Below are positions 1 to 64,000 of a DNA stretch of 64,000 nucleotides, piece after piece. This stretch comes from Gemmatimonadota bacterium (GTDB lineage Bacteria > Gemmatimonadota > Gemmatimonadetes > Gemmatimonadales > GWC2-71-9). The translations under genes were made by a program, and so were the position numbers. The notes under the pieces are model-generated. The model was not told the origin of the DNA, did not search any database, and was given only the letters and a program-made list of their open reading frames with translations. Positions within the stretch are counted from its first letter, which is position 1, and each line of letters begins with the position of its first letter. The stretch is taken from positions 4,095 through 68,094 of the forward strand of contig JAEUJH010000300.1 in assembly GCA_016794825.1 (NCBI GenBank). The letters are read 5' to 3'.

Positions 1-3000
1 GCGCCGCCGCTATCCGGGCCCTGAGTCAGTCCCTGGGCGGGACGCCCTTCACGACCCTGATGGCGGCGTTCAACGCCCTGCTCTACCGCTACACGGGGCA
101 GGAGGACCTTCTGGTCGGCACCCCGGTGGCGAACCGGAACCTGGTCGAACTGGAGCCACTGATCGGGTTGTTCGTCAGCACGATGGTGGTTCGAACCGCC
201 GTCGACGGCGCTTCGACTCTTCGCGACGTCGAGTTGCGGGTTCGCCACTCGATGCTCGAGGCCGCGGAACATCGGGACTTTCCCTTCGAGAAGATCGTCG
301 AACAGGTGCGCCCCGATCGGAGCCTGGCGCACTCGCCGCTGTTCCAGGTGGCGTTCGTGTTCCACAACACGCCGCTCACCGGGACCTTCGACACCCTCGG
401 CGGCGGGGCCATCTACGAGTTGAGCTTGTTCCTGTCGGACAGCGGCAACGCGATCCACGGGTCGATCGAATTCAACGCCAACCGGTACGACCCCGACACG
501 ATCCGACGCATGGTCGGCCATTTCGTCGCGTTGACCGACGATGCCGTGGCGCACCCGGATCGCCCGATTTCGGCGCTGGCGATGTTGAGCGGGGCGGAGC
601 GGCACAGGTTGTTGGTCGAATGGAACGCCGCCGCCGACCTCGCCGAGCGGGAGGCTTCGGTCGTTCACCGGTTCGAAGCCCAGGTGGCTCGGACGCCGGA
701 TGCCATCGCGGTGGAAGCAGCTGGCGAGACGGGGGCCTCGCTGACCTATCGGGATCTCGATCGACACGCGAATCGGCTGGCGGCGGTGCTGGTGGCACGC
801 GGGGTCGAGCCCGGCGACACCGTCGCGGTCGGCCTGGGCCGTTCCCTCGATTTCGTTGGGGCCATCCTGGCGGTGCTCAAGGCTGGCGCGGCGTACGTCC
901 CGATCGACCCCGCGCTCCCCCGTGACCGGCGCGACGTCCTCCTGGGCGAGGCCCGCGTTCGGCGGATGATCGCTCGCGGTTCGACGTTCCCCGGCGCTTC
1001 GGCCGGCATCGAGCTCGTGGACCTCGACGAGCTCGGACCGGTGCCCGACGAGCGAACCGCCACTCGGCGCCACCGCGATCCCACGCCCGAGTCGGCCGCG
1101 TACGTGATGTTCACATCGGGATCGACCGGACAGCCGAAGGGCGTCGTGATCCCGCACCGGGGTATCACCAGGCTGGTCGTCGACCCCAACTACGTCCAGT
1201 TCACCCCCCACGACGTCGTCCTCGCCGCCGCGCCGGTTTCGTTCGACGCCTCGACGTTCGAGATCTGGGGCGCCCTGCTCAACGGGTGCCGGCTGGTGGT
1301 GTTCCCCGACGGCCCCCCAGAGATCACCGCGCTGGCCGCGGCGCTCGAGCGTCATCGGATCACCATCCTGTGGCTGACCGCCGGGCTGTTCCAGTTGGTC
1401 GTGGAGGCGAGGGTGGACGCCCTGGCGGGCCTCCGTCAGCTGCTCGTCGGGGGTGACGTCGTGTCGCCCTCGCACGCGAAGCGGGCGGCGGCAATCCTGC
1501 GCGACGGGGTGCTGATCAACGGCTACGGGCCGACGGAGAACACCACCTTCACCTGTTGCCACCCGATGCGCGGCCCGGAGGCGGTCCCGGACCCCGTTCC
1601 GATCGGGCGGCCGGTGCGAGGAACCCGGGTCTACCTCCTCGACGCCGCCATGCAGCCGGTGCCCATCGGGGTGCGTGGCGAGCTGTGGACTGGCGGCGAC
1701 GGAGTCGCGCTTGGCTATCTCAATGACGCGGACCTCACGGCCAGTCGGTTCCAACGGGATCCGTTCCGGTCCGAGGTCGACGCCAGGATCTACCGCACCG
1801 GCGATCTGGCCCGCTACCGGTCGGACGGCGTGATCGAGTTCCTCGGCCGGGTCGACGGACAGATCAAGATCCGTGGTTTCCGGGTCGAGCCCGGCGAGGT
1901 CGAATCGGCCCTCCGTCGCCACCCGGCGGTCACGGCAGCCGTTGTGACGGCTCGCGAGTACCGTTCGGGGGACCGGCGCCTGATCGCCTACGCCGTGCTC
2001 GATCCCGACGCCAAGATCTCACCCGACGAGCTCATCGCCTGGCTCCGGCAGCACTTGCCCGAGTACGCCGTGCCGACACGGTGCGTCGTGCTGCCCGCAA
2101 TGCCGCTGACGCGAAACGGCAAGGTCGACTTCGCCGCGCTGCCGGTGCCGGCGGAACGGGGCCCCCAGGCCGCCGCCGCTCCCGACGGACTGGAAACCCA
2201 GTTGATCATCACCTGGGAGCGGGTCCTCGGGATCACCGGCATCGGCCTCGGCGACAACTTCTTCGACCTCGGCGGCAATTCGCTGCTCGGCCTCCAGCTG
2301 CTCGCGGAACTGGAGCGGGCGATGGGCCGTCGGGTACCGGCGGCGGTGCTCTACCAGGGTCAGACGGTCGAGACGATGGCCGCTGTGCTCCGTACCGACG
2401 TCGGCGCGATGTCGTTTGGCACGATCATGATTCAGCCGGGCGGCGAGCGAACGCCGCTGTTCGTCGTGCCCGGCATCAACGGCAACATCATCGGCTACGA
2501 CGTTGTGGCTCGGGCGTTTGGATCGGATCAGCCGTTCTATGGCCTCCGCGCGGTCGGCCTGGACGGGGAGGCCCGTCCCCTCGAGACCATCGAAGCGATC
2601 GCGGCGGCGGCGGTTCGGGAGATCCGCCGGATACAGCCCACCGGGCCCTATCAGCTCCTCGGCTTTTGCATGGGCGGCATGGTGGCGTACGAGGTGGCGC
2701 AACAGCTCCGCGGTGCCGGACAGGTGGTGTCGTTCGTCGGGATGATCGACACCTTCGCACCGGAGCAGATCCCGATGAAGGCCAAGCTGACCCGAACCGG
2801 GCATCAGGTCCGGTTCGTGGCGGGCCGTTTGCGCCGCTACGCCCGGACGTTATCCGGTCTCCCCTGGCGCAAGCGTTGGGGGTTCGTGCGGGAGAAACTG
2901 GGCGTGGCGGCCCAGGTGGTGCAGCAACGGGATCTCTACCGGGGCAACCGGTTCGTTCTGTATCGAGAGCAGGTCTCGGCGGCCAACCAACGGGCCGCGG

Positions 3001-3269
3001 CCCGCTATCGGCCACGACCCTATCCGGGGGCGCTGCACCTGATCATGTCGACGGAACGCGGCGTCGGCAACGAGAACGACTCTCGCACGCTCTGGGCCAG
3101 GCTCGCCGCGCCGGACACCCGGATCCTGTGGACCACGGCGCCCGATTCGGGAGCGGTGCTCCGGTCGCCCTACGCCGAGCAGCTGGCGGCGTCGCTTCGG
3201 CCGCTGCTGCTCGATCGTCCGCCCGGCGCCGCGAGCGGCCCGGTCAGCGGGACGCCGCCGACCGGGTGA
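1..3269 (+). CDS. Non-ribosomal peptide synthetase, terminal module, 5' end cut by window edge: C(partial)-A-PCP-TE
   Basis: Frame 3 is open from nt 3. It shows the C-domain C-terminal half (FNALLYRYTGQEDLLVGTPVANR). A-domain cores are present: FTSGSTGQPKG, NGYGPTE, YRTGDLARY, GRVDGQIKIRGFRVEPGEVE, NGKVD. PCP motif FFDLGGNSLL has its Ser codon at 2280-2282. A C-terminal alpha/beta-hydrolase TE follows. Hand-extracted specificity code is DAFWLGGTFK (Val-like). Confidence 0.95.
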   Translation, partial: AAAIRALSQSLGGTPFTTLMAAFNALLYRYTGQEDLLVGTPVANRNLVELEPLIGLFVSTMVVRTAVDGASTLRDVELRVRHSMLEAAEHRDFPFEKIVEQVRPDRSLAHSPLFQVAFVFHNTPLTGTFDTLGGGAIYELSLFLSDSGNAIHGSIEFNANRYDPDTIRRMVGHFVALTDDAVAHPDRPISALAMLSGAERHRLLVEWNAAADLAEREASVVHRFEAQVARTPDAIAVEAAGETGASLTYRDLDRHANRLAAVLVARGVEPGDTVAVGLGRSLDFVGAILAVLKAGAAYVPIDPALPRDRRDVLLGEARVRRMIARGSTFPGASAGIELVDLDELGPVPDERTATRRHRDPTPESAAYVMFTSGSTGQPKGVVIPHRGITRLVVDPNYVQFTPHDVVLAAAPVSFDASTFEIWGALLNGCRLVVFPDGPPEITALAAALERHRITILWLTAGLFQLVVEARVDALAGLRQLLVGGDVVSPSHAKRAAAILRDGVLINGYGPTENTTFTCCHPMRGPEAVPDPVPIGRPVRGTRVYLLDAAMQPVPIGVRGELWTGGDGVALGYLNDADLTASRFQRDPFRSEVDARIYRTGDLARYRSDGVIEFLGRVDGQIKIRGFRVEPGEVESALRRHPAVTAAVVTAREYRSGDRRLIAYAVLDPDAKISPDELIAWLRQHLPEYAVPTRCVVLPAMPLTRNGKVDFAALPVPAERGPQAAAAPDGLETQLIITWERVLGITGIGLGDNFFDLGGNSLLGLQLLAELERAMGRRVPAAVLYQGQTVETMAAVLRTDVGAMSFGTIMIQPGGERTPLFVVPGINGNIIGYDVVARAFGSDQPFYGLRAVGLDGEARPLETIEAIAAAAVREIRRIQPTGPYQLLGFCMGGMVAYEVAQQLRGAGQVVSFVGMIDTFAPEQIPMKAKLTRTGHQVRFVAGRLRRYARTLSGLPWRKRWGFVREKLGVAAQVVQQRDLYRGNRFVLYREQVSAANQRAAARYRPRPYPGALHLIMSTERGVGNENDSRTLWARLAAPDTRILWTTAPDSGAVLRSPYAEQLAASLRPLLLDRPPGAASGPVSGTPPTG
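2440..3269 (+). other. Thioesterase (TE) domain with Cys in the nucleophile elbow
   Basis: PLFVVPGINGNIIGYDVVARAFGSDQPFYGL, then GFCMGG (Cys codon TGC at 2667-2669) where G-x-S-x-G is expected, then MIDTFAP (Asp). In the C-terminal APDSGAVLRSP segment, Ser occupies the position where the GDH His usually aligns (hand alignment). Confidence 0.8.
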
Positions 3270-3624
3270 CGACGATGAACCAGAGGATGGCGAAGCCGGC
3301 CAGGCTGACCAGCAGGCCGGCCACGGGAAGCACCTTGTCGCGATCGCGCGAGTTGACCAGGCTGCTGAAGCCGAGGCCGGTGCCCAGCCCGGTGGCGAAG
3401 AACAGCCCGAGAATCCCGCCGAGGAGCATCGTGGACTCCGGGTGACTGCGACCGATCGTGACCGCGAGCAGGAAGAACCCGGCAATGCCGCCGACTCCGA
3501 GGACGCAGGACAGGATCGCGAGACGAGAGTAGTATCCAGGCCGTCGGCTGGTGGCGTGCTTGGGGGCCTGGGCCTTGCCCAGGATCAAGCCGGGAGACGG
3601 ATCGGCGTTAGGCACGTAGGACAC
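3244..3624 (-). CDS. Small integral membrane protein, function unknown
   Basis: 126-aa ORF with a GTG start, strongly G/C-biased third codon positions and 3-4 predicted hydrophobic helices (LAILSCVLGVGGIAGFFLLAV, LLGGILGLFFATGLGTGLGF, VAGLLVSLAGFAILWFIVV). Its 3' end overlaps the convergent NRPS gene by 26 nt. No clear SD. Confidence 0.5.
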   Translation of the reverse strand: MSYVPNADPSPGLILGKAQAPKHATSRRPGYYSRLAILSCVLGVGGIAGFFLLAVTIGRSHPESTMLLGGILGLFFATGLGTGLGFSSLVNSRDRDKVLPVAGLLVSLAGFAILWFIVVTRSAASR

Positions 3625-3642
3625 TCCGGAGGGGAGGGAAGG

Positions 3643-3717
3643 ATGGCTAGTATACGGCGCGCCGGGAACCCCGTCCAGAGTGGCGGCGAGGCCGCACCCG
3701 GTCGGGGGGTGGCGTGA
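3643..3717 (+). CDS. Candidate 24-codon leader ORF coupled to the ABC permease
   Basis: A purine-rich SD run GGAGGGGAGGGAAGG (3629-3642) directly precedes ATG 3643. The ORF (MASIRRAGNPVQSGGEAAPGRGVA) ends at TGA 3715-3717, overlapping the permease GTG start at 3714 (GTGA). Confidence 0.2.
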   Translation: MASIRRAGNPVQSGGEAAPGRGVA

Positions 3718-4604
3718 CGGCCACGCCGGTCGCCGTGACCGAGAGCACCCCGCCCAGGTGGCGTCGCGACCTGGTCGACGGGGTGCGGGATACCTGGCGG
3801 GCCCGCGACCTGATCGTGCAGCTCGCCAAGCGCGACATCCGGATCCGCTACAAGGAAGCGGTGATGGGCTTCCTCTGGGCGCTCGTCATGCCGGTTATGG
3901 TGATCCTGTCGGGACTGATCATCAGGACGGCGCTGTCCCGCGCCACCGGGGGGTCGATCGACCGGGCGGTGGTCCTCGGGCTGGGCCTGAAGGGCATCAT
4001 GTGGGGGTTCTTCTCGGCCGCCCTCGGCACCGGGACCACGACCCTGACGAGCGGCGGCAACCTGGTCAGCAAGATCTATTTCCCGCGCGCGGCGCTTCCG
4101 ATCGCCACCACCATCACGGCGGCGCTCGACGCCACGATCGCGCTGACCGCCCTGACCCTGGCGGCCCCGTGGCTCGGCGTCCGGTGGAGCGCGGCCCTCC
4201 TCTGGGTTCCGATCCTCGCCGGCCTTCTGCTCATGATGACCGCGGCCGCGGTGCTCTTCTTCAGTTGCGCCAACGTGTTCTTCCGCGACGTGAAGTACCT
4301 GGTGCAGATGGGCCTCACGTTCGGGATCTTCGTGACACCGGTCTTCTTCGAGCCGGCCATGCTGGGCGGGAACGCCCCCTATCTGATGCTCAACCCCCTG
4401 GCCCCCATCCTGGAAGGCCTGGTGCTCGCCGTTCGTGACGGGCACAACCTCCTCACGCCGCTGATCGCTTCCGGGGCGGATGGCCTGACGGCGATCTGGT
4501 CCCCCTGGTACCTGGGATATTCCGCGGCCTGGGCCGGCGGTGGCCTCTTCCTCGCGGCGGCGATCTTCCGCCGGGCCGAATTCCACCTAGCGGACTTCGT
4601 GTGA
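3714..4604 (+). CDS. ABC-2 type transporter permease (Wzm/TagG-like)
   Basis: The N-terminal RDLIVQLAKRDIRIRYKEAVMGFLWALVMP signature is typical of ABC-2 polysaccharide/teichoic-acid exporter permeases. About 6 hydrophobic segments. Stop overlaps the ATPase start (GTGA at 4601-4604). Confidence 0.85.
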   Translation: MTATPVAVTESTPPRWRRDLVDGVRDTWRARDLIVQLAKRDIRIRYKEAVMGFLWALVMPVMVILSGLIIRTALSRATGGSIDRAVVLGLGLKGIMWGFFSAALGTGTTTLTSGGNLVSKIYFPRAALPIATTITAALDATIALTALTLAAPWLGVRWSAALLWVPILAGLLLMMTAAAVLFFSCANVFFRDVKYLVQMGLTFGIFVTPVFFEPAMLGGNAPYLMLNPLAPILEGLVLAVRDGHNLLTPLIASGADGLTAIWSPWYLGYSAAWAGGGLFLAAAIFRRAEFHLADFV

Positions 4605-5794
4605 GCTCACCGGCCGGCAGGATCGAGGCGATCGCCCTCGGCAAGAAGTATCGGCGAGGCCGCCAGCACGATAGTCTGCGGGACCTGATCCCCGCCGTGG
4701 CCCGGCGGCTGTTCTCGAGCCGCGCCGAGTCCGGGCGGCTTCGGCCGGAGGAGTTCTGGGCCCTGCGGGACGTCAGCTTCGACGTCGGGCCCGGCGATTC
4801 GCTCGGCGTGATCGGACACAATGGGGCCGGCAAGTCGACCCTGCTTCGACTCCTGATGCGGGTGACCCGACCGACCACCGGGCGGTGCCGGATCACCGGG
4901 CGGCTGAGCGGGCTGCTCGAGATCGCCGCGGGCTTTCATCCCGACCTCACCGGCCGAGAGAACATCTGGCTGCAAGCCGCGATCCTCGGCATGAGCCGAG
5001 CGGACATTCAACGGCGCTTCACGGCGATCGTGGACTTTTCGGGCATCGCGGAGTTCATCGATACCCCGGTCAAACGCTACTCGAGCGGGATGATGGCGCG
5101 CCTCGGCTTTTCGATCGCCGCGCACGTCGACCCCGACGCGCTCATCATCGACGAGATCCTGGCCGTCGGCGACCAGCAGTTCCAGGCCCAGGCTTTCGGA
5201 CGGATTCGCGAACTGGTGACCAGCGGCCGGCCCGTCATCCTCGTGTCGCACCAGCTGCCGGCGGTCGAGGAGCTGTGCCGGCGAGCGATCCTGCTTGAGC
5301 ACGGCACGATCGTCCACGAGGGGGCGGCGGCTGAGTGCGTCAAGCACTACCTGGGCACTGCCGGAACCACGTCGCGGCAACTCGCGGAGGATTCGCCGGT
5401 CACCATCGACGCGGTCGAGGCCGTCGATGCCGATCTGGTCCGCTCGGGCGACCGACTCAAGCTCCGGATCACGGCGTCGGTCGGCGGGCCAATCGACGAT
5501 CACCTCGAGCCGATCGCGGTCATCCTCCGCATGACGGCCGGCGGGACGATCCTGGCCGTGGTGGGATCCCGGGAGGCCGGTTTATCGCTTCCAACCGGCG
5601 GGCCAGTCAGTCTGGCGGTTTCGCTCCAGTTGAACGTGGCGCCGGGAATCTATTCGATCGAGGTCGTGGCTTGGGACAAGAAGCGGGAAGTCGCGCTGGC
5701 TTCCGGCCCGCCGGTTTCTGTCCAAGTGCAATCGGGACAACAGTTTCTGGGCCTAGTTCAAACCCACCCGGAAATGCGGATTCTGAGCAAATGA
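4601..5794 (+). CDS. ABC transporter ATP-binding protein, Wzt/TagH type with extra C-terminal domain
   Basis: Walker A GHNGAGKSTL. TagH/Wzt-type block GFHPDLTGRENIWLQAAILGM...FIDTPVKRYSSGMMARLGFSIA, then Walker B LIIDEILAVGD. About 145 additional C-terminal residues lie where the Wzt substrate-binding beta-sandwich sits. Confidence 0.9.
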   Translation: MSSPAGRIEAIALGKKYRRGRQHDSLRDLIPAVARRLFSSRAESGRLRPEEFWALRDVSFDVGPGDSLGVIGHNGAGKSTLLRLLMRVTRPTTGRCRITGRLSGLLEIAAGFHPDLTGRENIWLQAAILGMSRADIQRRFTAIVDFSGIAEFIDTPVKRYSSGMMARLGFSIAAHVDPDALIIDEILAVGDQQFQAQAFGRIRELVTSGRPVILVSHQLPAVEELCRRAILLEHGTIVHEGAAAECVKHYLGTAGTTSRQLAEDSPVTIDAVEAVDADLVRSGDRLKLRITASVGGPIDDHLEPIAVILRMTAGGTILAVVGSREAGLSLPTGGPVSLAVSLQLNVAPGIYSIEVVAWDKKREVALASGPPVSVQVQSGQQFLGLVQTHPEMRILSK

Positions 5795-5837
5795 GTGTTG
5801 TGTTCTCGCAACGGCGTTGCGTTGGAGTTACACTTTG

Positions 5838-6605
5838 ATGGCTCGAACACCTCCTCGGTGGTTTGTTCGGAGTCGGCCCAATCCCGATGCCCGTGTCCGA
5901 CTGATCTGCTTTCCACACGCCGGTGCGGGTGCTTCGGTCTACCGACTTTGGGGCCCCGACCTGGCTCCGGAGGTTGAGGTTGCGGCGGTGCAACTGCCCG
6001 GACGGGAGTCGCGCTTCACCGAGCCCGCGCCGACCGATCTGCGCGCCGCGGCCGAGGCGGCCGCCGACGCCATTGAGCCTGAGGTCCGCCCGCCCTTTGC
6101 GGTGTTCGGTCACAGCATGGGGGCGTGGCTTGCGTTCGAGTTCACTCGGATCCTCGAGTCGCGAGGTTCACCTCCCGTTCATCTCTTCGTCAGCGGACGA
6201 AGGGCACCGCACACGCCAGAGCGGTTTCCCCCCATGGGAGATCTGAACGACGACGAACTGGTCGCCGAGCTCGATCGGCGGGGTGGCGGGATGGCCCCGG
6301 AGATCCTGGCCAATCGAGAACTGCTGGCGCTGCTGACTCGAACGATGCGAGCCGACGTACGGGCGGTGGAGCGCTACCGGCCGATCGCGTCCGCGCCCAC
6401 CCTGACGGTGAGCCTAACGGCATTCGGGGGAATCGACGATCGGTTCGTGAGTCCGGAGGAGCTCGCCGCCTGGCGGACGACGAGCTCGGCGCCTGTCGCC
6501 GTCGAGATGTTCCCCGGGGGTCATTTCTTCCTCCACGACGATCGACACCAGGTGCTTCGGACCATCAGGACGGTCCTCCTTCCCGAGCCCGCGCCGGCGG
6601 TGTAG
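5838..6605 (+). CDS. Type II (editing) thioesterase
   Basis: RLICFPHAGAGASVYRLW, GHSMGAWLAFEF (GxSxG) and GGHFFL near the C-terminus. ATG 5838 is preferred over the TTG 5817 of the ORF track (GGAG lies 10 nt upstream). Confidence 0.9.
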   Translation: MARTPPRWFVRSRPNPDARVRLICFPHAGAGASVYRLWGPDLAPEVEVAAVQLPGRESRFTEPAPTDLRAAAEAAADAIEPEVRPPFAVFGHSMGAWLAFEFTRILESRGSPPVHLFVSGRRAPHTPERFPPMGDLNDDELVAELDRRGGGMAPEILANRELLALLTRTMRADVRAVERYRPIASAPTLTVSLTAFGGIDDRFVSPEELAAWRTTSSAPVAVEMFPGGHFFLHDDRHQVLRTIRTVLLPEPAPAV

Positions 6606-6683
6606 GGGAATCCCGACTGTGCGCACGCTTCTTGCCCCCTGGGGAGGAGAGCTTCGAGCCACGTCGTCGTAACCAGTCTGATC

Positions 6684-6713
6684 GGCTGCCCCCCCCCCAA
6701 AAAGGGGGGCCGT
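6684..6713 (+). terminator. GC hairpin built on a C10-A5-G6 tract between the TEII gene and the megasynthase operon
   Basis: cggctgCCCCCCCCCCAAAAAGGGGGGccg: the C run is 6689-6698, the A run 6699-6703 and the G run 6704-6709. No downstream U tract, so terminator function is uncertain. Confidence 0.25.
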
Positions 6714-6840
6714 CGCCTGGTCGATCCAGAGGAGCCTTTCTCGTGAACCACCACGCGCTCGCCGCTGGAGGGATGCTCCGTCGCCTCCGTCGGACGAACG
6801 GCCAGTTCGGCCCCGATCAGGATCGGGGGCCGGGGGCCTG

Positions 6841-7100
6841 ATGGAGGCGCGCGTGGTACCCCGCCGTCTTCTCCACGCCTCGGTCGACGAGTGCGTGGTG
6901 GTCGAGCGCACCGCGGCCGACGGGTCCCGGGTGTTCCTGGCCTACCTGGTATCGGCGGCACCGCTCAACCTGGACGCCATCGGCTCGGCCCTTCGGAGCG
7001 TGGTCGGCGCGAACGACGTACGGCCCGTCCCGGTTGCGTCGATCCCGCTCCGATCGGATGGGACCGTCGACCTGGAGGCGCTCGCCAGGATTCCGGTGAT
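6841..7100 (+). other. Orphan adenylation-domain C-terminal-subdomain-like fragment at the protein N-terminus
   Basis: LLHASVDECVVVERTAADGSRVFLAYLVSAAPLNLDAIGSALRSVVGANDVRPVPVASIPLRSDGTVDLEALARIP follows the A8-A10 pattern (HPxVxEAVVVxR...RLVAYVV...LP.YM.P..FV.LD.LPLT.NGK.DR.AL). DGT replaces NGK, and no A-core precedes it. Confidence 0.55.
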
Positions 7101-10100
7101 CACCACCGCCACGACGGCGGCATGGGAAGAGGCCCTGCGATCGCGGGTGGGGGCCGGGGTTGCCCTCGTGGTGGACGAGCGCCAGGAGCCGGCCCTTCCG
7201 CTCCACCTTGCCGACCTGCTTCCCGATCGCGTCGAGCAGCCGCTGGGGTCGACTGGTCCGGCGCAGCCGGCGGTCGTCCCCGAGACCGCCAACTCGAGCA
7301 ACCGTCCCCTTGCCCTGGCGGTCGGGGATCCGCTCCCACCAGCGCCGGCGGCCAACCTGCCCGAGGCGCTGCAGGCCGCGGCCCGTCTCGACGCGACCAT
7401 CACCTACATCGCGGCGGACGGTACCAAGACCCAGCAGTCGTATCGTGACCTGCTGGCCAACGCTCGGCGACTGGCGAGCGGCCTACGCCGCCACGGCGTC
7501 GCGGTCGGTGACTTCGTGCTCCTTCAGGCCGGGGCGCCCGGCGAGTTCATCCCGGCGTTCTGGGGCTGCCAGATGGCGGGGGTCGTCCCGATCCCCGTGG
7601 CGCCGGCCTCACCCTACGGCAGCGGTGCGGCGGCGACCGAAGCAATGGTTCGGTCATGGGAAGTCATGGACCGACCGCCGATCCTCAGCGCGGCCTCGGT
7701 CCGAGCCCGGGTCGTCGAAGCGTTCGCCGCGCGGGGCGACCGTCCGCGAATCCTCGAACTCGAGGCACTCGACGGACCGGAGGACGGAGGCCCATCGGCC
7801 GGGCCCGATCCCGAGGCGATCGCGGCCTGCATGATGACGTCGGGCAGCACGGGAATGCCGAAGGGCGTGCTCCTGTCCCATCGGGCCCTGATCAGCCAAG
7901 CCCAGGGATCGATCCTGAGCAACGGCTTGACCCCGGCGGACGCCGTCCTCAACTGGGCTCCCCTCGATCATGTCGGTGGTCTGTCGGCCTGCCACCTGGT
8001 GCCCATGCTGATCGGGGCCCATCAAACCCAGTGCGATGGCGCGCGAATCCTCGAGGATCCGTTGCGGTGGCTCGACCTGATGTCGACCACCGGGTGTACC
8101 GCGACCTTCGCACCGAACTTCGCCTTCGCACTGATCAACGAGCGGCTCGGCTCGGCGCCCGGCCGGACCTGGGATCTCCGCCACGTCAAGGCGTTCTGGA
8201 ACGCCGGCGAGGCGGTAGTGGCCCGGACGGCGCGCCGCTTCCTCCGCCTGCTCGCGCCCCATGGGTTGTCGCCGCGGGCCATGCGGCCCGCCTGGGGCAT
8301 GTCGGAAACCTGCTCGGGGCTGACCTACTCGTCCGCCTTCGACTTCGACACGACGGGGGACGACGATCTGTTCGTCGACGTCGGCGCCCCGAACCCGGGA
8401 ACGGCGTTGCGGATCGTGGCCGCCGACGGGTCGCCGGCTCGGGAAGGCGACGAGGGTGCCCTCGAAGTATCCGGCATGAGCCTCATGGCCGGGTACTTCC
8501 GGAATCCGACGGCGACCGCGGCGGCATTCACGGCGGACGGTTGGTTCCGAACCGGCGACCTGGGTCGAGTCGTCGGTGGACGACTGACCGTGACCGGGCG
8601 GCTGAAGGACGTCTTGATCGTCAACGGGGTGAACCTCCATTGTCACGAAGTGGAGTCGGTGGTCGACGAAGTCGATGGCGTGGTGCCGTCGTACACGGCC
8701 GCATGCGCCGTCCGCGGCAGCCGCGACGCCACCGACCGGGTCGTGATCTTCCTCCACACCAACCGGAGCGACGTCCGAGGACAACGCCAGGTGGTCGCGT
8801 CGGTTCGAGCCGAAGTCGCTCGCCGCTTCGGCGTCCCGCCCGACTACGTGCTTCTCGTCGATCCGGACCGAATCCCCCGGACCAATCTTGGCAAGATCAA
8901 GCGGCCCCAGTTGAGCCAGGCGTTCAGCGAGGGCGCGTTCGCGGTCGAACAGCGTTGGACCGATCGGCTCGAGGGGAATCACCGAACCATCCCCGACTGG
9001 TTCGTGCGGCCCGTCTGGCGGGCCCGGGCGCTCGATGGCCCCTTCGACCCCGATGGCTCCGCGACGGTGGTCGTCTTCGTCGACTCACTGGGCGTCGGCG
9101 ATCGGATCGGGACCGAGTTGGCGCGCGCGGCGCGGAAGTGGATCGCCGTGGTACCCGGATCGGGGTTTGCCGCCCTCGGTCCCGGCCGCTACGCCATCGA
9201 CCCCGAGGCGCCGGACGACGCCAGGCGACTCGCGGCCGAGCTGGCTCGTCAGGGCCAGACGATCGGACCCACCCTTCACGCGTGGGGCATCGAGCCGCCC
9301 GGACCGCCCCCGAGCGACGACGCGGCATCCCGGCGGGCGGTCGCGCGGACGACGGGAAGCGTCCTGCACTGGATCCAGGCCCTCGCGGAGGCCGACGCCC
9401 GAGCGGCCACGGCGCGAGTGATCGTGGCCGCGACCGGGGTGCAGCGGCTCGAGCCAGGCGAGCCGGTCGTCGCCGAACGGGCGGCGGCCCTGGGCCTCGT
9501 GAAGTCGGCCCCACGCGAGCTTCCCTGGCTCGAGTGCCGCCATCTCGACATCGACGATGTCATGGCCGCCGCCCCTCTCATGATTCGGGAACTGGATTCG
9601 GCCGCCGCCGACCAGGAGGTGGCCTATCGGCGCGGCACCCGCCTGGTGGCTCGGCTCGCGCCCGTGGAGTGGCCGGCGCCAACGGTGACGACCCCCGCGT
9701 TCCGGACGGCCGGTCTCTACCTGATCGCCGGTGGGCTGGGCGGGATCGGTTCGGAGGTGGCGGCTCGACTGCTGCGCGAGTTCGACGCGCGGTTGCTGCT
9801 GGTCGGGAGGACGCCGCTCGATCGGCTCGACGCCGAACGAGCCGCCGCGTGGACCGAACTGCGCTCGATCGGGGACGGTCGGGTCCGCTACGTCGCCGCT
9901 GACCTCGCCGACGGCCCCGTGATTCGGGCGGCGGTTCAAGAGGCCGCGGCCGGATTCGGCCGACCGTTGGCCGGGGCGATCCACATGGCAGGCGGATATG
10001 ACGACCGGCCGGTGATGGCGGAGACGATCGCGGGTCTGATCGAGCCGATCGCGCCCCGCCTCCTGGGAGGTCGGGTCCTGGCGAGCCTGCTCGACCGAGA

Positions 10101-13100
10101 GGATCAAGTGTTGATCACGGTCTCCTCGGCCGCTGGATGGTTCGGCGGCGCCGCGATGACCGCCTATACCGCGGCCAGCCGGGTGGCGGAGGCCCTCGCG
10201 CTCGAACTCGGGCCGACCCTGCCTGGCCGGGTTCATCATCTCGCCTGGAGCGCCTGGCGGGATACCGGAGTCAGTCGGAAGGTCCAGGACCCCGAACCGC
10301 ATCAAGCTCGGCGTTACCTGTCGATGACCCGGGCGCAAGGATGGCACTCGCTGCTGGCCGGGCTCGGGATCACCCCGGGTCTCCTCATCGTCGGGCTCAA
10401 CCGGAGTCACCGCCAGATCCGCCGTTTCCTGGTCGAGGAGCGGAGCGATCTCCAGACGGTTCGACTCTACCTCGAGGCAAGCTGCCCGCAGGGGCCGCAG
10501 GTACTGCATGACGCGTTCGGCTCGGCTTGCCATCCGGAGATTCGCTCGCTGCCGGCCTTGCCGCGGACCGATGCCGGCGCCATCGATCGCCGGGCGCTGG
10601 CCGACGCCGGCAGGGCGGGCGGCTCTCGGGACTTCGTGCCGCCCCGCACGGCAGTCGAGCGGGAATTGGCGGCGATCTGGACCGAGTTGCTTGGCCTCGA
10701 CCAGGTCGGTCGGACGGACCCCTTTCTCGAAATGGGGGGACATTCGCTGGTGGCGGCCCAGCTGGTGTCGCGGATCCGGGAGGCCTTCGGCGTCGCGATG
10801 CCCCTGGCCACGGTCTTCGCCGAGCCGACGATCGAAGCGCAAGCGCAACTCATCGAGCAAGCCCGGAGCGATACCAAGCCCGCGGCCGCCCCACCCGCGG
10901 CCCGTCGCGACCCCGCGCCGGATCAGCGGTCCCCGAACCACCCGAGCAACCCCGGGGCCCTTGGCGCGCCTGGTGGAGGACGCTCATCCATGACCCCGGT
11001 CGACCCCAAGCGGGAACTCCTGCTCCGCCTCCTCCGCCAGCGGGGCCTCGAACCGTCCCAGCTCCCCATCGTCCGTCGGGCCCGCCCGGGGGAACTGGTC
11101 CCGCTGTCGTTCTCGCAGGAGCGGCTCTGGTTCCTCCATCAGATGGACCCGGCCGCCGCTTCGTACCATCTGACGTTCGACGTGGCGTTCGACCAGGCGA
11201 TGGAACCGGCGGTGATGCGGGAGAGCCTGCGTCAGCTCCTGGAACGGCATGAGATTCTCCGGACGACGTATCATGACGTCGACGGCCGCCCGATGCAGCG
11301 GGTCGAAACGGCGTGGGAGGCCAGCGTCGAGGCGTTCGACCTGACCGGCGCCGCCGGCCCGGTCAGGGACACCGAGCTGCGGGCGATCGCCACCCGCATC
11401 GGGCAGACCCCGTTCGACCTGGTCCGAGGCCCGGTCATCCGGGCCGCCCTCGTGCGGACCGGACCGGCGAGTTCTCATCTCTACTTGGCGGTCCACCATA
11501 TCGCGGTCGATGGCCTGTCGCTTGGGATCCTCTTCCGAGAGTTGACCGATACGTCCGCCGCGATTGCGGCCGGCACCGCGCCCCAACTGCCGGCTTTGCC
11601 GATCCAGTACGCGGACTACTCGCTTTGGCAGCGGGAGACCCTCAGTGGCTCGCTCCTGGAGCGCCACCTCGACTACTGGCGGGGTCGCCTGGCCGGCGCG
11701 ACCGGGCTCGAGTTGTATCCCGACCGACCCCGACCGAGCCGACCGAGTTACCGGGGCGGGAACATCGTCCGGGACCTTCCCGCTGCCCTGGTTGCGGACC
11801 TCCAGGCCCTCGCGCGGCGAGAGGGGGCCACCTTCTTCATGGTGCTGCTGGCGGCGTTCAAGACCCTGCTCCACCGCTACACCGGGTCGACCGACATCGT
11901 GGTGGGGTCGCCGGTTGCCAACCGGGACCGACCCGAGATCGAGCCGTTGATCGGCTTCTTCGTCAACACGCTGGTGCTCCGGACGGATGCGAGTGGCGAA
12001 CCGACGTTCCGCGAGTTCCTGCGACGGGTGCGGGAAACCAGCCTGGGGGCGTTCGACCATCAGGCGCTGCCCTTCGAGAAGCTGGTGCAGGAGGTGGTGT
12101 CGGAGCGCGACCTGAGTCGCAATCCGCTCTTCCAGATCATGTTCGGCCTTCACAAGACCGGGCGGGAAGATCTTCGCTTCGGAGACGACGGGGAGGTGGC
12201 CGGGGGGATGGACGACCAAGCCACCCGCTTCGACCTCGAAGTCGTCGTCTCGGCGACGGATGAGGCGACGGTGCTCTCGTTCGTCTATGCGTCCGACCTG
12301 TTCGATGCCGCCACGATCGAGGCCCTCGCCGAGCACTTCGTCACCGTGGCTGCCGCTGCCGCCCGAGATCCCGACCAGCCGATCGGACGGCTCCCCGTCA
12401 TGACCGAGGCGGAACGGCACCGCGTCACGGTCGAATGGAACGACACCGCCAAGGACTATCCGTCGGCGTGCCTCCATCAGCTGGTGGAGGCCCAGGTCGC
12501 CCGTTCGCCCGACGCGATCGCCGTCGAGGCCGGCACGGCCTCCCTCACGTATCGCGAACTCGATCAGCGCGCCACCGCGCTGGCGCGCTGGCTGGCGCAG
12601 CAGGGCGTCGGCCCGGATCGACTGGTGGCCGTCTCGCTCGACCGGTCGCTCGAGATGGTCGTGGCGCTGCTCGGGGTGCTCAAGGCGGGCGGGGCCTACG
12701 TGCCGGTCGACCCGTCCTATCCCGAAGCCCGAGTGCGCCACATGCTGGTCGATTCCGCCGCGTCGATCGTCCTGACGCAGGCCGATATCGCCCGCTTCCA
12801 CGCCGACCTCGGCGCGACCGTGCTCTGCCTCGATACCGAGTGGGGCCGGGTGGTGGCCACGCCCGACACGGTTCCCTTCCAGCCGCCCGGGCCGTCGAAC
12901 CTCGCCTACGTCATCTATACCTCGGGTTCGACCGGCCAGCCGAAAGGGGCGATGAACGAGCACCGGGGCATCGTGAATCGACTCCGGTGGATGCAGGACA
13001 CCTTCGGCCTCGGGCCCGACGACGCGGTCCTCCAGAAGACGCCGTTCAGCTTCGACGTTTCGGTCTGGGAATTCTTCTGGCCGCTGATGACGGGCGCCCG

Positions 13101-14289
13101 GCTGGTGATGGCCCGCCCCGACGGCCATCGGGACCCCGGCTACCTGGCCGGGGTGATCGGCGACCGCCGGATCACGACGCTGCACTTCGTTCCGTCGATG
13201 CTCCGGGCGTTCCTGGCGAGCGGTCACGGCCCCGGCCTGACCGGCGTGCGGCGGGTCATTTGCAGCGGCGAGGCGCTCCCGCCGGATCTGGCCCGGCGCC
13301 ACGCGGAGCGCTGGGGCGTGCCGCTCCACAATCTCTACGGCCCGACCGAGGCCGCCGTCGACGTGACGTGGTGGCCGGTCGCCTCGGCCGAAGCGGGCAG
13401 CGCGATTCCGATCGGCCGGCCGATCGCCAACACGACGGTCTCCGTGCTCGATGCTCGGCAGTTGCCCGTTCCTCCCGGGGTGCCAGGCGAGCTGTACCTC
13501 GGCGGCGTTCAGGTTGGTCGCGGCTACTGGCGGCGACCCGAGTTGACCGCCGAGCGCTTCGTTCCCGATCCGCTCGATCTGTCGGGAACGGCCCGTCTCT
13601 ACCGCACGGGCGACCTGGTTCGGTGGCGACGGGACGGCGCCCTCGACTTCCTCGGCCGGATCGATCATCAGGTCAAGCTCCGCGGGTTCCGGATCGAGCT
13701 GGGCGAGATCGAGACCGCGCTGGCCGTGGCGCCCGGGGTCGGATCGGCGGTGGTGACGCTGCGGGAGGATACGCCCGGCGACGCCCGCCTCGTGGCATAC
13801 GTCGTCCCCGGGCCCGGAACCGCCCCGACCCTGGAGGGGATCCGACGGGCGCTCGCGAGCACGCTACCCGACTACATGATCCCGTCGGCGCTGGTCACGC
13901 TCGAGCGAATTCCGGTGAGCCCGAGCGGCAAGGCGGACCTGAAGGCGCTCCCGGCGCCCGAGGTCGACCTCGCCGCGCTCCGCGGCACGTACCTCGCACC
14001 CCGGGATTCGACCGAGGCGACCCTGGCGACGATCTGGGAGCAAGTCCTCGGCGTTCCCCGGGTGGGCGTGCGGGACAACTTCTTCACGTTGGGTGGCCAT
14101 TCACTGCTCGCGACCCTGCTGGTGTCGCGGGTGCGGGACCAGCTCGGGATCGAGATCCCGCTCCGCACGGTGTTCGAGGAACCGACGGTGGAGGGCATGG
14201 CCCTGGCGGCCCTGCAGTTGAAAGCGGCGGGGACCGACGCGGGCGAGGTCGACCGGCTGCTTCGAGAACTGGAGCAATCCGCGTCATGA
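6841..14289 (+). CDS. Hybrid loading/NRPS megasynthase: Asub-like fragment - FAAL - KR-like - ACP - C - A(Ser-like) - PCP
   Basis: FAAL-type ligase motifs: MMTSGSTGMPKGVLLSHRAL, NWAPLDHVGGL, WGMSET, GWFRTGDLG, GRLKDVLIVNGVNLHCHEVE, NLGKIKR. PKS-type KR Rossmann GLYLIAGGLGGIGS. ACP motif FLEMGGHSLV (Ser at 10744-10746). C domain LSFSQERLWF and HHIAVDG. A domain YTSGSTGQPKG, NLYGPTE, YRTGDLVRW, SGKAD. PCP motif FFTLGGHSLL (Ser at 14101-14103). Hand code DVWHISLVDK (Ser-like). Confidence 0.95.
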   Translation: MEARVVPRRLLHASVDECVVVERTAADGSRVFLAYLVSAAPLNLDAIGSALRSVVGANDVRPVPVASIPLRSDGTVDLEALARIPVITTATTAAWEEALRSRVGAGVALVVDERQEPALPLHLADLLPDRVEQPLGSTGPAQPAVVPETANSSNRPLALAVGDPLPPAPAANLPEALQAAARLDATITYIAADGTKTQQSYRDLLANARRLASGLRRHGVAVGDFVLLQAGAPGEFIPAFWGCQMAGVVPIPVAPASPYGSGAAATEAMVRSWEVMDRPPILSAASVRARVVEAFAARGDRPRILELEALDGPEDGGPSAGPDPEAIAACMMTSGSTGMPKGVLLSHRALISQAQGSILSNGLTPADAVLNWAPLDHVGGLSACHLVPMLIGAHQTQCDGARILEDPLRWLDLMSTTGCTATFAPNFAFALINERLGSAPGRTWDLRHVKAFWNAGEAVVARTARRFLRLLAPHGLSPRAMRPAWGMSETCSGLTYSSAFDFDTTGDDDLFVDVGAPNPGTALRIVAADGSPAREGDEGALEVSGMSLMAGYFRNPTATAAAFTADGWFRTGDLGRVVGGRLTVTGRLKDVLIVNGVNLHCHEVESVVDEVDGVVPSYTAACAVRGSRDATDRVVIFLHTNRSDVRGQRQVVASVRAEVARRFGVPPDYVLLVDPDRIPRTNLGKIKRPQLSQAFSEGAFAVEQRWTDRLEGNHRTIPDWFVRPVWRARALDGPFDPDGSATVVVFVDSLGVGDRIGTELARAARKWIAVVPGSGFAALGPGRYAIDPEAPDDARRLAAELARQGQTIGPTLHAWGIEPPGPPPSDDAASRRAVARTTGSVLHWIQALAEADARAATARVIVAATGVQRLEPGEPVVAERAAALGLVKSAPRELPWLECRHLDIDDVMAAAPLMIRELDSAAADQEVAYRRGTRLVARLAPVEWPAPTVTTPAFRTAGLYLIAGGLGGIGSEVAARLLREFDARLLLVGRTPLDRLDAERAAAWTELRSIGDGRVRYVAADLADGPVIRAAVQEAAAGFGRPLAGAIHMAGGYDDRPVMAETIAGLIEPIAPRLLGGRVLASLLDREDQVLITVSSAAGWFGGAAMTAYTAASRVAEALALELGPTLPGRVHHLAWSAWRDTGVSRKVQDPEPHQARRYLSMTRAQGWHSLLAGLGITPGLLIVGLNRSHRQIRRFLVEERSDLQTVRLYLEASCPQGPQVLHDAFGSACHPEIRSLPALPRTDAGAIDRRALADAGRAGGSRDFVPPRTAVERELAAIWTELLGLDQVGRTDPFLEMGGHSLVAAQLVSRIREAFGVAMPLATVFAEPTIEAQAQLIEQARSDTKPAAAPPAARRDPAPDQRSPNHPSNPGALGAPGGGRSSMTPVDPKRELLLRLLRQRGLEPSQLPIVRRARPGELVPLSFSQERLWFLHQMDPAAASYHLTFDVAFDQAMEPAVMRESLRQLLERHEILRTTYHDVDGRPMQRVETAWEASVEAFDLTGAAGPVRDTELRAIATRIGQTPFDLVRGPVIRAALVRTGPASSHLYLAVHHIAVDGLSLGILFRELTDTSAAIAAGTAPQLPALPIQYADYSLWQRETLSGSLLERHLDYWRGRLAGATGLELYPDRPRPSRPSYRGGNIVRDLPAALVADLQALARREGATFFMVLLAAFKTLLHRYTGSTDIVVGSPVANRDRPEIEPLIGFFVNTLVLRTDASGEPTFREFLRRVRETSLGAFDHQALPFEKLVQEVVSERDLSRNPLFQIMFGLHKTGREDLRFGDDGEVAGGMDDQATRFDLEVVVSATDEATVLSFVYASDLFDAATIEALAEHFVTVAAAAARDPDQPIGRLPVMTEAERHRVTVEWNDTAKDYPSACLHQLVEAQVARSPDAIAVEAGTASLTYRELDQRATALARWLAQQGVGPDRLVAVSLDRSLEMVVALLGVLKAGGAYVPVDPSYPEARVRHMLVDSAASIVLTQADIARFHADLGATVLCLDTEWGRVVATPDTVPFQPPGPSNLAYVIYTSGSTGQPKGAMNEHRGIVNRLRWMQDTFGLGPDDAVLQKTPFSFDVSVWEFFWPLMTGARLVMARPDGHRDPGYLAGVIGDRRITTLHFVPSMLRAFLASGHGPGLTGVRRVICSGEALPPDLARRHAERWGVPLHNLYGPTEAAVDVTWWPVASAEAGSAIPIGRPIANTTVSVLDARQLPVPPGVPGELYLGGVQVGRGYWRRPELTAERFVPDPLDLSGTARLYRTGDLVRWRRDGALDFLGRIDHQVKLRGFRIELGEIETALAVAPGVGSAVVTLREDTPGDARLVAYVVPGPGTAPTLEGIRRALASTLPDYMIPSALVTLERIPVSPSGKADLKALPAPEVDLAALRGTYLAPRDSTEATLATIWEQVLGVPRVGVRDNFFTLGGHSLLATLLVSRVRDQLGIEIPLRTVFEEPTVEGMALAALQLKAAGTDAGEVDRLLRELEQSAS
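7390..8930 (+). other. Fatty acyl-AMP ligase (FAAL)-like adenylation domain
   Basis: The motifs listed for the parent CDS resemble FAAL/acyl-CoA-ligase cores more than amino-acid A domains. The substrate cannot be read from the sequence. Confidence 0.75.
8990..10400 (+). other. PKS-type ketoreductase-like domain (structural plus catalytic halves) with altered catalytic residues
   Basis: The DWFVRPVW start and overall layout match the KR regions of the two PKS modules. The expected catalytic Lys (APKxxG) reads APRLLGG (Arg codon 10057-10059). YAAAN reads YTAAS (Tyr codon 10165-10167 retained, Asn replaced by Ser). Confidence 0.7.
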
Positions 14290-17200
14290 CCGACCCGCGC
14301 GATCTCGCGGCCCGAATTGCCGCTCTCTCGCCGGCCCAACGCGAGGCCCTGCTGGCTCGGCTCGCCCCGACGGCCCGGGCCGGCGCCGCGCCGATCCCGA
14401 AGCGGACCGCCGCGGATCGGGTTCCACTGTCGTACGCGCAGCAGCGCCTCTGGTTCCTGCATCAGCTGGAACCGGAGAGTCCCGCCTACAACATGTCGAC
14501 GACCCTGCCGCTCCGCGGCACCCTGGATCCGTCGGCTCTCGAACGGGCGTTGACGACGATCGTCGCTCGCCACGAGGCCCTGCGGACCCGGTTCGTGGCG
14601 GTGGGCGGCGAGCCGAGACAGGTGGTCGAGGCGCCCGCGCCCTTGCCCCTGCCGATCGTCGACCTGTCGTCGATCCCGCCGGAGGCGCGCGCGACCGAGG
14701 CCGCCCGGCTGGTGGCGGCGGAAGGCGTCAAGCCCTTCGACCTCGCGACCGGCCCGGTGGTTCGCGCGCTGCTGGTGCGGCTGACGGCCAGCGAGCATGT
14801 CCTGACCATCACGATGCACCACATCGTGTCGGATGGCTGGTCGCGAGGCGTGCTGAACGCGGAGTTGACCACGCTCTATGCCGCGTTCGTCGATGGCCGC
14901 CCCTCGCCCCTTCCACCGCTGGACATCCAGTACGCCGACTTCAGCGAGTGGCAACGCCGGACCCTGCAGGGCGACGAGCTGGAACGGCAACTCGGCTACT
15001 GGCGGCAGCAGCTCGACGATGTGCCCCTGCTGGACCTGGCCACGGATCGACGCCGACCCCCAACCCCGACCTACGCCGGAGCCGCGGTGGTGGCTCGGCT
15101 CGAGCGGCCGGTCGTCGACCGATTGAAGCGCTTCGGCGAGGCCGAGAAGACGACGACCGCGATCATTCTGCTGGCCGCGTTCAAGGCGCTGATGCAGCGG
15201 TACACCGGCCAGACGGACATCGTCGTCGGGAGTCCGATCGCCAACCGCAACCGGCGGGAGCTGGAAGGGTTGATCGGCTTCTTCGTCAACTCGCTGGTGA
15301 TGCGGACCGATCTTGGTGGTGACCCCTCGTTCGCGACCGTGGTGGAACGGGTCCGGCAAACGGCCCTGGCCGCGTACGAGCATCAGGACCTCCCGTTCGA
15401 GCAGCTGGTTCAGACGCTCCAGCCGCGCCGGGATCCGAGCCGCCACCCACTGTTCCAGGTCATGTTCGCGGTCCAGAACGCGCCCGCGGCCGAGGCCGCG
15501 CTCCGGGGGCTCACGATCGAGGCCGGGGAACTCGATTCGTCGGTGACTCGATTCGATCTGGAGTGCCATGTCCTCGAGCAGGCCGGGGAACTCAGGATCG
15601 CGCTCTGTTACAGCACCGACCTGTTCCTGGCGACCACCGCGCGCCGCCTGCTGGATCACTACGTCGTGCTGATCGAGGACGCCCTCACTCACCCGGACCG
15701 GCCACTGTCGCAGCTGGCGCTGTTGACACCGGATGACGAGGCCCGAGAGGCGGCGACGGACGCCGCCGCCGCGCCCTATCCCGCCGACCGATCGATCCGC
15801 GATCTCTTCGAGGCTCGAGTGGCGGAACGGCCCGAGGCACCGGCGCTGATCGAGGGCAGCAGAATACTCTCCTACCGCGAACTCGACGTCCGGGCCGGGG
15901 CTCTCGCCCGCCGGCTTCGGAATCTTGGGGTGACGGTCGATACGCCGGTGGGGATCTGTCTGCCGCGGGGCGCGGACCTGATCGTGGCCGTTGTGGCCGC
16001 GATCAAGGCGGGCGGGAGTTACGTGGCCATCGATCCGGACTATCCCACCAGCCGGATGCGCTACCTGCTCGAGGATACCGGCACCCCGGTCGTGGTCACC
16101 GTTCGGACGTTCGCGGATCGACTTCCGCCCTGGCCCGGCACGGCGTTGTGCCTCGACGAACCGCTGCCCGAGGCGCCCCCGCCGGAACGGGCCGCCGACC
16201 CAGGTCCGCTCTCCCTGGCCCTGATCATTTACACGTCGGGCTCCACCGGCCGGCCGAAGGGCGTGTGTTTGACCCAGCGCGGCGTGGTGCGGCTGGTCGT
16301 CGGAACGAACTACATCACCTTCACTCCGGCCGACCGCGTCGCCCAGGCCGCCAGCCTGACGTTCGACGCGTCGACCTTGGAGATCTGGGGCGCGCTGCTG
16401 AATGGGGCCACGCTGGTGATCATCCCGAAGGACATCGCCCTGGCGCCGGCGGCGCTGACCGCTACGCTGGCGCGACACGAAGTCAGCGTGTTGTTCTTGA
16501 CGACCGCCCTGTTCAACCAGATGGCGGAATCCGCCATCGGAATGTTCGGGCGACTCCGGTGGGTGATGTTTGGTGGCGAGGCAGCCGACCCCGAGGCCGT
16601 CCGGCGGGTCCTTCGGGAGGGGCGACCCGGTCGCCTCGTCCACCTGTACGGTCCGGCCGAAAGCACGACACTCGCCACCTGGTATCCGGTCGACGACGTC
16701 CCGGAGCGGGCCGTGACCGTGCCAATCGGTAGACCGGTGACCAACACCTCGGTGTTCGTGCTCGACGCGGCGCTCCGCCCGGTGCCGACCGGGGTTCCCG
16801 GCGAACTCCATGTCGGCGGCGACGGCCTGGCCCGCGGCTACCTCAACCACGCGGAACTCACCGCGGAGCGATTCGTCGAGGACCCGGTCCGGGGTCGGCT
16901 CTATCGGACCGGCGACATCGTGCGCCGGCGGGACGATGGGGCGCTCGAGTTCGTCGGTCGGCGCGACTTCCAGGTCAAGATCCGCGGCTATCGGATCGAG
17001 CTGGGCGAGATCGAGACGACGATGACGACCCACCCGGGGGTGGCGGAGAGTGTCGTCATCGCCCGCGACCAGGCCAACGGCGAGCGCCAACTCGTGGCAT
17101 ACCTGGTCCCTCGCGACGAGGACGGGGCCGACGACACCGGCACCCGCGCGGATTGGGAAAACGAGCGAGTCGACACCTGGCGGGCCCTGTACGACGAGAC

Positions 17201-18809
17201 ATACTCGGCCTCGGCGACCGACACCGACCCGACGTTCAACATCACGGGCTGGAACAGCAGCTACACTGGCGAGCCGATTCCCCCGGCCGAGATGCGGGAG
17301 TGGGTGGACACGACGGTCGCCAGGATCGAAGCGCTGGCGCCTCGGCGGGTCCTCGAAATCGGCTGCGGAACCGGGCTCCTGCTCTACCGGATCGCGCCCT
17401 CAGTGGAGCGATACCACGCGCTCGACTTCTCGGCCGCCGCGCTCGGTCGAATCGCCGTCGAGATCGCGAAGCGCCCGGACCTGGCCAGGGTGACCCTGTC
17501 GCGCCGGATGGCCGACGATCTGGCCGAGGTCGCGCCCCGCAGCGTCGACACGGTCATCATCAACTCGGTGTCGCAGTATTTCCCGAGCGTCGAGTACCTG
17601 GCCCGCGTGCTCGAGCAGGCGGCCGATCGCGTCGCGCCCGGTGGTCACCTCTTCGTCGGCGACGTCCGGCACTTCGGGTTCCTGGTGGCCTATCACGGCT
17701 CGGTCCAGTGCGCCCGGGCGGCCTCGACCGCCACCGCGACGGAGCTGGCCGAGCGGGTCCGGCAGCACGCGCTCAACGAAGAGGAGTTGCTGATCGATCC
17801 GGCGTTCTTCGAGGCGCTGCGCGCACGAATTCCCCGGATCACCGACGTCCAGGTATCGGTCAAGCGCGGCGCCGCGGCCAACGAGCTGACGCGGTTCCGT
17901 TACGACGTCACCATGGCGATCGACGGGCCGACCACCGGGACTCCGACCACCTGGTGGCGTTGGGGCGTCGACGTCCAGTCGGAGGCGGACCTCATCGCCC
18001 GGCTGCGAGCCAGGACCGGACCCGTCGGGATCTCGGGAGTCCCGGACGCCCGCCTCGCCACCGAGGCACGGCTGCTCGACTGGCTCCGGGAGCCTCCGGC
18101 GGGCGCGACCGTCGGCGACTTCCGGAACGACCCCGACCGCGACGCCGTCGACCTCGAGGGGTTGTGGCGCGAACTCGAGGCGGGCGGCCACACGGTCGCG
18201 ATCGGGTACGCGGCTACCGGCGAGGTCGGCCGGGTCGATGTCGTGGTTTCACCGCCGGGATCCGGCGTCCAGCCCGGCCTCCCGACGCGAGCCACCGCCC
18301 CCAGGCCGTGGACGACCTTCGGGACGAATCCGCTTCGCGCCAAGGCCGGATCGAAGCTGATTCCCGCGGTCCGCGCCTTCCTCAAGGAACGACTCCCCGA
18401 GTACATGGTGCCGGGCGCGTTCGTCCTGCTCGATCGGCTGCCGTTGACGGCCAACGGGAAAGTCGACCGGCGAGCCCTCCCCGCGCCCGCCGGGTTCCGG
18501 CAGCTCTCCGCTGGCTACGTGGCGCCGAAGGGGGCGACCGAGGAACGTCTGGCGGCGATCTGGAGCGAGGTGCTGGAAGTCGGATCGATTGGCGGGCACG
18601 ACGACTTCTTCGACCTTGGCGGGCATTCGCTCCTCGCGACCCAGGTCGTCAGTCGGGTTCGGGATCAGTTCGGCGTCGAGGTCCCCGTCCGCCTCATGTT
18701 CGAGAACCCGACGGTCGCCGGGTTGGCCCGGGTCGTCGAGGCGGCGTCACCCGCCCGCAAGGAGTCGGCGATTCCCCGGCGTGCCCGCCAAGGACGGCCG
18801 GCGTCATGA
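14286..18809 (+). CDS. NRPS module: C - A(interrupted by N-methyltransferase) - PCP
   Basis: The true start is ATG 14286, overlapping the upstream TGA (ATGA). The ORF-track N-terminus from 12435 is an alternate-frame run-on. C domain LSYAQQRLWF and HHIVSDG. A domain YTSGSTGRPKG, HLYGPAE, YRTGDIVRR, FQVKIRGYRIELGEIE, NGKVD. MT motifs VLEIGCGTGLLL and NELTRFRYDV. PCP motif FFDLGGHSLL (Ser at 18627-18629). Hand code DALFMGLTLK (aliphatic, unresolved). Confidence 0.95.
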   Translation: MTDPRDLAARIAALSPAQREALLARLAPTARAGAAPIPKRTAADRVPLSYAQQRLWFLHQLEPESPAYNMSTTLPLRGTLDPSALERALTTIVARHEALRTRFVAVGGEPRQVVEAPAPLPLPIVDLSSIPPEARATEAARLVAAEGVKPFDLATGPVVRALLVRLTASEHVLTITMHHIVSDGWSRGVLNAELTTLYAAFVDGRPSPLPPLDIQYADFSEWQRRTLQGDELERQLGYWRQQLDDVPLLDLATDRRRPPTPTYAGAAVVARLERPVVDRLKRFGEAEKTTTAIILLAAFKALMQRYTGQTDIVVGSPIANRNRRELEGLIGFFVNSLVMRTDLGGDPSFATVVERVRQTALAAYEHQDLPFEQLVQTLQPRRDPSRHPLFQVMFAVQNAPAAEAALRGLTIEAGELDSSVTRFDLECHVLEQAGELRIALCYSTDLFLATTARRLLDHYVVLIEDALTHPDRPLSQLALLTPDDEAREAATDAAAAPYPADRSIRDLFEARVAERPEAPALIEGSRILSYRELDVRAGALARRLRNLGVTVDTPVGICLPRGADLIVAVVAAIKAGGSYVAIDPDYPTSRMRYLLEDTGTPVVVTVRTFADRLPPWPGTALCLDEPLPEAPPPERAADPGPLSLALIIYTSGSTGRPKGVCLTQRGVVRLVVGTNYITFTPADRVAQAASLTFDASTLEIWGALLNGATLVIIPKDIALAPAALTATLARHEVSVLFLTTALFNQMAESAIGMFGRLRWVMFGGEAADPEAVRRVLREGRPGRLVHLYGPAESTTLATWYPVDDVPERAVTVPIGRPVTNTSVFVLDAALRPVPTGVPGELHVGGDGLARGYLNHAELTAERFVEDPVRGRLYRTGDIVRRRDDGALEFVGRRDFQVKIRGYRIELGEIETTMTTHPGVAESVVIARDQANGERQLVAYLVPRDEDGADDTGTRADWENERVDTWRALYDETYSASATDTDPTFNITGWNSSYTGEPIPPAEMREWVDTTVARIEALAPRRVLEIGCGTGLLLYRIAPSVERYHALDFSAAALGRIAVEIAKRPDLARVTLSRRMADDLAEVAPRSVDTVIINSVSQYFPSVEYLARVLEQAADRVAPGGHLFVGDVRHFGFLVAYHGSVQCARAASTATATELAERVRQHALNEEELLIDPAFFEALRARIPRITDVQVSVKRGAAANELTRFRYDVTMAIDGPTTGTPTTWWRWGVDVQSEADLIARLRARTGPVGISGVPDARLATEARLLDWLREPPAGATVGDFRNDPDRDAVDLEGLWRELEAGGHTVAIGYAATGEVGRVDVVVSPPGSGVQPGLPTRATAPRPWTTFGTNPLRAKAGSKLIPAVRAFLKERLPEYMVPGAFVLLDRLPLTANGKVDRRALPAPAGFRQLSAGYVAPKGATEERLAAIWSEVLEVGSIGGHDDFFDLGGHSLLATQVVSRVRDQFGVEVPVRLMFENPTVAGLARVVEAASPARKESAIPRRARQGRPAS
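17115..18375 (+). other. N-methyltransferase domain inserted between A8 and A9/A10
   Basis: About 420 aa inserted after LVAYLVPR and before LPEYMVPGAFVLLDRLPLTANGKVD. It contains FNITGWNSSYTG, the SAM motif VLEIGCGTG and the N-MT motif NELTRFRYDV. Confidence 0.85.
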
Positions 18810-21800
18810 CGGCGATGGACACCTTCCCGCTGTCGTTCGCGCAGCGGCGGCTCTGGTTCGTGCATCGGCTCGAACCCGCCAGCTCCGCGTACAACGTCCC
18901 GTTGGCACTTCGGCTCCGAGGACCGCTCGACATCGCCGCGCTGGAACGGGCGCTGGCGACCATTCAGGCCCGCCACGAGTCGCTGCGGACCACCTTCCGA
19001 GAAATCGACGGTGAGCCCGTCCAGGTCATCAACCCGGAGGTCACGTTCCGCCTGGCGGTCGTCGATCTGCGAGCGATCGCGATCGAGAAGCGCGAGGAGG
19101 ATCTGGCCGCGCGGCTCCGGGCCGAGACCCACCGGCCCTTCGACCTCGCGGTCGATTCGGTCCTCCGGGCGACGGTGTTCCACCTCGCCGAGGGCGAGGC
19201 CGCCCTCGTGGTCGTCATGCACCACATCGCCGCGGATGGCTGGTCGATGGGCGTCCTGGTCCGGGAGTTGTCGACGCTCTACCAGGCCTTCACGACCGGT
19301 CGCGACGCGGCGCTCCCCGAACTGCCGATTCAGTACGCCGACTTTGCCGTCTGGCAGCGGGAGTGGCTCGACGCCGGCGAGCTGACCCGACAGCTCGACT
19401 ACTGGCGATCGGCGCTGGCCGATCTGCCGACAGTCGAACTCCCGACCGACCGGCCGCGCGGCCGGTGGGCCCCGACCGCCGGTGGGACGATGGGCGTGGC
19501 CGTACCTGACGCGACCGCGGTCGGGATCCGGCGGATCTGCCGGGAGCAGTCGGCCAGCACGTTCATGCTGATGCTGGCCGCCTTCAAGGTATTGCTCCAG
19601 CGGTACACCGGTCAGACCGACCTGGTCGTCGGATCCCCGATCGCCAACCGCCACCGGACCGAGACGGAACCGCTGATCGGCTTTTTCGTCAACAACCTGG
19701 TCCTCCGCACCGATTGCTCGGGCAACCCGACGTTCCTCGAACTGCTGGCCCGGGTTCGGGCGGCGACGCTGGCCGGGTACGCGAACCAGGACATGCCGTT
19801 CGAGCAACTGGTGGAGATCCTCCAGCCGGATCGGGATCCCAGCCGCAACCCGCTCTTCCAGATCTCGTTCGCCGGCCAGAACGTCGCCATCGGCGCGTTC
19901 GAGTTCGGGCGGGTATCGGCCCAGCTCCAGCCGATCGACCTGCCGAACACCCGATTCGATCTGGAGGTGTTCGTCTGGGAGGCAGACCCCGGCATCTCGG
20001 TGCAGTTCAACTTCAGCGCCGACCTCTTCGACCCGGCCACCGTCGCGCGGATGGCGGACCGCTACCGAGTCCTGCTCGACGCGATCGTGGCCGACCCGAC
20101 GAAGCGAATCGAGCAGATTCCGCTGCTCGCGCCGGACGAACTCGACCTCCTGCTCCACCGCTGGAACGCCACCGCCGCCCCGGGCATGGCGGTGGCGCCC
20201 CTGCCGGCGCTGTTCGAGGCCCAGGTCCGCCTGACACCCGACGCCGGGGCGGTCGTGACCCGGGACGGTACGCTGACCTATCGCGAACTCAACGAGCGGG
20301 CGAACCGCGTGGCCCACCGACTCCGGGCCCTCGGCGTCCAACCGGACGACGTGGTCGGCCTGGCCACGGGCCGCTCGCTCGAGATGGTCGTCGGTCTGTT
20401 CGGCATCAGCAAGGCCGGTGGCGCCTACCTGCCGCTCGACCCGACTCACCCGGTCGACCGCCTGCGGTTCGTCCTGGACGACGCGAAGCCTCCGGTGGTG
20501 GTCGTCGACGAGCCCGGCCGGGCCGCGCTGCCCAGCCTGAGCGCGACGATGGTATCCCTGGCCGATCCCGCCCTGGCCGGTGAGGCCGCGATCGATCCGG
20601 CGCCGGTGGCGGAGCTCGACCACCTCGCCTACGTGCTCTATACGTCAGGATCCACCGGCCGGCCGAAGGGCACCCTGATCACGCACGGCGGCCTGGCCAA
20701 CTACCTGGTTTGGGCCAAGGAGTTCTACCGCGCCGGGGAGGGCACCGGTTCGATCGTCCACTCCCCGCTCGGCTTCGACCTGACGGTCACCAGCTTGCTG
20801 CTGCCGTTGATCGCGGGCCAGCGCGTCCAGCTGCTGCCCGAGGACGACGACGTCGCGGCCCTGGCGGAGGCGGTGCTGGCTGGAACGGACGCCACGCTTC
20901 TCAAGCTCACCCCGGCGCACCTGTCGCTGCTGGAACACCAGATTCCGTCCGATCGGGCCGCCGGGTTGGTCCGTCGGTTCGTGATCGGCGGGGAAAACCT
21001 CCGCTGGAACCAGCTGACCCACTGGCGGCGCCATGCCCCGGACACCCGGTTGATCAACGAGTACGGTCCGACGGAAACGGTGGTCGGCTGTTGCGTGTAC
21101 GACGCGGCGATCGACTCCATCCCCGAGGGCAACGTCCCAATCGGCCGACCGATCGCGAACACCCAGCTCTATGTGCTCGACGCCCGGCGGCAACCGGTGC
21201 CGATCGGTATCCCGGGCGAGTTGTACATCGGAGGCGCGGGCGTCGCCCGCGGCTACCTGAACCGACCCGATCTGACTCGCGATCGGTTCATTCCGAACCC
21301 GTTCAACGACGTGCCCGGGGCCCGGCTCTACCGGACCGGAGACAAGGTTCGGTACCGCCCGGACGGCGTCCTGGAGTTCCTGGGCCGCCTCGACGATCAG
21401 GTCAAGATCCGCGGATACCGGATCGAGTTGGGCGAGATCGAGGGCGTCCTGAGCGAGCATCCGTCGGTCGAGGAGGCCGCGGTGCTGGCGCACGAGGCGG
21501 GCGTCGACGATCGGCGGCTGGTGGCGTTCGTCTCGGGGCGGACGGAGCCGGATGGCGAGGCGGAGGTTGCCCCGCTGTCGGCGGCGCAGGTCACCGAGTG
21601 GCGGCGGGTCTACGAAGATCTGTACGCGGCGCCCGGCACCGACGACCCGGCATTCGACATCGCGGGGTGGAACAGCAGCTTCACCGGCGAGGCCATCCCC
21701 GCCGTGGAGATGCGCGAGTGGATCGACGACCTGGTGGCTCGGGTCATGGAGCAGCCGCCAGGCGACGTGCTCGACGTGGGGTGCGGCACCGGCCTGATCC

Positions 21801-23218
21801 TGTTCCGCGTCGCCCCACGGGCCCGATCCTACACCGGCCTCGACTTCTCGGCACCCGTCATCGAGCGGCTCGAGCGCCAGCTCGCCGGCCGGGCCGACCT
21901 CGGATCCGTCCGCGTCCTCAATCGGACCGCCGGCGAGCTCGGGGCTCTGCCGGCCGGCCAGTTCGACACCATCATCATCAACTCGGTGATCCAGTACTTC
22001 CCGGGCGTGGACTACCTGACCGCGGCGCTCGACGATGCCGCTCGTCTGCTTCGGCCGGGCGGACGGATCATCGTGGGTGACGTACGGAGCCTTCCACTCC
22101 TCGAGGCGTTCCATCTGGCGATCGACCTGGGGCGAACAGACCCGAGCACGCCGGCCGACGACCTGGCGGTCCGCCTCCATCGAAACGTCCTGCGGGAGAA
22201 GGAACTGGTCATCGATCCTCGGTACTTCCGCGCCTGGCTCGACGCCCGGGGCCTTTCCGGCGAGGTCGCAATCCTCCCGAAGCGAGACCGCCGGACCAAC
22301 GAGCTGACCGTCTACCGTTTCGACGCGATCGTCCGGATCGGCGCCGCAACGAAGCCCGACGACTCGGTGGAATGGCTGACGTGGCAGGATGAGGGAACGT
22401 TGGCGCTCGCCCGTCGACGTCTTGCCCAGCCGGGCGGGGGCGATATCGGGATCCGGGGCGTTCCCAACGTTCGGGTCGCGGGACAACTCGCCGCGGTCGA
22501 GGCGCTGGCGGGACTGACGCGACCCGCGACGGCGGCGGACCTCGCGGCCCTGGCCACTCGACCGATCGGCGCGGATCCAGAGGACCTCTGGCAGTTGGCC
22601 GCCGATCTCCCCTGCCAGCCCGAGGTCAGGTGGGACGGCGCCGGGACCATGACCGTGCGGTATCGTCGAGGCGATCGGCCGGCGGCCGAAGCAGGCCCGG
22701 CGGCGGAGCCGCGACCGACCGACCTCACTCGCTTTGCGAACAACCCGCTACTCGCCAAGCAGGGCGAGGCGCTGGTGGCCGACCTGCGGGCTCGCCTGGC
22801 CGCCCGGCTCCCGGAGTACATGATCCCCGGCAGTATCGTCGTGCTGGACCGCCTGCCGCTCACCTCCAACGGCAAAGTGGACCGCCGGGCGCTCCGCGCC
22901 ATGGCCGATCGACCGACCGCCACGGCGTTCGTGCCACCGGCCACCGACCTCGAGCGACAACTCGCCGACATCTGGCGCGAGGTGCTCGAGGTCGATCGCG
23001 TCAGCGCCGCGGCCAGCTTCTTCGAACTCGGAGGCCACTCCCTCCTGGCCACCCGGGTGAGCGCCCGGATCCGGGAGCGTCTCAGGATCGCCGTTCCGCT
23101 CCGGGCGCTGTTCGAGCACCCGACCATCCAGTCCTTGGCGACCCATCTCGATACGACGCGGTGGGCGACCACGGCGGCCACGACGGTCGCCGCCGGTTGG
23201 GAGGAGGGCGAACTGTGA
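18806..23218 (+). CDS. NRPS module: C - A(Asn-like, interrupted by N-methyltransferase) - PCP, C-terminal docking peptide
   Basis: ATG 18806 overlaps the upstream TGA (ATGA). C domain LSFAQRRLWF and HHIAADG. A domain YTSGSTGRPKG, NEYGPTE, YRTGDKVRY, NGKVD. MT motifs VLDVGCGTGLIL and NELTVYRFDA. PCP motif [10 protein letters not shown] (Ser at 23039-23041). Hand code DLTKVGEVGK, 9 of 10 identical to the Asn code DLTKLGEVGK. The protein ends ...TRWATTAATTVAAGWEEGEL. Confidence 0.95.
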   Translation: MTAMDTFPLSFAQRRLWFVHRLEPASSAYNVPLALRLRGPLDIAALERALATIQARHESLRTTFREIDGEPVQVINPEVTFRLAVVDLRAIAIEKREEDLAARLRAETHRPFDLAVDSVLRATVFHLAEGEAALVVVMHHIAADGWSMGVLVRELSTLYQAFTTGRDAALPELPIQYADFAVWQREWLDAGELTRQLDYWRSALADLPTVELPTDRPRGRWAPTAGGTMGVAVPDATAVGIRRICREQSASTFMLMLAAFKVLLQRYTGQTDLVVGSPIANRHRTETEPLIGFFVNNLVLRTDCSGNPTFLELLARVRAATLAGYANQDMPFEQLVEILQPDRDPSRNPLFQISFAGQNVAIGAFEFGRVSAQLQPIDLPNTRFDLEVFVWEADPGISVQFNFSADLFDPATVARMADRYRVLLDAIVADPTKRIEQIPLLAPDELDLLLHRWNATAAPGMAVAPLPALFEAQVRLTPDAGAVVTRDGTLTYRELNERANRVAHRLRALGVQPDDVVGLATGRSLEMVVGLFGISKAGGAYLPLDPTHPVDRLRFVLDDAKPPVVVVDEPGRAALPSLSATMVSLADPALAGEAAIDPAPVAELDHLAYVLYTSGSTGRPKGTLITHGGLANYLVWAKEFYRAGEGTGSIVHSPLGFDLTVTSLLLPLIAGQRVQLLPEDDDVAALAEAVLAGTDATLLKLTPAHLSLLEHQIPSDRAAGLVRRFVIGGENLRWNQLTHWRRHAPDTRLINEYGPTETVVGCCVYDAAIDSIPEGNVPIGRPIANTQLYVLDARRQPVPIGIPGELYIGGAGVARGYLNRPDLTRDRFIPNPFNDVPGARLYRTGDKVRYRPDGVLEFLGRLDDQVKIRGYRIELGEIEGVLSEHPSVEEAAVLAHEAGVDDRRLVAFVSGRTEPDGEAEVAPLSAAQVTEWRRVYEDLYAAPGTDDPAFDIAGWNSSFTGEAIPAVEMREWIDDLVARVMEQPPGDVLDVGCGTGLILFRVAPRARSYTGLDFSAPVIERLERQLAGRADLGSVRVLNRTAGELGALPAGQFDTIIINSVIQYFPGVDYLTAALDDAARLLRPGGRIIVGDVRSLPLLEAFHLAIDLGRTDPSTPADDLAVRLHRNVLREKELVIDPRYFRAWLDARGLSGEVAILPKRDRRTNELTVYRFDAIVRIGAATKPDDSVEWLTWQDEGTLALARRRLAQPGGGDIGIRGVPNVRVAGQLAAVEALAGLTRPATAADLAALATRPIGADPEDLWQLAADLPCQPEVRWDGAGTMTVRYRRGDRPAAEAGPAAEPRPTDLTRFANNPLLAKQGEALVADLRARLAARLPEYMIPGSIVVLDRLPLTSNGKVDRRALRAMADRPTATAFVPPATDLERQLADIWREVLEVDRVSAAASFFELGGHSLLATRVSARIRERLRIAVPLRALFEHPTIQSLATHLDTTRWATTAATTVAAGWEEGEL
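21540..22780 (+). other. N-methyltransferase domain inserted between A8 and A9/A10
   Basis: Insertion after LVAFVSGR and before LPEYMIPGSIVVLDRLPLTSNGKVD. It contains FDIAGWNSSFTG, VLDVGCGTG and NELTVYRFDA. Confidence 0.85.
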
Positions 23219-23249
23219 CGCCCCGGCGCGCCACCCGGAGGCAGCGGCC

Positions 23250-23408
23250 GTGAACCTCGCGGCGCTCGTCGCGCAGCTCCGCGAGCTCGGCGTAACGCTG
23301 TGGCTCGAGGGCGATCGGCTCCGCTTCGCGGCACCGCCCGGGCGGCTCACGCCCGAGTTGCGGGAGGCCATGAAGCAGCACCGCCAGGAGCTGGTCGAAC
23401 TCCTGGCC
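23250..23408 (+). other. N-terminal beta-hairpin (TubC-type) docking domain
   Basis: MNLAALVAQLRELGVTLWLEGDRLRFAAPPGRLTPELREAMKQHRQELVELLA matches the TubC N-terminal docking pattern (L..L...GV.LW.EGD.LR..AP.G.LT.ELR..L..HK.EL..LL). Confidence 0.8.
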
Positions 23409-26400
23409 ACGGCCGCTGGCGCCGAGGTCGCGGCGTTGCCGCCGGCCGACCGCAACGGCCCGCTGCCGCTCAGCTTTGCCCAGCAGCGGCTCTGGCTGTT
23501 GGACCAGATGGTGCCGGACCGGGGCGTGTACAACATGGCCACCGCGGTCCGCCTGGTCGGTCCGCTCGATCGGCCCGCGCTGGAGCGGGCCGTCCTCGAG
23601 GTTCAACGCCGGCACGAGAGCCTCCGGACGACGTTCCAGCTCGATGCCGGGCGTCCAGTACAGCGGATCGCCGGGGACGGCGTCCCGGCGATGGTGTTGG
23701 ACTGGAGCGCGGAAGTTGGGACCCCGGGGCTCGGTGGCGGCCGGCTGGTCGACGAGCGGCTGGTGGCGCTCGCCTCGGAGTCGTACCGGCAGACCTTCGA
23801 CCTCGCCCGCGGCCCCCTGTTCCGCGCGACGATCGTCGTCCTCGGGCCCGAGGAGCACGCCCTGCTGCTGGCGTGCCATCACATCGTGAGTGACGGCATC
23901 TCGGAGCAGATCGTCTTCGGCGAATTGGCGGTGCTGTACGCGGCCTTCGCGGCGGGCCGGGAGTCGCCCCTGGCGCCCCTCGCGCGACAGTATGCCGACT
24001 TCGCGAGTTGGCAACGGGGTCAGCAGGCCGGCGGCGAACTCGAACGGCAACTCGAGTATTGGACTCGACGTCTGGCCGGCGCGCCCGCGATGCTCGAGTT
24101 GGCCACCGATCGCAAGCGCCCCGCGGTCCGGACGTTCCACGGGGCCACCGCGCCGTTCGCGTTGTCGGCGGAGACGAGCCGGGCCATCGACGGGTTCGCG
24201 AGGGACCATGGTGCCACGCCGTTCATGGCGCTGCTCGCCACGTTCGGGGCCCTGCTCCAGCGGTTCGCGCGCCAGGATGACATTCTGGTCGGGTCGCCCC
24301 TGGCCGGTCGGGATCGGTCGGAACTGGAGCCGATGGTCGGCTTCTTCGTCAACACTCTCGTGCTCCGGATCGAGCTGACCGGACAACCGACCGGGCGGGA
24401 CCTCCTCGCGCGGGTGCGCGAAACCGTGCTCGGCGCGTTCGGCCACGCCGACGTGCCGGTCGAGCAGGTGGTGGAAGCGCTCCGGATTCCCCGCCGACTG
24501 GACGCCAACCCGCTCTTTCAGGTGATGTTCGGCCTGGAACCGCCCGCAGGCCCTCCGGCGCCGTTCGGAACCTGCCGGGTCGAGCCGATCGGTTTCCAGG
24601 GATCGGTGGCCAAGTTCGATCTGACCTGGTCGATGGCCCCGACGGCGACCGGCTACGCCGGCGTCGTCGAGTACAACACCAATCTGTTCGACCGGACGAC
24701 CATCGACCGAATGATCGAGGTCTTCCGGGCGCTCGCGGACGGGATGGCCCGCCGACCGACGGTTCCGATTGCCGAGCTTCCGCTCCTCGATCCCGCGGCC
24801 CGCTCGACCCTGCTCGCCCTGGGCCAGGGGTCGTCATCCCGGTACCCCGAGGATCCGGCACCACGGCTGTTCGAGGCCTGGGTCCGGCGGTGTCCCGACG
24901 CCATCGCCGTCGAGTACGATGGCGTCGAGGTGACGTATCGAGAGCTCAACGCGCGGGCCAATCGGCTGGCCCGGTTCCTTCGGGCCCGCGGCATCGGTCC
25001 GGACGTGCCGGTGGCGCTCTGCCTGCCCCGGGGCGTCGACCTGATCGTCGCGATGCTGGGCACGCTCAAGGCCGGAGGCGCCTACGTCCCGCTCGATCCC
25101 GAGCATCCCGCCCCCCGGCAACGGCACGTTCTCGCCGATACCGGTGCCCCCCTCGTGCTCACGACCGAGGCGCTGGCCGATTCGCTCGGGGTCGACATCG
25201 CCAGCCGTCGGTTCCGCCTCGATGCGGACTGGGATCAGGTCGCGGGCGAGTTGCCGGACGACCTCGAGCCGATCACCGGGCCGGAGCACCTGGCGTACGT
25301 CATCTACACCTCGGGATCGACCGGGAAGCCCAAGGGCGTCGCGGTGCCGCTCCGCGCCATCAATCGGCTGGTGTTCGAGACGAACTACGTCGACCTGGCG
25401 CCGGCCGATCGGGTGGCCCAGGCGGCGAGCGCCACGTTCGACGCCGCCACGTTCGAGATCTGGGGTGCCCTGCTCCATGGCGCTCGCGTGGTAGGCATCC
25501 CGCGCGACGTGTCACTCGACCCGGCACGCCTGGTCGCGACGCTTCGCGAACGGCAGGTCACGATCCTGTTCCTGACCACGGCGCTCTTCAACCAGGTCGC
25601 CCGGCTGATCCCCGATGGGTTCCATCACCTGCGGTACCTCCTGTTCGGGGGCGAGGCCGTGGATCCGAAGTGGGTCCGCGCCGTGCTGGAGGCGGGGGGA
25701 CCGACGCAGCTGCTCCACGTGTACGGGCCCACGGAGTGCACCACGTTCGCGACCTGGTGGCCGGTGACCGAGGTGTCCCCGGACGCGACCACCGTCCCGA
25801 TCGGCCATCCGATCGCGAACACGGTGGCCCACGTCCTCGACGCCAAGCGGGAACCGGTGCCCCTGGGCGTGCCGGGAGAGTTGTACCTGGGCGGGGATGG
25901 TCTGGCCCGGGAGTACCTGAATCAGCCGGAACAGACGGCGGCTCGGTTCGTTCCGAACCCGTTTGGACCCGGCCGCCTGTATCGCACGGGCGATGTGGTG
26001 CGGCGCCGACCCGACGGCGCCATCGAGTTCCTCGGCCGGGTCGACTTCCAGGTCAAGATCCGCGGTTTTCGGGTGGAACTGGGCGAGATCGAGGCCGCGT
26101 TACTCGAGATCCCCGGGATCCACGAAGCCGTCGTCATGGTCCGCGAGGACGTTCCGGGTGACCGGCGGCTGGTCGGGTACTACGCGGCCGATCCGTCGGT
26201 GGCTCCAGCGTCGCTCCGAACGACCCTTCGGGACCGATTGCCGGGGTACATGGTGCCCGGGGCGTTGGTGCCGATGCCGTCCCTCCCGCTCAACGTCAGC
26301 GGCAAGGTCGATCGCGCCGCCCTGCCACCGCCCGATCACCGGGTCGAGGCGGAACCCGCGGTCGGACCTCGCACCGATCTCGAGGGGACCGTCGCGGCCA

Positions 26401-29400
26401 TCTGGCGGGAGGTGCTCCGACTCGACGAGGTCAGCGTCACCGACAACTTCTTCGACGTCGGCGGGCATTCGCTGCTGCTGATCGAGCTCCACCGCCGGTT
26501 GCTGGAGACGTTTCCGGAGCAGGTCACGGTCGTCCAGCTGTTCGCGAACCCGACCGTCGAGTCGCAGGCCCGCCTGCTCGCCGGCGGCCGGCCCGCCGCC
26601 CCCACTCCACTCTCCGTGGCGCGGACCCGGCGGGCGGCGATCGCCGGCTCGCCAGCCGACGAGCCGATCGCCATCGTCGGCATGGCGGGCCGATTCCCCG
26701 GCGCGGCCGACATCGAGGCGTTCTGGGAAAACCTCAAGGGCGGGGTCGAGTCGATCACCCGGTTCTCGGAGCAGGAGTTGATCGCGGCGGGCTGGCCCCA
26801 AGAAGTGGTTCGCCGACCGGACTTCGTCAGCGCCCGGGGGGTACTCGACGGGGTCGAACTGTTCGACGCGGGGTTCTTCGGGTACTCCGCCCGGGAGGCC
26901 GACCTGACCGATCCGCAGCAGCGTCTCTTCCTCGAGTGCTGCCACGAGGGACTCGAACGAGCCGGGTACGACCCGGCCCGGTTCGACGGACCGATCGGCG
27001 TGTTCGGCGGCTGCGGCCCGAACGCCTACGCGGAGCATCTCCGCGGGCATCCCGCCGTGCTCGCGGTCGGCGCAATGCAGTTCCTGCTGGCGAGCGATCG
27101 GACCTTCCTCGCGACCCGGGCCTCCTACAAGCTCGACCTCCGCGGACCGAGCCTCAACGTCCAGACCGCCTGCTCGACGTCGCTGGTCGCCGTGCACGTC
27201 GCCTGCCAGAGCCTGCTCCGGCGGGAGAGCGATCTCGCGCTGGCCGGGGGCGCCGCCGTCAGCGTTCCGACCGTCGACGGTTACTTCTATCAGGAGGACG
27301 GCATCCTGTCGCCGGACGGCCGCTGCCGGCCGTTCGACGCGGACGCCCGAGGCACGGTCGGTGGCAACGGAGTGGCCGTGGTGGTGCTCCAGCGGCTGAG
27401 CGATGCGGTGCGGGACGGCGCCACGATCCATGCCGTGATTCGCGGCTCGGCCATCAACAACGACGGGTCGAACAAGGTCGGATTCACCGCGCCGAGCGTC
27501 GAAGGCCAGGCTGAGGCCATCGCGACGGCGTTGGCGGCCGCCGGCGTCGAGCCCGAGACGATCGGATACGTCGAGACCCACGGTACGGCCACCACGCTCG
27601 GCGACCCGATCGAGATCGAGGCGCTGACGGCGGCCCACGGCGGTGGCGTCCCGGGCCGTTGCGCCATCGGATCGGTCAAATCCAACATCGGGCACCTCGA
27701 TTCCGCGGCGGGCGTGGCTGCCTTGATCAAGACGGCCCTGTGCCTGGAGCACGGCACCTTGGTGCCGAGCCTCCACTACAGCCGACCGAATCCGCGGATC
27801 GACTTCGCCGGATCGCCGTTCGCCGTCAGCACCGAGACCCGGGCCTGGCCGGTCGATCGGGGCCGACTCCGCCGCGCCGGCGTGAGTTCGTTCGGCATCG
27901 GCGGCACCAACGCGCACGCCGTCCTGGAGGAACCACCGGTCCGGGCCCCTTCGACGCCGGGCCGATCCCGCCAGATCCTGACGCTGTCGGCCAAGACGCC
28001 GGCCGCACTCGAGGCTGCCTCGGATCGTCTCGCCACGTTCCTCGAGTCGCACCGCGGCGAATCCCTCGCCGACGTCGCCTACACGCTGCAGATCGGTCGG
28101 TCGGAGTATGCCCACCGCCGATCGGTGGTCGCGGTCGACGCCACCGAGGCGATCTCGGGCCTCCGCGACCCCCGGCACCGGGCGAGCACCACGGGACAGG
28201 CCCGAGGCCGGCGCGGCGTGGTATTCATGTTCCCGGGCCAGGGTGCCCAGTTCGTGGGGATGGGCCGCGAACTCTACGACGCCGAGCCGATCGTCCGGGC
28301 CACGATCGACGAGTGCGCGGCATTGACGACCGCTCGAGCGGGGTTCGATCTCCGCCACGCGCTCTATCCGTCCGACGGCAGCACGTCGGAAACCGAGGCC
28401 CGCCTGCGTCGCACGCTCGCGGCCCAACTCGGGCTGTTCTCCGTCGAACTGGCCCTGGCCCGCCTCTGGATGACCTGGGGCGTCCGGCCCGTGGCATGTA
28501 TCGGTCACAGCATCGGCGAGTACGTCGCCGCTTGCGTGGCGGGCGTCCTGTCACTGCCGGATGCCCTCGAACTGGTCCTCGTTCGCGGTCGGCTGATGGA
28601 ACAGGCGCCGGCCGGCGCGATGATCGCCGTGCCGCTGGCGGAAACGGCCCTGGCCCCTCGGCTCGGTGACGACCTCTGGCTCGCCGCCGTCAACGGTCCC
28701 GAGATGTGCGTCGTCTCCGGCGCCGAGGCCCGGATCGCCGCTTTCGCGGACCAGTTGCGGCGCGAGGGAGTCGAGTCGCGCCCGCTGCTCACGGCCGGCG
28801 CCTTCCACTCCGGGCTGATGGATGCCGTCAAGGCGCCCCTCGCCGCCGCAGCCGCCGCCATTCCGCACCACCCGCCGGCCATCCCGTACCTCTCGAACGT
28901 GACCGGGACCTGGGCGGGCCCCGAAATCAGCGATCCCGAGTACTGGGCCAATCACCTCAGGGGAACGGTGCGGTTCGACCCCGGCATCGCGACGCTGCTC
29001 GACTTCGGCGCCGCGGCGTTCCTCGAAGTGGGCCCCGGACGAACCCTGAGTTCCCTGGTGCGCCGCCGAGCAACCGCCGCGGCGGAAGTGCTCGTTGTCC
29101 CGTCGCTGCCGTCCACACCCGACGCGGGCGGGCCCCCGGAAACGATCGACCACGTCCTCGGCCGGCTGTGGGCCGCCGGAACGCCGGTCGAGTGGCGAGA
29201 GTACCACGCTGGTGAATCCCGGCGACGCGTCCCCCTCCCGACCTATCCCTTCGAGCGCCAACGGCACTGGATCGAGGGCACCGGTGTCGCCGTCAGCGCG
29301 CCGGTTGCCACCGACAGACGCGCCGACGTCCGCGACTGGTTCTACGTCCCGACCTGGACCCGCACGGCGCCGCTGCAATCGATCCGGGGGCGCTTCGACG

Positions 29401-31220
29401 ACTGCTGGCTCGTGTTCGCGGATCGTCGCGGAGTGGCGCGAGGCGTTGCCGACCGGCTCGAGGCGGATGGAGCCACCATCGTCACGGTCCGTCCGGGCGA
29501 GGCCTATCGCCGGGCCGGCGAGCGCGACTTCGTGCTCCGCCCCGGCGACTCGGCTGGATACCAGACCCTGGCCCGCGCGCTGGCGGAGACCGGCATCGTC
29601 CCGAGCCGTCTGCTCCATGCCTGGGCGCTCGACGCGACCGACGCGCCCCGCGCCACCGACCTCTCAAGCGGATTCGACAGCCTGCTCGACACGCTCCGCG
29701 CGCTCGAGCCGTGGGCGCGCTCGACGACGTTGGAGGGCCTGATCCTCACCTGTCAGGTCCACGCCGTCACCGGGATCGAGGACCTGCGACCAGCCAACGC
29801 CGCGGTCCAGGGGCTGTGTCAGGTTGCCGGACAGGAGAGCCCGAACGTCCGCCTCGGAACCGTCGACCTCGAGTGGCCCCTGCCGGAGGGCACCGATCGC
29901 GACGACGTGATCACCCGCCTCGCGGACGAGGCTCGAGCTCCCGTCGCGACCGCCCCCACTGCCTACCGGGGCCGCGCCCGCTGGACCCTTCGGTTCGATC
30001 CACTTCCCCTCGATCCCGTGGGGCCGGCGACCAGGCTCCGCGAGCGCGGCATCTACGTCATCACGGGCGGATTCGGTGGCGTTGGCTTGGCGCTGGCCCA
30101 CCACCTCGCCGAGCGCTATCGGGCTCGCCTGGCGCTGATCGGCCGGACGCCGCTGCCGCCCCGCGACGAGTGGCCCCGCTGGCGTGATCGACAGGGCGCC
30201 GACGCGGTCACGGCTCGCCGGATCCGCGCGGTCGAAGCGCTCGAGGCCGCCGGCGCCGAGGTCCTGCCGCTCGGCGCCGACGTGGCCGACGTCGTCCAGC
30301 TCCAAGCGGCCTTCGACGAGATCGGCCGTCGGTTCGGCGCCCCGCATGGGGTGATTCACGGGGCGGGGACGACTGGCGGTCCCTCGATCGCCCCGATCCC
30401 CGAACTGACGGTCGAGGCGTGCCGGGCTCAGTTCCATCCCAAGATGGACGGCACGCTCGCCCTTGCCGCGGTTCTGGGCGACACCCCGCTCGACTTCTGC
30501 CTGTTGACCTCCTCGCTTTCGACCGTCCTCGGTGGCCTCGAGTTCGCGGCCTACGCGGCGGCCAATCACGTCGAGGACGCCCTCGCCGACCAACGGAGTC
30601 TCGCCGCGCGAGGACCGTGGATCAGCGTGAACTGGGACGGTTGGCATCTGGGTGAAGAGCCGGTCGATCCATCAGCCCGCGGCGCCGGGCGGTTCGCGAT
30701 GACCCGGGCCGAGGCCGCCGACGCGTTCGAGCGCATCGTTGGGCAGGCCCGGCTCAGTCGAGTCGTGGTCTCGACTGGCGACCTGAGTTCCCGCGCGTTC
30801 GCCCCGGTCGCGGCGACGACCGAGCCGGCATCAGCCCCGCCGACTCACCAGCGTCCTCAGTTGTCGACGACCTTCGTGGCGCCGCGAGACGACCTCGAGC
30901 GGGCCATCGCGGCCACCTGGGAGTCCGTCCTGGGAGTCAGTCCGATCGGGGTGGATGACGACTTCTTCGAGATGGGTGGCGATTCCCTCGTTGCCGTCCA
31001 GCTGATGTTCCGGTTGAGCAACGAACTCTCGGTTCGGTTGACCACCCGCCACCTGTTCACGCTCCCGACCGTCGCCGGACTGGCGGTCACGGTCAGGGCC
31101 AGCCAGAACGAGCAAGGAGCCGCCGCCGACGTCCTCGCGATGATCGATGGGTTGTCGGACGAAGAGGTGCAGCGTCTGCTGGCGGAAACCGACCCCGACG
31201 GAACCCCGGGGATGCCATGA
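23250..31220 (+). CDS. Hybrid NRPS-PKS: TubC-type docking domain - C - A(Ile-like) - PCP - KS - AT(malonyl-type) - KR - ACP
   Basis: GTG start. C domain LSFAQQRLWL and HHIVSDG. A domain YTSGSTGKPKG, HVYGPTE, YRTGDVVRR, SGKVD, with hand code DAFFLGVTFK (Ile-like). PCP motif FFDVGGHSLL (Ser at 26469-26471). KS motifs [19 protein letters not shown] (Cys at 27171-27173), HGTATTLGDP and NIGHLD. AT motifs FPGQGAQ, GHSIGE (Ser at 28509-28511) and GAFHS. KR motifs GIYVITGGFGGVG, HPKMDG and AAYAAAN. ACP motif FFEMGGDSLV (Ser at 30984-30986). Confidence 0.95.
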   Translation: MNLAALVAQLRELGVTLWLEGDRLRFAAPPGRLTPELREAMKQHRQELVELLATAAGAEVAALPPADRNGPLPLSFAQQRLWLLDQMVPDRGVYNMATAVRLVGPLDRPALERAVLEVQRRHESLRTTFQLDAGRPVQRIAGDGVPAMVLDWSAEVGTPGLGGGRLVDERLVALASESYRQTFDLARGPLFRATIVVLGPEEHALLLACHHIVSDGISEQIVFGELAVLYAAFAAGRESPLAPLARQYADFASWQRGQQAGGELERQLEYWTRRLAGAPAMLELATDRKRPAVRTFHGATAPFALSAETSRAIDGFARDHGATPFMALLATFGALLQRFARQDDILVGSPLAGRDRSELEPMVGFFVNTLVLRIELTGQPTGRDLLARVRETVLGAFGHADVPVEQVVEALRIPRRLDANPLFQVMFGLEPPAGPPAPFGTCRVEPIGFQGSVAKFDLTWSMAPTATGYAGVVEYNTNLFDRTTIDRMIEVFRALADGMARRPTVPIAELPLLDPAARSTLLALGQGSSSRYPEDPAPRLFEAWVRRCPDAIAVEYDGVEVTYRELNARANRLARFLRARGIGPDVPVALCLPRGVDLIVAMLGTLKAGGAYVPLDPEHPAPRQRHVLADTGAPLVLTTEALADSLGVDIASRRFRLDADWDQVAGELPDDLEPITGPEHLAYVIYTSGSTGKPKGVAVPLRAINRLVFETNYVDLAPADRVAQAASATFDAATFEIWGALLHGARVVGIPRDVSLDPARLVATLRERQVTILFLTTALFNQVARLIPDGFHHLRYLLFGGEAVDPKWVRAVLEAGGPTQLLHVYGPTECTTFATWWPVTEVSPDATTVPIGHPIANTVAHVLDAKREPVPLGVPGELYLGGDGLAREYLNQPEQTAARFVPNPFGPGRLYRTGDVVRRRPDGAIEFLGRVDFQVKIRGFRVELGEIEAALLEIPGIHEAVVMVREDVPGDRRLVGYYAADPSVAPASLRTTLRDRLPGYMVPGALVPMPSLPLNVSGKVDRAALPPPDHRVEAEPAVGPRTDLEGTVAAIWREVLRLDEVSVTDNFFDVGGHSLLLIELHRRLLETFPEQVTVVQLFANPTVESQARLLAGGRPAAPTPLSVARTRRAAIAGSPADEPIAIVGMAGRFPGAADIEAFWENLKGGVESITRFSEQELIAAGWPQEVVRRPDFVSARGVLDGVELFDAGFFGYSAREADLTDPQQRLFLECCHEGLERAGYDPARFDGPIGVFGGCGPNAYAEHLRGHPAVLAVGAMQFLLASDRTFLATRASYKLDLRGPSLNVQTACSTSLVAVHVACQSLLRRESDLALAGGAAVSVPTVDGYFYQEDGILSPDGRCRPFDADARGTVGGNGVAVVVLQRLSDAVRDGATIHAVIRGSAINNDGSNKVGFTAPSVEGQAEAIATALAAAGVEPETIGYVETHGTATTLGDPIEIEALTAAHGGGVPGRCAIGSVKSNIGHLDSAAGVAALIKTALCLEHGTLVPSLHYSRPNPRIDFAGSPFAVSTETRAWPVDRGRLRRAGVSSFGIGGTNAHAVLEEPPVRAPSTPGRSRQILTLSAKTPAALEAASDRLATFLESHRGESLADVAYTLQIGRSEYAHRRSVVAVDATEAISGLRDPRHRASTTGQARGRRGVVFMFPGQGAQFVGMGRELYDAEPIVRATIDECAALTTARAGFDLRHALYPSDGSTSETEARLRRTLAAQLGLFSVELALARLWMTWGVRPVACIGHSIGEYVAACVAGVLSLPDALELVLVRGRLMEQAPAGAMIAVPLAETALAPRLGDDLWLAAVNGPEMCVVSGAEARIAAFADQLRREGVESRPLLTAGAFHSGLMDAVKAPLAAAAAAIPHHPPAIPYLSNVTGTWAGPEISDPEYWANHLRGTVRFDPGIATLLDFGAAAFLEVGPGRTLSSLVRRRATAAAEVLVVPSLPSTPDAGGPPETIDHVLGRLWAAGTPVEWREYHAGESRRRVPLPTYPFERQRHWIEGTGVAVSAPVATDRRADVRDWFYVPTWTRTAPLQSIRGRFDDCWLVFADRRGVARGVADRLEADGATIVTVRPGEAYRRAGERDFVLRPGDSAGYQTLARALAETGIVPSRLLHAWALDATDAPRATDLSSGFDSLLDTLRALEPWARSTTLEGLILTCQVHAVTGIEDLRPANAAVQGLCQVAGQESPNVRLGTVDLEWPLPEGTDRDDVITRLADEARAPVATAPTAYRGRARWTLRFDPLPLDPVGPATRLRERGIYVITGGFGGVGLALAHHLAERYRARLALIGRTPLPPRDEWPRWRDRQGADAVTARRIRAVEALEAAGAEVLPLGADVADVVQLQAAFDEIGRRFGAPHGVIHGAGTTGGPSIAPIPELTVEACRAQFHPKMDGTLALAAVLGDTPLDFCLLTSSLSTVLGGLEFAAYAAANHVEDALADQRSLAARGPWISVNWDGWHLGEEPVDPSARGAGRFAMTRAEAADAFERIVGQARLSRVVVSTGDLSSRAFAPVAATTEPASAPPTHQRPQLSTTFVAPRDDLERAIAATWESVLGVSPIGVDDDFFEMGGDSLVAVQLMFRLSNELSVRLTTRHLFTLPTVAGLAVTVRASQNEQGAAADVLAMIDGLSDEEVQRLLAETDPDGTPGMP
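26660..31100 (+). other. PKS module KS-AT-KR-ACP (no DH or ER)
   Basis: KS about 26660-27940, AT about 28215-29100, KR region about 29330-30660, ACP about 30880-31100. The catalytic Cys/His/His of the KS and the K/S/Y/N of the KR are all present. Confidence 0.9.
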
Positions 31221-34200
31221 CCGATTCAACCAGGCGCCCGACCGATCCGGCGGCGGCGGCGCGGGACCGCCTCGAACTGGCCCGGCGGCTCGCCCTGCAG
31301 AAGAAACGGGCGGCAGAGGGCTCGATCGTCCCCCGGGGCGGATCCGGCGACGCGCCCTTGTCCTTTGCCCAGGAGCGGCTCTGGTTCGTCCATCAGCTCG
31401 ACCCGACCAGCCCCGCCTACAACGTGGCGGCCCTGATCCCGATCAGCGACGAGCACGATGCGGGCGCCGTCGAGGGAGCCATCCAGCGACTCACTGTCCG
31501 TCATCCGGCCTTGCGGACGGTATTTCCGGCCGTCGACGGGGTCCCGGTCCAACGGGTCCTGCCGGCGGTGGCGGTCCCGTTCGAGACCCATGACTTCCTC
31601 GAACTCGACCTCGACGATCGGGTCGCGGCGCTCGATCGGATCTACAAGGACCTGAGCAATCGACCCTTCGACCTCGAGTCGGGACCGATCATCCGGGCCG
31701 CCCTCATCGCGGTCGAACGGACCTACCAGTACCTCGCCCTGGTGATCCATCACATCGCGGTCGATGGCTGGTCCATCCATATCCTCACCCGCGACCTGGC
31801 GGCCCTCCTCGCCTCGCCCGGCCAGGAGCCGTCGGCGGGGTCGAATCGCCCCCCGATCGACTACGTCGACTACGCGGTCTGGCAGCGCAACCGGTTTGCG
31901 CGGGGCGATTTCGAAGAGGCGGTCGAGTACTGGGACCGAACGTTGGCTGGGGCCACCGCGCTCCGCCTGGCCACCGACCGACTCCGACCGGCCCAGCCCA
32001 GCGCTCACGGGGCCCGCGAGTCCGTCGTGGTGCCGACAGCGATCGCCAGCGGGCTTGCCGCCACCGCTCGCAACGAGCGCGCCACGCCGTTCATGGTGGG
32101 CCTGGCCGCGTTCAACCTGATGCTCGCCCGCTGGACCGGACAACGCGACATCGTGGTCGGGATCCCGGTTGCCAACCGCGATCGGCCGGAACTGACGGAC
32201 GTCGTCGGCTTCTTCGTGAACATGATCGTGGCTCGCACCGATTTGACTGGCGCTGCCACGGGTCGGGAAGTTCTTCAGCGAACCCAGGCGACCGCCCGCC
32301 AGGCGCTGGCGCACCAGGAAATGCCGTTCGAGAAGGTCGTCGCCCGACTCCGCGGCGATCGGGACCCGATCAGGAATCCCCTCTTCCAGGTCACGTTCGC
32401 CACCGAGGTGGCGCACCAAGCCCTGACCCAGCCCCGCCTCGACACCGCGGCTCAGTCGGTTGCCGACGTCACGGTACGGTTCGATCTCGAGGTGTCGCTG
32501 GGAATTCGGGGGGACCTCGTCGAGGCGGCCATCAACTATCGCACCGAGTTGTTCGATCAGGCCACCATTCGGCGGCTGCTCGAGGCGTTCGTCGCGGCGA
32601 TGGGCGACCTCGCGGCCGACCTCGATCGGCCGCTTCCGGTGAACGCTCCGCCTGAATCGTCGATGTCGACCGCTGATTTCCTCCGGCACCTTCGCGGTCT
32701 CGACGTCAAGCTTGGCCTCGAGAACGATCGCCTCAAGGTCAACGCGCCACCGGGTGTGCTGACGGACGCCCGCAAGGCCGAGCTCTCCCGGCGGAAGGAC
32801 GAGGTCATGGCGCTGATGCGGGCGGCCGCCACCACCCGGCATCAGCCGCTCACGCCCATTTCCCGGTCTGGCGCGCTCCCGATGTCGGTGCCGCAGCGCC
32901 GGCTCTGGTTCCTCGACCGACTCGCCCCGGGGAGCGCGACCTACACGATCGCCGGCGCCCGCCGCTTCCCGGTCGACATCGACGTCGACGCCTTCAGCCG
33001 CGCGATCGACGAGATCGTGCGCCGGCACGAGTCTCTGCGGACCATCTTCCCGGCCAGCGACGGCGACCCGCGGGTGGTCATCACGCCGCCGGCCGGCCCG
33101 GTCCTCCAGCAGGTCGACCTTCGCGCCGTCCCGGAGGCCGAGCGGGCGGCGGTCGCCGCCAAGCTCGCCGCCGACGTGGCGCGGCTGCCGTTCGATCTCG
33201 CCCGCGGCCCCCTGTTCCGGGCCGCCCTCATTCGCCTCGGTCCGGCCGACTTCGTCTTCGCGTTCGCGATGCACCACATCATCTCGGACGGCTGGTCGAT
33301 GGTGCTTCTGGGTCGAGAACTCGGCGTCCTCTACAGCGCGTTCGCGGCCGGCCAGCCATCGCCGCTCCCCGAGCTCACGATCCAGTACGTTGACTACGCG
33401 CAATGGCAAACCGAGCACCTCGCCGGCGCGGAGATCAGCACCCAGGAGCGGTACTGGCTGGAGCAGCTCGGGGGCCGCCTGCCGGTCCTCCAACTTCCGT
33501 CCGACCGGCCCCGACCGCCGATCCAGTCGTTCCGCGGCGCGCGCCTCCGAACCGAATTGCCGGCGGACCTGATCGACGCGCTCAAGGAGATCGGCCGGGC
33601 GGAGGGCGCCTCGCTTTACATGATGCTGCTCGCCGCCTTCTACACGCTCCTCCATCGCTACACCGGCGACGAAGACCTCATCGTCGGCTCCCCGGTGGCC
33701 AACCGGAGCCGCGTCGACATCGAGCCGTTGATCGGCTTCTTCGTCAACACCCTGGTGCTCCGGGTGCAGGCCGAGCCGACCTTGACGTTCAGGCAGCTGC
33801 TCGGCCGAGTCCGCCAGACCCTGCTCAAGGCACAGGCCAATCAGGATGTCCCCTTCGATCGGCTGGTGGAGGTTCTCAAGCCCGCCCGCGACACCGGACA
33901 TTCCCCGTTGTTCCAGGTGGTCTTCAACTCGCCCAGCGCGCCGGTCGAGACCAGCGGGGGAGGCGACCTCGACTTCGAGCTTGGGACCGCCCGGTACGAC
34001 CTGACGGTGGAGTTCCAGGAGGAACGCGCCACCTCGGCCGACGAGGGGACAGCGGCCTGGCGATCGGCCGGGCTGCGGATGTTCTGGGAGTTCGCGAGCG
34101 ACCTCTTCGACCCGGACACGATCCGTCGGATGCAGGGTCACTACCACCAGTTGCTCCGCGACATCGCCGGCAACCCGGACGCGCCGATCGCCACCGCTCG

Positions 34201-36073
34201 GCCGCTAACCGATCCGGAGCGGGGCCGACTGACCAGCGGCGAGGCACCGACTCCCGTCGATCACGACCGAACCGACCGACTCGTCGACCTGCTCGCCCGG
34301 CAGGCGGACGCGACACCCGACGCCATTGCCGTCGTGCATCGCGAGGCGCAGGTCACCTACCGGGAGCTCCACGCCCGGGCCAACCGGCTCGCTCGAGAAC
34401 TGCAGCGAATGGGCGTCGGCCCCGACCGCCTGGTCGGCGTATGCCTCGAGCGGTCGGTCGACATGGTGGTGGCGGTGCTGGCGGTCCTGAAGGCGGGGGG
34501 CGCCTACGTACCGCTCGACCCGTCGTTCCCGGCCGACCGGCTCCGTTTCATGGCCAGCGACGCCAAACTGATCGCCCTGATCACCACCGACCCGTTGCGG
34601 CACCTCGTCGGTGCGTTGGAGGGCGCGGTTCTCTGCCTCGACCGCGACGCGTCGCGGCTCGCGGAGCTCGATACCACGCCGCCGCCGAGCCAGGCGACGG
34701 CCGGTTCGCTGGCGTACGTGATCTATACGTCGGGCTCGACCGGTCGACCCAAGGGCGTCGCGATCGAACATCGATCGGTCGTCAACTTCCTCCGTGCCAT
34801 GATCCGCGAACCCGGCCTTCGCGACACCGACCGACTGCTCTCGGTGACGACACTGTCGTTCGACATCGCCGGCCTCGAACTGTACCTCCCGCTCGTCACC
34901 GGCGCCCGGGTCGTCCTCGCCGACCGAGCCGTCGCCACCGACCCGTCTCAGCTGCTCGAACTGCTGGAATCCTCCGGGGCGACCGTGATGCAGGCGACGC
35001 CAGCCACCTGGCGGTTGCTGATCGAGGGAGGGTGGCAGGGCACCGCCGGTCTGACGGTGCTCTGCGGCGGCGAGTCCCTTCCCCGCGAGCTGGCCGAGCA
35101 ACTGCTCACCCGGGCGGCGGCGGTGTGGAACATGTACGGACCCACGGAGACGACGATCTGGTCGATGATGCACCGGGTCACCAGTGGCCAGGGCGCGGTG
35201 CCGATCGGCCGGCCGATCGCCAATACCACGGCGTATCTGCTCGACCGCAACCAACAGCCCGTGCCGCCGCTGGTCCCCGGCGAACTGTTCCTCGGCGGCG
35301 AAGGCCTCGCTCGCGGCTATCTCGATCGGCCTGGACTCACAGCCGAGCGGTTCGTGGCCGACCCGTTCGGGGCGGCTGGTCAGCGGCTCTACCGTACCGG
35401 TGACCTGGTGCGGCTTCGCAGCGATGGAACCTACGAGTGGCTCGGCCGCGGCGACGGTCAGACCAAGATCCGAGGGTTTCGGGTCGAGCTCGGCGAGATC
35501 GAGACGGCGCTGGCCGAACTGCCCGGCATCCGGGTGGCGGCGGTGACCGTGCACGAGCCCCGGCCGGGCGATCAGCGACTGGCCGCCTTCCTGGTACCCA
35601 ATCGAGGCGCCCAGCCGAGCGCCCCTGACCTCGCGACCGCGCTGCGGCGCCGACTCCCGGAGTACATGGTGCCGTCCTCATTCACCCTGGTCGAAGCCCT
35701 GCCCCTCACGCCAAACGGCAAGATCGATCGGCGCGCCCTGCCGACGCCGGCCGGGCTCGACGGAGCCCCCGAAGGGGCGACCTGGTTACCACCCGGAACG
35801 GCGACCGAACGGATGATCGCGTCGGTCTGGTCCGACGTGCTGGGCACGGCTCGAATCGGCCTCCACGACAACTTCTTCGACCGAGGTGGCCATTCGCTCC
35901 TGGTCGTTCGGGTTCACGCCCGCCTCGAGAAAATGCTCCCGCACGCTCCCTCTCTGGTCGAGTTGTTCCAGTACCCGACCATCGCCAGCCTCGCCGACCG
36001 AATCGATCGAGGCGGTACCGACGGCACCCTGGCGGACGCGACGGCCCGCGCCCAACGGCAGCGCGACGCATGA
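31217..36073 (+). CDS. NRPS: C - internal TubC-type docking-like domain - C - A(Gly-like) - PCP
   Basis: ATG 31217 overlaps the upstream TGA (ATGA). C1 has LSFAQERLWF and HHIAVDG (31748-31768). C2 has MSVPQRRLWF and HHIISDG (33272-33292). A domain YTSGSTGRPKG, NMYGPTE, YRTGDLVRL, NGKID, with hand code DILQLGMIWK (Gly code DILQLGLIWK). PCP motif FFDRGGHSLL (Ser at 35894-35896). Confidence 0.95.
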   Translation: MTDSTRRPTDPAAAARDRLELARRLALQKKRAAEGSIVPRGGSGDAPLSFAQERLWFVHQLDPTSPAYNVAALIPISDEHDAGAVEGAIQRLTVRHPALRTVFPAVDGVPVQRVLPAVAVPFETHDFLELDLDDRVAALDRIYKDLSNRPFDLESGPIIRAALIAVERTYQYLALVIHHIAVDGWSIHILTRDLAALLASPGQEPSAGSNRPPIDYVDYAVWQRNRFARGDFEEAVEYWDRTLAGATALRLATDRLRPAQPSAHGARESVVVPTAIASGLAATARNERATPFMVGLAAFNLMLARWTGQRDIVVGIPVANRDRPELTDVVGFFVNMIVARTDLTGAATGREVLQRTQATARQALAHQEMPFEKVVARLRGDRDPIRNPLFQVTFATEVAHQALTQPRLDTAAQSVADVTVRFDLEVSLGIRGDLVEAAINYRTELFDQATIRRLLEAFVAAMGDLAADLDRPLPVNAPPESSMSTADFLRHLRGLDVKLGLENDRLKVNAPPGVLTDARKAELSRRKDEVMALMRAAATTRHQPLTPISRSGALPMSVPQRRLWFLDRLAPGSATYTIAGARRFPVDIDVDAFSRAIDEIVRRHESLRTIFPASDGDPRVVITPPAGPVLQQVDLRAVPEAERAAVAAKLAADVARLPFDLARGPLFRAALIRLGPADFVFAFAMHHIISDGWSMVLLGRELGVLYSAFAAGQPSPLPELTIQYVDYAQWQTEHLAGAEISTQERYWLEQLGGRLPVLQLPSDRPRPPIQSFRGARLRTELPADLIDALKEIGRAEGASLYMMLLAAFYTLLHRYTGDEDLIVGSPVANRSRVDIEPLIGFFVNTLVLRVQAEPTLTFRQLLGRVRQTLLKAQANQDVPFDRLVEVLKPARDTGHSPLFQVVFNSPSAPVETSGGGDLDFELGTARYDLTVEFQEERATSADEGTAAWRSAGLRMFWEFASDLFDPDTIRRMQGHYHQLLRDIAGNPDAPIATARPLTDPERGRLTSGEAPTPVDHDRTDRLVDLLARQADATPDAIAVVHREAQVTYRELHARANRLARELQRMGVGPDRLVGVCLERSVDMVVAVLAVLKAGGAYVPLDPSFPADRLRFMASDAKLIALITTDPLRHLVGALEGAVLCLDRDASRLAELDTTPPPSQATAGSLAYVIYTSGSTGRPKGVAIEHRSVVNFLRAMIREPGLRDTDRLLSVTTLSFDIAGLELYLPLVTGARVVLADRAVATDPSQLLELLESSGATVMQATPATWRLLIEGGWQGTAGLTVLCGGESLPRELAEQLLTRAAAVWNMYGPTETTIWSMMHRVTSGQGAVPIGRPIANTTAYLLDRNQQPVPPLVPGELFLGGEGLARGYLDRPGLTAERFVADPFGAAGQRLYRTGDLVRLRSDGTYEWLGRGDGQTKIRGFRVELGEIETALAELPGIRVAAVTVHEPRPGDQRLAAFLVPNRGAQPSAPDLATALRRRLPEYMVPSSFTLVEALPLTPNGKIDRRALPTPAGLDGAPEGATWLPPGTATERMIASVWSDVLGTARIGLHDNFFDRGGHSLLVVRVHARLEKMLPHAPSLVELFQYPTIASLADRIDRGGTDGTLADATARAQRQRDA
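31355..32662 (+). other. Condensation domain C1 (intact HHxxxDG), not followed by an A or PCP domain
   Basis: A full-length C domain of about 435 aa ending ...DLAADLDRPLPVNAPPESS, immediately before the internal docking-like segment. Confidence 0.85.
32663..32818 (+). other. Internal TubC-type docking-like segment beginning with an in-frame ATG
   Basis: MSTADFLRHLRGLDVKLGLENDRLKVNAPPGVLTDARKAELSRRKDEVMALM aligns position by position with the N-terminal docking domain at 23250-23408. It starts at codon 483 (ATG 32663-32665). Confidence 0.75.
32876..34200 (+). other. Condensation domain C2 (intact HHxxxDG), the one paired with the Gly-like A-PCP
   Basis: LPMSVPQRRLWFLDRL ... MHHIISDGWS ... 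ends before the A domain (LLARQADATPDAIAV). Confidence 0.85.
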
Positions 36074-39000
36074 CCAAACACCGCCACGCGGTTGCGATCG
36101 TCGGGATGGCGGGCCGGTTCCCCGGTGCGCCGAACCTGGAGGCCTTCTGGCGCCAACTCCGGGACGGGATCGAGTCGTTCGAGACGTTCTCGGACGACGA
36201 CCTCCGAGCCGCCGGCGTTCCGCCGGCCGTGGCCGCCCAGTCGCACTACGTCCGACGGGGCACCGTCCTCGAGGACGCCGACCGGTTCGACGCTGGGTTC
36301 TTCGGGCTCTCACCCCGGGAGGCGGAAACCATCGATCCACAGCACCGCCTCTTCCTTGAATGCGCCTGGGAGGCCATCGAGGATGCCGGCTATCCGCCCC
36401 TGCACGTGCCCGGCAGCGTCGGGGTCTTCGCCGGGTGCAGCATGAACACGTACCTGCCGAGCGTGCTGGCTCGAAACCCCGAGGCCATGGCAGCCGCCGG
36501 CGGGTACCAGCTGATGCTCGGCAACGACAAGGATTTCCTCACCACCAGGGTGTCGTACAAGCTGAATCTTCGAGGACCGAGTGTCGCCATCCAGACGGCG
36601 TGCTCGACCTCCCTGGTGGCGGTCCAGGCGGCGTACCAGAGCTTGATCAAACAGCAATGTGACGTGGCTCTCGCCGGTGGGGCCTCCGTCACCTTCCCTC
36701 AGCGAGCCGGGTACCTCTATCAGGAAGGCATGATCTTTTCCCCGGACGGTCACTGCCGGCCGTTCGACGCCAACGGGAAGGGCATTCGATCGGGAGCGGG
36801 CGTCGGGATCGTGATGCTGAAGCGGCTCGAGGACGCGCTGGCCGATGGCGACCCGATCCGGGCGGTGATTCGAGGGGCGGCCATCAACAACGACGGATCC
36901 AACAAGGTCGGCTACACGGCGCCGAGCGTGGAGGGACAGGCGGACGTCATCGCCACGGCCCAGGCGCTCGCCCAGGTCGATCCGGCCACGATCGGCTACG
37001 TCGAGGCCCACGGCACCGGGACCCCGCTGGGCGACCCCATCGAAGTCGCCGCACTGACTCGCGCGTTCCGGGCCCGAACGGACCGCCGGGGGTACTGCGC
37101 GCTCGGCTCGCTGAAGAGCAATCTCGGCCACCTCGACGCCGCCGCCGGGGTGGCCGGCCTGATCAAGACCGTCCTGAGCCTCGAGCACCAGGCACTGCCG
37201 CCGAGTCTCAACTTCGTCACACCGAACCCGGCCATCGATTTCGACGACAGCCCGTTCTACGTCAATACCGCGCTCACGCCCTGGCCGGCGGGCGCCGAAC
37301 CGCGCCGCGCCGGGGTGAGTTCGTTCGGCATCGGCGGCACCAACGCCCACGTCGTCCTCGAGGAAGCCCCGGTCCGCCCCTCGACCGACCCGGCCGACGG
37401 CCCGCACCTGCTGGTGCTCTCGGCCCGGAGCCGCCCCGCGCTCGAGACCGCAACCGCCGCGCTGGCCGACCACCTGGCGGCTCGCCCCGATCTCGATCTC
37501 GCCGACGTGGCCTACACCCTCCAGCTCGGGCGAGAGCCGTTTCCGCATCGCCGTGTCATCGTGGCGGCCAGCGTGAGCGAGGCCCTGCAGGCCATCGCGT
37601 CCCGCGACCCGGAGCGGGTCGTGGGTGGCGAAGCCGGCGCCCGCCGGCCGGTGGTGTTCATGTTCAGCGGCCAGGGCAGCCAGCATCGCGACATGGCGCG
37701 GGGGCTCTATCAACGGGAGGCGGCGTTCCGCCGAGCTTTCGATGCCTGCGCCGATCGATTCGTGCCCCACCTGGGCCTCGACCTTCGCGATGCCGTGTTT
37801 CCGGACCCGGCCCACGCCCAAGGCCCCACCGCCGACCTCGACCAGACCAGCCTGACCCAGCCGGCGCTCTTCGCGGTCGAGTACGCGCTGGCCTCGATGT
37901 GGATGGCCCGGGGCGTCGAACCCGAGGCGATGATCGGACACAGTATCGGTGAGTACGCGGCGGCCTGCCTGGCCGGGGTCTTCACCCTCGACGAGGCCAC
38001 CCGATTGGTCGCGCTCCGGGGCCGCCTGATGCAGTCGATGCCGCCCGGCGCGATGCTCTCGGTGTTCCTGCCCGAAGAGGAGGTCCGGCCTCTCCTGGAG
38101 TCGGCCGTGACGGTGGCGGCGGTCAACGCGCCGGGAATGAGCACCGTGGCCGGTCCGGCCGATGCGATCGGCCGACTCGCGGCTACCCTGACCGCGCGCG
38201 GCGTGGAACATCGGGCCCTGCAGACGTCGCACGCGTTCCATTCGGCGATGATGGACCCGATCCTCGCACCCTTCGAGGCCGCGGTTCGCGAATGCACCCT
38301 GGCGGCCCCCGCCCGCCCGTTCATCTCGAACCTGACCGGCACCTGGATCACCGCGGAAGAGGCAACCGATCCGCGGTACTGGGTCAAGCACCTTCGGCAA
38401 CCCGTCCTGTTCGGTCCGGGTTTGAACACGCTGGCCGCCAATCCGGAGCGGATCTACCTCGAAGTCGGCCCTGGAACCGTCCTGGGCACCTTCGCCCGGC
38501 AGACGGTGGGCCGGGCGGGGCGGCCTGCCGTCGTCATCGCGTCGTTACCGCACCCGAAGCACGCGGCCGCGGCCGATCGTCACGCGCTCACGGCTCTTGC
38601 TCGGCTTTGGATCGCGGGAGCGTCGGTCGATTGGCACCAGGTGCATGGGAGCGCCCGTCGCGGCCGGGTCCGGCTGCCCACCTATCCGTTCGAGCGGCAA
38701 CGATACTGGGTGGACCCGGCAGGCTCGTCCGTCGCCGGCGCGCCCTCGGCCCTCGACAAGCGGCCCGACGTGGACGACTGGTTCGCGGCGCCGACGTGGA
38801 CCCGTTCAGCCGCGGTCGACGGTGCGGCCCCCGAACCAGCCGTCGGCCCGTGGCTCCTCTTCGTCGACGATACCGGGATCGGCGCGGCCATGGCCGCCAG
38901 TCTGGTCCGCCACGACCGATTCGTCACCCGGGTCGAGGTCGGCGCCGACTATCAAGAAGTCGGGCCGGATCACTTCCGGATCGATCCCGGCAATCCGGAT

Positions 39001-40692
39001 CACTACCACCGCCTGCTGACCACCCTCGAGAGCAGCGAACGGTCTCCCACGCGGATCGTCCACTTGTGGACGGTCGGAGCACCGTCGGTCGGCGACGACC
39101 GCCTCGCCGCGGCGGATCGAGCCAGGACCCGGGGGCTCCACAGTCTCCTGTTCCTCGCGCAGGCCACCGGCAACCATCCGAGTCAGCGGACCACCTCGTG
39201 GATCGTCGTCTCGAGCGGCGTCCACGCGGTCGTCGACCCGGCGGAGGCCACCGACCCCGAGAAGGCGATCCTGACGGGGATCTGCCAGGTGATTCCGCTC
39301 GAGTACCAGGGCGTGGCCTGCCGAGTCGTCGACCTCGAACTGCCCGTCGAACCAGCGGGCGTCGCGGCGGCCGCCGAACGACTGGTACGCGAAGCGACCG
39401 TGGACCGCAGCGCCAGCACCATCGCGTATCGCGCTGGCCGCCGCTGGGAGCTGACCTACGAGGCCGTGACACTCCGCCGGCGGCCACCCGCGGCGCTCGC
39501 CCGCCGGGAAGGGGGCGTCTACCTGATCACCGGCGGGACGGGAGGATTGGGCCTGGTGTTCGCCGCCAGCCTGGCCTCCGCCGGAGGAACCCTGGTGCTG
39601 ACGTCGCGATCCGGACTGCCCGATCGAAAGGACTGGGACCGCCTGACCGCGGCCGACCCAACGGGGCGGCAGGCGGTCACGTTGGCCGCGATCCGGGAGC
39701 TCGAGAAGAAGGGGACGACGGTCGAAGTCGTAGCCACCGACGCCGGCAACCCCGACGCGGTGCGAGCCCTGGTGACCGAGTTGCGAAGGCGTCTCGGCGT
39801 CATCCATGGCGTGATCCACGCGGCGGGGGTTCCCGGTGGCGGCATGCTCCAGCTCCGGACCCGGGCGCAGATCGACGAGGTCCTGGCCCCGAAGGTCACG
39901 GGAACCCTGGCCCTGCACGAGGCGCTCCAAGGGAATCCGCTCGACTTCTTCGTCCTCTGCTCCTCCATCAACGCGATCCTGACGGGCCCTGGCGGCGCGG
40001 ATTACTGCGCCGCGAACGCGTTCCTCGATGCCTACGCCCACCACCGGCACGGCCGCGGCGACCGCTCGGTGGTGTCCATCAACTGGGATACCTGGCGCGA
40101 CGTGGGAATGGCCGTCAACGCGATCGTCCCCGCCGACCGCGAAGCGGCCAAGGCGGCGAGCCTGGCCACCGGTATCCTGGCCGAAGAGGGAGTTGCCGCG
40201 CTGGGCCGCATCGTCGGCGCCGAACTCCCCCAAGTGGTGGTGTCGACCCGCGATCTCCAGTTGCTCCGCTACCTCGATACACTCGGTCGAATCGCGAGGG
40301 GCGCGACCACTGGGGGCCAGGGCCCCTCCGGCTCGCTCCCGAGCTCAGCGACCTCGCGGCACCAGCGTCCCGACCTTGGGACCGAGTTCGTCCAGCCGGC
40401 CAGCGATGACGAACGCCGAGTGGCGTCGATCTGGGAGGAGTTGCTGGGCATCGATGGCGTCGGCGTCAACGACAACTTCTTCGAGCTCGGGGGCCATTCC
40501 CTGCTGGCGACTCAGGTCCTGGTGCGGATCCGAGATGCCTTCGGGGTGACCATTCCGCTCGAGGCCGTGTTCGACGCGCCGACCGTCGGACAACTGGCCG
40601 ACCGGATCGGCACGCTGCGATGGATTGTGGAATCGAGCCAACCTTCGACCCGCGAGGAGCCGGACGGCCACCGTGAGGAGTTCGAGATTTAG
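36070..40692 (+). CDS. Type I PKS module: KS - AT(malonyl-type) - KR - ACP with C-terminal docking peptide, no TE
   Basis: ATG 36070 overlaps the upstream TGA (ATGA). KS motifs [19 protein letters not shown] (Cys at 36601-36603), [10 protein letters not shown] and NLGHLD. AT motifs FSGQGSQ, GHSIGE (Ser at 37942-37944) and HAFHS. KR motifs [19 protein letters not shown] and [10 protein letters not shown] motif [10 protein letters not shown] (Ser at 40498-40500). The protein ends ...[25 protein letters not shown]. Confidence 0.95.
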
Positions 40693-40698
40693 CTCCGC

Positions 40699-41868
40699 TC
40701 AGCGCACTGCGGGCAGCACGTAGTTGCGCATCAGCTGGAACGGAAGAAGCTGCTGGGCGGCTGGCTGGTTACCGGTGAACACCACCACCAGGTCGAGCGA
40801 CGGAACCACGAACACGTACTGGCCCCCGATTCCCTGGGCGCTGTAGCCCGAGATCGTCCGGCCGTTCACCGTCCAGCTGTCGATCCACCACTGGTATCCG
40901 TACCCGGCGGCCCCGGGGGCCTGGGCCCTGGTCGACTGCGCCACCCAGGCCGAATCGATCACGCGCCGCCCTTGCCAGGACCCGAACCGAGCATAGAGGA
41001 CCCCGAACTTCATCATGTCGCGAGGCCTGAGGAACAGGCCGCCCCCGGCATGGGTCACTCCGTTGGGATATCGATACCAGAAGTACTGGGTGATGCCGAG
41101 GGGCTGGAACACCCGGGTCGCCGCATACCCGTCGAGCGATTGGTTGACCCGCCGCTTCACCAACTCGCCGAGGAGGTGCGTCAACCCGCTGTTGTAGACG
41201 AAGCGAACCCCGGGATTGGCCGCCTTGGGTCGGGTCACCAGGTAAGTCAGGGGGTCTGGACTGGCGTCCATCTTCCGGTGGTCGTTCGCCGGATCGGTGT
41301 AGTCCGTGCTCGATTCGTCCCAGGCCAGGCCCGCCGACATCGTCAGGAGATGTCGAAACGTCAACGTCGACAGATCCGTCGCCGTCTGGGACGCGTAGTC
41401 CGGGATCGTCGGCGCGATCCGGGTGTCGAGCGTCGGAATCGCCCCGCTCGCCAGGGCGATGCCCACCGCCGCCGAGGTGACGGACTTCGAGACGGAGTAG
41501 AGTTCGTGAAGTGAATCGGCGGTATAGGTGCGGAACTGGCCGTCGAATCGGGCAGTTCCCGCGAAGTACTCCTCCAGGACCAGATCGCCCAGCCGGTAGA
41601 TCAGAATGGCGTGGATGTTTGGAGTTGCCCCGCTCAGGACGGATCGAATCAGCGACGACGTCCTGGCCGTGTCGAGGCCGCGGGCCGCCGCGAACGCTCC
41701 ACCCAGGCCATCACCGCGATCGACCGGGGCCCGATACGCCCACGGGGCTGGTGGTGGCGGGGGCGGGGGCGGGGGCGGCGCGGGCGGACCGGGGGGAGGC
41801 GGGGGGCCCGGGCCCTCCACCTGCCCGCAGGCAACCAGCGCCAGTACCAACAGGAGTCGCCGCATCAT
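40699..41868 (-). CDS. Beta-lactamase-fold serine hydrolase (class C / S12 peptidase family) lipoprotein with polyproline tether
   Basis: Start moved to ATG 41868 (MMRRLLLVLALVACGQ, signal peptide with lipobox LVAC; GGAGGA immediately upstream). The ORF-track N-terminus up to 42423 overlaps the PPTase gene in another frame. SxxK motif SVSK in LHELYSVSKSVTS. A stretch of about 25 residues, GPGPPPPPGPPAPPPPPPPPPPAP, follows the lipobox. Confidence 0.85.
   Translation of the reverse strand: MMRRLLLVLALVACGQVEGPGPPPPPGPPAPPPPPPPPPPAPWAYRAPVDRGDGLGGAFAAARGLDTARTSSLIRSVLSGATPNIHAILIYRLGDLVLEEYFAGTARFDGQFRTYTADSLHELYSVSKSVTSAAVGIALASGAIPTLDTRIAPTIPDYASQTATDLSTLTFRHLLTMSAGLAWDESSTDYTDPANDHRKMDASPDPLTYLVTRPKAANPGVRFVYNSGLTHLLGELVKRRVNQSLDGYAATRVFQPLGITQYFWYRYPNGVTHAGGGLFLRPRDMMKFGVLYARFGSWQGRRVIDSAWVAQSTRAQAPGAAGYGYQWWIDSWTVNGRTISGYSAQGIGGQYVFVVPSLDLVVVFTGNQPAAQQLLPFQLMRNYVLPAVR
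41741..41815 (-). repeat. Polyproline-coding G/C microrepeat (GGGCGG/CCGCCC units)
   Basis: The plus strand reads ...ggtggtggcgggggcgggggcgggggcggcgcgggcggaccggggggaggcggggggcccgggcc..., with three tandem GGGCGG hexamers flanked by degenerate copies. It encodes the Pro run of the lipoprotein. Confidence 0.7.
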
Positions 41869-41903
41869 CCTCCAAACATAGCGCCCGGCGGCCCCCGGAC
41901 CCG

Positions 41904-42620
41904 TTAACCGAAGGACGCGAGCAGCGTCTCCAGCCCGATCAGGCGGGGGGCGACCGCGGCACTCCCCGGCGGCCCCCGGTGGGCGACGGCCCCGACATGA
42001 CCCGGCGGCGGATCCACGAACGCCACCCCCCAGTCGGCCGGGCGCGCAATCGCGGCCGGCATCTCGACGATGGCTGGCGGCGTCGTCTCGCTGAAAGCCA
42101 CCGAGATGGTTGCCGGCTCGCACTGGAGGCCGAGGCCGAGCCCTTTGAGCAACGCCTCCTTGAGGACCCACGTCTGGAAGAACCGGCGCCGGGCCGCGTC
42201 GCCGGGCGCCGGCCAGGCAGCTCGCTCGGACGGCGACAGGACCCGCTCGAACAACGAGGCGACGTCGAGCCGCGGATCGACCGCCTCGACGTCGATGCCG
42301 ACCGGCACCGCGGCCACCGCGCACGCCACCAGGCCCTTGGTGTGCGAGAGACTCACCTGGGGCGTCGGCGTCACCGGTCCGATAACGACCAGCGCGCCGG
42401 CGGCGGTTCGCTCCACCTCCCACTGGGCTACGGGCACGGAGGGATGTCGGAAGGTCAAGGCAAGCCGAAGGAGGCCGTGGGCGGCCGCGTACAGAACCCG
42501 ATCGGGCTCGAACGCGAATCGCTCCAGACGCGCTTGCTCCCAGTCCGCCAGGCCCGGACGGACCCGCTCTACCAGGTCGGGTACCGAACCGGGGACCGGG
42601 AGGAGCCAGGCCTCGATCAC
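41904..42620 (-). CDS. 4'-phosphopantetheinyl transferase, Sfp type
   Basis: GTG start. PPTase motifs VSLSHTKG, VGIDVE and FFQTWVLKEALLKGLGLG (W/F..KEA..K). Confidence 0.85.
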   Translation of the reverse strand: MIEAWLLPVPGSVPDLVERVRPGLADWEQARLERFAFEPDRVLYAAAHGLLRLALTFRHPSVPVAQWEVERTAAGALVVIGPVTPTPQVSLSHTKGLVACAVAAVPVGIDVEAVDPRLDVASLFERVLSPSERAAWPAPGDAARRRFFQTWVLKEALLKGLGLGLQCEPATISVAFSETTPPAIVEMPAAIARPADWGVAFVDPPPGHVGAVAHRGPPGSAAVAPRLIGLETLLASFG

Positions 42621-42636
42621 GGGCGAAACGACCGGC

Positions 42637-43839
42637 TTACTTGGGCCACCCGGATTGCGGTAGCCGGGACGCGATCCGAAGCGCGTTGCCGAAATAGACC
42701 TTCTTCAGCACCGCGTCCGGCAGATCGATGCCGTAGAGCTTCCAGGAGGCGTGGTAGTCGCGATAGTAGTCGAAGTAGTCGTCGCGGGTCTCGAAGACCC
42801 GCCAGTAGTAGGGATACTCCTCCGGCTGGAAGGAGTCCTTCCCGAAGAGGATCCGGTCCTGGAACTTGACGAAGAAATCGTGGGCCGCCCGGGGCTGGCG
42901 CCCGATGTCGTAGAGGACCGCGCCAACTTCGGTGTGAACGTTGGGCAGTTCCTCCATCAACTTGCCCAGCCGCCCGAGGTCGTTGGCGTGCCAGCCCATG
43001 TGCGCGATCACGAACGTGGTCTTCGGATTCCGCCGGAGGAGATTGTCCCGCTCGGTCATCAATTGCTCGAACGGCGGATACTGCTCCGACGGATAGCGCC
43101 GATTCGGGAACAGCGCGAGTTCGAGCCAGCGCTCGTTCTGGAAGTCGATCGGCTGCCAGAACTCCTGCGGATCGGCCGTGTGGATGAACACCGGCAGCTT
43201 GAGCCGCGCCGCCGCCTGCCAGATCGGATCGAGCGCCGGATCGTCGATGGCCAGGCGGGTGCCGTCGGCCTTCTTCGTCGACAGACCAAATCCCTTGCCG
43301 ATCTCACCGATGCCCACCGCGCCCGCCGCCACGTCGGCTTCCAGCTGGGCCACCGCCCGCTCGGCCCATCCCGGACCGACGTTGCGAAGATCGATCCCGG
43401 TCAGGAACCGGACCCGGTCCTTCATCGTGGCCGAGGCCTGGACCAGCGCGCTCTGACGGGTCAGCGCCTCGCCGGAGACGTTGTTGGCGGCGACGATCAG
43501 GCGCACGTTGATCCCGTCGAGCGCCCGGCCCAACTCCTCGAGCCCCTCGGCGCTGCTCAGTTGGCTGGTCGGATGGCCGTGGAAATCGATGGCCGGGTAC
43601 TTGGCCTTCGGCACGGCGTGCGCGGGAGCCACCAGCGTCGACCGGGGCCGATAGTCGAGAATGCTGGGCGGCGGCAGCGTGGGAGCCTGACAGTTGCGGG
43701 GGCGAACTTCGGTCATTCCCGGAGGGCATGATTCGCCGGGCTGAATCGTCACCCCCGGGTTGCGACCCGGCTGGGCCACGACGACGGCGGTAAACGACAG
43801 GGCGGCGAGCGGGAACAGAGCGGCGGCACGACGGACCAT
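42637..43839 (-). CDS. Secreted amidohydrolase-family (TIM-barrel metal hydrolase) protein
   Basis: N-terminal signal peptide MVRRAAALFPLAALSFTAVVVAQP. Metal-ligand style motifs IDFHGHP, VFIHTADP and VIAHMGWH, with an ILFGKDS tail typical of amidohydrolase-2-like proteins. Confidence 0.75.
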   Translation of the reverse strand: MVRRAAALFPLAALSFTAVVVAQPGRNPGVTIQPGESCPPGMTEVRPRNCQAPTLPPPSILDYRPRSTLVAPAHAVPKAKYPAIDFHGHPTSQLSSAEGLEELGRALDGINVRLIVAANNVSGEALTRQSALVQASATMKDRVRFLTGIDLRNVGPGWAERAVAQLEADVAAGAVGIGEIGKGFGLSTKKADGTRLAIDDPALDPIWQAAARLKLPVFIHTADPQEFWQPIDFQNERWLELALFPNRRYPSEQYPPFEQLMTERDNLLRRNPKTTFVIAHMGWHANDLGRLGKLMEELPNVHTEVGAVLYDIGRQPRAAHDFFVKFQDRILFGKDSFQPEEYPYYWRVFETRDDYFDYYRDYHASWKLYGIDLPDAVLKKVYFGNALRIASRLPQSGWPK

Positions 43840-43881
43840 GCGGACTCCGGCAAGACGGTTGCCGGTAATCTACCAGCCCGA

Positions 43882-43909
43882 CCGATGCCGCCGGGACCGG
43901 CGGCATCGG
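43882..43909 (-). terminator. Second perfect palindrome between katG and the amidohydrolase gene
   Basis: CCGATGCCGCCGG-GA-CCGGCGGCATCGG has 13-nt arms that are exact reverse complements. Confidence 0.35.
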
Positions 43910-43924
43910 AACGCGGTCCTGAAG

Positions 43925-43955
43925 CCCGGATCGGCGTGCCACCGACCGATCCGGG
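43925..43955 (-). terminator. Hairpin 10 nt downstream of the katG stop
   Basis: CCCGGATCGG (43925-43934) and CCGATCCGGG (43946-43955) form a perfect 10-bp stem with an 11-nt loop. GC-rich, with no clear U tract. Confidence 0.45.
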
Positions 43956-43965
43956 CCACCGCGGA

Positions 43966-46724
<2,759 letters not shown>

Positions 46725-46844
46725 CGCTGGGCCTTGGTTGTCGCCTTGGCGAGCCGAATCCCGATCTAATCCGCTGACCCCAGGTCCAATCCGAGGACGC
46801 CCCCTCGGGTCGACCTGTTTCGGACGTCTTCAGCCGCGAGTCCC

Positions 46845-49600
<2,756 letters not shown>

Positions 49601-49604
<4 letters not shown>

Positions 49605-50191
49605 GCGGGTTCGTCCTCGAGGTACTCCTGGAGGAGGAGGCGGGCCTTGCGCCAGTCGCGCTGGACCGTTCGCTCCGACACCGAGCGGAGCGCGGCGATC
49701 TCGACGAACGAGAATCCGCAGAAGAAGTGCAGGTCCACCAGTTCGGCGAGCGGCGGATCGAGGCGACCGAGGGACTCGAGCGCCTCGCCCAGTTGCTCAA
49801 GATCCCTGCCGCGGCTCGAATCGGGATCGGGCTCCGCGCCCTCGAGCGACGTGAACTGAAACTCCCCGCCCCGCTTCTGCGCCTTCCGGTTCCGGGCATA
49901 GTCAATGACCAGCCCCCGCATGGCCCGCGAGGCATAGGCGAAGAACCGCGATCGATCGGGGAACCGGACGGCCTCCCGCGACGACACCGCCAGGTAGACC
50001 TCGTGGAGCAGAGTGGTGGCTCCGAGCGTGACGACGCCGTCGAATCGGCGAACGTGGCGCCCGGCGAGGGTGTGGAGTTCCTGGTATAACGACGAGAACA
50101 GCCGGCCGGCCGCCTCCGCGTCACCCGACTCGGCCGCTCGAATCAACTCCGCCAGCGGCTCCCCGCCGACCTCACCATGGTCGTCCGTCAT
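49601..50191 (-). CDS. ECF-type RNA polymerase sigma factor (TIGR02999 / PF07638-like, kinase-associated type)
   Basis: LAELIRAAESGDAEAAGRLFSSLYQELHTLAG, TTLLHEVYL, DYARNRKAQKRGG, and region 4 FSFVEIAALRSVSERTVQRDWRKARLLL. ATG 50191 is preferred over TTG 50218. The 3' end overlaps the convergent kinase gene by 4 nt. Confidence 0.85.
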
Positions 50192-50347
50192 GTCTCCGTT
50201 TCGTCGAGTCCACCCCAATATCGGATTTCGACCACCGGGGCCGACAGCCCCGGCCCACCAATCCCGGGCCTGATCGCGGTCGGCGACTGGCCACCGGACC
50301 CCGAGGCCGGCATCTTACCCCGACTCGTCATCGATCGGACCCGCCCC

Positions 50348-51358
50348 ATGTCGCTCCACCTGACCCGCCACCTTGCCGTGGCCACCACGACCGTCGCCCT
50401 CCTGGCCGGACCCGTTGCCGCCCAGGTCGCCGGCCTGGCGGGCACCCTGATCATCACCAACAAGTCGGTCTCGACCGCCACCATCATCGACGTGGCGTCG
50501 GGCCGGATCCTGGCCACGCTGCCGACCGGCCAGGGGCCGCACGAAGTCGCGCTCTCGGCGGATGGCCGCACCGCCGTCGTCACCGACTACTACGCGGCCC
50601 AGCCGGGCCGGACCCTCACGGTCATCGACGTCGCGGCCCTTCGAGTCGTGCGGACGATCGACCTCGGGGAGCATGAACGCCCGCACGGGATCGTCTATCT
50701 GCCTGGCGACAGTCTGGTGGCGGTCACCTCCGAGGCCAGCGGGCACGTCGTCGTGGTCCACGTGGGCGAGGGCAAGGTCCGCCGCGTCGCGCCGACCCGA
50801 CAGGCCGGATCACACATGGTGGGCGTGGCGGCCGACGGCCGGCGGGCCTTTACCGGCAACGTCGGCAGCAACACCGTCTCGGAGTTGGACCTCCGGACCG
50901 GACAGTTCGTCCGCTCCTGGGAGGTGCCCGCCATGCCGGAGGCGATCAACGTGACGCCCGACGCGAACGAGGTCTGGGTGGGGAGCAACACCACCGGCAA
51001 GGTCAGCGTCATCGACCCCGCCACCGGCCAGGTCACCGTCGCGGCCGAGGGGTTCGGGTGGCCCTATCGGATCCTGTTCTCGCCCGATGGGCGAACGGTG
51101 CTGCTGCCGGACGTGAAATCGGGGGAACTCCGGATCCTCGACCGGGCGTCCCGGCGGGAACTCGGCCGGCTCTCGTTCCCCGACGCGGAACCCCAGGGCA
51201 TCACCATCACCCCCGACGGCCGCTACGCGCTCGAGTCTCTGGCCACCCAGGGTCGGGTGGTGATCGTCGACCTGGCCACCCGAACGGTGGCCGGCCATCT
51301 CTCCGTCGGTCAGACTCCGGACGGGATCGCCTACACCCCCCGCGTCTTCAACCGTTAG
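50348..51358 (+). CDS. Secreted YVTN-family beta-propeller repeat protein
   Basis: Start moved to ATG 50348 (MSLHLTRHLAVATTTVALLAGPVAAQ, signal peptide). About seven repeats of about 40 aa (GQGPHEVALSADGRTAVVTDY, PHGIVYLPGDSLVAVTSE, PEAINVTPDANEVWVGSN, PYRILFSPDGRTVLLPD, PQGITITPDGRYALES, QTPDGIAYTP). Confidence 0.8.
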   Translation: MSLHLTRHLAVATTTVALLAGPVAAQVAGLAGTLIITNKSVSTATIIDVASGRILATLPTGQGPHEVALSADGRTAVVTDYYAAQPGRTLTVIDVAALRVVRTIDLGEHERPHGIVYLPGDSLVAVTSEASGHVVVVHVGEGKVRRVAPTRQAGSHMVGVAADGRRAFTGNVGSNTVSELDLRTGQFVRSWEVPAMPEAINVTPDANEVWVGSNTTGKVSVIDPATGQVTVAAEGFGWPYRILFSPDGRTVLLPDVKSGELRILDRASRRELGRLSFPDAEPQGITITPDGRYALESLATQGRVVIVDLATRTVAGHLSVGQTPDGIAYTPRVFNR

Positions 51359-51368
51359 GCATCCTCCC

Positions 51369-53120
51369 ATGACGATTCGCGTCGCGGCCCTGGCCGTCCT
51401 CCTCCTCGCGCCGACCGCCGGCGTGGCCCAAACCGCCCGGCGGGTGGCCGAAGGCGTGTTCGTCCTCCCGACCGGGCGCGATGGCGCCACGGCCGGCTGG
51501 GTCGACCTCGGCCCCGACGTGCTGGCCATCGCGACCGGAGCCGCCGACCCGGCCGTGGCCCGGATCCGGCGCGCCAGCGGCAAGCCGATTCGGGCGGTCT
51601 TCGCGCCGAACGGAACCGGGGTCGGCGGGGCGGGCGCGGTGGAGTTGGTTCCCTCAGGACGGGCCGCGGCCGCGGGGCTCGGCTTTTCCGGCACCATGAC
51701 CCTCGGCACCCGCCGAGTGGAGGTCAAGGATCTGGAACGGGCCGTCAGCGCCGGCAACGGCGTCGTCTGGGTGCCGGACGCGCGGGTGCTCTTTGCCGGC
51801 CACCTCGTGGGCGAGGGCGCGCTCGTCGACTCGACCCGGACCGAGGCCTGGCTCCGCGTAATTCAGCGGCTGCAGCTCCTCGACCCGGTGGTCGTGGTCC
51901 CGGGCCGGGGTGCCCCCGGCGGACCGGAGCTGCTGGAGCGGACCCGTGCCGCGCTGGCCGCGACCCGAACGGCCGTGGCGGCCGCGGTGGCCCGGCGGGC
52001 GCCGGCCGAGGAGATCACCCGCTCGGGCCCGCATCCCGACCTGGCGCGCCACGTGTTCCGGGAAATGGTGGGGCTGATTCCCCCGCCGCTGATCGACGAA
52101 CTCGAACTCCGCCCCGGACCGTCGCCCACGGCCCGGACGGCCGGCTGGACCCGGCCCACGGTGGTGGTAATCCAGGACATGTGGCCCGAGAAGACCGGGC
52201 GGATGGCCGAACTTGCCTACGTGGCGCCTGGCGTCGAGGTGCGGGTGGTGCGGACCGCGGCCGAGGCCGCCGCCCGGGTGGCCGACGCCGACGGATTGCT
52301 CGGCGGATTCTCCGCCGAGGCGTTTCGGCGCGCCAACCGGCTCCGGTGGGTTCAGTCGGCGTCGGCCGGCGTCGAGGGACCGCTCGCGGTGCCCGGCTTT
52401 GCCGCGAGCCCGATCGTGCTCACCAACGCCCAGAAGGTCTACGCGCCCCCGCTTGGCGAACACACCTTCGGTCTGCTGCTCGGCCTCACCCGGCGACTCC
52501 AGGTGGCGGTGCCGCTGATGAAGACCGGGAGCTGGACGGACAGCCTGTTCCGCGGATCGGAAATGCCGGAACTCCGCGGCAAGACCCTGCTGGTGGCTGG
52601 CCTCGGGGGCATCGGCACCGAGGTGGCCACCATCGGCCGCGCGATGGGCATGCGGGTCATCGCCACCCGGAACAACAAGACACCGCCCAACGATCTGGTG
52701 GAGTACGTGGGCGGCGCGAGCGAACTGGCCCGGCTCGCGACCGAGGCGGACGTCGTCGTCAACGCCCTGCCGCTCACCCCCGCCACCGCCAACGTCTTCG
52801 ACGAGGCGCTCTTCCGGGGCATGAGGTCGACGGCCTACTTCATCAACATCGGTCGCGGGGGCACGGTCGACACCGAGGCCCTGACCCGGGCGCTCGAGGA
52901 AGGCCGCCTGGCGGGCGCCGGGCTCGACGTGACCCGCCCCGAGCCGCTGCCGGCCGGCCATCGGCTCTGGTCGCTGCCTAACGTCATCATCACGCCGCAC
53001 GTCGGGTCCACATCGGACTGGGAACGGGAGCGGACCTGGATCCTGTTCCGGGAGAATCTCCGCCGGTTCGTGGCCGGCGAGCCCCTGCTGTCGGTGGTGG
53101 ACAAGAAAGCCGCGTACTGA
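51369..53120 (+). CDS. Fusion protein: signal peptide - degenerate metallo-beta-lactamase-like domain - D-isomer-specific 2-hydroxyacid dehydrogenase
   Basis: N-terminus MTIRVAALAVLLLAPTAGVAQ. MBL-like layout, but HxHxDH reads APNGTGVGG and VPGHG reads VPGRG. The C-terminal half has GKTLLVAGLGGIGTEVA (GxGxxG), NIGRGGTVD, GLDVTRPEPLP and ITPHVGS (Arg/Glu/His triad intact). Confidence 0.8.
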   Translation: MTIRVAALAVLLLAPTAGVAQTARRVAEGVFVLPTGRDGATAGWVDLGPDVLAIATGAADPAVARIRRASGKPIRAVFAPNGTGVGGAGAVELVPSGRAAAAGLGFSGTMTLGTRRVEVKDLERAVSAGNGVVWVPDARVLFAGHLVGEGALVDSTRTEAWLRVIQRLQLLDPVVVVPGRGAPGGPELLERTRAALAATRTAVAAAVARRAPAEEITRSGPHPDLARHVFREMVGLIPPPLIDELELRPGPSPTARTAGWTRPTVVVIQDMWPEKTGRMAELAYVAPGVEVRVVRTAAEAAARVADADGLLGGFSAEAFRRANRLRWVQSASAGVEGPLAVPGFAASPIVLTNAQKVYAPPLGEHTFGLLLGLTRRLQVAVPLMKTGSWTDSLFRGSEMPELRGKTLLVAGLGGIGTEVATIGRAMGMRVIATRNNKTPPNDLVEYVGGASELARLATEADVVVNALPLTPATANVFDEALFRGMRSTAYFINIGRGGTVDTEALTRALEEGRLAGAGLDVTRPEPLPAGHRLWSLPNVIITPHVGSTSDWERERTWILFRENLRRFVAGEPLLSVVDKKAAY

Positions 53121-54748
53121 TGCAAAGTCCCTTCAGAGCGCTGGGCCTCGACCCCAAGCTCGTGACCGCGGTGACCGCCCTCGGCTACGAGGAGCCCACC
53201 CCGATCCAGCGCGAGGCCATTCCGCCCCTCCTGGCCGGCCGCGACCTCCTGGGCCAGGCGGCGACCGGCACCGGCAAGACCGCGGCCTTTGCCCTGCCCC
53301 TGCTCCAGCGACTGCCGCCCGGTCAGCCCGCGCCGTCGCGCCCGTCGGTGCTGGTGCTGGTCCCGACCCGCGAACTCGCGATGCAGGTGGCCGAGGCGTT
53401 CCATCGCTACGGCCGGGCGCTCGACGCGACCACCGTCCCGATCTACGGCGGCCAGGAGTTTTCCCAGCAGATCCGGGTCCTCCGGCGGGGCGTCCACGTG
53501 GTGGTGGCCACCCCGGGCCGGGCGCTCGATCATCTCCGGCGGTCGACCCTCGATCTGAGCGGACTCACGGCCATCGTGCTCGACGAAGCCGATGAAATGC
53601 TGGACATGGGCTTTGCCGAGGATCTCGAGGCCATTCTCTCGGCCGCGCCGGCCCGGCGTCAGACCGCGCTGTTCTCCGCCACCATGGCCCCGCGGATCGG
53701 CCGGATCGCCGAACGGCACCTCGATCAGCCGGCCCGGATCCTGGTGGCCCGGGAGACGACGCCCAAGGGAGCCCTGCCGAAGGTCCGGCAGACCGCCTAT
53801 CTGGTACCCCGGGCGCAGAAGGTCCTGGCGTTAGGCAGGGTCCTCGACCTCGAGGCGCCGACCCTGGCCCTGGTCTTCTGCCGGACCCGGATGGAGGTCG
53901 ACAGCCTGACCGAGAGTCTGGCCGGGCGGGGCTACCAGGCCCTGGCGCTCCACGGCGGGATGACCCAGGTCCAGCGCGACCGGGTCATGAAGCGGACCCG
54001 CACCGGGTCGGTCGACCTGCTGGTGGCCACCGACGTGGCGGCGCGCGGTCTCGACATCGAGCAGATCAGCCACGTCGTCAACTACAACGTGCCCGAGTCG
54101 CCGGCGGCGTATGTCCATCGGATCGGACGGACGGGCCGGGCCGGACGGGCGGGGGTCGCGATCACGCTCTACGAGCCGCGCGAGCACCGGATGCTCCGGA
54201 CCATCGAGCAGATGACGAAGCAGCGGATCGAGATCGCCCGGCTCCCCACGGCGGTCGACATCCGCGCCACCCGGCTCGAGCAGACCCGGGGCGCGCTCCG
54301 CGAGGCCGTCACCGCCGGCGACCTCGACGGCTATCGCGGCATCGTCGAGTCGCTGGCGGAGGAGTTCGATCCGCTCGAAGTCGCCGCCGCCGCGGTCAAG
54401 CTGGCCCATCTGGCCGGGGCGGGCGCGACCGAAATCGACGAGGAGGAGATCGTCCCGATCGTGAAGGGCAAGCAGCGCCCCGGGGCGGCGGGGATGGGAC
54501 GGATCTTCGTGGGCGCCGGCCGCAAGCTCAACATCCGGCCGGCCGATCTGGTCGGCGCCATCGTCAACGAGGCCAAGGTCCCGGCCGCGAGCATCGGGGC
54601 CATCGAGATCGCCGACCGCTTCTCCCTGGTCGAGGTCTCCGAGGAGCTCGTCGACCAGGTGGTCGAAGCCCTCCGCGCCGCCACCATCAAGGGCAAGCGC
54701 CAGACCGTCCGGCGCGACCAGGGTCAACCGCCCCGGGCGCGCCGTTAG
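53120..54748 (+). CDS. DEAD-box ATP-dependent RNA helicase with DbpA-type C-terminal RNA-binding domain
   Basis: Q motif YEEPTPIQ. Core motifs AATGTGKT, PTRELA, DEAD (VLDEADEML), SAT, ARGLDI and HRIGRTGRAG. C-terminal RIFVGAGRKLNIRPADLVGAI. ATG overlaps the upstream TGA by 1 nt. Confidence 0.95.
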   Translation: MQSPFRALGLDPKLVTAVTALGYEEPTPIQREAIPPLLAGRDLLGQAATGTGKTAAFALPLLQRLPPGQPAPSRPSVLVLVPTRELAMQVAEAFHRYGRALDATTVPIYGGQEFSQQIRVLRRGVHVVVATPGRALDHLRRSTLDLSGLTAIVLDEADEMLDMGFAEDLEAILSAAPARRQTALFSATMAPRIGRIAERHLDQPARILVARETTPKGALPKVRQTAYLVPRAQKVLALGRVLDLEAPTLALVFCRTRMEVDSLTESLAGRGYQALALHGGMTQVQRDRVMKRTRTGSVDLLVATDVAARGLDIEQISHVVNYNVPESPAAYVHRIGRTGRAGRAGVAITLYEPREHRMLRTIEQMTKQRIEIARLPTAVDIRATRLEQTRGALREAVTAGDLDGYRGIVESLAEEFDPLEVAAAAVKLAHLAGAGATEIDEEEIVPIVKGKQRPGAAGMGRIFVGAGRKLNIRPADLVGAIVNEAKVPAASIGAIEIADRFSLVEVSEELVDQVVEALRAATIKGKRQTVRRDQGQPPRARR

Positions 54749-54750
54749 GC

Positions 54751-54879
54751 TCAGGGGCCGAAGCCGGGCGGAGCCTTTTCCTGCTGCGGCGACTGGAGGA
54801 TCCGGCGGTAGCACCAGATGACGAGGCCCCAGACACAGGCCAGCGACACGGACATGGTAACCCACCCGGCGAGCGTCAT
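54751..54879 (-). CDS. Candidate 42-aa single-pass membrane peptide
   Basis: MTLAGWVTMSVSLACVWGLVIWCYRRILQSPQQEKAPPGFGP. AAGGA lies 7 nt upstream of ATG 54879. High GC3. The longer 96-aa ORF-track version is unlikely. No transporter partner gene is adjacent. Confidence 0.35.
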   Translation of the reverse strand: MTLAGWVTMSVSLACVWGLVIWCYRRILQSPQQEKAPPGFGP

Positions 54880-55092
54880 CGGCGGTTCCTTGGCACGGAA
54901 TGGTCGAAGGGATGGAAAAGCGAACGCCGAGCTCCCGGCCTCGAGGGGCCGGGTCCCGGCGGTATAACCGTGGTGTCGAGCGGAGTGTTTACATGGGCGG
55001 GGCCAGCAACGGGCCCACCCCGGATTGCCTGAACGGTCCACACGGGGAACCTCGCGGTCCAGCGGAGGCGGCCCGACCTCCGAGAATTCCCT

Positions 55093-55113
55093 GTAGCGGT
55101 AGTGGCCCGCTAC
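55093..55113 (-). terminator. Hairpin about 55 nt downstream of the 55169-56284 gene
   Basis: GTAGCGG-tagtggc-CCGCTAC forms a 7-bp perfect stem. On the minus strand it is followed by agggaattct. Confidence 0.3.
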
Positions 55114-55168
55114 ACCCGTGTGTTGTCACGGTAGTATGGCGCGTCCGGTCCTCCGGGACAAGAGCCGC

Positions 55169-56284
55169 TCAGCGGCAACCGTTGACGCCGGGATTGCGGT
55201 CCCGCGGATCCCGGTTGGGCAGACTGCCGTCGAGCCGCAGCTCGTAGCTGTCCTGGACCTGATTGCCATCGTACCGAATCGACTGCCGCACGGTGGCCCC
55301 CAGCGTGCGGGGCCCCGACAGCTCGTACCAGTTGTTGGTCGACTCGGTGTACACCGGACCGCAGCGGACCAGGCGGACGGCAATCCCCTGTTCGTAGACC
55401 ACGCCAAGGAGATGTTCGCCCCTGGGGTGGAGACCGGTTTCCTCGAACGCCACCAGCTTGACCTGATTGGTGGTGCCGCTCGCGAGCACCGAAAAGGTCC
55501 GACCGGCATAGGCAACGCTTCCCGAGAGCATCACCGGGTTGGAGTCGCCCCGCGACGTCAGGTCGGCCGCGATCGGGTTCTCGCCGGTCCAGGTGATCTC
55601 CGTCGGGAGGGATCGGAGGGTCTTCCAGTCGTAGAGGCCGGTCCCGGCCGGAGCCAGCAGGGCCACCATCGTCCGCGCCAGGATCTCGTGCGGCTTGCTG
55701 GTCGACACCGGCTTCCGCTCGGCGCCGGGAGCGCACTGTTCGGTGTAGAGCGCCAACTGGTTCGGCTGGAGGGCCGGCAGAGCGTCGCCTGACGTGAGGA
55801 TGTAGCCCTCGGTCGGTCGGCCCGGCCCGGCCGGCTGGATCGAGAGGAATCCCGGCGACGCCGCGCCACCGATTCGATACCAGCTGGTCCCCCCCGCGCC
55901 GGCCCGGATCGGGCAGCGAGCCAGCGTCGCCGACAGTCCGGCCCGGGTCAGTGCTCCAACGAGGGCGCTTTCGCCAGCGGCTGCCGGCGATCGGATCAGG
56001 ATCGTCACCACCATGGTCCGGGCCCCGGTAGCCACGATGGTGGCCCCACGACCGCCGAGCGCCACCGTGCCCTGCCGGGCAAAGCAGTCGCCGTTGGGGA
56101 GACAGTTGGTGAGCGACGTCGGCGGGAGGGCCGCCCACTTGGTTCCCGGCAAGCCCTCGATCCCGGCCCAGTCGCTCGGTTGGTTGAGCCCCAAGTACGC
56201 CCGGACCAGACCGGCCAGGTCATCCTCGGGCTTGGGCGGCTGTAACCCGATCAACAGCGCCAGGATGGTGACGGTGGCGATCAT
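55169..56284 (-). CDS. Hypothetical exported protein
   Basis: Start moved to ATG 56284 (MIATVTILALLIGLQPP; GGGAG lies 6 nt upstream). 371 aa, high GC3, several Cys residues, no motif I recognise. Confidence 0.65.
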   Translation of the reverse strand: MIATVTILALLIGLQPPKPEDDLAGLVRAYLGLNQPSDWAGIEGLPGTKWAALPPTSLTNCLPNGDCFARQGTVALGGRGATIVATGARTMVVTILIRSPAAAGESALVGALTRAGLSATLARCPIRAGAGGTSWYRIGGAASPGFLSIQPAGPGRPTEGYILTSGDALPALQPNQLALYTEQCAPGAERKPVSTSKPHEILARTMVALLAPAGTGLYDWKTLRSLPTEITWTGENPIAADLTSRGDSNPVMLSGSVAYAGRTFSVLASGTTNQVKLVAFEETGLHPRGEHLLGVVYEQGIAVRLVRCGPVYTESTNNWYELSGPRTLGATVRQSIRYDGNQVQDSYELRLDGSLPNRDPRDRNPGVNGCR

Positions 56285-56433
56285 GCGGTTCTCCCGGGTG
56301 GTGAAGGTCCTGCCCCCTTTACGGAAAGCCGCCCGGGCTTCCCTCATGCCGGGGTCTGCCGGGGCGGTCGCCGGCGAGGCGACGGCGCGTTAATTTCTCG
56401 CGCTGTTCCGTTCCCCCCTTCCGGAGGCCCGCT

Positions 56434-57018
56434 CTGACCGAGCGCGACGTAACCATCCTCCTCGAGGAGGTCCAGCAGGGCGTCCCGGGTGCCGCCGACC
56501 GCCTGGCGGCCCGCGTGTACGACGACCTCCACGGCATCGCCGCCGCCGCCCTTCGCCGGGAAGCGGACGGTCACACCCTCCAGCCGACCGAACTCGCCGA
56601 CGAGGCGTTCGTCCGGCTGCTGGGCCAGAGCCGATCCACCTGGCAGAACCGATCCCATTTCTTTGCCGTCGCCGCCGGGATCATCCGCCGGATCCTGATC
56701 GATCACGCCCGCCGCCGAAGTCGACAGAAGCGGGATCACGGCATTCGCGTCACCTTCGACGAGTCGCTCGACGTCCCCGACCAGAAGTCGGAGCGGCTGC
56801 TCGAACTGGTGGCCCTCGACGACGCCCTGGTCCAGCTCGAAGGCCTCGCGCCCCGGCAGGCCCGGGTGGTGGAGCTCCGCTTCTTCGGCGGACTCGACAT
56901 CGACCAGACGGCCGAGGCGCTCGGCATCTCGCCGGCCACGGTCAAGCGCGACTGGACCTTTGCCCGCGCGTTCCTCCTCGACGCACTCGGCTCCGCCCCG
57001 CCCGACGTCACCACCTGA
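56434..57018 (+). CDS. ECF-type sigma factor (TIGR02999 / PF07638-like), start codon uncertain (proposed CTG)
   Basis: Conserved N-terminal helix region ERDVTILLEEVQQGVPGAADRLAARVYDDLHGIAAAALRRE lies upstream of the first canonical start (GTG 56515). GGAGG at 56423-56427 sits 6 nt before CTG 56434. Region 4 reads IDQTAEALGISPATVKRDWTFARAFL. Stop overlaps the kinase ATG (TGATG). Confidence 0.75.
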   Translation: MTERDVTILLEEVQQGVPGAADRLAARVYDDLHGIAAAALRREADGHTLQPTELADEAFVRLLGQSRSTWQNRSHFFAVAAGIIRRILIDHARRRSRQKRDHGIRVTFDESLDVPDQKSERLLELVALDDALVQLEGLAPRQARVVELRFFGGLDIDQTAEALGISPATVKRDWTFARAFLLDALGSAPPDVTT

Positions 57019-59543
57019 TGGCCGACGAACAGCTGACCCCCGACCGACTGGCCGCCCTCCAGGCGGCATTCGAAGCCGCGCTGGACCGGCCGGCCGAGGA
57101 GCGGACCGCGTTCCTCGCCACGTTGACCGATCCGTGGCTGGCCAGCCGGGTGGCCGGCCTCCTGGCCGCCCATGAGCGGACCGGCAGCCGACTCGAAAGC
57201 CCGATCCCGGAGCTGGCCGAACGGGGACTGCTGGCCTCGGAGCGGGCGCCGGGAGACCGGATCGGCGGGTATCGGATCGTCCGCCGAATCGGCGAAGGCG
57301 GGATGGGAACGGTCTACGAGGCCGTTCGCGACGACGATCAGTATCGGAGCCGGGTGGCCATCAAGTTCCTCCGGCACCAGGCCACCAGCGACATCGCCAT
57401 CGCCCGGTTCCGGCGCGAACGCCAGATCCTCGCGCTCCTGACCCATCCGAACATCGCGGTGCTGCACGACGGCGGGGTGACGCCCGACGGCCGGCCCTAC
57501 TTCGTGATGGAGTTGATCGACGGCCTCCCGATCACCACCTGGGCCGATCAACGCCAACTGGGCGTGGCCGACCGGCTCCGGCTCTTCCTCCAGGTGGCCA
57601 AGGCGGTGGAGTACGCCCACCAGAGCCTCGTCATTCATCGCGATCTCAAGCCCGGCAACATCCTGGTGAACGGCGAGGGCACGGTCAAACTCCTCGACTT
57701 CGGAATCGCCAAACTCCTCGGCGACGTCGACGACCCCGGTCGACCCCCGGACACCGAGATCGGCCCGCGGGCCTACACGCCGGACTACGCCTCGCCCGAG
57801 CAGGTCCGCGGCCTCCCGGCCGGCACCCGAACCGACGTCTACGCGATGGGGGTGGTGCTGTTCGAGTTGCTGGCCGGCGTCCGGCCGCTCGACGTCCGGG
57901 GCAAGTCCTCCGCGGAAATCGAACGAGTCATCACCGAGACGACGCCGCCCAGGCCGAGCGCCGCATTGCCGCCGGGTCGCGAAGTCGAGTTGGGCGAACG
58001 GTCGGCGGCGCGGGCCCGCGGCGCGCTCGAGGGCGACCTCGACGCGATCGTGCTGATGGCGCTCCGCAAGGAGCCGGATCGGCGCTACGACTCGGTGGCC
58101 GAGCTGGCGCGGGACATTCGCCGTCATCTCGACGGCCTTCCGGTGTCCGCCCGACCCGACGGGATCGGCTATCGGTTCCGGAAGCTGATCCGGCGCCGAC
58201 GGGCCGAATCGGCGGCAATCGCGCTGGCCGTGGTCGCGATGATCGGCGGCACCGTGATCGCCACCATCCGGGGCCGCGAAGCCGAGCGGGAACGCGCCCG
58301 CGCCACCGAGGTCAAGGCGTTCCTGGCCACCATGCTGGGCGCGGCCAATCCGGCCTCGTTCGGTCGCGACGTGACGGTGCGCGAGGTCCTCGACTCCGCC
58401 GTGCTCCAAATCGACCGCGTCCAAGGCCGCCCGGAACTCGATGCGGAGGTGCGGGAGATCATCGGCGGGACCTACCTGGCGCTCGGCGAATTCGACGCCG
58501 CGCTGGCCCAGTTCGAACGTTCCCTCACGAGCTACCGAGCCCAGGCCCCGACCGGAAGTCGCCATGTCGCCGCCGCTCAGGCGCGGGTCAGCACCACGCT
58601 CGAGTACCTCGGCCGCTACGTCGAAGCCGATTCCGTCCTGGCCGGCGCGATCGCGATGTACCGGCGCTTTGCCGACCGGAACGACCACGCCGCGGTCGAC
58701 TATCTCGATCATCGCGCCCGGATCCTGGCCCGGCTGGGCCGGATGGACGAGGCGGAGCCGCTCTTCCGGGAAGTGCTGGCCATGCTCCGCGCCAGCAACG
58801 CCAACGACTCGCTCCAGGCATACGCGGCCACCAATCTCGGCGTCATCATCGGGGAGCAGGGCCGCCGCGCCGAGGCCGAGTCGCTGCTCGTGGACGCGGT
58901 GGGACGAGCCCGCCGGGGCCTCGGCCAGGAGCACCCGCTCGTCGCGTCGATCCTCTCCCCGCTTGCCGCCATCCAGGAGTGGCTCGGCCGGTTCGACGCC
59001 GCCGATTCCACCTATCAGGCCGCTCTGGCCATCCGGCGTCGCGCGCTCGGTCCGGAGCATCCCGAGTATGCCTGGACGATGTTCAGCTACGCCGATTTCC
59101 TGGTCAACCGGGGTCGCCCGGCGGAGGGCGCCAAGTGGGCCCGCGAGGTCCTGGCGCTGCGGGGCCGCAGCCTCGAGGACGTTCATCCCGCCGTGTCGAC
59201 CGCGATGAGCATCCTCGGACGGGCGCTGGCCGCCCAGGATTCGCTCGCGGCCGCGGAACCGTGGCTCCGTCAGGCCCTGGCCATCCGCCGCGAGACGTTT
59301 CCGCCCGGGCACTTTGCCATTCCCTCCTCCGAGAGCATCCTCGGCGATTTCCTGACCACGGCCGGGCGCTACGGCGAGGCTGAGACGCTGCTGCTGAGCG
59401 GCGAGGCGGGGCTGGTGACCGCCCGGGGCGAGTCGGCCCCGATTGTCGCCGATGCCCGGCGCCGCCTGGTCCGCCTCTATCAGGCCTGGAAGCGACCGGA
59501 CGACGCGGCCCGCTGGCAGGCCAAGCTCGACGCCACCAAATAG
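57018..59543 (+). CDS. Ser/Thr protein kinase with transmembrane segment and TPR repeats
   Basis: Kinase motifs GEGGMGTVYEA, VAIKFL, HRDLKPGNILV, DFGIAKLL and TPDYASPEQ. TM AIALAVVAMIGGTVIATI. The C-terminal TPR-like repeats (LGRYVEADSVL, LGRMDEAEPLF, QGRRAEAESLL, LGRFDAADSTY, RGRPAEGAKWA, AGRYGEAETLL) are paralogous to the kinase at 46845-49604. Confidence 0.9.
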   Translation: MADEQLTPDRLAALQAAFEAALDRPAEERTAFLATLTDPWLASRVAGLLAAHERTGSRLESPIPELAERGLLASERAPGDRIGGYRIVRRIGEGGMGTVYEAVRDDDQYRSRVAIKFLRHQATSDIAIARFRRERQILALLTHPNIAVLHDGGVTPDGRPYFVMELIDGLPITTWADQRQLGVADRLRLFLQVAKAVEYAHQSLVIHRDLKPGNILVNGEGTVKLLDFGIAKLLGDVDDPGRPPDTEIGPRAYTPDYASPEQVRGLPAGTRTDVYAMGVVLFELLAGVRPLDVRGKSSAEIERVITETTPPRPSAALPPGREVELGERSAARARGALEGDLDAIVLMALRKEPDRRYDSVAELARDIRRHLDGLPVSARPDGIGYRFRKLIRRRRAESAAIALAVVAMIGGTVIATIRGREAERERARATEVKAFLATMLGAANPASFGRDVTVREVLDSAVLQIDRVQGRPELDAEVREIIGGTYLALGEFDAALAQFERSLTSYRAQAPTGSRHVAAAQARVSTTLEYLGRYVEADSVLAGAIAMYRRFADRNDHAAVDYLDHRARILARLGRMDEAEPLFREVLAMLRASNANDSLQAYAATNLGVIIGEQGRRAEAESLLVDAVGRARRGLGQEHPLVASILSPLAAIQEWLGRFDAADSTYQAALAIRRRALGPEHPEYAWTMFSYADFLVNRGRPAEGAKWAREVLALRGRSLEDVHPAVSTAMSILGRALAAQDSLAAAEPWLRQALAIRRETFPPGHFAIPSSESILGDFLTTAGRYGEAETLLLSGEAGLVTARGESAPIVADARRRLVRLYQAWKRPDDAARWQAKLDATK

Positions 59544-59608
59544 CCGCCGGATTGGCCCCGCGGGCGCCGGGGCCCTAGCTTGGGAAGGACCCAGGCAGGA
59601 CGGCAGCG

Positions 59609-60088
59609 ATGGGCGCCAGTGAAACCCCCGAGCGACGGTCGAACCCGACCAACGGCATGGTGCCGGCGGTGGGCCGGCGGTTGCGCAACCTGCTGGCGGA
59701 GGTACCGACCCCGTTTCCGTGCCGCTACGCCTGCTTCATTCACCCGAGGCGGCGGCCCGGCGAGCAGGGGTTCGGCGTCATCACCGCCGCCGGCGAAAGT
59801 CTCCCCCTCACCGTCACGCTCCTGACCACGCTCGAACGGGTCCCGACCCTGTTCGAAGGCCGAGCCCGCGTCCTGGTCGGCCCGGCCACCGGCGCGGACT
59901 CGCTGATCCTGGCCGACGGCGGCGACTGGTCCGTTCCGCTCCCCGTGGCCAGCCTCTCCCTCCGACTCGGCGACGACGACGGACTCGGCGACCCGGCCGT
60001 GGCTCCGATCCAGACGCTCACGCCGTCACATCAGGGTCCCCACCTGACCTTGCTCTGTGCCACGCGGCCGGAGGGCTGGCCGCCCTGA
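59609..60088 (+). CDS. Hypothetical protein
   Basis: 159-aa ORF with strongly G/C-biased third positions and no recognisable motif. The start could also be the internal Met (MVPAVGRRL). Confidence 0.4.
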   Translation: MGASETPERRSNPTNGMVPAVGRRLRNLLAEVPTPFPCRYACFIHPRRRPGEQGFGVITAAGESLPLTVTLLTTLERVPTLFEGRARVLVGPATGADSLILADGGDWSVPLPVASLSLRLGDDDGLGDPAVAPIQTLTPSHQGPHLTLLCATRPEGWPP

Positions 60089-60102
60089 TTCCGAACCAGG
60101 GA

Positions 60103-62169
60103 TCACCATTCCCCGAACGGGCTGTCAGGGAGTGAACCCGGCGGACGACGGCCGGTGAGCAACGCCTCGAGCTTGAGAAACACCAGACCCGGCCCGGCCG
60201 CGCCGTGGAAGAAGGACGTGAACACCGCGGGCCGGCCGGGGTCCGGCATGAATGCCCAGCGCGGTACGGTCCAGGCGAGCCGCTCCGGGTTCGGATCGGC
60301 GCGAGCCACGATCTCCTCCGCCAGCCGGAGGGCGCGATCGAGGTACTGGCGGTCACCCGTCTCGTCGTAGAGGTCGGCAAGGAAATCGGCCACACCAGCG
60401 AGACCAAACCGGAAGTCGACCCCGAAGCGATTGGCTCCGTACCCCGGCGCCGGCGCGCCGTACAGCCCGGCGGAGTCGAGGCCGGCCACTGCTTCGCGCA
60501 CCAGCGCCAGTGAGGCCGGATCGCGAGTGATCCGCCAGCGCTCCCAGAAGAGACGGGCCGTACCGGCCTGGCCATGAGCCCAGCCGATGTCGAACGGACG
60601 TCCCCATCCGCCCGCGGGCACCGGCCAGCCGTAGGGAACCCGGAATCCACCCTCGTCGCGTCGAGCGATCGAGAGCAGGTATCGCTCGGCTCCGGCGGCG
60701 GCCGCGCCGAACTCGGCCGGGCCGTCCGGCCCACGGCCGAGAATCGACAGCGCGGTTCCAATCCCGGCGGCGCCGTGCGAGAAGTTCGGAAGGACATAGT
60801 GGGGCGGACGTTCCGACCGAAACCAGTTCCGACCGCCCGAGTCGGGACGGCTCCGGCGGAGCAATGTTCGACCGGAGGCGGCGGCGGCCCCGAGATAGGT
60901 CGAATCCCCGAGGCGGCGGCCCGCGGCGAACAGCGCCAACGCGATGCCGGCATCGCCGAACGCGACGTCGTTGGCCGGACCCCAGGTCAAGCCATCGCCG
61001 TCGGGCCGAGCCACGTTTCGGATCCGGTCGAACAGCGCGACCGCGTGGCGCCGATGGCGATCGTCCTCGGTGGCATCGGCCGCGTCGAGCAACGCGGTGG
61101 CCGGGCCAGCCAGCCCCAAGTAGAGGCTGACATCGACCGAGTCGCTCGCCACCGACGAGGTCAGCTCGATCAGCCGATCCGCGGCCTCGCCAACGGCGTG
61201 GAGCGACGCCGCATCCCGCCGGCTCCGGTACCAGGCAACGAGGAATCGAAGCCGCCCCGCGGCGCCCTGACCGAGACTCGCCGTCTCCTCACCGGGACGC
61301 TCGAGATCGTCGAGCCGATTCATTACCACGGGTGCCACCCGATCGGCGGCGTGTCGCCACCGGGAATCGGCCGGTTCGACCGCCAGGGCCCGCGTCAGCC
61401 ACTCGGCCAGCCGTTCGACGAGCAGGGGCGAGGCGGCCAGCAATCCGGTCGCGTGAGCCGAATCCGGCACCATGATGACCCGCGCCGTACTGGTGCCCCG
61501 ACGAGTCCACCGGGCCTTGTCGAACCGCCGGACAATCATTTCCCGGGCCGAGTAGACGAAGGTGGTACGACGACCGATCCGGTCCACGTCGGCCAGCGAC
61601 GAGTCCGAGAACGACCCGGGCGACAGATAGATCACGGCTCGAGGCGAGGTTCGTCCCCGGATCGCCTTCGCCAGGGCTTCGCCGCTCATGCTGGCACCCA
61701 CCGCTCCGATTCGGCTCCGGTCGACCCGCGGCTCCCTCTCGAGGAACCGAAGCGCGGCTCGAACATCGGCCCAGTCGCGGTCGAGCCCGAGGGAGCCGTT
61801 GTGGCCGGTAGAGTCGAAGGGGATGAAACGGCCTCGGTTGATGCTCTCGCCCATGGCCCGGGAGTCGAGTCGAAGCGACCCGATCCCGCGCGCCGCAAGC
61901 GTGGCGCTCAAGCGTCGGTACGCCTGCCGATCCGATCCGGCACCACTGAGCAGGAGCACGGCCGGCGCCCGACCCCGACCCCCGGGAAGCGTCAGCTCGC
62001 CAATCAGCCGCCAGCCGTCGCTGACGATGGTGACCCGCCGCTCTGTCGGCTGGACCCTCGGGGAAACGCCGCTTTCTCCCGGCACCTGGACGGCCCCGGC
62101 CACGGATCCGCCCAGGTACCACGACCACATGATCAGCAGGCCCCGGCGGGGCGTTCCCGAAATCGGCAT
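60103..62169 (-). CDS. Fusion protein: alpha/beta-hydrolase domain - LanC-like (alpha/alpha toroid) domain lacking the zinc-binding cysteines
   Basis: The N-terminal half has APAVLLLSGAGSD and a GASMSG nucleophile elbow. The C-terminal half has repeated GxAG motifs (LGLAGPA, FGDAGIA, SHGAAGIG, WAHGQAGTA, FGLAGVA, FHGAAGPG). LanC WCxG reads WAHG (Ala codon 60577-60579). LanC CHG reads FHG (Phe codon 60208-60210). Confidence 0.75.
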   Translation of the reverse strand: MPISGTPRRGLLIMWSWYLGGSVAGAVQVPGESGVSPRVQPTERRVTIVSDGWRLIGELTLPGGRGRAPAVLLLSGAGSDRQAYRRLSATLAARGIGSLRLDSRAMGESINRGRFIPFDSTGHNGSLGLDRDWADVRAALRFLEREPRVDRSRIGAVGASMSGEALAKAIRGRTSPRAVIYLSPGSFSDSSLADVDRIGRRTTFVYSAREMIVRRFDKARWTRRGTSTARVIMVPDSAHATGLLAASPLLVERLAEWLTRALAVEPADSRWRHAADRVAPVVMNRLDDLERPGEETASLGQGAAGRLRFLVAWYRSRRDAASLHAVGEAADRLIELTSSVASDSVDVSLYLGLAGPATALLDAADATEDDRHRRHAVALFDRIRNVARPDGDGLTWGPANDVAFGDAGIALALFAAGRRLGDSTYLGAAAASGRTLLRRSRPDSGGRNWFRSERPPHYVLPNFSHGAAGIGTALSILGRGPDGPAEFGAAAAGAERYLLSIARRDEGGFRVPYGWPVPAGGWGRPFDIGWAHGQAGTARLFWERWRITRDPASLALVREAVAGLDSAGLYGAPAPGYGANRFGVDFRFGLAGVADFLADLYDETGDRQYLDRALRLAEEIVARADPNPERLAWTVPRWAFMPDPGRPAVFTSFFHGAAGPGLVFLKLEALLTGRRPPGSLPDSPFGEW

Positions 62170-62416
62170 CGTTGACTCTGCGTTGATTCATCCATCCTTA
62201 CGGGTCGGGGTGGAGAACATGTTCCGTCGCGAGGATCGCGCCCGGTTGCGCCAGGCTTCGGGTTGACCTCGTCGGCCTTCCAGGCTCCGCCAGGCGGCCG
62301 GGGCCGTTTCAATCTGTACCGGCGCCTCAACCCGTCCGGGCCTGAGTGCCGGCCATGTGAGGGGAATCGGGACGGGATTACGAATGGCACTCCGAGACCA
62401 ACCCTGGCCGGAGTCG

Positions 62417-62944
62417 ATGCCCGTGATCCAAGGCGTGTTGAAGCAGCTGTCCCAACCGGATGGCGGCGGGTTCCTCAAGTCTGAAACTCGCTATACCGAC
62501 GGCACCACCAGCACCAGCTACTACAAACATCGGATGGTCTTCCCGCTCATCCGGATCGGCGACCGGCACCTCGAGGGCTACACGGTGGCCAGCGATCAGT
62601 TGGGCCACGAGATCGCCGCCGGTCTGCGGCCCGGCCAGGAAGTCACCCTGTTCACCTACGTCCATCACATCCGGAAGAAGGTCATCATCGGCGCCATTGC
62701 CGCCGATGGCTCGACCTTTCGAATGCCGGCCAAGGGCCTGGTGGCCGGGATGCTGTTCTACGTCGTCTTCTCGCCCTTCATCGTGCTGATCCCGGCGGTC
62801 GTGGTCGGGATGCTGGTCGGCATGGTCGGCGGCAAGGAGGGCTCGGCGCTGGGTCTGATGGGAGGATTTCTCTACGCCGTGGGCATCTCGTGGTACACCG
62901 CCTACCGGTTCTATCGAGCCTACCAGGAAATGAGGGCTGCCTGA
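62417..62944 (+). CDS. Membrane protein, paralog A of a tandem pair (function unknown)
   Basis: Soluble N-terminal domain of about 110 aa plus two Gly-rich hydrophobic helices and the tail WYTAYRFYRAYQEMRAA. ATG 62417 was chosen because MPVIQG aligns with MSVIEK of paralog B. ATG 62384 or GTG 62357 are possible alternatives. Confidence 0.6.
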   Translation: MPVIQGVLKQLSQPDGGGFLKSETRYTDGTTSTSYYKHRMVFPLIRIGDRHLEGYTVASDQLGHEIAAGLRPGQEVTLFTYVHHIRKKVIIGAIAADGSTFRMPAKGLVAGMLFYVVFSPFIVLIPAVVVGMLVGMVGGKEGSALGLMGGFLYAVGISWYTAYRFYRAYQEMRAA

Positions 62945-63462
62945 TGTCCGTCATCGAGAAGCACTGCGGTCGGCTCGAACGAGTCGGCAGCCTGAGCGGC
63001 GGCGAGCTGGTCCAGCCGGTCGACCGCCACGGCAACACCAAGCTGATCGGCACCTACCGGTCGGTGTCGGAACTCGACGTGCTCCAGGTCGGCGGCACGG
63101 TACTCGACAAGCCGGTCTGCGAAGGGCCGTTGTTCGAGAACCTGATGCCGGGCCGATCCGGCTGCGTCTACGTCTGGCGCAACGGGCGGAAACCGGTGCT
63201 GGTGGGGGTCAAGTACGACGACGGAGAGAAGTTCCTGATCACCCGATCGTACCTGAACGGCAGCATTCTCCAACTGGTCGTGGTGTTTTCGCTGATGTAC
63301 GGCCTCGGCGGAATGTTCGCCGGCGGAATGCTCGGCTCGGTGCTGGGTCTGGGCAGCGTGACCCCGGCCGTCGCGATGCTCGGCGGCGCCGCCGCGGTCG
63401 GCTGGACGTGGCGGAAGGCGTGGTCGTTCCGACAGGCGTACCAGGAGGCCCGCGCCGACTGA
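62944..63462 (+). CDS. Membrane protein, paralog B of a tandem pair (function unknown)
   Basis: ATG 62944 overlaps the paralog A stop (TGATG). Same architecture, with the tail WTWRKAWSFRQAYQEARAD. Helices LQLVVVFSLMYGLGGMFAGGMLGSVLGL and VAMLGGAAAVGW. Confidence 0.65.
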   Translation: MSVIEKHCGRLERVGSLSGGELVQPVDRHGNTKLIGTYRSVSELDVLQVGGTVLDKPVCEGPLFENLMPGRSGCVYVWRNGRKPVLVGVKYDDGEKFLITRSYLNGSILQLVVVFSLMYGLGGMFAGGMLGSVLGLGSVTPAVAMLGGAAAVGWTWRKAWSFRQAYQEARAD

Positions 63463-63492
63463 CCGACGCCGGGCCTCCGAGCCGCTTGGGCG

Positions 63493-64000
63493 CTACCGGC
63501 GGGGCCGGCGGACCACGCGGCCCGGACGAGCCGGGGTCAGTTCACCGTTGGCCACCACGGCCTCGCCGTTGACGAACACCCACGGAATTCCGACCGGATA
63601 GTGGTGCGGATCGGCAAACGTCCCGACCTCCGCCACTCGATCGGGGTCGAACAGCGTCAGGTCGGCCACGCAGCCCGGCCTGACGCAGCCGCGATCGCGG
63701 AGGCCGAGTCGCGCGGCGGGCATGCCGGTCATCTTGTGGACCGCCACCGGCAAAGGGAGTACCCGCTCGTCGCGCGCGTAGCGACCGAGCACCCGTGGGA
63801 AGGTGCCGTAGTTGCGAGGGTGGACCACGCCTTCGCCAAGCCGGCTCAGCGCCCCGTCACTGGCGATCATGGTGCGCGGATGCGCCATGATCCGCCGGAC
63901 GTCCGCCTCGTCCATGACGTGGAAGACCGTCCCGGCGCCACCCTTGAGCACGCCCTCGAGGACCAGCTTGACCCCGGTTTCCGGCGTGGGTGGCAGGCCC
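63493..64000 (-). CDS. N-acyl-D-amino-acid deacylase (D-aminoacylase) family amidohydrolase, C-terminal part (5' end beyond window)
   Basis: VFHVMDEADVRRIMAHPRTMIASDG, HPRNYGTFPRVLGRY, AVHKMTGMPAARLGL, ADLTLFDP and VFVNGEAVV. The frame stays open to nt 64000. Confidence 0.8.
   Translation of the reverse strand, partial: GLPPTPETGVKLVLEGVLKGGAGTVFHVMDEADVRRIMAHPRTMIASDGALSRLGEGVVHPRNYGTFPRVLGRYARDERVLPLPVAVHKMTGMPAARLGLRDRGCVRPGCVADLTLFDPDRVAEVGTFADPHHYPVGIPWVFVNGEAVVANGELTPARPGRVVRRPRR

Follow-up and report, generated by a model that had tools for sequence, protein, structure and literature searches.

The window analysed here, a 64,000-nucleotide stretch of DNA, begins with a 44-kb region that is a real hybrid NRPS-PKS biosynthetic gene cluster. 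It comes from a soil bacterium of the Gemmatimonadales that has not been cultured, and is 99.8% identical to an NCBI MAG contig. Clusters of this kind are already well known, and orphan clusters of the type are very numerous; this one is apparently uncharacterised. Seven large genes on the + strand (g1 to g7) encode a loading module, six NRPS elongation modules and two PKS modules (Pfam), giving nine modules and nine carrier domains. A first-pass annotation had described a hybrid NRPS/PKS line of seven synthase/synthetase genes, with at least 6 NRPS and 2 PKS modules and its own exporter, type II thioesterase (TEII) and phosphopantetheinyl transferase (PPTase); the Pfam domains and accessory genes agree with this description.

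Between g1 and g2 lie an ABC-2 type transporter permease, the exporter subunit (3714..4604, +; PF01061, E 2.7e-10; an NCBIfam Wzm-like match falls under the curated cut-off), a Wzt/TagH/DrrA-like ABC transporter ATPase with a C-terminal extension (4601..5794, +; PF00005; NCBIfam matches under cut-offs) and a type II thioesterase whose GHSMG and GGH motifs are canonical (5838..6605, +; PF00975, E 2.4e-52; start as in L001). A small membrane protein of 123 aa overlaps the 3′ end of g1 on the - strand (3244..3615; called in L001; weak MFS_1 match), and is conserved, with a homologous ORF at the same place in L007 beside a g1 orthologue of 63% identity. Three further genes on the - strand follow g7. 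The first encodes a serine hydrolase of the beta-lactamase fold (40699..41865; SVSK and YNS motifs; PF00144, E 2.9e-35) whose lipoprotein signal and Pro-rich linker suggest that it is probably exported. The second encodes an Sfp/HetI-type 4'-phosphopantetheinyl transferase (41904..42620; PF01648, E 1.9e-14; NCBIfam HetI-like match under the cut-off), independently called as ACPS in another assembly (L002), and the third an Amidohydrolase_2 family protein with a signal peptide (42637..43839; PF04909, E 5.7e-21). It is uncertain whether the serine hydrolase or the amidohydrolase belongs to the pathway. The PPTase would prime the nine carrier domains, the TEII would edit the line or aid release, and the ABC-2 transporter would export the product.

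Downstream of the loading module, which is described below, g2 (6841..14289, +) continues with a first elongation module (C 11098-12420, A 12487-13932, T 14020-14202). The start of g3 (14286..18809, +) overlaps the g2 stop codon (ATGA), and the gene encodes C-A-MT-T, with C at 14415-15737, an embedded N-methyltransferase at 17316-17693 and T at 18543-18734. The same architecture is found in g4 (18806..23218, +; C 18818-20152, embedded N-methyltransferase 21713-22132, T 22958-23149), which ends in the tail WEEGEL. The next gene, g5 (23250..31220, +), combines an NRPS module with its own docking domain (dock 23262-23405, C 23463-24812, A 24870-26306, T 26382-26579) and a PKS module (KS 26661-27779, AT 28221-29111, KR 29466-30644, ACP 30903-31085). 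The architecture of g6 (31217..36073, +) is C-dock-C-A-T: C1 (31352-32656, HHIAVDG at 31748-31768), an internal TubC_N docking domain (32675-32818), C2 (32873-34228, HHIISDG at 33272-33292), A (34295-35722) and T (35816-36004). The second PKS module is g7 (36070..40692, +; KS 36088-37215, malonyl-type AT 37654-38607, KR 38899-40101, ACP 40417-40608), with the C-terminal tail REEFEI. All seven C domains have HHxxxDG, and the A3, A10 and carrier Ser (GGxS) motifs are likewise present. Both PKS modules have the KS motifs QTACSTS, HGTG/HGTA and N(I/L)GH and an AT with GHSIGE followed by HAFH (g7) or GAFH (g5), and the KRs of g5 and g7 retain the Lys, Ser and Tyr residues.

We extracted the adenylation codes by alignment after a control with GrsA (DAWTIAAICK), obtaining DVWHISLVDK (Ser) for g2, DALFMGLTLK (aliphatic) for g3, DLTKVGEVGK (Asn) for g4, DAFFLGVTFK (Ile) for g5 and DILQLGMIWK (Gly) for g6. 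The Ile code differs at 1/9 positions from that of didemnin (DAFFLGITF), and the Gly code agrees with that of a relative (L004, DILQLGLVW). The codes read by hand in the first-pass annotation were thus reproduced, and the residue string that it had drawn from them, Ser-(NMe-aliphatic)-(NMe-Asn)-Ile+C2(OH)-Gly+C2(OH), holds.

The start of g2 was a different matter. It consists of an N-terminal pseudo-Asub part (6841-7140), a ligase (7390-8946; motifs HV(235)GG and GMSE), a psiKR+KR region (9127-10485), a C-terminal pseudo-Asub part (10486-10626) and T (10642-10845), and the whole gene reads X-AMP-binding-KR-T-C-A-T in Pfam, which gives only the generic AMP-binding family for the ligase. It had been annotated as Asub-FAAL-KR-ACP, implying a lipid start, and we rejected this identity: residues 118-1327 align end to end with 6ulw_A in a single alignment (E 1.2e-167) and match McyG (E 2e-118), whereas the FAAL matches are far weaker (3pbk, E 1.3e-45 to 3e-44; FadD32, ~1e-26; FadD28 also matched). 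Keto-acid ligase (KAL) domains are defined by a hydrophobic residue replacing Asp235 and by a Gly-Met motif that recognises the 2-oxo group (PMC13643306). The g2 ligase has Val at the Asp235 equivalent (PLDH-V-GG), as do 120/120 of its nearest relatives, and reference KALs have Val or Ile; the Gly-Met motif (WGMSE) is likewise found in 120/120. At the sequence level, a split pseudo-Asub flanks the ligase and KR, as an N-terminal segment with SDGTVD and, after the KR, as LPRTDAGAIDRRAL, which can be aligned with the A10 motif of LgrA; both segments lack the A10 Lys, as in the KAL family. On these hallmarks, the start of g2 is a KAL-KR-T module, predicted to activate a keto acid, whose pseudo-Asub is split; hence, the predicted starter is a 2-oxo or 2-hydroxy acid and not a lipid. 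About six residues lining the ligase pocket deviate from the family consensus, with Ser/Ala/Cys and Ala/Phe/Trp in place of the Val/Met/Phe and Phe/Ile/Leu of relatives. In the loading KR the Ser, Tyr and NADPH motif are intact, but Arg replaces the catalytic Lys (10057-10059) and Ser replaces Asn (10177-10179), residues that are kept as Lys in 118/120 and as Asn in 104/120 relatives; these substitutions suggest that the starter may stay a 2-oxo acid.

The remaining module is encoded by g1 (1..3269, +), which is cut by the window edge and carries within the window part of a C domain (9-614), A (672-2123), T (2202-2387) and TE (2454-3227). The full protein (1390 aa; P0001, 100% identical) is TubC_N docking domain (PF18563)-C-A(Val)-T-TE, with the A code DAFWLGGTFK, identical to the CesB Val code; its first 302 aa, comprising the docking domain and the start of C, lie outside the window. 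On a 99.8%-identical contig, which ends 1.1 kb upstream of g1, a 350-bp gap separates g1 from a divergent amidohydrolase gene, which is not a synthase gene, and the 63%-identical g1 orthologue is preceded by housekeeping genes (SRP54-family and ribosomal S16 domains). PF18563 is found at the N-terminus of both g5 and g1, and a protein with an acidic tail precedes each docking-domain protein: WEEGEL ends g4, and REEFEI ends g7. Relatives have similar tails (L004, REEFEV; L008, REDFQL and REEIEL), and L004 and L008 are colinear for dock-C-A(Gly)-T, KS-AT-KR-ACP and dock-C-A-T-TE. The g1 docking domain would fit the g7 tail, a pairing that these colinear relatives also show. Since g1 is a full Val terminal module that can be placed after g7 in this way, we conclude that ~0.9 kb beyond the window edge suffices to complete the assembly line, on an upstream view that reaches 1.1 kb beyond g1. 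The earlier proposal that the line continues upstream, with part of it outside the window, was not borne out, since only the first 302 aa of g1 are missing. The gene order is indeed not colinear, with the sole TE on the first gene; this TE does lie upstream of the loading module, as had been noted.

Domain content, motifs, codes, the completeness of g1 and the pattern of docking tails and heads are observed; from these we infer the step chemistry, the manner of release, the product and the order in which the proteins act, namely g2, g3, g4, g5, g6, g7, g1. The KAL-KR-T module of g2 would adenylate a 2-oxo acid that is normally reduced to a 2-hydroxy acid, although KR activity is doubtful here, and module 1 would add Ser. 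An N-methylated aliphatic residue (g3) and N-methyl-Asn (g4) would follow; g5 would add Ile and one malonate and reduce the ketone, giving an isostatine-type gamma-amino-beta-hydroxy acid. Gly, added by g6, would be extended with malonate and reduced by g7 to a 4-amino-3-hydroxybutyrate (GABOB) unit, and g1, encoded first, would join last, by way of the beta-hairpin docking domain at its N-terminus, adding Val and carrying the release domain. The predicted chain is 2-hydroxy(oxo)acyl-Ser-NMe-X-NMe-Asn-isostatine-type unit-GABOB-Val. We put the probability of this explanation as a whole, a complete KAL-started line with g1 last and accessory genes as assigned, at roughly 75%.

A linear reading does not readily account for g6, where two intact C domains serve a single acceptor and the internal docking domain lacks a dedicated partner tail. 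Three more assemblies of the species show this C-dock-C-A-T architecture, as does a 54%-identical orthologue (P0228), and among the sequences examined the docking domain between C domains is common only to that orthologue. One speculative reading, which we consider unlikely, is that the line is branched or partly iterative, with the internal dock recruiting the g4 tail (skipping the g5 isostatine) or the g7 tail (a second Gly-C2 round), so that C1 and C2 are alternative entry gates to the one Gly-T acceptor, giving more than one product. No core motif is lost from either C domain, nor from those of the 54% orthologue, and three docking domains stand against two acidic tails. In addition, g5 ends in a helical type of tail, like that at the g2-g3 junction, which suits the C1 N-terminus rather than a dock, and the orthologues of C2 are the dock-C domains of Gly modules fed directly by a docking partner. 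The argument is nonetheless one from architecture. C1 is the fastest-evolving C domain (41% identity between orthologues, against 56% for C2), consistent with relaxed constraint, and the internal dock opens with a fossil Met (MSTADFL; compare MSTSVTD in g1), consistent with a relic of gene fusion. Tandem C domains without a docking domain also occur elsewhere (P0404, P0489), and fungal PfaA, of the PF1163A pathway, requires both of its tandem C domains for a single amide bond, for a reason that is unknown (PMC11731387).

The linear reading leaves release to the g1 TE, which has an unusual active site. Its nucleophile motif, GFCMGG (2661-2678), is invariant in alignment A3 of the thioesterases, and it has an invariant Asp after strand beta7. 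DSG replaces the His motif at ~3144-3152 (APDSG), and alignment A3 contains no invariant His. Ser-type relatives have PG(D/N)H at this position, as does 4zxh (PGDH), whereas (G/A)xDSG is found there in 20/21 Cys-type relatives, down to 35% identity. This distribution indicates that the Cys/no-His TE has been conserved as a variant and does not reflect damage. Given a Cys nucleophile and no triad His, chain release may need another enzyme. The missing His, the Lys to Arg and Asn to Ser changes in the loading KR and the extra C domain could together be taken as signs of loss of function in a decaying or silent cluster that yields no product. We regard this as quite improbable: the synthase reading frames run for ~40 kb without interruption, with start and stop codons coupled by ATGA overlaps, the remaining catalytic motifs are all intact, and the TE variant recurs in its relatives. 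Moreover, the sequence is soundly assembled, since three other assemblies are 99.6-99.8% identical across shared parts, and the reading frames are open in all four.

Single steps of the predicted line are known from didemnin biosynthesis (Ile+KS-KR to isostatine, KAL-KR, N-MT modules), but it is very improbable that the cluster is itself, or is closely homologous to, a pathway already characterised, such as an MIBiG entry. Outside the species, the best identities are 63% (g1), 54% (g6) and 40% (loading module), all to unnamed metagenome proteins, and the best 120 matches for each among 5.8 billion proteins include no named or characterised protein. When 185,579 species genomes were scanned, none of the best 80 g6 relatives listed exceeded 49% identity. 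None of the didemnin pTM3, ces and crp clusters has the same gene and domain order at high identity; these reference clusters are ordered differently, and their KALs are 31-42% identical. A literature search for the combination of isostatine, 4-amino-3-hydroxybutyrate and N-methylasparagine likewise returned nothing. These comparisons are in keeping with the earlier view that the domain string matches no characterised pathway, and orphan status is supported, not proven. Least credible of all is a FAAL-started lipopeptide line with further modules upstream of the window: the ligase does belong to the ANL superfamily and the window edge does cut the TE gene, but 6ulw is far closer than any FAAL, Val235, the Gly-Met motif and a KR between pseudo-Asub halves are in place, and g1, which has a non-synthase gene upstream, makes up a single whole module with an N-terminal dock of its own.

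A bolder possibility, which we offer tentatively and think improbable, is that the cluster represents a new family of statine-type N-methylated peptide-polyketides, with a Cys/no-His thioesterase family and two-gate C-dock-C entry, allowing programmed skipping or iteration, as undescribed mechanisms. If so, one Gly module would take chains from two different upstream partners via C-dock-C, and the product would be, to our knowledge, the first assembly-line product known from the phylum Gemmatimonadota.

The module architecture allows comparison with several known systems. Cereulide-type KAL initiation modules (StsA, 6ulw/6ulx; CesA; CrpD-M2 of cryptophycin) share with g2 the order pseudo-Asub(N)-ligase-KR-pseudo-Asub(C)-T, with ~1200 residues aligned, as well as the hydrophobic residue at Asp235, the Gly-Met motif and the module's own A10 Lys; StsA and CesA also place the KAL module at the start of the line. 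However, the g2 KAL is only 31-42% identical to CesA, CesB, StsA, CrpD-M2 and the didemnin Hiv module, its pocket residues are unusual, its KR carries the Lys to Arg and Asn to Ser changes, and the next bond would be an amide to Ser, with no depsipeptide repeat begun. The didemnin (did) cluster on Tistrella mobilis plasmid pTM3 resembles the window in its A-MT modules, Ile followed by KS...KR (isostatine) and KAL module, and its KS shares 54% identity with that of g7. It differs in module number, order and residues, and the did map has neither a Gly-C2 unit nor TubC_N docking domains; with no overall colinearity, the window is not a did-type cluster. Formation of GABOB from Gly and a C2 unit is known from microsclerodermin.

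The g1 TE has the GxCxG nucleophile of AB3403, SulM and ObiF1, and AB3403 (4zxh) ranks with its best matches in both sequence and fold; its Asp after beta7 parallels that of SulM and ObiF1. In the SulM and ObiF1 Cys thioesterases, Asp follows strand beta7 and the catalytic His follows beta8 (PMC11298585); all three enzymes keep this His, whereas the g1 TE has Asp-Ser-Gly there. The PF18563 heads and short acidic partner tails of the window are those of the TubC_N (beta-hairpin) docking system of myxobacterial and other NRPS/PKS lines, from which g6 departs in having a third copy, between two C domains, with no spare tail encoded. A parallel to this junction is PfaA, in which an ACP likewise feeds C1-C2-A-T and both C domains keep the His motif (PMC11731387); PfaA, however, is a fungal single polypeptide with no dock between its C domains, whereas the junction in the window lies between two proteins.

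Seven large reading frames on the plus strand, the NRPS/PKS synthase genes that we call g1 to g7 in window order, occupy positions 1-40692 of the window, whose G+C content is 67-72% along its full length. Pfam matches resolve them as follows: g1 (cut by the window edge and ending at 3269), C(part)-A-T-TE, where T is a carrier domain; g2 (6841-14289), AMP-binding-psiKR/KR-T-C-A-T; g3 (14286-18809) and g4 (18806-23218), both C-A-MT-T and both starting in an ATGA overlap with the preceding stop codon; g5 (23250-31220), TubC_N dock-C-A-T-KS-AT-KR-ACP; g6 (31217-36073), C-TubC_N dock-C-A-T; and g7 (36070-40692), KS-AT-KR-ACP. Four genes lie between g1 and g2: a small minus-strand membrane ORF, an ABC-2 permease, an ABC ATPase and a type II thioesterase (TEII). 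These domains and genes bear out the first-pass annotation of a hybrid NRPS/PKS line with an exporter and a TEII, and the PPTase that it assigned to the cluster is likewise present (41904-42620, minus strand; PF01648, E 1.9e-14), also among the gene calls of an independent assembly.

Two further minus-strand genes are found 3' of the synthase genes. The hydrolase encoded at 40699-41865, of the beta-lactamase fold, bears SVSK/YNS motifs together with a lipoprotein signal (LVAC) and a long linker rich in Pro; the other gene, at 42637-43839, encodes an Amidohydro_2 protein with a signal peptide. Both are probably exported; hence, if they are members of the pathway, their target would be the secreted product, for maturation or resistance, rather than the assembly line. 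The genes from 43966 onward, a catalase-peroxidase gene followed by kinase, helicase and sigma-factor genes, look unrelated to the cluster. They include two Ser/Thr protein kinases with TPR repeats and, directly adjoining the first of these, a gene for an ECF sigma factor (46845-49604, 49601-50218 on the minus strand, and 57018-59543), and a 688-aa protein (60103-62169, minus strand) that is LanC-like in its C-terminal domain and weakly matches a hydrolase at its N-terminus; none has an evident link to the cluster.

Independent sequences match the window closely. The in-window part of g1 matches, at 100% identity, a protein of 1390 aa from a Gemmatimonadales bacterium MAG (NCBI), and contig JADZCZ010000421.1 of GCA_020851315.1 is 99.8% identical to the window across 13.3 kb; the one indel, of 1 nt, is at window position 3618, either in the intergenic region or at the small ORF's 5' end. 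A myxobacterial origin, which the 70% GC, the TubC_N domains and the Ser/Thr kinases with TPR repeats might have suggested, is rejected on the strength of these protein and DNA matches. Over g5-g7 and the genes that follow them, two ENA metagenome contigs show 99.6-99.8% identity. The small membrane-protein ORF (3244-3615, minus strand; 123 aa) runs opposite to g1 and overlaps its 3' end. We used 3615 as its start; 3624, from the ORF-tool listing, is probably wrong, given the indel. Since a homologue sits in the equivalent position in L007, the contig of a relative that carries a 63% g1 orthologue (P0002), this ORF is probably a real, conserved cluster gene, one absent from the first-pass annotation.

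Modules had been supposed to be missing upstream of the window. However, full-length g1 is one whole module, dock-C-A-T-TE, with an N-terminal TubC_N docking domain (PF18563, a beta-hairpin), and only 302 of its residues lie beyond the window edge. In JADZCZ010000421.1, a 350-bp gap 5' of g1 is followed by a divergently transcribed amidohydrolase gene, at which the contig stops. The genes upstream of P0002 are housekeeping genes (SRP54-family, ribosomal S16 domains). Proteins that precede docking-domain proteins have a short acidic C-terminal tail: g4, before g5, ends in ...WEEGEL, g7 ends in ...REEFEI, and the tails in the colinear relatives L004 and L008 are ...REEFEV, ...REDFQL and ...REEIEL. 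Because g1 is a complete docking module and these tail/dock pairs match those of L004 and L008, we propose that the line would act in the order g2-g3-g4-g5-g6-g7-g1, with g1 encoded first and acting last; the earlier observation that gene order and module order are not colinear holds. The cassette dock-C-A-T / KS-AT-KR-ACP / dock-C-A-T-TE is found in both L004 (1873-14909), with A codes for Gly and Val and a PPTase after the TE gene, and L008 (3375-22346), which suggests that the final three modules of the window's line move together. Both relatives are lower-GC MAG contigs (52-54% GC), L008 being named Anaerolineaceae; the cassette TE is of the Cys type in L004 and of the Ser type in L008. 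We conclude that the hybrid NRPS-PKS cluster is genuine, intact and probably complete at ~45 kb, its product being a prediction.

A-domain codes were read off a MAFFT alignment with GrsA, which as a control gave DAWTIAAICK. The codes of g2 (DVWHISLVDK, Ser), g3 (DALFMGLTLK, aliphatic, resolved to class level), g4 (DLTKVGEVGK, Asn), g5 (DAFFLGVTFK, Ile) and g6 (DILQLGMIWK, Gly) confirm those read by hand in the first pass; that of g1 is DAFWLGGTFK (Val). Extracted reference codes back three of the calls (CesB Val, DAFWLGGTF; didemnin isostatine-module Ile, DAFFLGITF; L004 Gly, DILQLGLVW), and the g2 Ser and g4 Asn calls are based on the canonical Stachelhaus codes. The methyltransferases of g3 and g4 are embedded in the A domains and carry the motifs of NRPS N-methyltransferases, VL(E/D)(I/V)GCGTG and NELTx(F/Y)R(Y/F)D. 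In the PKS modules of g5 and g7, both KS domains have their Cys and His residues, the AT motifs are GAFH in g5 and HAFH (malonyl type) in g7, and both KR domains have Lys/Ser/Tyr and lack the LDD motif. Motif inspection detected no E domains or dual E/C motifs in the synthase genes. The predicted chain is 2-hydroxy(or oxo)acyl-Ser-NMe-X-NMe-Asn-(Ile+C2, beta-OH)-(Gly+C2, beta-OH)-Val.

The starter had been read as a lipid loaded by a FAAL. We found instead that g2 aa 118-1327 align continuously (E 1.2e-167) with 6ulw_A, a solved A-KR-pseudoAsub keto-acid module, in which a split subdomain surrounds the ligase-KR; other matches of the ligase are McyG (2e-118) and, at only 3e-44, the FAAL 3pbk. 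Keto-acid ligases (KALs) are defined by a hydrophobic residue replacing Asp235 and by a Gly-Met motif that touches the 2-oxo group through its backbone carbonyl, and their pseudo-Asub is completed by N-terminal elements (PMC13643306). The KAL hallmarks PLDH-V-GG and WGMSE are present in g2 and in all of its 120 nearest relatives, and the g2 ligase retains its own A10 Lys. What had been called an N-terminal "Asub" is the first half of the pseudo-Asub, with SDGTVD and no Lys. Another A10-like motif that lacks Lys, LPRTDAGAIDRRAL, lies C-terminal to the KR and aligns with the A10 motif of LgrA. The 6ulw_A alignment, the Val at the Asp235 position and the Gly-Met motif rule out a FAAL. Starter chemistry and the supposed missing part are where the first-pass annotation, largely right otherwise, was wrong. 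From the KAL hallmarks, the pseudo-Asub halves and the 6ulw_A alignment, we infer that the g2 starter is a 2-oxo acid, which would normally be reduced to the 2-hydroxy form.

The g2 ligase pocket departs from the family consensus at ~6 positions, with Trp where relatives show Leu, Val or Ile. Compared with KIC, KIV and phenylpropanoid references, it gave no match close enough for substrate prediction; it is too different from them for the starter acid to be named. In the loading KR (10051-10071, 10162-10179), Arg replaces the catalytic Lys and Ser replaces Asn. Among the loading-module relatives, the KR Lys is found in 118 of 120 and the Asn in 104 of 120, and both are present in the Ces, Did and CrpD reference KRs. 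Given these two substitutions, reduction may be weak or lost, and the starter might remain 2-oxoacyl. Taken as a whole, the loading module shares just 40% identity with its nearest relatives; CrpD-M2 (cryptophycin) and the didemnin Hiv module are each at ~40%, and CesA and CesB at 31-35%.

The g1 TE (2454-3227) has a Cys nucleophile, GFCMGG (2661-2678), and Asp-Ser-Gly at the catalytic His position (about 3144-3152). The same tripeptide occurs there in 20 of 21 relatives of the Cys type, against PG(D/N)H in relatives of the Ser type and PGDH in AB3403. An AlphaFold (AF2) model (pLDDT 86) gave an ordinary TE fold; in this model DSG falls in the loop that follows the final strand, and beta7 is followed by an invariant Asp. 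SulM, ObiF1 and AB3403, the known thioesterases of the Cys type, retain the catalytic His (PMC11298585). A canonical TEII gene adjoins the g1 region.

The g6 protein has two C domains, C1 and C2, with all core motifs intact and a docking domain in between. Misassembly is ruled out, since the independent 99.6-99.8% identical contigs carry the same g6. C1 is not an epimerisation domain: 48 structure matches included no E domain, and FNYLG, EGHGRE and dual E/C motifs are absent. It looks like an ordinary C domain (best PDB matches Txo2, Txo1 and TycC) and evolves fastest, with 41% identity between orthologues. C2 is orthologous to the dock-C of relatives' Gly modules (45-56%). This 1618-aa architecture is shared by P0228, a 54% orthologue, and there too the next gene encodes KS-AT-KR-ACP. 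The internal docking domain starts with MSTADFL, much like the g1 N-terminus (MSTSVTD), a likeness suggesting a relic start codon left by a gene fusion. The tail of g5 is helical, like that at the g2-g3 junction; hence, the internal docking domain has no dedicated partner tail.

Two large NRPSs from a representative-library HMMER search dominated by giant multi-module NRPSs have the arrangement T-C-C-A-T with two His-motif C domains (P0404, aa 337-1300; P0489, aa 1775-2737) and a C-C linker of ~80 aa that is not TubC_N. Tandem C domains are thus rare but recurrent outside the window's cluster. A C-dock-C arrangement was found in none of the four candidate loci reaching the dock region in a metagenome scan (C1-dock alignment, generic C1 motif patterns), and a g6 orthologue was recovered neither among the matches listed by a genome-collection scan nor by the metagenome scan. 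The fungal PfaA also has tandem C-C and requires both of these domains (PMC11731387). PfaA, P0404 and P0489 have no docking domain between their C domains, in contrast to g6.

We know of no characterised NRPS/PKS product from Gemmatimonadota, a widespread soil phylum; if expressed, this cluster would give a first view of its assembly-line chemistry. The predicted product has two gamma-amino-beta-hydroxy acid units and two N-methyl amides. Gamma-amino-beta-hydroxy acids are the pharmacophore of statine-type protease inhibitors, which makes such activity possible for the product. The corrections make the cluster usable: probably complete in ~45 kb, with a gene order that differs from module order and a starter expected among 2-oxo acids. 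It is thus a tractable target, with predicted statine-type units, in an untapped phylum. Three small enzymological oddities stand out, namely the tandem C domains of g6, the g1 TE without His and the loading-KR substitutions; the first two raise small but real questions for NRPS enzymology.

Metagenome-assembled genomes contain many thousands of orphan NRPS-PKS clusters, which makes this one unsurprising, and the cluster is a further case of a well-known hybrid type. Indirect evidence supports its being an orphan. No named or characterised protein was among the top matches for three separate parts of the line, and the best 80 g6 relatives listed from a one-genome-per-species scan are all generic NRPSs at ≤49% identity. 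A literature search detected no paper combining the predicted building blocks, and papers mentioning Gemmatimonadota biosynthetic gene clusters are apparently metagenomic surveys. The didemnin, cryptophycin and cereulide clusters each have a module order unlike that of the window's line.

What the first reader, a model, noticed from the sequence alone, without database searches (positions are those of the whole stretch)
6841..10900. Unusual loading module: FAAL-like ligase followed by a full PKS-type KR region whose catalytic Lys and Asn are replaced, then ACP
The starter unit is activated by an FAAL/acyl-ligase-type domain rather than an amino-acid A domain. A complete KR region then lies between ligase and ACP. 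Its Rossmann motif is intact and its layout matches the two bona fide module KRs. Compared with those KRs (HPKMDG/AAYAAAN and [13 protein letters not shown]), this one reads APRLLGG (Arg at 10057-10059) and AYTAAS. A reductive domain in a lipo-initiation module is uncommon. The substitutions suggest either an inactive structural relic or altered chemistry on a keto-acyl starter.
Basis: partly seen in the sequence, partly recalled or inferred. Interest (0 to 1): 0.6.

Follow-up and report, generated by a model that had tools for sequence, protein, structure and literature searches.

The report
Keto-acid loading module with variant reductase
The "fatty-acid ligase plus polyketide reductase" is a known type of peptide-synthetase starter module that loads a 2-keto acid and normally reduces it to a 2-hydroxy acid; the only unusual thing is that two catalytic residues of its reductase are swapped (Lys to Arg, Asn to Ser), a rare variant that recurs in nature and has not been studied.

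Summary
Residues 1-1340 of the 2482-aa gene at 6841-14289 hold an acyl-adenylating domain, a two-subdomain KR with an intact GGLGGIG motif, and a carrier domain. Four independent alignments place Arg1073 (CGC, 10057-10059) at the catalytic Lys and Ser1113 at the catalytic Asn.

This is not a FAAL lipo-initiation module with a borrowed PKS KR. It is colinear with StsA module 1 (PDB 6ULW, E 3e-168; model TM 0.81), the keto-acid "KAL-KR-T" depsipeptide module. It has Val in place of Asp235, the Gly-Met motif, no FAAL insertion, and Asub-like remnants before the ligase and after the KR. About 40% of the closest homologues are also N-terminal modules.

The source is a Gemmatimonadota MAG. Five assemblies carry the same Arg/Ser pair.

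K-to-R occurs in about 4-6% of this KR family and in none of 141 other KRs sampled. It recurs independently, always with Ser, Tyr and the Rossmann motif intact. It also occurs in elongation C-KAL-KR-T modules, which need the hydroxyl. I therefore favour an active reductase giving a 2-hydroxyacyl cap (about 0.6). A dead scaffold KR giving a 2-oxoacyl cap is the main rival (about 0.25).

The parts
6841..7104 (+). N-terminal Asub-like remnant (aa 1-88). It is a degenerate C-terminal subdomain of an adenylation domain, and the A10 Lys is replaced by Thr ('SDGTVD'). It is the N-terminal contributor to the pseudo-Asub, or a remnant of a lost 'Ax' domain.
   Evidence: hhalign of the family profile against canonical Asub: probability 99.6%, E 1.2e-24, 86 columns. 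The segment is conserved at the N terminus, or between C and KAL, in 57 homologues. Pfam calls AMP-binding_C on the homologous segment of P0066 and P0077 but not on the query itself.
7105..7350 (+). Conserved linker between the Asub-like remnant and the ligase (aa 89-170).
   Evidence: phmmer hits cover query aa 4-170 in family members, E down to 1e-20. The StsA alignment starts at aa 118.
7351..8955 (+). 2-keto-acid AMP ligase-type adenylation domain (KAL; aa 171-705). Key residues: A3 motif TSGSTGMPKG; Val378 (nt 7972-7974) in place of Asp235; Gly486-Met487 (nt 8296-8301); A10 Lys685 (nt 8893-8895). The 10-residue code is VGSNWAASGK.
   Evidence: Aligns to the StsA A domain 6ULX (E 5.5e-104) and the McyG A domain 4R0M (E 5e-120). 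A5-A7 spacing is 81 aa, so there is no FAAL insertion.
8983..9690 (+). KR structural (pseudo-KR) subdomain (aa 715-950).
   Evidence: Pfam Beta-ketacyl_N at aa 764-907. AF2 model with pLDDT mostly 80-96. Foldseek top hit is 6ULW.
9712..10395 (+). KR catalytic subdomain (aa 958-1185). Contains the Rossmann motif GGLGGIG (nt 9730-9750), GR990, D1021 and HMAG1048-1051.
   Evidence: Pfam KR at aa 958-1140. 66 of 75 family-conserved columns are kept, including all cofactor-motif positions. AF2 pLDDT here is 85-97.
10057..10059 (+). Arg1073 (CGC) at the position of the catalytic Lys.
   Evidence: The codon is three nucleotide changes from AAG or AAA.
10126..10128 (+). Catalytic Ser1096, retained.
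10165..10167 (+). Catalytic Tyr1109, retained.
10177..10179 (+). Ser1113 (AGC) at the position of the catalytic Asn.
   Evidence: The codon is one nucleotide change from AAC.
10405..10614 (+). Post-KR Asub-like segment (aa 1189-1258), the C-terminal half of the pseudo-Asub. Its A10-like motif is 'DAGAIDRRAL', with the Lys replaced by Ala.
   Evidence: hhalign against canonical Asub: probability 96.4%, E 1e-9. Against the N-terminal remnant: probability 96.8%. Conserved in 34 homologues. Aligned to StsA up to residue about 1163.
10648..10854 (+). Thiolation (PCP-type) domain (aa 1270-1338). The phosphopantetheine-attachment Ser1302 lies in GGHSL (nt 10744-10746).
   Evidence: Pfam PP-binding, first of two stretches. 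Motif position. Aligns to StsA up to residue 1305.
11098..14202 (+). Module 2 of the same protein, C-A-T. The C domain has HHIAVDG and the A-domain code DVWSISLVDK is Ser-like. This module receives the starter unit.

Best explanation
Residues 1-1340 of the gene at 6841-14289 are an initiation module of the keto-acid (depsipeptide-type) NRPS family exemplified by StsA/CesA module 1 and AulA. The domain order is Asub-like remnant, KAL, pseudo-KR plus KR, Asub-like remnant, T.

Proposed mechanism:
- The ligase adenylates a 2-keto acid. The keto group is recognised by the Gly486-Met487 backbone, and Val378 replaces the amine-binding Asp.
- The ligase loads the acid on Ser1302 of the T domain.
- The KR then reduces the tethered 2-ketoacyl thioester with NAD(P)H to a 2-hydroxyacyl unit.
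- The next C domain passes this unit to a Ser-like residue. This primes a nine-module NRPS/PKS line in a Gemmatimonadota bacterium.

The KR carries an Arg-Ser-Tyr-Ser set instead of Lys-Ser-Tyr-Asn. I think this is a tolerated or compensated natural variant that still reduces.

What is shown: homology, architecture, residue identities and the frequency of the variant. What is inferred: the substrate class, that reduction occurs, and the product. My probability for the module identity is about 0.9. Given that identity, my probability that the KR is active is about 0.6.
For: Identity of the module:
- aa 118-1338 are colinear with 6ULW residues 46-1305, E 3e-168.
- The KR-region model (pLDDT 85, pTM 0.83) matches 6ULW best: TM 0.81-0.82 against 0.61-0.75 for PKS KRs.
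- 6ULW is the StsA A-KR-T keto-acid initiation module with a pseudo-Asub (PMC10510592 and PMC11253843).
- The defining residues I306 and G414-M415 (PMC7923214) map to V378 and G486-M487.
- Essentially all homologues with a scorable ligase domain (about 130) share V/I/P at position 235, N278 and the GM motif.
- The flanking Asub-like segments are supported. A partial 'Ax' remnant completing the pseudo-Asub is described in PMC13643306.
- AulA is a characterised initiation module of this type (PMC5238615).

KR probably active:
- The cofactor motif, Ser and Tyr are intact. Only 9 of 75 conserved columns differ, against a family median of 5.
- Truly degenerate members look different, with sets such as ESIS or ESMA and, in one, a destroyed Rossmann motif.
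- K-to-R is found in 6 of 107 family KRs and 0 of 141 other KRs. Further cases are L028 and P0186.
- The R variants are scattered in the tree. One occurs in a Lys-rich protein (P0111), so GC bias does not explain the change.
- The Arg codon CGC is three changes from a Lys codon, so the substitution is old.
- Arg variants sit in elongation C-KAL-KR-T modules with intact C domains: P0027 from Pyxidicoccus, L028 from Sorangium and P0136. In those modules the upstream C domain needs the hydroxyl as its nucleophile.
- N-to-S or N-to-C occurs in about 16% of otherwise canonical KRs.
- E. coli FabG K155R is active in vivo (PMC7973133).
Against: - No biochemical data exist for any Arg variant.
- The Lys is about 92% conserved in the family. 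K163R inactivates the SDR enzyme HSD3B7 (PMC11648244).
- An initiation module is under no constraint to make a nucleophile.
- KRs lacking the Tyr occur in 4 of 44 N-terminal modules. Dead KRs retained in this position are therefore real.
- The query is at the 90th percentile of divergence at conserved columns. It also changes the 98%-conserved G1158 and the 93%-conserved D1187.
- The elongation-module argument is indirect. One probable elongation module carries His in place of the Tyr (P0033).
- The closest relatives differ by only 14-16 nt, so selection on the KR could not be measured.
- The substrate is unknown. Trp453 at code position 299 is almost unique in the family.
Confidence: 0.58

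Rival explanations
1. Same keto-acid initiation module, but the Arg/Ser KR is catalytically dead. It is kept only as the scaffold that holds the pseudo-Asub and positions the T domain. The assembly line would then be primed with an unreduced 2-oxoacyl unit, giving an N-terminal 2-oxoacyl (alpha-ketoamide) cap.
For: - Both the Lys and the Asn of the tetrad are replaced.
- K-to-R abolishes activity in at least one SDR enzyme while cofactor and substrate binding are kept (PMC11648244).
- N-terminal modules with clearly dead, Tyr-less KRs exist: P0017, P0104, P0108 and P0150. The KR can therefore be retained without catalysis.
- In StsA the KR and pseudo-Asub are described as structurally important for the module.
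- The query is more diverged than most at conserved columns.
Against: - The Rossmann motif, GR, D1021, HxAG, Ser and Tyr are all retained. Clearly dead members have lost several of these.
- The same Arg-Ser-Tyr-Ser set is present in intact elongation modules of two distant myxobacteria, where reduction is required for chain growth.
- The Arg codon is old and codon-adapted, yet no further decay has accumulated.
Confidence: 0.25
2. The ligase loads an acid that has no 2-keto group, for example an aryl-alkyl or 2-hydroxy acid as proposed for McyG-type loading domains. The KR would then be a vestige with nothing to reduce.
For: - The closest solved adenylation domain is McyG (405 bits against 352 for the StsA A domain). 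The two align without gaps across A5-A8.
- The codes differ at only two positions: VGSNWAASGK in the query and VGVNVAASGK in McyG.
- Trp at code position 299 is nearly unique, so the pocket is atypical.
Against: - Several KR-containing family members have exactly the McyG code (P0017, P0100, P0128, L004). McyG similarity therefore does not argue against keto acids.
- The Gly-Met motif and the hydrophobic residue at position 235 are present.
- The KR shows no general decay.
Confidence: 0.1
3. One reading: a FAAL-type fatty-acid lipo-initiation module that has acquired a PKS-type KR, acting on a beta- or keto-fatty acyl starter.
For: - FAAL structures are detectable relatives of the ligase (3PBK at E 3e-44, FadD32 and others).
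- PKS KRs share the two-subdomain fold.
Against: - There is no FAAL insertion.
- StsA and McyG score 60-120 orders of magnitude better than FAALs.
- The whole unit, including its flanks, is colinear with a keto-acid NRPS module.
- KAL domains are reported as a clade separate from FAALs (PMC13643306).
- The carrier is PCP-type, and no starter C domain or fatty-acid genes are nearby.
Confidence: 0.03

Closest known systems
StsA module 1 (Bacillus stratosphericus cereulide-like synthetase; PDB 6ULW/6ULX) and its relatives CesA, CesB, Vlm1 and Vlm2
   Same: Colinear A(KAL)-KR-T initiation module with flanking pseudo-Asub pieces. A hydrophobic residue replaces Asp235, the Gly-Met motif is present, and the KR has two subdomains. 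Sequence E is 3e-168 and model TM is 0.81.
   Different: - StsA has the canonical Lys and Asn in its KR.
- StsA has a roughly 23-residue insertion between A5 and A7 that the query lacks.
- StsA's N-terminal piece is short, whereas the query keeps an 88-residue Asub-like remnant.
- The codes differ: IGVNIGASAK (alpha-KIC) in StsA against VGSNWAASGK in the query.
- Identity is only about 25-30%, and the phyla differ.
AulA (auriculamide, Herpetosiphon aurantiacus), architecture A1(dead)-A2-KR-PCP
   Same: A characterised initiation module that adenylates a 2-keto acid. Reduction by the embedded KR to the N-terminal 2-hydroxy acid is inferred from the product. It belongs to an NRPS-PKS hybrid with a type II thioesterase (PMC5238615).
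   Different: AulA keeps a whole degenerate A domain upstream, whereas the query keeps only an Asub-like piece. Herpetosiphon relatives in the sample have the canonical KSYN set (L033 and L034).
Dol15D-M2 and PyrG (C-Ax-KAL-KR-T) and CrpD-M2 (C-KAL-KR-T)
   Same: KAL clade ligase plus KR. An Ax remnant is proposed to complete the pseudo-Asub (PMC13643306).
   Different: Those are elongation modules that form esters. The query is an initiation module with a variant KR tetrad.
McyG loading A domain (PDB 4R0M)
   Same: It is the closest solved adenylation domain to the query (E 5e-120). It has Val at position 235, the motif FGMTE, and the same length across A5-A8.
   Different: McyG has no KR and no pseudo-Asub. 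It is followed directly by a PCP and a PKS module.
Myxobacterial bimodular NRPSs P0027 (Pyxidicoccus sp. MSG2, WP_267861759) and L028 (Sorangium sp. So ce134): A-T-C-KAL-KR-T
   Same: They carry the same Arg-Ser-Tyr-Ser set in a KR of the same family. KR identity to the query is 38-39%.
   Different: They are elongation modules. In L028 a KS-AT-cMT-ACP-TE protein follows. They are uncharacterised and are not orthologues of the query.

Membership tests
Keto-acid (depsipeptide-type) NRPS module: KAL-KR-T with pseudo-Asub (StsA/CesA/AulA type) | The adenylating domain has a hydrophobic residue in place of the amine-binding Asp235 (I306 in StsA). | tested here: met
   Val378 in PLDHVGG aligns with I306. 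The feature is defined in PMC11253843 and PMC7923214.
Keto-acid (depsipeptide-type) NRPS module: KAL-KR-T with pseudo-Asub (StsA/CesA/AulA type) | Gly-Met in the A5 motif (G414-M415 in StsA), where amino-acid A domains have Gly-Pro. | tested here: met
   WGMSE, with G486-M487. The canonical A domains of the window have YGPTE.
Keto-acid (depsipeptide-type) NRPS module: KAL-KR-T with pseudo-Asub (StsA/CesA/AulA type) | A two-subdomain KR lies between the adenylating domain and the T domain. | tested here: met
   Pfam order, AF2 model and Foldseek top hit 6ULW.
Keto-acid (depsipeptide-type) NRPS module: KAL-KR-T with pseudo-Asub (StsA/CesA/AulA type) | Split pseudo-Asub: Asub-like sequence before the ligase and after the KR. 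| tested here: met
   hhalign gives 99.6% for the N-terminal piece and 96.4% for the post-KR piece. Family conservation is shown. Whether the two pieces pack into one fold was not modelled. The post-KR part of the model has pLDDT of only 61-67.
Keto-acid (depsipeptide-type) NRPS module: KAL-KR-T with pseudo-Asub (StsA/CesA/AulA type) | Canonical KR catalytic residues Lys, Ser, Tyr and Asn. | tested here: not met
   The set is Arg1073, Ser1096, Tyr1109 and Ser1113. The family frequency of Arg at this position is 6 of 107.
Keto-acid (depsipeptide-type) NRPS module: KAL-KR-T with pseudo-Asub (StsA/CesA/AulA type) | Adenylates 2-keto acids and reduces the tethered ketoacyl unit with NAD(P)H. | not testable with these tools
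   This needs enzyme assays.
Fatty acyl-AMP ligase (FAAL) loading domain | FAAL-specific insertion in the N-terminal domain. I recall its location downstream of A5 from memory. | tested here: not met
   A5-A7 spacing is 81 aa, against 85 in a canonical A domain. FadD32-type chains are about 38 residues longer over the same stretch. FadD28 and FadD32 are 40-60 residues longer overall.
Fatty acyl-AMP ligase (FAAL) loading domain | The closest relatives are FAALs. | tested here: not met
   StsA scores E 3e-168 and McyG 5e-120, whereas the best FAAL (3PBK) scores 3e-44.
Type I PKS module beta-ketoreductase | Sits in a KS-AT-(DH/ER)-KR-ACP module and is most similar to PKS KRs. | tested here: not met
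   No KS or AT is present in the module. PKS KRs are weaker matches than the NRPS keto-acid KR, both by sequence (E 3e-15 or worse against 2e-41) and by fold (TM 0.61-0.75 against 0.81).
Inactive KR (KR0 / C-type) | Loss of the NADPH-binding motif and/or the catalytic Tyr. | tested here: not met
   GGLGGIG, GR990, D1021, HMAG, Ser1096 and Tyr1109 are all present. This does not prove activity.

The most novel reading that the evidence does not exclude
The Arg/Ser KR is a dead scaffold. This Gemmatimonadota assembly line would then be primed with an unreduced 2-oxoacyl unit, giving a peptide-polyketide with an electrophilic N-terminal alpha-ketoamide cap. Together with the Tyr-less KRs seen only in N-terminal modules, this would define a class of 'KAL-KR0-T' starters.

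The mirror-image reading is also new if true: Arg-Ser-Tyr-Ser is a working natural alternative to the Lys-Ser-Tyr-Asn tetrad of short-chain reductases. That reading carries the remaining probability.
Probability: 0.25. Interest if true: 0.55.

Novelty: new variant of a known kind. Interest (0 to 1): 0.35.

Why it matters
The module type is already understood, so the "unusual loading module" itself is not a discovery. Automated and by-eye annotation will tend to call it CAL/FAAL plus a PKS KR, and this case shows how to recognise it instead.

Three points remain of interest:
1. There is a naturally recurring Arg-for-Lys substitution at the catalytic position of an SDR-type ketoreductase. It is confined in this sample to keto-acid NRPS modules and is sometimes paired with Asn-to-Ser. 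A simple assay would show whether Arg can serve in the tetrad or whether these KRs are scaffolds.
2. The answer decides whether the product starts with a 2-hydroxy or a 2-oxo acid.
3. The roughly 45-kb NRPS/PKS cluster lies in Gemmatimonadota. I am not aware of an assembly-line product characterised from this phylum; that statement is from memory and was not checked.

Tried and rejected
- **Word-indexed protein search.** It returned only 3-4 weak PKS hits for the KR region, both alone and as a profile. For P0027 it returned only short fragments. The exhaustive representative search was needed to see the family.
- **Single-protein scan of species genomes.** It found nothing. The profile scan found 500 relatives.
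- **Myxobacterial origin.** I first assumed this from 70% GC and TubC_N docking domains. Exact protein look-up showed a Gemmatimonadota MAG instead.
- **Pfam on the N-terminal 170 aa and the post-KR stretch.** It gave no hit. Profile-profile comparison was required.
- **The primary StsA paper (Alonzo et al. 2020).** It is not held in the library. I relied on two reviews and two papers that summarise it.
- **dN/dS on the KR.** It was not possible because the only close relatives are 99.8% identical.
- **Substrate prediction from the 10-residue code.** It is not reliable. Published keto-acid codes use different alignments, and the query's Trp at position 299 has no characterised counterpart.
- **Coupling of K-to-R with N-to-S.** It appears in 2 of about 5 independent events against a background of about 8%. 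This is suggestive only (my own estimate, p about 0.05).
Full report
**What is in the sequence.**
The window is about 70% G+C. A 2482-aa ORF runs from 6841 to 14289 on the + strand. Pfam places the following domains in order: an AMP-binding domain, Beta-ketacyl_N (the KR structural subdomain, aa 764-907), KR (aa 958-1140), PP-binding, and then a complete C-A-T module.

- GGLGGIG at aa 964-970.
- APRLLGG, with Arg1073 encoded by CGC at 10057-10059.
- VSSAAG, with Ser1096.
- AYTAAS, with Tyr1109 and Ser1113 (AGC, 10177-10179).
- The comparison motifs HPKMDG/AAYAAAN and [13 protein letters not shown], in the KRs of the two PKS modules at 23250-31220 and 36070-40692.

**Is the K-to-R and N-to-S call an alignment artefact? 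No.**
phmmer against all PDB sequences aligns 'iapRllGG' with 'yeaKvyGt' of StsA, 'PKvsG' of the PksJ KR and 'PKvfG' of the MlnE KR. It aligns 'aYtAAS' with 'aYcAAN', 'YaAAN' and 'YafAN'. MAFFT alignments of 248 KR domains from the 150 best library hits give the same columns, as do 93 KR domains from genome loci.

In an AlphaFold model of aa 715-1245 (mean pLDDT 85, pTM 0.83), the residues fall where an SDR fold expects them. Ser1096 ends a strand. Tyr1109 and Ser1113 sit at the start of the following helix. Arg1073 lies in the preceding helix.

Four other assemblies from different samples carry the same gene with 14-16 nucleotide differences and identical R/S/Y/S residues. The substitutions are therefore real.

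**What the unit is.**
The whole of aa 118-1338 aligns colinearly with residues 46-1305 of PDB 6ULW at E 3e-168. The KR region alone gives E 2e-41 to 6ULW, against 3e-15 or worse for PKS KRs. The model's best structural match is again 6ULW, with TM 0.81-0.82 and rmsd 2.6-2.9 Å over about 499 columns. PKS KRs follow at TM 0.61-0.75.

6ULW is the A-KR-T initiation module of StsA, a cereulide-type synthetase that selects alpha-ketoisocaproate. Its hallmarks are as follows (PMC10510592, PMC11253843 and PMC7923214):
- A hydrophobic residue (I306) in place of the amine-binding Asp235.
- The Gly414-Met415 backbone that recognises the keto group.
- A pseudo-Asub domain assembled from residues at the N terminus and about 70 residues after the KR.

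In the query these map to Val378, Gly486-Met487, and conserved extensions at both ends.

Profile-profile comparison shows that both extensions are degenerate Asub domains. The N-terminal 88 residues match canonical Asub at probability 99.6% (E 1e-24), with the A10 Lys replaced by Thr. Residues 1189-1258 match at 96.4%, with the A10 Lys replaced by Ala.

[quoted passage not shown] It notes that antiSMASH calls it 'CAL' and reports that it forms a clade distinct from A domains and from fatty acyl ligases. It describes partial 'Ax' remnants that complete the pseudo-Asub (PMC13643306). The query fits that description.

**Why it is not a FAAL.**
- FAAL structures are only distant hits (best 3e-44), whereas McyG scores 5e-120 and the StsA A domain 5.5e-104.
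- Between motifs A5 and A7 the query has 81 residues. This is the family mode, and the canonical A domain of the same protein has 85.
- The query aligns without gaps to McyG over A5-A8. FadD32-type chains are about 38 residues longer there, and even StsA carries a lineage-specific insertion of about 23 residues.
- The carrier motif GGHSL is PCP-like.

**How common the architecture is.**
An exhaustive HMMER search of 1.84 billion representatives finds 1,191 proteins at E <= 1e-30. None exceeds about 43% identity to the query.

Of the 106 best hits that cover the whole KR-plus-flank region, 44 have it in the N-terminal module. A reductive domain in the first module is therefore ordinary for this family.

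AulA of Herpetosiphon is a biochemically characterised initiation example in an NRPS-PKS hybrid (PMC5238615).

Relatives occur in cyanobacteria, myxobacteria, Bacillus, Paenibacillus, Streptomyces, Herpetosiphon, Acidobacteriota and others.

**Source and context.**
Exact protein look-up places the window in a Gemmatimonadota MAG (NCBI proteins between MBL8986309 and MBL8986323, on a 74.7-kb contig). Near-identical copies occur in Gemmatimonadales MAGs and raw assemblies. My early guess of a myxobacterium, based on TubC_N docking domains, was wrong.

The assembly line comprises the following genes:
1. Gene A: the starter module plus a Ser-like module.
2. Two C-A(MT)-T genes.
3. dock-C-A-T-KS-AT-KR-ACP.
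4. C-dock-C-A(Gly-like)-T.
5. KS-AT-KR-ACP.
6. Encoded upstream, beyond an ABC transporter and a type II thioesterase: dock-C-A-T-TE.

**The variant tetrad.**
Among 248 KR domains, the Lys position is K in 240, R in 6, E in 2 and F in 1. The Asn position is N in 204, C in 21 and S in 20.

All six Arg cases, including the query, lie in the 107 KAL-associated KRs. None lies in the 141 other KRs (my estimate, p about 0.006). Further Arg cases are L028 (Sorangium sp. So ce134, RSYS) and P0186 (RSYH).

The Arg variants are scattered in a neighbour-joining tree. They occur in both GC-rich and Lys-rich proteins. They always keep Ser, Tyr and the Gly-rich motif.

Members that are clearly degenerate look different. 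Examples are ESIS, ESMA with the Rossmann motif replaced by VGIVNIA, KSPH and KSEN.

The query keeps 66 of 75 columns that are at least 85% conserved, including every cofactor-motif column. Its nine deviations put it at the 90th percentile of the family. They include G1158R and D1187N outside the active site. The Arg codon CGC is three changes from a Lys codon, so the substitution is old.

**Does the Arg/Ser KR work?**
The most informative evidence is indirect. P0027 (Pyxidicoccus), L028 (Sorangium) and P0136 share 49-52% identity over a common A-T-C-KAL-KR-T architecture. They carry RSYS, RSYS and RSYN respectively, while their relative P0140 has KSYS. Their C domains have intact active-site motifs: HHLVCDG, HHIVSDG and SHLACDG.

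In such an elongation module the acceptor has no amine. The upstream C domain can therefore only use the hydroxyl made by the KR. If these lines function, an Arg-bearing KR must reduce.

In the sample, KRs lacking the Tyr occur, where context can be judged, only in N-terminal modules (4 of 44). There is one ambiguous His variant. Arg variants occur in both module positions.

The literature cuts both ways. K155R of E. coli FabG remains active in vivo (PMC7973133). K163R of HSD3B7 is inactive while still binding cofactor and substrate (PMC11648244).

I therefore put about 0.6 on an active KR giving a 2-hydroxyacyl starter. I put about 0.25 on a scaffold-only KR giving a 2-oxoacyl starter. I put about 0.1 on a ligase that loads a non-keto acid, leaving the KR with nothing to do.

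**Substrate.**
The 10-residue code read against GrsA is VGSNWAASGK. An StsA-like Bacillus locus gives IGVNIGASAK and McyG gives VGVNVAASGK. Common family codes are VGVNLGASGK, VVLNMAATCK, VAINLGASGK and IGSNLAASGK.

Trp at position 299 is shared with only one other member. I do not predict the side chain. A bulky Trp would suggest a small substrate, but that is speculation.

**Verdict.**
The framing as an unusual FAAL/PKS-KR lipo-initiation module is replaced by a known family. What is left is a rare, recurrent and uncharacterised catalytic-residue variant in a new phylum. This is a modest but cleanly testable point.

Noticed in passing
window 31217-36073 (+): This NRPS gene reads C (HHIAVDG at aa 178), then an internal TubC_N-like docking domain (aa 487-534), then C (HHIISDG at aa 686)-A-T. 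The result is a condensation domain with no A-T of its own, followed by a docking element in the middle of a protein. Other assemblies have a protein of the same 1618-aa length.
   Followed up: partly
window 60-3269 (+); complete in L087 1142-5314: The only TE-containing module (TubC_N-C-A-T-TE, 1390 aa) is encoded upstream of the loading gene. An ABC transporter (3714-5794) and a type II thioesterase (5817-6605) separate them. The last downstream PKS gene (36070-40692) ends in an ACP without a TE. Gene order is therefore not colinear with the assembly order.
   Followed up: partly
window 40699-42423 (-): A 574-aa beta-lactamase-fold protein is encoded directly after the TE-less last PKS gene, on the opposite strand. 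Proteins of this fold can act as stand-alone peptide cyclases or hydrolases (from memory). An Amidohydro_2 gene follows at 42637-43839 (-).
   Followed up: no
whole window; L081-L090: The window comes from a Gemmatimonadota MAG. The same cluster is present at about 99.8% nucleotide identity in at least five assemblies from different samples (NCBI GCA_020851315.1, ENA ERZ27296326, ERZ926170 and ERZ926204, plus Logan runs). One population is therefore widespread.
   Followed up: yes
PDB 4R0M versus P0017, P0100, P0128 and L004: The McyG loading A domain has exactly the same 10-residue code (VGVNVAASGK) as several KAL-KR-T modules. It also has the FGMTE motif and Val at position 235. By sequence, McyG's starter-selecting domain belongs to the keto-acid ligase clade.
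   Followed up: no
P0017, P0104, P0108, P0150 (KR at about aa 720-1290 of each): KRs of this family that have lost the catalytic Tyr (KSFN, KSPH, ESMA, KSEN) all sit in N-terminal modules. This hints that dead KRs are tolerated specifically in initiation modules.
   Followed up: partly
L028 556-13060 (Sorangium sp. So ce134); P0027, P0136, P0140: A conserved bimodular NRPS, A-T-C-KAL-KR-T (about 2450 aa, 49-52% identity between members), is followed in Sorangium by KS-AT-cMT-ACP-TE. Three of the four members have Arg at the catalytic Lys position of the KR. The product is unknown to me.
   Followed up: partly
window 9982-10008 (aa 1048-1056, HMAGGYDDR): A 'YDD' follows the HxAG motif at the place where B-type PKS KRs carry 'LDD'. 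Most family members have no acidic pair there. Any relevance for stereochemistry was not examined.
   Followed up: no
window 8197-8199 (Trp453): Trp at specificity-code position 299 of the ligase is shared with only one of roughly 130 family members with a scorable ligase domain. That member is P0104, whose KR lacks the Tyr.
   Followed up: no

Follow-up and report, generated by a model that had tools for sequence, protein, structure and literature searches.

A Gemmatimonadota hybrid NRPS/PKS assembly line predicted to build two adjacent statine-type units across an internal docking domain

Organization of the locus

The region, which derives from an uncultured Gemmatimonadota source, is a genuine NRPS/PKS hybrid assembly line, and its features within the window (the whole 64,000-nucleotide stretch of DNA that was analysed) are listed in Table 1. 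It is best explained as the middle portion of one co-directional NRPS/PKS operon, in which genes g1 to g6 occupy 6841-40692; ATGA overlaps occur at the g1/g2, g2/g3, g4/g5, and g5/g6 junctions, and a GGAGG ribosome-binding site stands in front of g4. The terminating gene, g0, lies upstream of g1. Beside the cluster are genes for a PPTase, a type II thioesterase, and an ABC-2 permease and ABC ATPase that together probably form an exporter. Our searches revealed no orthologous cluster but only copies of more than 99% identity in at least 10 metagenome assemblies, labelled Gemmatimonadota by NCBI, and no characterised orthologue or reported product of the cluster was found in databases or the literature. 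The g5 and g6 ORFs have the same length and architecture across independent assemblies (L090, L093, and L095), and the 1618-aa g5 ORF was also called in L090 and L093.

Table 1. Genes, domains, and docking elements of the locus, numbered by position in the window
Feature	Position	Strand	Description
g0 termination module	60-3269	+	truncated at window start
ABC-2 permease	3714-4604	+	Pfam
ABC ATPase	4601-5794	+	Pfam
Type II thioesterase	5817-6605	+	Pfam E 2.4e-52; motif GHSMG
g1	6841-14289	+	A-domain C-terminal subdomain remnant, FAAL-like, KR-like, ACP, C, A, PCP; Pfam
g2	14286-18809	+	C-A-N-methyltransferase-PCP; Pfam
g3	18806-23218	+	C-A-N-methyltransferase-PCP, docking tail ...WEEGEL; Pfam
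g4	23250-31220	+	2656 aa; dock-C-A(Ile-like)-PCP-KS-AT-KR-ACP; Pfam
g4 TubC_N beta-hairpin dock	23250-23411	+	aa 5-52, E 1.3e-16
g4 C	23463-24812	+	aa 72-521, E 5.5e-96; HHIVSDG
g4 A	24870-26306	+	AMP-binding aa 541-890, E 6.6e-87; DAFFLGVTFK, Ile-like
g4 PCP	26382-26579	+	PP-binding
g4 PKS half overall	26661-31220	+	ends in helical tail ...LSDEEVQRLLAE...
g4 KS	26661-27779	+	ketoacyl-synt aa 1138-1386, E 3.7e-68; Cys/His/His
g4 AT	28221-29111	+	Acyl_transf_1 aa 1658-1954, E 5.2e-58; GHSIGE, GAFH
g4 KR	30048-30644	+	aa 2267-2465, E 7e-35; K/S/Y/N, without LDD, without W
g4 ACP	30903-31085	+	PP-binding aa 2552-2612
g5	31217-36073	+	C1-internal dock-C2-A-PCP
g5 C1	31346-32656	+	additional full-length condensation domain, every core motif present, HHIAVDGWS
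g5 internal TubC_N beta-hairpin dock	32663-32821	+	aa 483-535; Pfam E 8.2e-13, 48.7 bits, cutoff 26
g5 C2	32873-34228	+	HHIISDGWS
g5 A	34295-35722	+	AMP-binding aa 1027-1369; DILQLGMIWK, Gly
g5 PCP	35816-36004	+	PP-binding aa 1534-1596
g6	36070-40692	+	KS-AT-KR-ACP; Pfam
g6 KS	36088-37215	+	aa 7-382
g6 AT	37654-38607	+	aa 529-846; GHSIGE, HAFH
g6 KR	39514-40101	+	aa 1149-1344; K/S/Y/N, without LDD, without W
g6 ACP	40417-40608	+	aa 1450-1513
g6 docking tail	40654-40689	+	...HREEFEI
Beta-lactamase-fold serine hydrolase	40699-41865	-	SVSK motif; flanking accessory gene
Sfp/HetI-type PPTase	41904-42620	-	flanking accessory gene
Amidohydrolase	42637-43839	-	flanking accessory gene

The A-domain specificity codes were read through anchor motifs, and the extraction that gave the Ile-like and Gly codes of g4 and g5 also returned the textbook codes for Ser in g1 (DVWHISLVDK) and Val in g0 (DAFWLGGTFK) and an Asn-like code in g3 (DLTKVGEVGK); that of g2 (DALFMGLTLK) points to a hydrophobic residue (Xaa). 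At the start of the line, g1 carries a FAAL-like acyl-AMP ligase matching NCBIfam fatty acyl-AMP ligase families (1e-72) and a KR-like domain in which PR replaces the catalytic PK, followed by YTAAS. At its end, the full g0 is a 1390-aa protein with the order beta-hairpin dock-C-A-PCP-TE, as determined by Pfam on the L097 gene at 1142-5314 (TubC_N, C, A, PCP, and TE). The nucleophile motif of its TE is GFCMG (nucleotides 2661-2675), a Cys-type and unusual motif.

Catalytic motifs, extender choice, and ketoreduction in the two bimodules

The preliminary description had proposed two A-PCP-KS-AT-KR-ACP junctions, and the Pfam domain order agrees with both. The Ile-like A-PCP of g4 runs straight into KS-AT-KR-ACP, placed by that description at 26660-31100, with the KS starting at nucleotide 26661 and the ACP ending at 31085; the Gly A-PCP of gene 31217 (g5) feeds into the KS-AT-KR-ACP of gene 36070 (g6) across an ATGA overlap. 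Because the Pfam E-values range from 1e-35 to 1e-96, chance is excluded. In each KS the Cys of TACSTS and the His residues of HGT(A/G)T and KSN(I/L)GH form an intact Cys-His-His triad, and the GG(H/D)S serine is retained in all four carrier domains. Both KRs have the NADPH motif GGxGxxG together with PK, SS, and Y(A/C)AAN, which bears out the earlier reading that K/S/Y/N is kept. The claimed lack of DH and ER also held: the AT-KR interval (304-316 aa) of both modules contains no HxxxGxxxxP DH motif and matches in Pfam only a KR structural subdomain, and neither PKS module has a DH, ER, or MT match. Non-amino-acid A substrates or inactive KS or KR domains, which had been named as grounds for abandoning the proposal, find no support, as the A codes are those of amino acids and the catalytic residues of each KS and KR are all in place.

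Both AT domains had been called malonyl-type, with the HAFH versus YASH region suggested for a check; g6 reads HAFH, but g4 reads GAFH and has Q-L where Q-P is usual. At the level of motifs, both ATs share GHSIGE and the diagnostic Phe of xAFH. The first-position Gly of the g4 motif resembles that of GAAH in ZmaA, a hydroxymalonyl-ACP AT and the best solved neighbour of the g4 AT (233 bits, compared with 211 bits for the malonyl AT CurL); an extender other than malonate, e.g. hydroxymalonyl-ACP, would give an α-substituted Ile-derived unit instead of isostatine. We consider this very improbable: the Phe and GHSIGE are malonyl-type, the g6 AT with its canonical HAFH scores 231 bits against ZmaA, so that the resemblance is generic, and no FkbH/ZmaN-type extender-unit genes came up when the larger ORFs of the window were scanned with Pfam.

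The stereotype of the KRs, which the preliminary description had wished to see called, was sought with two markers, the A-type Trp at position -8 relative to the catalytic Tyr and the B-type LDD, located by alignment to the PksJ KR. The motifs could be read in both domains, but they are of neither type: TGG (g4) and PGG (g6) stand at the LDD position, and Leu stands at -8. Because both markers are absent, the configuration of the hydroxyls is not callable, and any stereochemistry drawn for them would be conjectural. Judged by sequence, the motifs on which specificity or stereochemistry calls depend depart from the canonical form in the g4 AT and in both KRs. The KR of bacillaene PksJ (PDB 4j1q) is the nearest solved structure to the g6 KR (E 3.6e-35) and, in the alignment, also lacks LDD. 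The PksJ KR, too, belongs to a hybrid NRPS/PKS protein, where it follows a Gly module and reduces a Gly-derived β-keto-γ-aminoacyl intermediate, the product being dehydrated afterwards. PksJ is, however, a trans-AT enzyme, whereas g6 has a cis AT and no DH.

Docking elements and the two condensation domains of g5

The line contains three beta-hairpin docks (in g0, in g4, and internally in g5) and two short acidic tails (in g3 and g6). The tails lie at the extreme C-terminus of their proteins, and their endings, EEGEL in g3 and EEFEI in g6, are candidate dock ligands; tails of this kind bind beta-hairpin docks via their last five residues (PMC9113145). In g4 and g0 the dock is N-terminal, ahead of the C domain. 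The third dock is not: it follows a complete C domain within one ORF, beginning at an in-frame Met that neither a stop codon nor a ribosome-binding site precedes. Gene 31217 had thus been described correctly at its A(Gly)-PCP end, but its extra N-terminal C domain and internal dock went unmentioned. This C-dock-C arrangement between the two predicted units is the sole unusual feature of the line; among 80 related loci, none of 23 docks is internal, and the arrangement was seen neither with those docks nor in database searches.

The two C domains of g5 are 35% identical and both retain all core motifs, and C1 shares 35-38% identity with all other C domains of the cluster; from these comparisons they are no recent duplicates and both are apparently functional. 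The internal dock most resembles that of g0 (alignment score 100; others 77 and 61), the two having in common a basic residue in strand 1 and an Asn in strand 2, where the g4 dock differs. The assembly copies differ at five positions in g5 and at none in the internal dock, too little population variation for a selection test to be feasible.

With two C domains and a third, tail-less dock in g5, strict colinearity at the isostatine-GABOB junction is an assumption, and because there are three docks to only two tails, a small chance is left for re-entry of the Gly-malonate modules or skipping of the Ile bimodule. Under such routing, which we regard as unlikely, C1 would take the chain from g4 through the g4 helical tail and the g5 N-terminus, and the internal dock with C2 would be a second entry port. 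If the REEFEI tail of g6 engaged both the internal dock and g0, g5/g6 would be re-entered and at least two GABOB units made; if the WEEGEL tail of g3 engaged the internal dock, the Ile-malonate bimodule would be skipped and some products would lack isostatine. The divergence and full motifs of the two C domains, the g0-like character of the internal dock, its singularity among the docks compared, and the recurrence of C-dock-C in three assemblies are all consistent with this. So is the ratio of docks to tails, which is that of the iterative rhabdopeptide NRPS Kj12ABC, where promiscuous pairing of three beta-hairpin docks with two short acidic tails leads to iteration (PMC9113145). The rhabdopeptide proteins are, however, single NRPS modules with N-terminal docks, whereas here one dock is internal and the line is hybrid; iteration in this cluster is our hypothesis by analogy. 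A relic of gene fusion would also account for these facts, as the Met-Ser-Thr start of the internal dock, resembling the g0 N-terminus, fits a once-separate gene, and the likeness of the docks may reflect common descent instead of common partners.

Predicted product, related pathways, and significance

Reading the line domain by domain, with the order of subunits that we infer from the docking elements, we consider it probable that it builds two adjacent statine-type units, Ile-derived and then Gly-derived, in acyl-Ser-NMeXaa-NMeAsn-Ist-GABOB-Val (Ist, isostatine). If the cluster is expressed, an acyl starter would be loaded by the FAAL-like domain of g1, on which the "lipo" part of the prediction rests, and Ser and two N-methylated residues, the first hydrophobic (Xaa) and the second Asn, would be added in turn. 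The g4 dock would then receive the WEEGEL tail of g3, and Ile would be added; the g4 KS would join the peptidyl-Ile thioester to malonyl-ACP and the KR would reduce the β-ketone, leaving an ACP-bound 4-amino-3-hydroxy-5-methylheptanoyl (isostatine-type) unit. The g5 N-terminus would receive the g4 helical tail, one of the g5 C domains would link the chain to Gly-PCP, and malonate extension and reduction by g6 would give a 4-amino-3-hydroxybutyryl (GABOB) unit. Finally, the g0 dock would receive the REEFEI tail, Val would be incorporated, and the TE would release the product, probably as a macrolactone.

Retention of the β-hydroxyls as free statine pharmacophores is a separate matter. Even if the bimodules work as predicted, a hydroxyl may serve as the macrolactonisation nucleophile for the Cys-type TE, as the line ends in a TE with the GFCMG motif and has several candidate hydroxyls (Ser, Ist-OH, and GABOB-OH), or may be eliminated by C1, which has no obvious dedicated acceptor, giving a vinylogous amino acid. 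Among solved structures, however, C1 is closest to Txo1/2 (about 225-235 bits), which are C domains of the ordinary elongating kind, and matches AmbE, a dehydrating C domain, weakly (61 bits); the sequence gives no pointer to the TE nucleophile. We think loss of the free hydroxyls quite improbable.

The prediction of two statine-type units applies an accepted rule, by which A-PCP-KS-(AT)-KR-ACP yields 3-hydroxy-4-amino units in the didemnin, burkholdac/thailandepsin, hapalosin, thalassospiramide, and nosperin lines (PMC12081711), although exact colinearity at the Gly module is uncertain. Following this established didemnin/burkholdac/hapalosin logic, the inference is sound but ordinary. The didemnin (did) line of Tistrella mobilis likewise has an Ile NRPS module followed by KS/KR/ACP, predicted to give isostatine, in an N-methylated, acylated depsipeptide line with a terminal TE (PMC5577590; PMC12081711). 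It differs in phylum, in module order (with Hip, lactate, and Pro modules), and in being AT-less with a trans AT, whereas g4 and g6 each have a cis AT. The sequences are not orthologous either: the best plasmid-database matches to our proteins were below 60% identity, with no Tistrella among the matches listed. The other four lines differ in their amino acids and in the remainder of the line, and we found no description of a C-dock-C module in them; docking of tails to beta-hairpins also occurs at PKS-NRPS interfaces of HDAC-inhibitor depsipeptide lines (PMC13324335). Pepstatin, likewise an N-acyl peptide, contains two statines, but its PKS modules lack KR and the F420H2-dependent reductase PepI forms the statines after assembly (PMC12081711), whereas here each PKS module has an NADPH-type KR.

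The "unusual scaffold" of the preliminary description was overstated, as pepstatin has two statines, microsclerodermins have GABOB, and didemnins have isostatine and a second ketide-extended unit. Microsclerodermin GABOB is built from Gly and malonate by an NRPS-PKS pair. Although these myxobacterial compounds share the γ-amino-β-hydroxybutanoic acid, their Trp, Sar, Asn-derived pyrrolidinone, and polyketide β-amino acid modules (PMC5132153) are absent here, where the A codes are Ser, Xaa, Asn, Ile, Gly, and Val, with neither an aminotransferase nor a long PKS in the cluster.

Residues of the statine type mimic the transition state of aspartic proteases. If the prediction is true, the neighbouring Ist and GABOB units of this N-methylated acyl-depsipeptide would extend that pharmacophore class by a new member. 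The KR-domain route to statines lacks experimental verification (PMC12081711), and the present bimodules, both compact, with cis ATs and the simple substrates Ile and Gly, would be convenient tests of it. The C-dock-C module is, further, a natural experiment in chain routing by docking elements and condensation domains. Should g5 be a two-port module, a doubtful proposition at present, Gly-malonate re-entry (oligo-GABOB) or bypass of the isostatine bimodule would be hard-wired. Such a module would build branching or iteration into a hybrid NRPS/PKS line, a device of which our literature searches gave no account. Biosynthetic clusters of Gemmatimonadota have been found in metagenomic surveys only, and we found in the literature no characterised natural product from these bacteria; the present cluster would offer a concrete Gemmatimonadota target for synthesis from prediction or heterologous expression.

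Gene layout and predicted subunit order

Pfam scans, motif reading and one flanking metagenome contig (L097) delineated seven megasynthase genes (g0 to g6), all in the same direction, in a window with a G+C content of ~70% throughout. Because ATGA overlaps occur at g1/g2, g2/g3, g4/g5 and g5/g6 and GGAGG lies ahead of g4, the megasynthase genes look like one operon. Beyond the amidohydrolase are KatG, Fur, Ser/Thr kinases and housekeeping genes.

Megasynthase genes and neighboring features (coordinates in the window; C, condensation; A, adenylation; dock, TubC_N-type beta-hairpin docking domain)
Feature	Coordinates	Domains or remarks
g0	60-3269	truncated by window start; full protein 1390 aa, dock-C-A-PCP-TE
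ABC-2 permease and ABC ATPase	3714-5794	
Type II thioesterase	5817-6605	
g1	6841-14289	FAAL-like ligase-KR-like-ACP-C-A-PCP
g2	14286-18809	C-A-NMT-PCP
g3	18806-23218	C-A-NMT-PCP
g4	23250-31220	dock-C-A-PCP-KS-AT-KR-ACP
g5	31217-36073	C1-dock-C2-A-PCP
g6	36070-40692	KS-AT-KR-ACP
Beta-lactamase-fold serine hydrolase, Sfp/HetI-type PPTase, amidohydrolase	directly downstream of g6 (serine hydrolase, 40699-41865)	minus strand
Ser/Thr kinase-TPR protein	57018-59543	plus strand
Protein with LanC-like C-terminal domain	60103-62169	minus strand; 688 aa

Short acidic C-terminal motifs bind beta-hairpin docks via their last five residues (PMC9113145; PMC13324335). Such tails end g3 (...WEEGEL) and g6 (...HREEFEI), and TubC_N-type docks form the N termini of g4 and g0. 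Further, g1 and g4 carry similar helical tails (...EVDRLLRELE... and ...EEVQRLLAE...), and the N termini of g2 and g5 are alike in their MTD...(A/L)xRxLA... segments; we infer that these helical tails and N termini may constitute a second type of docking pair. The docking elements therefore give the order g1-g2-g3-g4-g5-g6-g0, a line that would build the predicted backbone acyl-Ser-NMeXaa-NMeAsn-Ist-GABOB-Val, where Ist is an isostatine-type unit (Ile, malonate and ketoreduction) and GABOB a 4-amino-3-hydroxybutyryl unit (Gly, malonate and ketoreduction), and from which the TE of g0 would release the chain.

The preliminary description had called the product a lipopeptide, and this label is supported, at the level of homology, by the loading domain of g1, which matches fatty acyl-AMP ligase families (~1e-72). 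The N-terminal half of g1 (6841-10260) is unusual: its first ~90 aa resemble an orphan C-terminal subdomain of an A domain, reading SDGTVD in place of the usual NGKVD, and are followed by the FAAL-like ligase, the KR-like domain and the ACP. The KR-like domain has PR for the catalytic PK and YTAAS for YxxxN and is probably inactive. At the other end of the line, GFCMG replaces GxSxG in the TE of g0 (2661-2675), giving a Cys nucleophile, and this TE sequence is identical in three further assemblies (L097-L099). Few TEs are of the Cys type, and those of obafluorin and sulfazecin have been associated with the release of strained rings.

Two other loci were noted in the window. The 388-aa serine hydrolase (SVSK motif, beta-lactamase fold) lies between the last PKS gene and the PPTase; the NCBIfam family that it matches best, "3-succinylated cholic acid synthase", scores far under the cutoff (E 7e-35), and the enzyme could serve in tailoring, resistance or release. 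The LanC-like domain (E 7e-21) belongs to a protein adjoined by the kinase-TPR protein, and the pair may belong to a distinct locus of the lanthipeptide type.

The two A-PCP-KS-AT-KR-ACP junctions

Two A-PCP-KS-AT-KR-ACP junctions had been described, and both sit where they were placed: in g4, the KS starts at nt 26661 and the ACP runs to nt 31085, and at the second junction the A-PCP is the end of g5 and the KS starts seven residues into g6. With domain E-values between 7e-35 and 1e-96, these assignments cannot be put down to chance. By motif reading, the KS domains of g4 and g6 contain the Cys (TACSTS) and both His residues (the g4 KS reads HGTAT, not HGTGT, with the His kept), the phosphopantetheine serine is kept in all four carrier domains, and both KRs retain their active-site residues as claimed, with GGxGxxG, the PK lysine, SS and Y(A/C)AAN all present. 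The stated lack of DH and ER also held, as neither PKS half gave a DH, ER or MT family match; the AT-KR interval (304-316 residues) matches the KR structural subdomain alone (PF21394, NF047870), and the DH motif HxxxGxxxxP, looked for in these intervals of g4 and g6, was absent.

Both ATs contain GQG(A/S)Q, GHSIGE and the downstream Arg, but the HAFH motif expected of them is found in g6 alone, the g4 AT reading GAFH. The Phe of xAFH is the classical malonyl marker of ATs. The solved structure most similar to the g4 AT is ZmaA (233 bits), followed by CurL (211 bits); ZmaA, a hydroxymalonyl-ACP-specific AT, reads GAAH at the specificity motif in this alignment. Because the canonical g6 AT also scores ZmaA at 231 bits (and CurL at 241), the resemblance of the g4 AT to ZmaA is largely generic, and a Pfam scan of the larger ORFs in the window detected no FkbH/ZmaN-type extender genes. 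We keep malonyl as the predicted extender for both ATs, with less confidence for that of g4. The KRs read TGG (g4) and PGG (g6) at the position of the LDD that marks B-type KRs, and both have Leu, instead of the Trp of A-type KRs, at position -8 from the catalytic Tyr. The closest solved KR to that of g6, the bacillaene PksJ KR (E 3.6e-35), likewise lacks LDD in the alignment. The hydroxyl configuration cannot be called from these sequences.

The ten specificity residues of each A domain were taken via the anchor motifs FDxS, xxP(S/T), GGE, YGPTE and GK(V/I)D. The register of this extraction is validated by g0 (DAFWLGGTFK), g1 (DVWHISLVDK) and g3 (DLTKVGEVGK), which give the Val, Ser and Asn signatures of published code tables. 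By the same tables, the g5 code (DILQLGMIWK) is Gly, and the g4 code (DAFFLGVTFK) falls within the Ile group, its residue 322 being Val rather than the Gly of Val codes. The g2 code, DALFMGLTLK, which has YGPAE instead of YGPTE and specifies the N-methylated residue at position 2, fits no signature known to us. Overall, the two-junction observation is confirmed with the single correction that the g4 AT is not HAFH, and its interpretation as two predicted statine-type units is reasonable.

Copies, relatives and known statine-type systems

Look-ups with flanking genes revealed the same DNA, at 99.1-100% identity, in at least 10 metagenome assemblies (ENA, JGI, Logan and NCBI). The exact-sequence look-up of flanking proteins returned MBL8986306-MBL8986323 (on a 74.7-kb contig) and MCC71331xx (JADZCZ010000421.1), NCBI entries labeled as Gemmatimonadetes/Gemmatimonadota/Gemmatimonadales MAGs; exact protein look-ups of g5 and g6 gave no match. 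These labels, which attribute the locus to uncultured bacteria, speak against a myxobacterial origin, which the TubC_N docks, the G+C content of ~70% and the Ser/Thr kinases had suggested at first. When g5 was searched against one-genome-per-species contigs, the matches listed comprised only generic NRPSs (35-49% identity) and no orthologous cluster, and none was found in plasmids or in a collection of 5.8 billion proteins queried with C1 and the dock (best identity in the latter, 44%). The didemnin cluster on the Tistrella plasmid was rejected as a counterpart, all plasmid tblastn matches being below 60% identity and the top ones listed chiefly cyanobacterial, plus Bradyrhizobium and Methylosinus. 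In the literature on Gemmatimonadota clusters, we found metagenomic surveys alone and no characterized product.

The chemistry of the cluster, as analyzed here, is standard statine-type logic that is already known. It has been set out for didemnin (Ile to isostatine), with burkholdac, hapalosin, thalassospiramide and nosperin also listed; this KR route has been rationalized from gene clusters only, and the two statines of pepstatin are made otherwise, by an F420H2-dependent reductase (PMC12081711). GABOB is present in microsclerodermins (PMC5132153). This cluster is a member of neither family: the did cluster lacks AT domains and differs in its modules (PMC5577590), and the msc product requires residues for which this cluster has no module. 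Two ketide-extended amino acids per molecule are precedented, and the scaffold is less unusual than the preliminary description had held. From the literature compared here, we know of no compound that a directly adjacent Ist-GABOB pair would fit.

The C1-dock-C2 module of g5

The gene at 31217 had been taken as a Gly module, which is correct for its end (C2-A-PCP with the Gly code) but misses an extra C domain and dock at its start. C1 (aa 44-480) is complete, with all core motifs present, including HHIAVDGWS, and is followed by an internal TubC_N dock (aa 483-535; 48.7 bits, cutoff 26). Because C1 is only 35-38% identical to each other C domain of the cluster, it is not a recent duplicate. 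Its neighbors in the PDB are ordinary elongating C domains (Txo2, 235 bits, versus 61 bits for the dehydrating C domain of AmbE), and we rejected a dehydrating, epimerizing or cyclizing type; the atypical C domains of the myxoglucamide paper belong to another cluster with other chemistry. An assembly or frameshift artifact is excluded by the identical 1618-aa ORF, with Condensation-TubC_N-Condensation, called in two independent assemblies (L090 and L093).

The internal dock opens Met-Ser-Thr, as does the N terminus of g0, as if it had once been the start of a separate gene. Neither a stop codon nor an RBS precedes it, and internal translation from Met483 is not supported, since the upstream RBS is absent. 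The arrangement appears uncommon: an HMM picked out 23 docks across 80 related NRPS loci, every one of them at most 95 residues from the start of its ORF and none placed after a C domain. A junction-only query against the 5.8 billion proteins gave no match covering more than 48%, in a search of limited sensitivity that also missed same-species copies. An exhaustive search of representative proteins returned mostly giant multi-module NRPSs and one contiguous tandem-C match, P0213, a 5280-aa NRPS with two complete C domains within aa 345-1500; tandem C-C modules thus exist elsewhere. Its ~110-aa inter-C linker looks helical and charged, and no dock was seen there on sequence reading. Separately, a Hydrogenophaga MAG NRPS locus (L026, ORF +1, protein offset 1998) has what appear to be two N-terminal beta-hairpin docks in tandem (aa 10-52, weak, E 0.029, and aa 68-115 by HMM).

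Two readings accommodate these features. We place well ahead the one in which the module is a fusion relic, where one C domain would be redundant and the product as predicted by colinearity. The rival reading, which we regard as improbable, is that the dock and C2 form a second entry for the chain, with g6 returning it to g5 or g3 bypassing g4. The cluster has three docks and two acidic tails, a ratio also seen in the iterative rhabdopeptide NRPS (PMC9113145), and the internal dock is closest to that of g0 (alignment score of 100 versus 77 and 61), sharing its strand-1 basic residue and strand-2 Asn. Population variants affect just 14 codons in g5 and g6, none of them in the internal dock, which is far too little variation for the C domains or the dock to be tested for selection. 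If g6 did hand the chain back to g5, extra GABOB units would result, and if g3 bypassed g4, products without isostatine would be made. The feature of this cluster that most deserves attention is the C1-dock-C2 module, along with the Cys-type TE.
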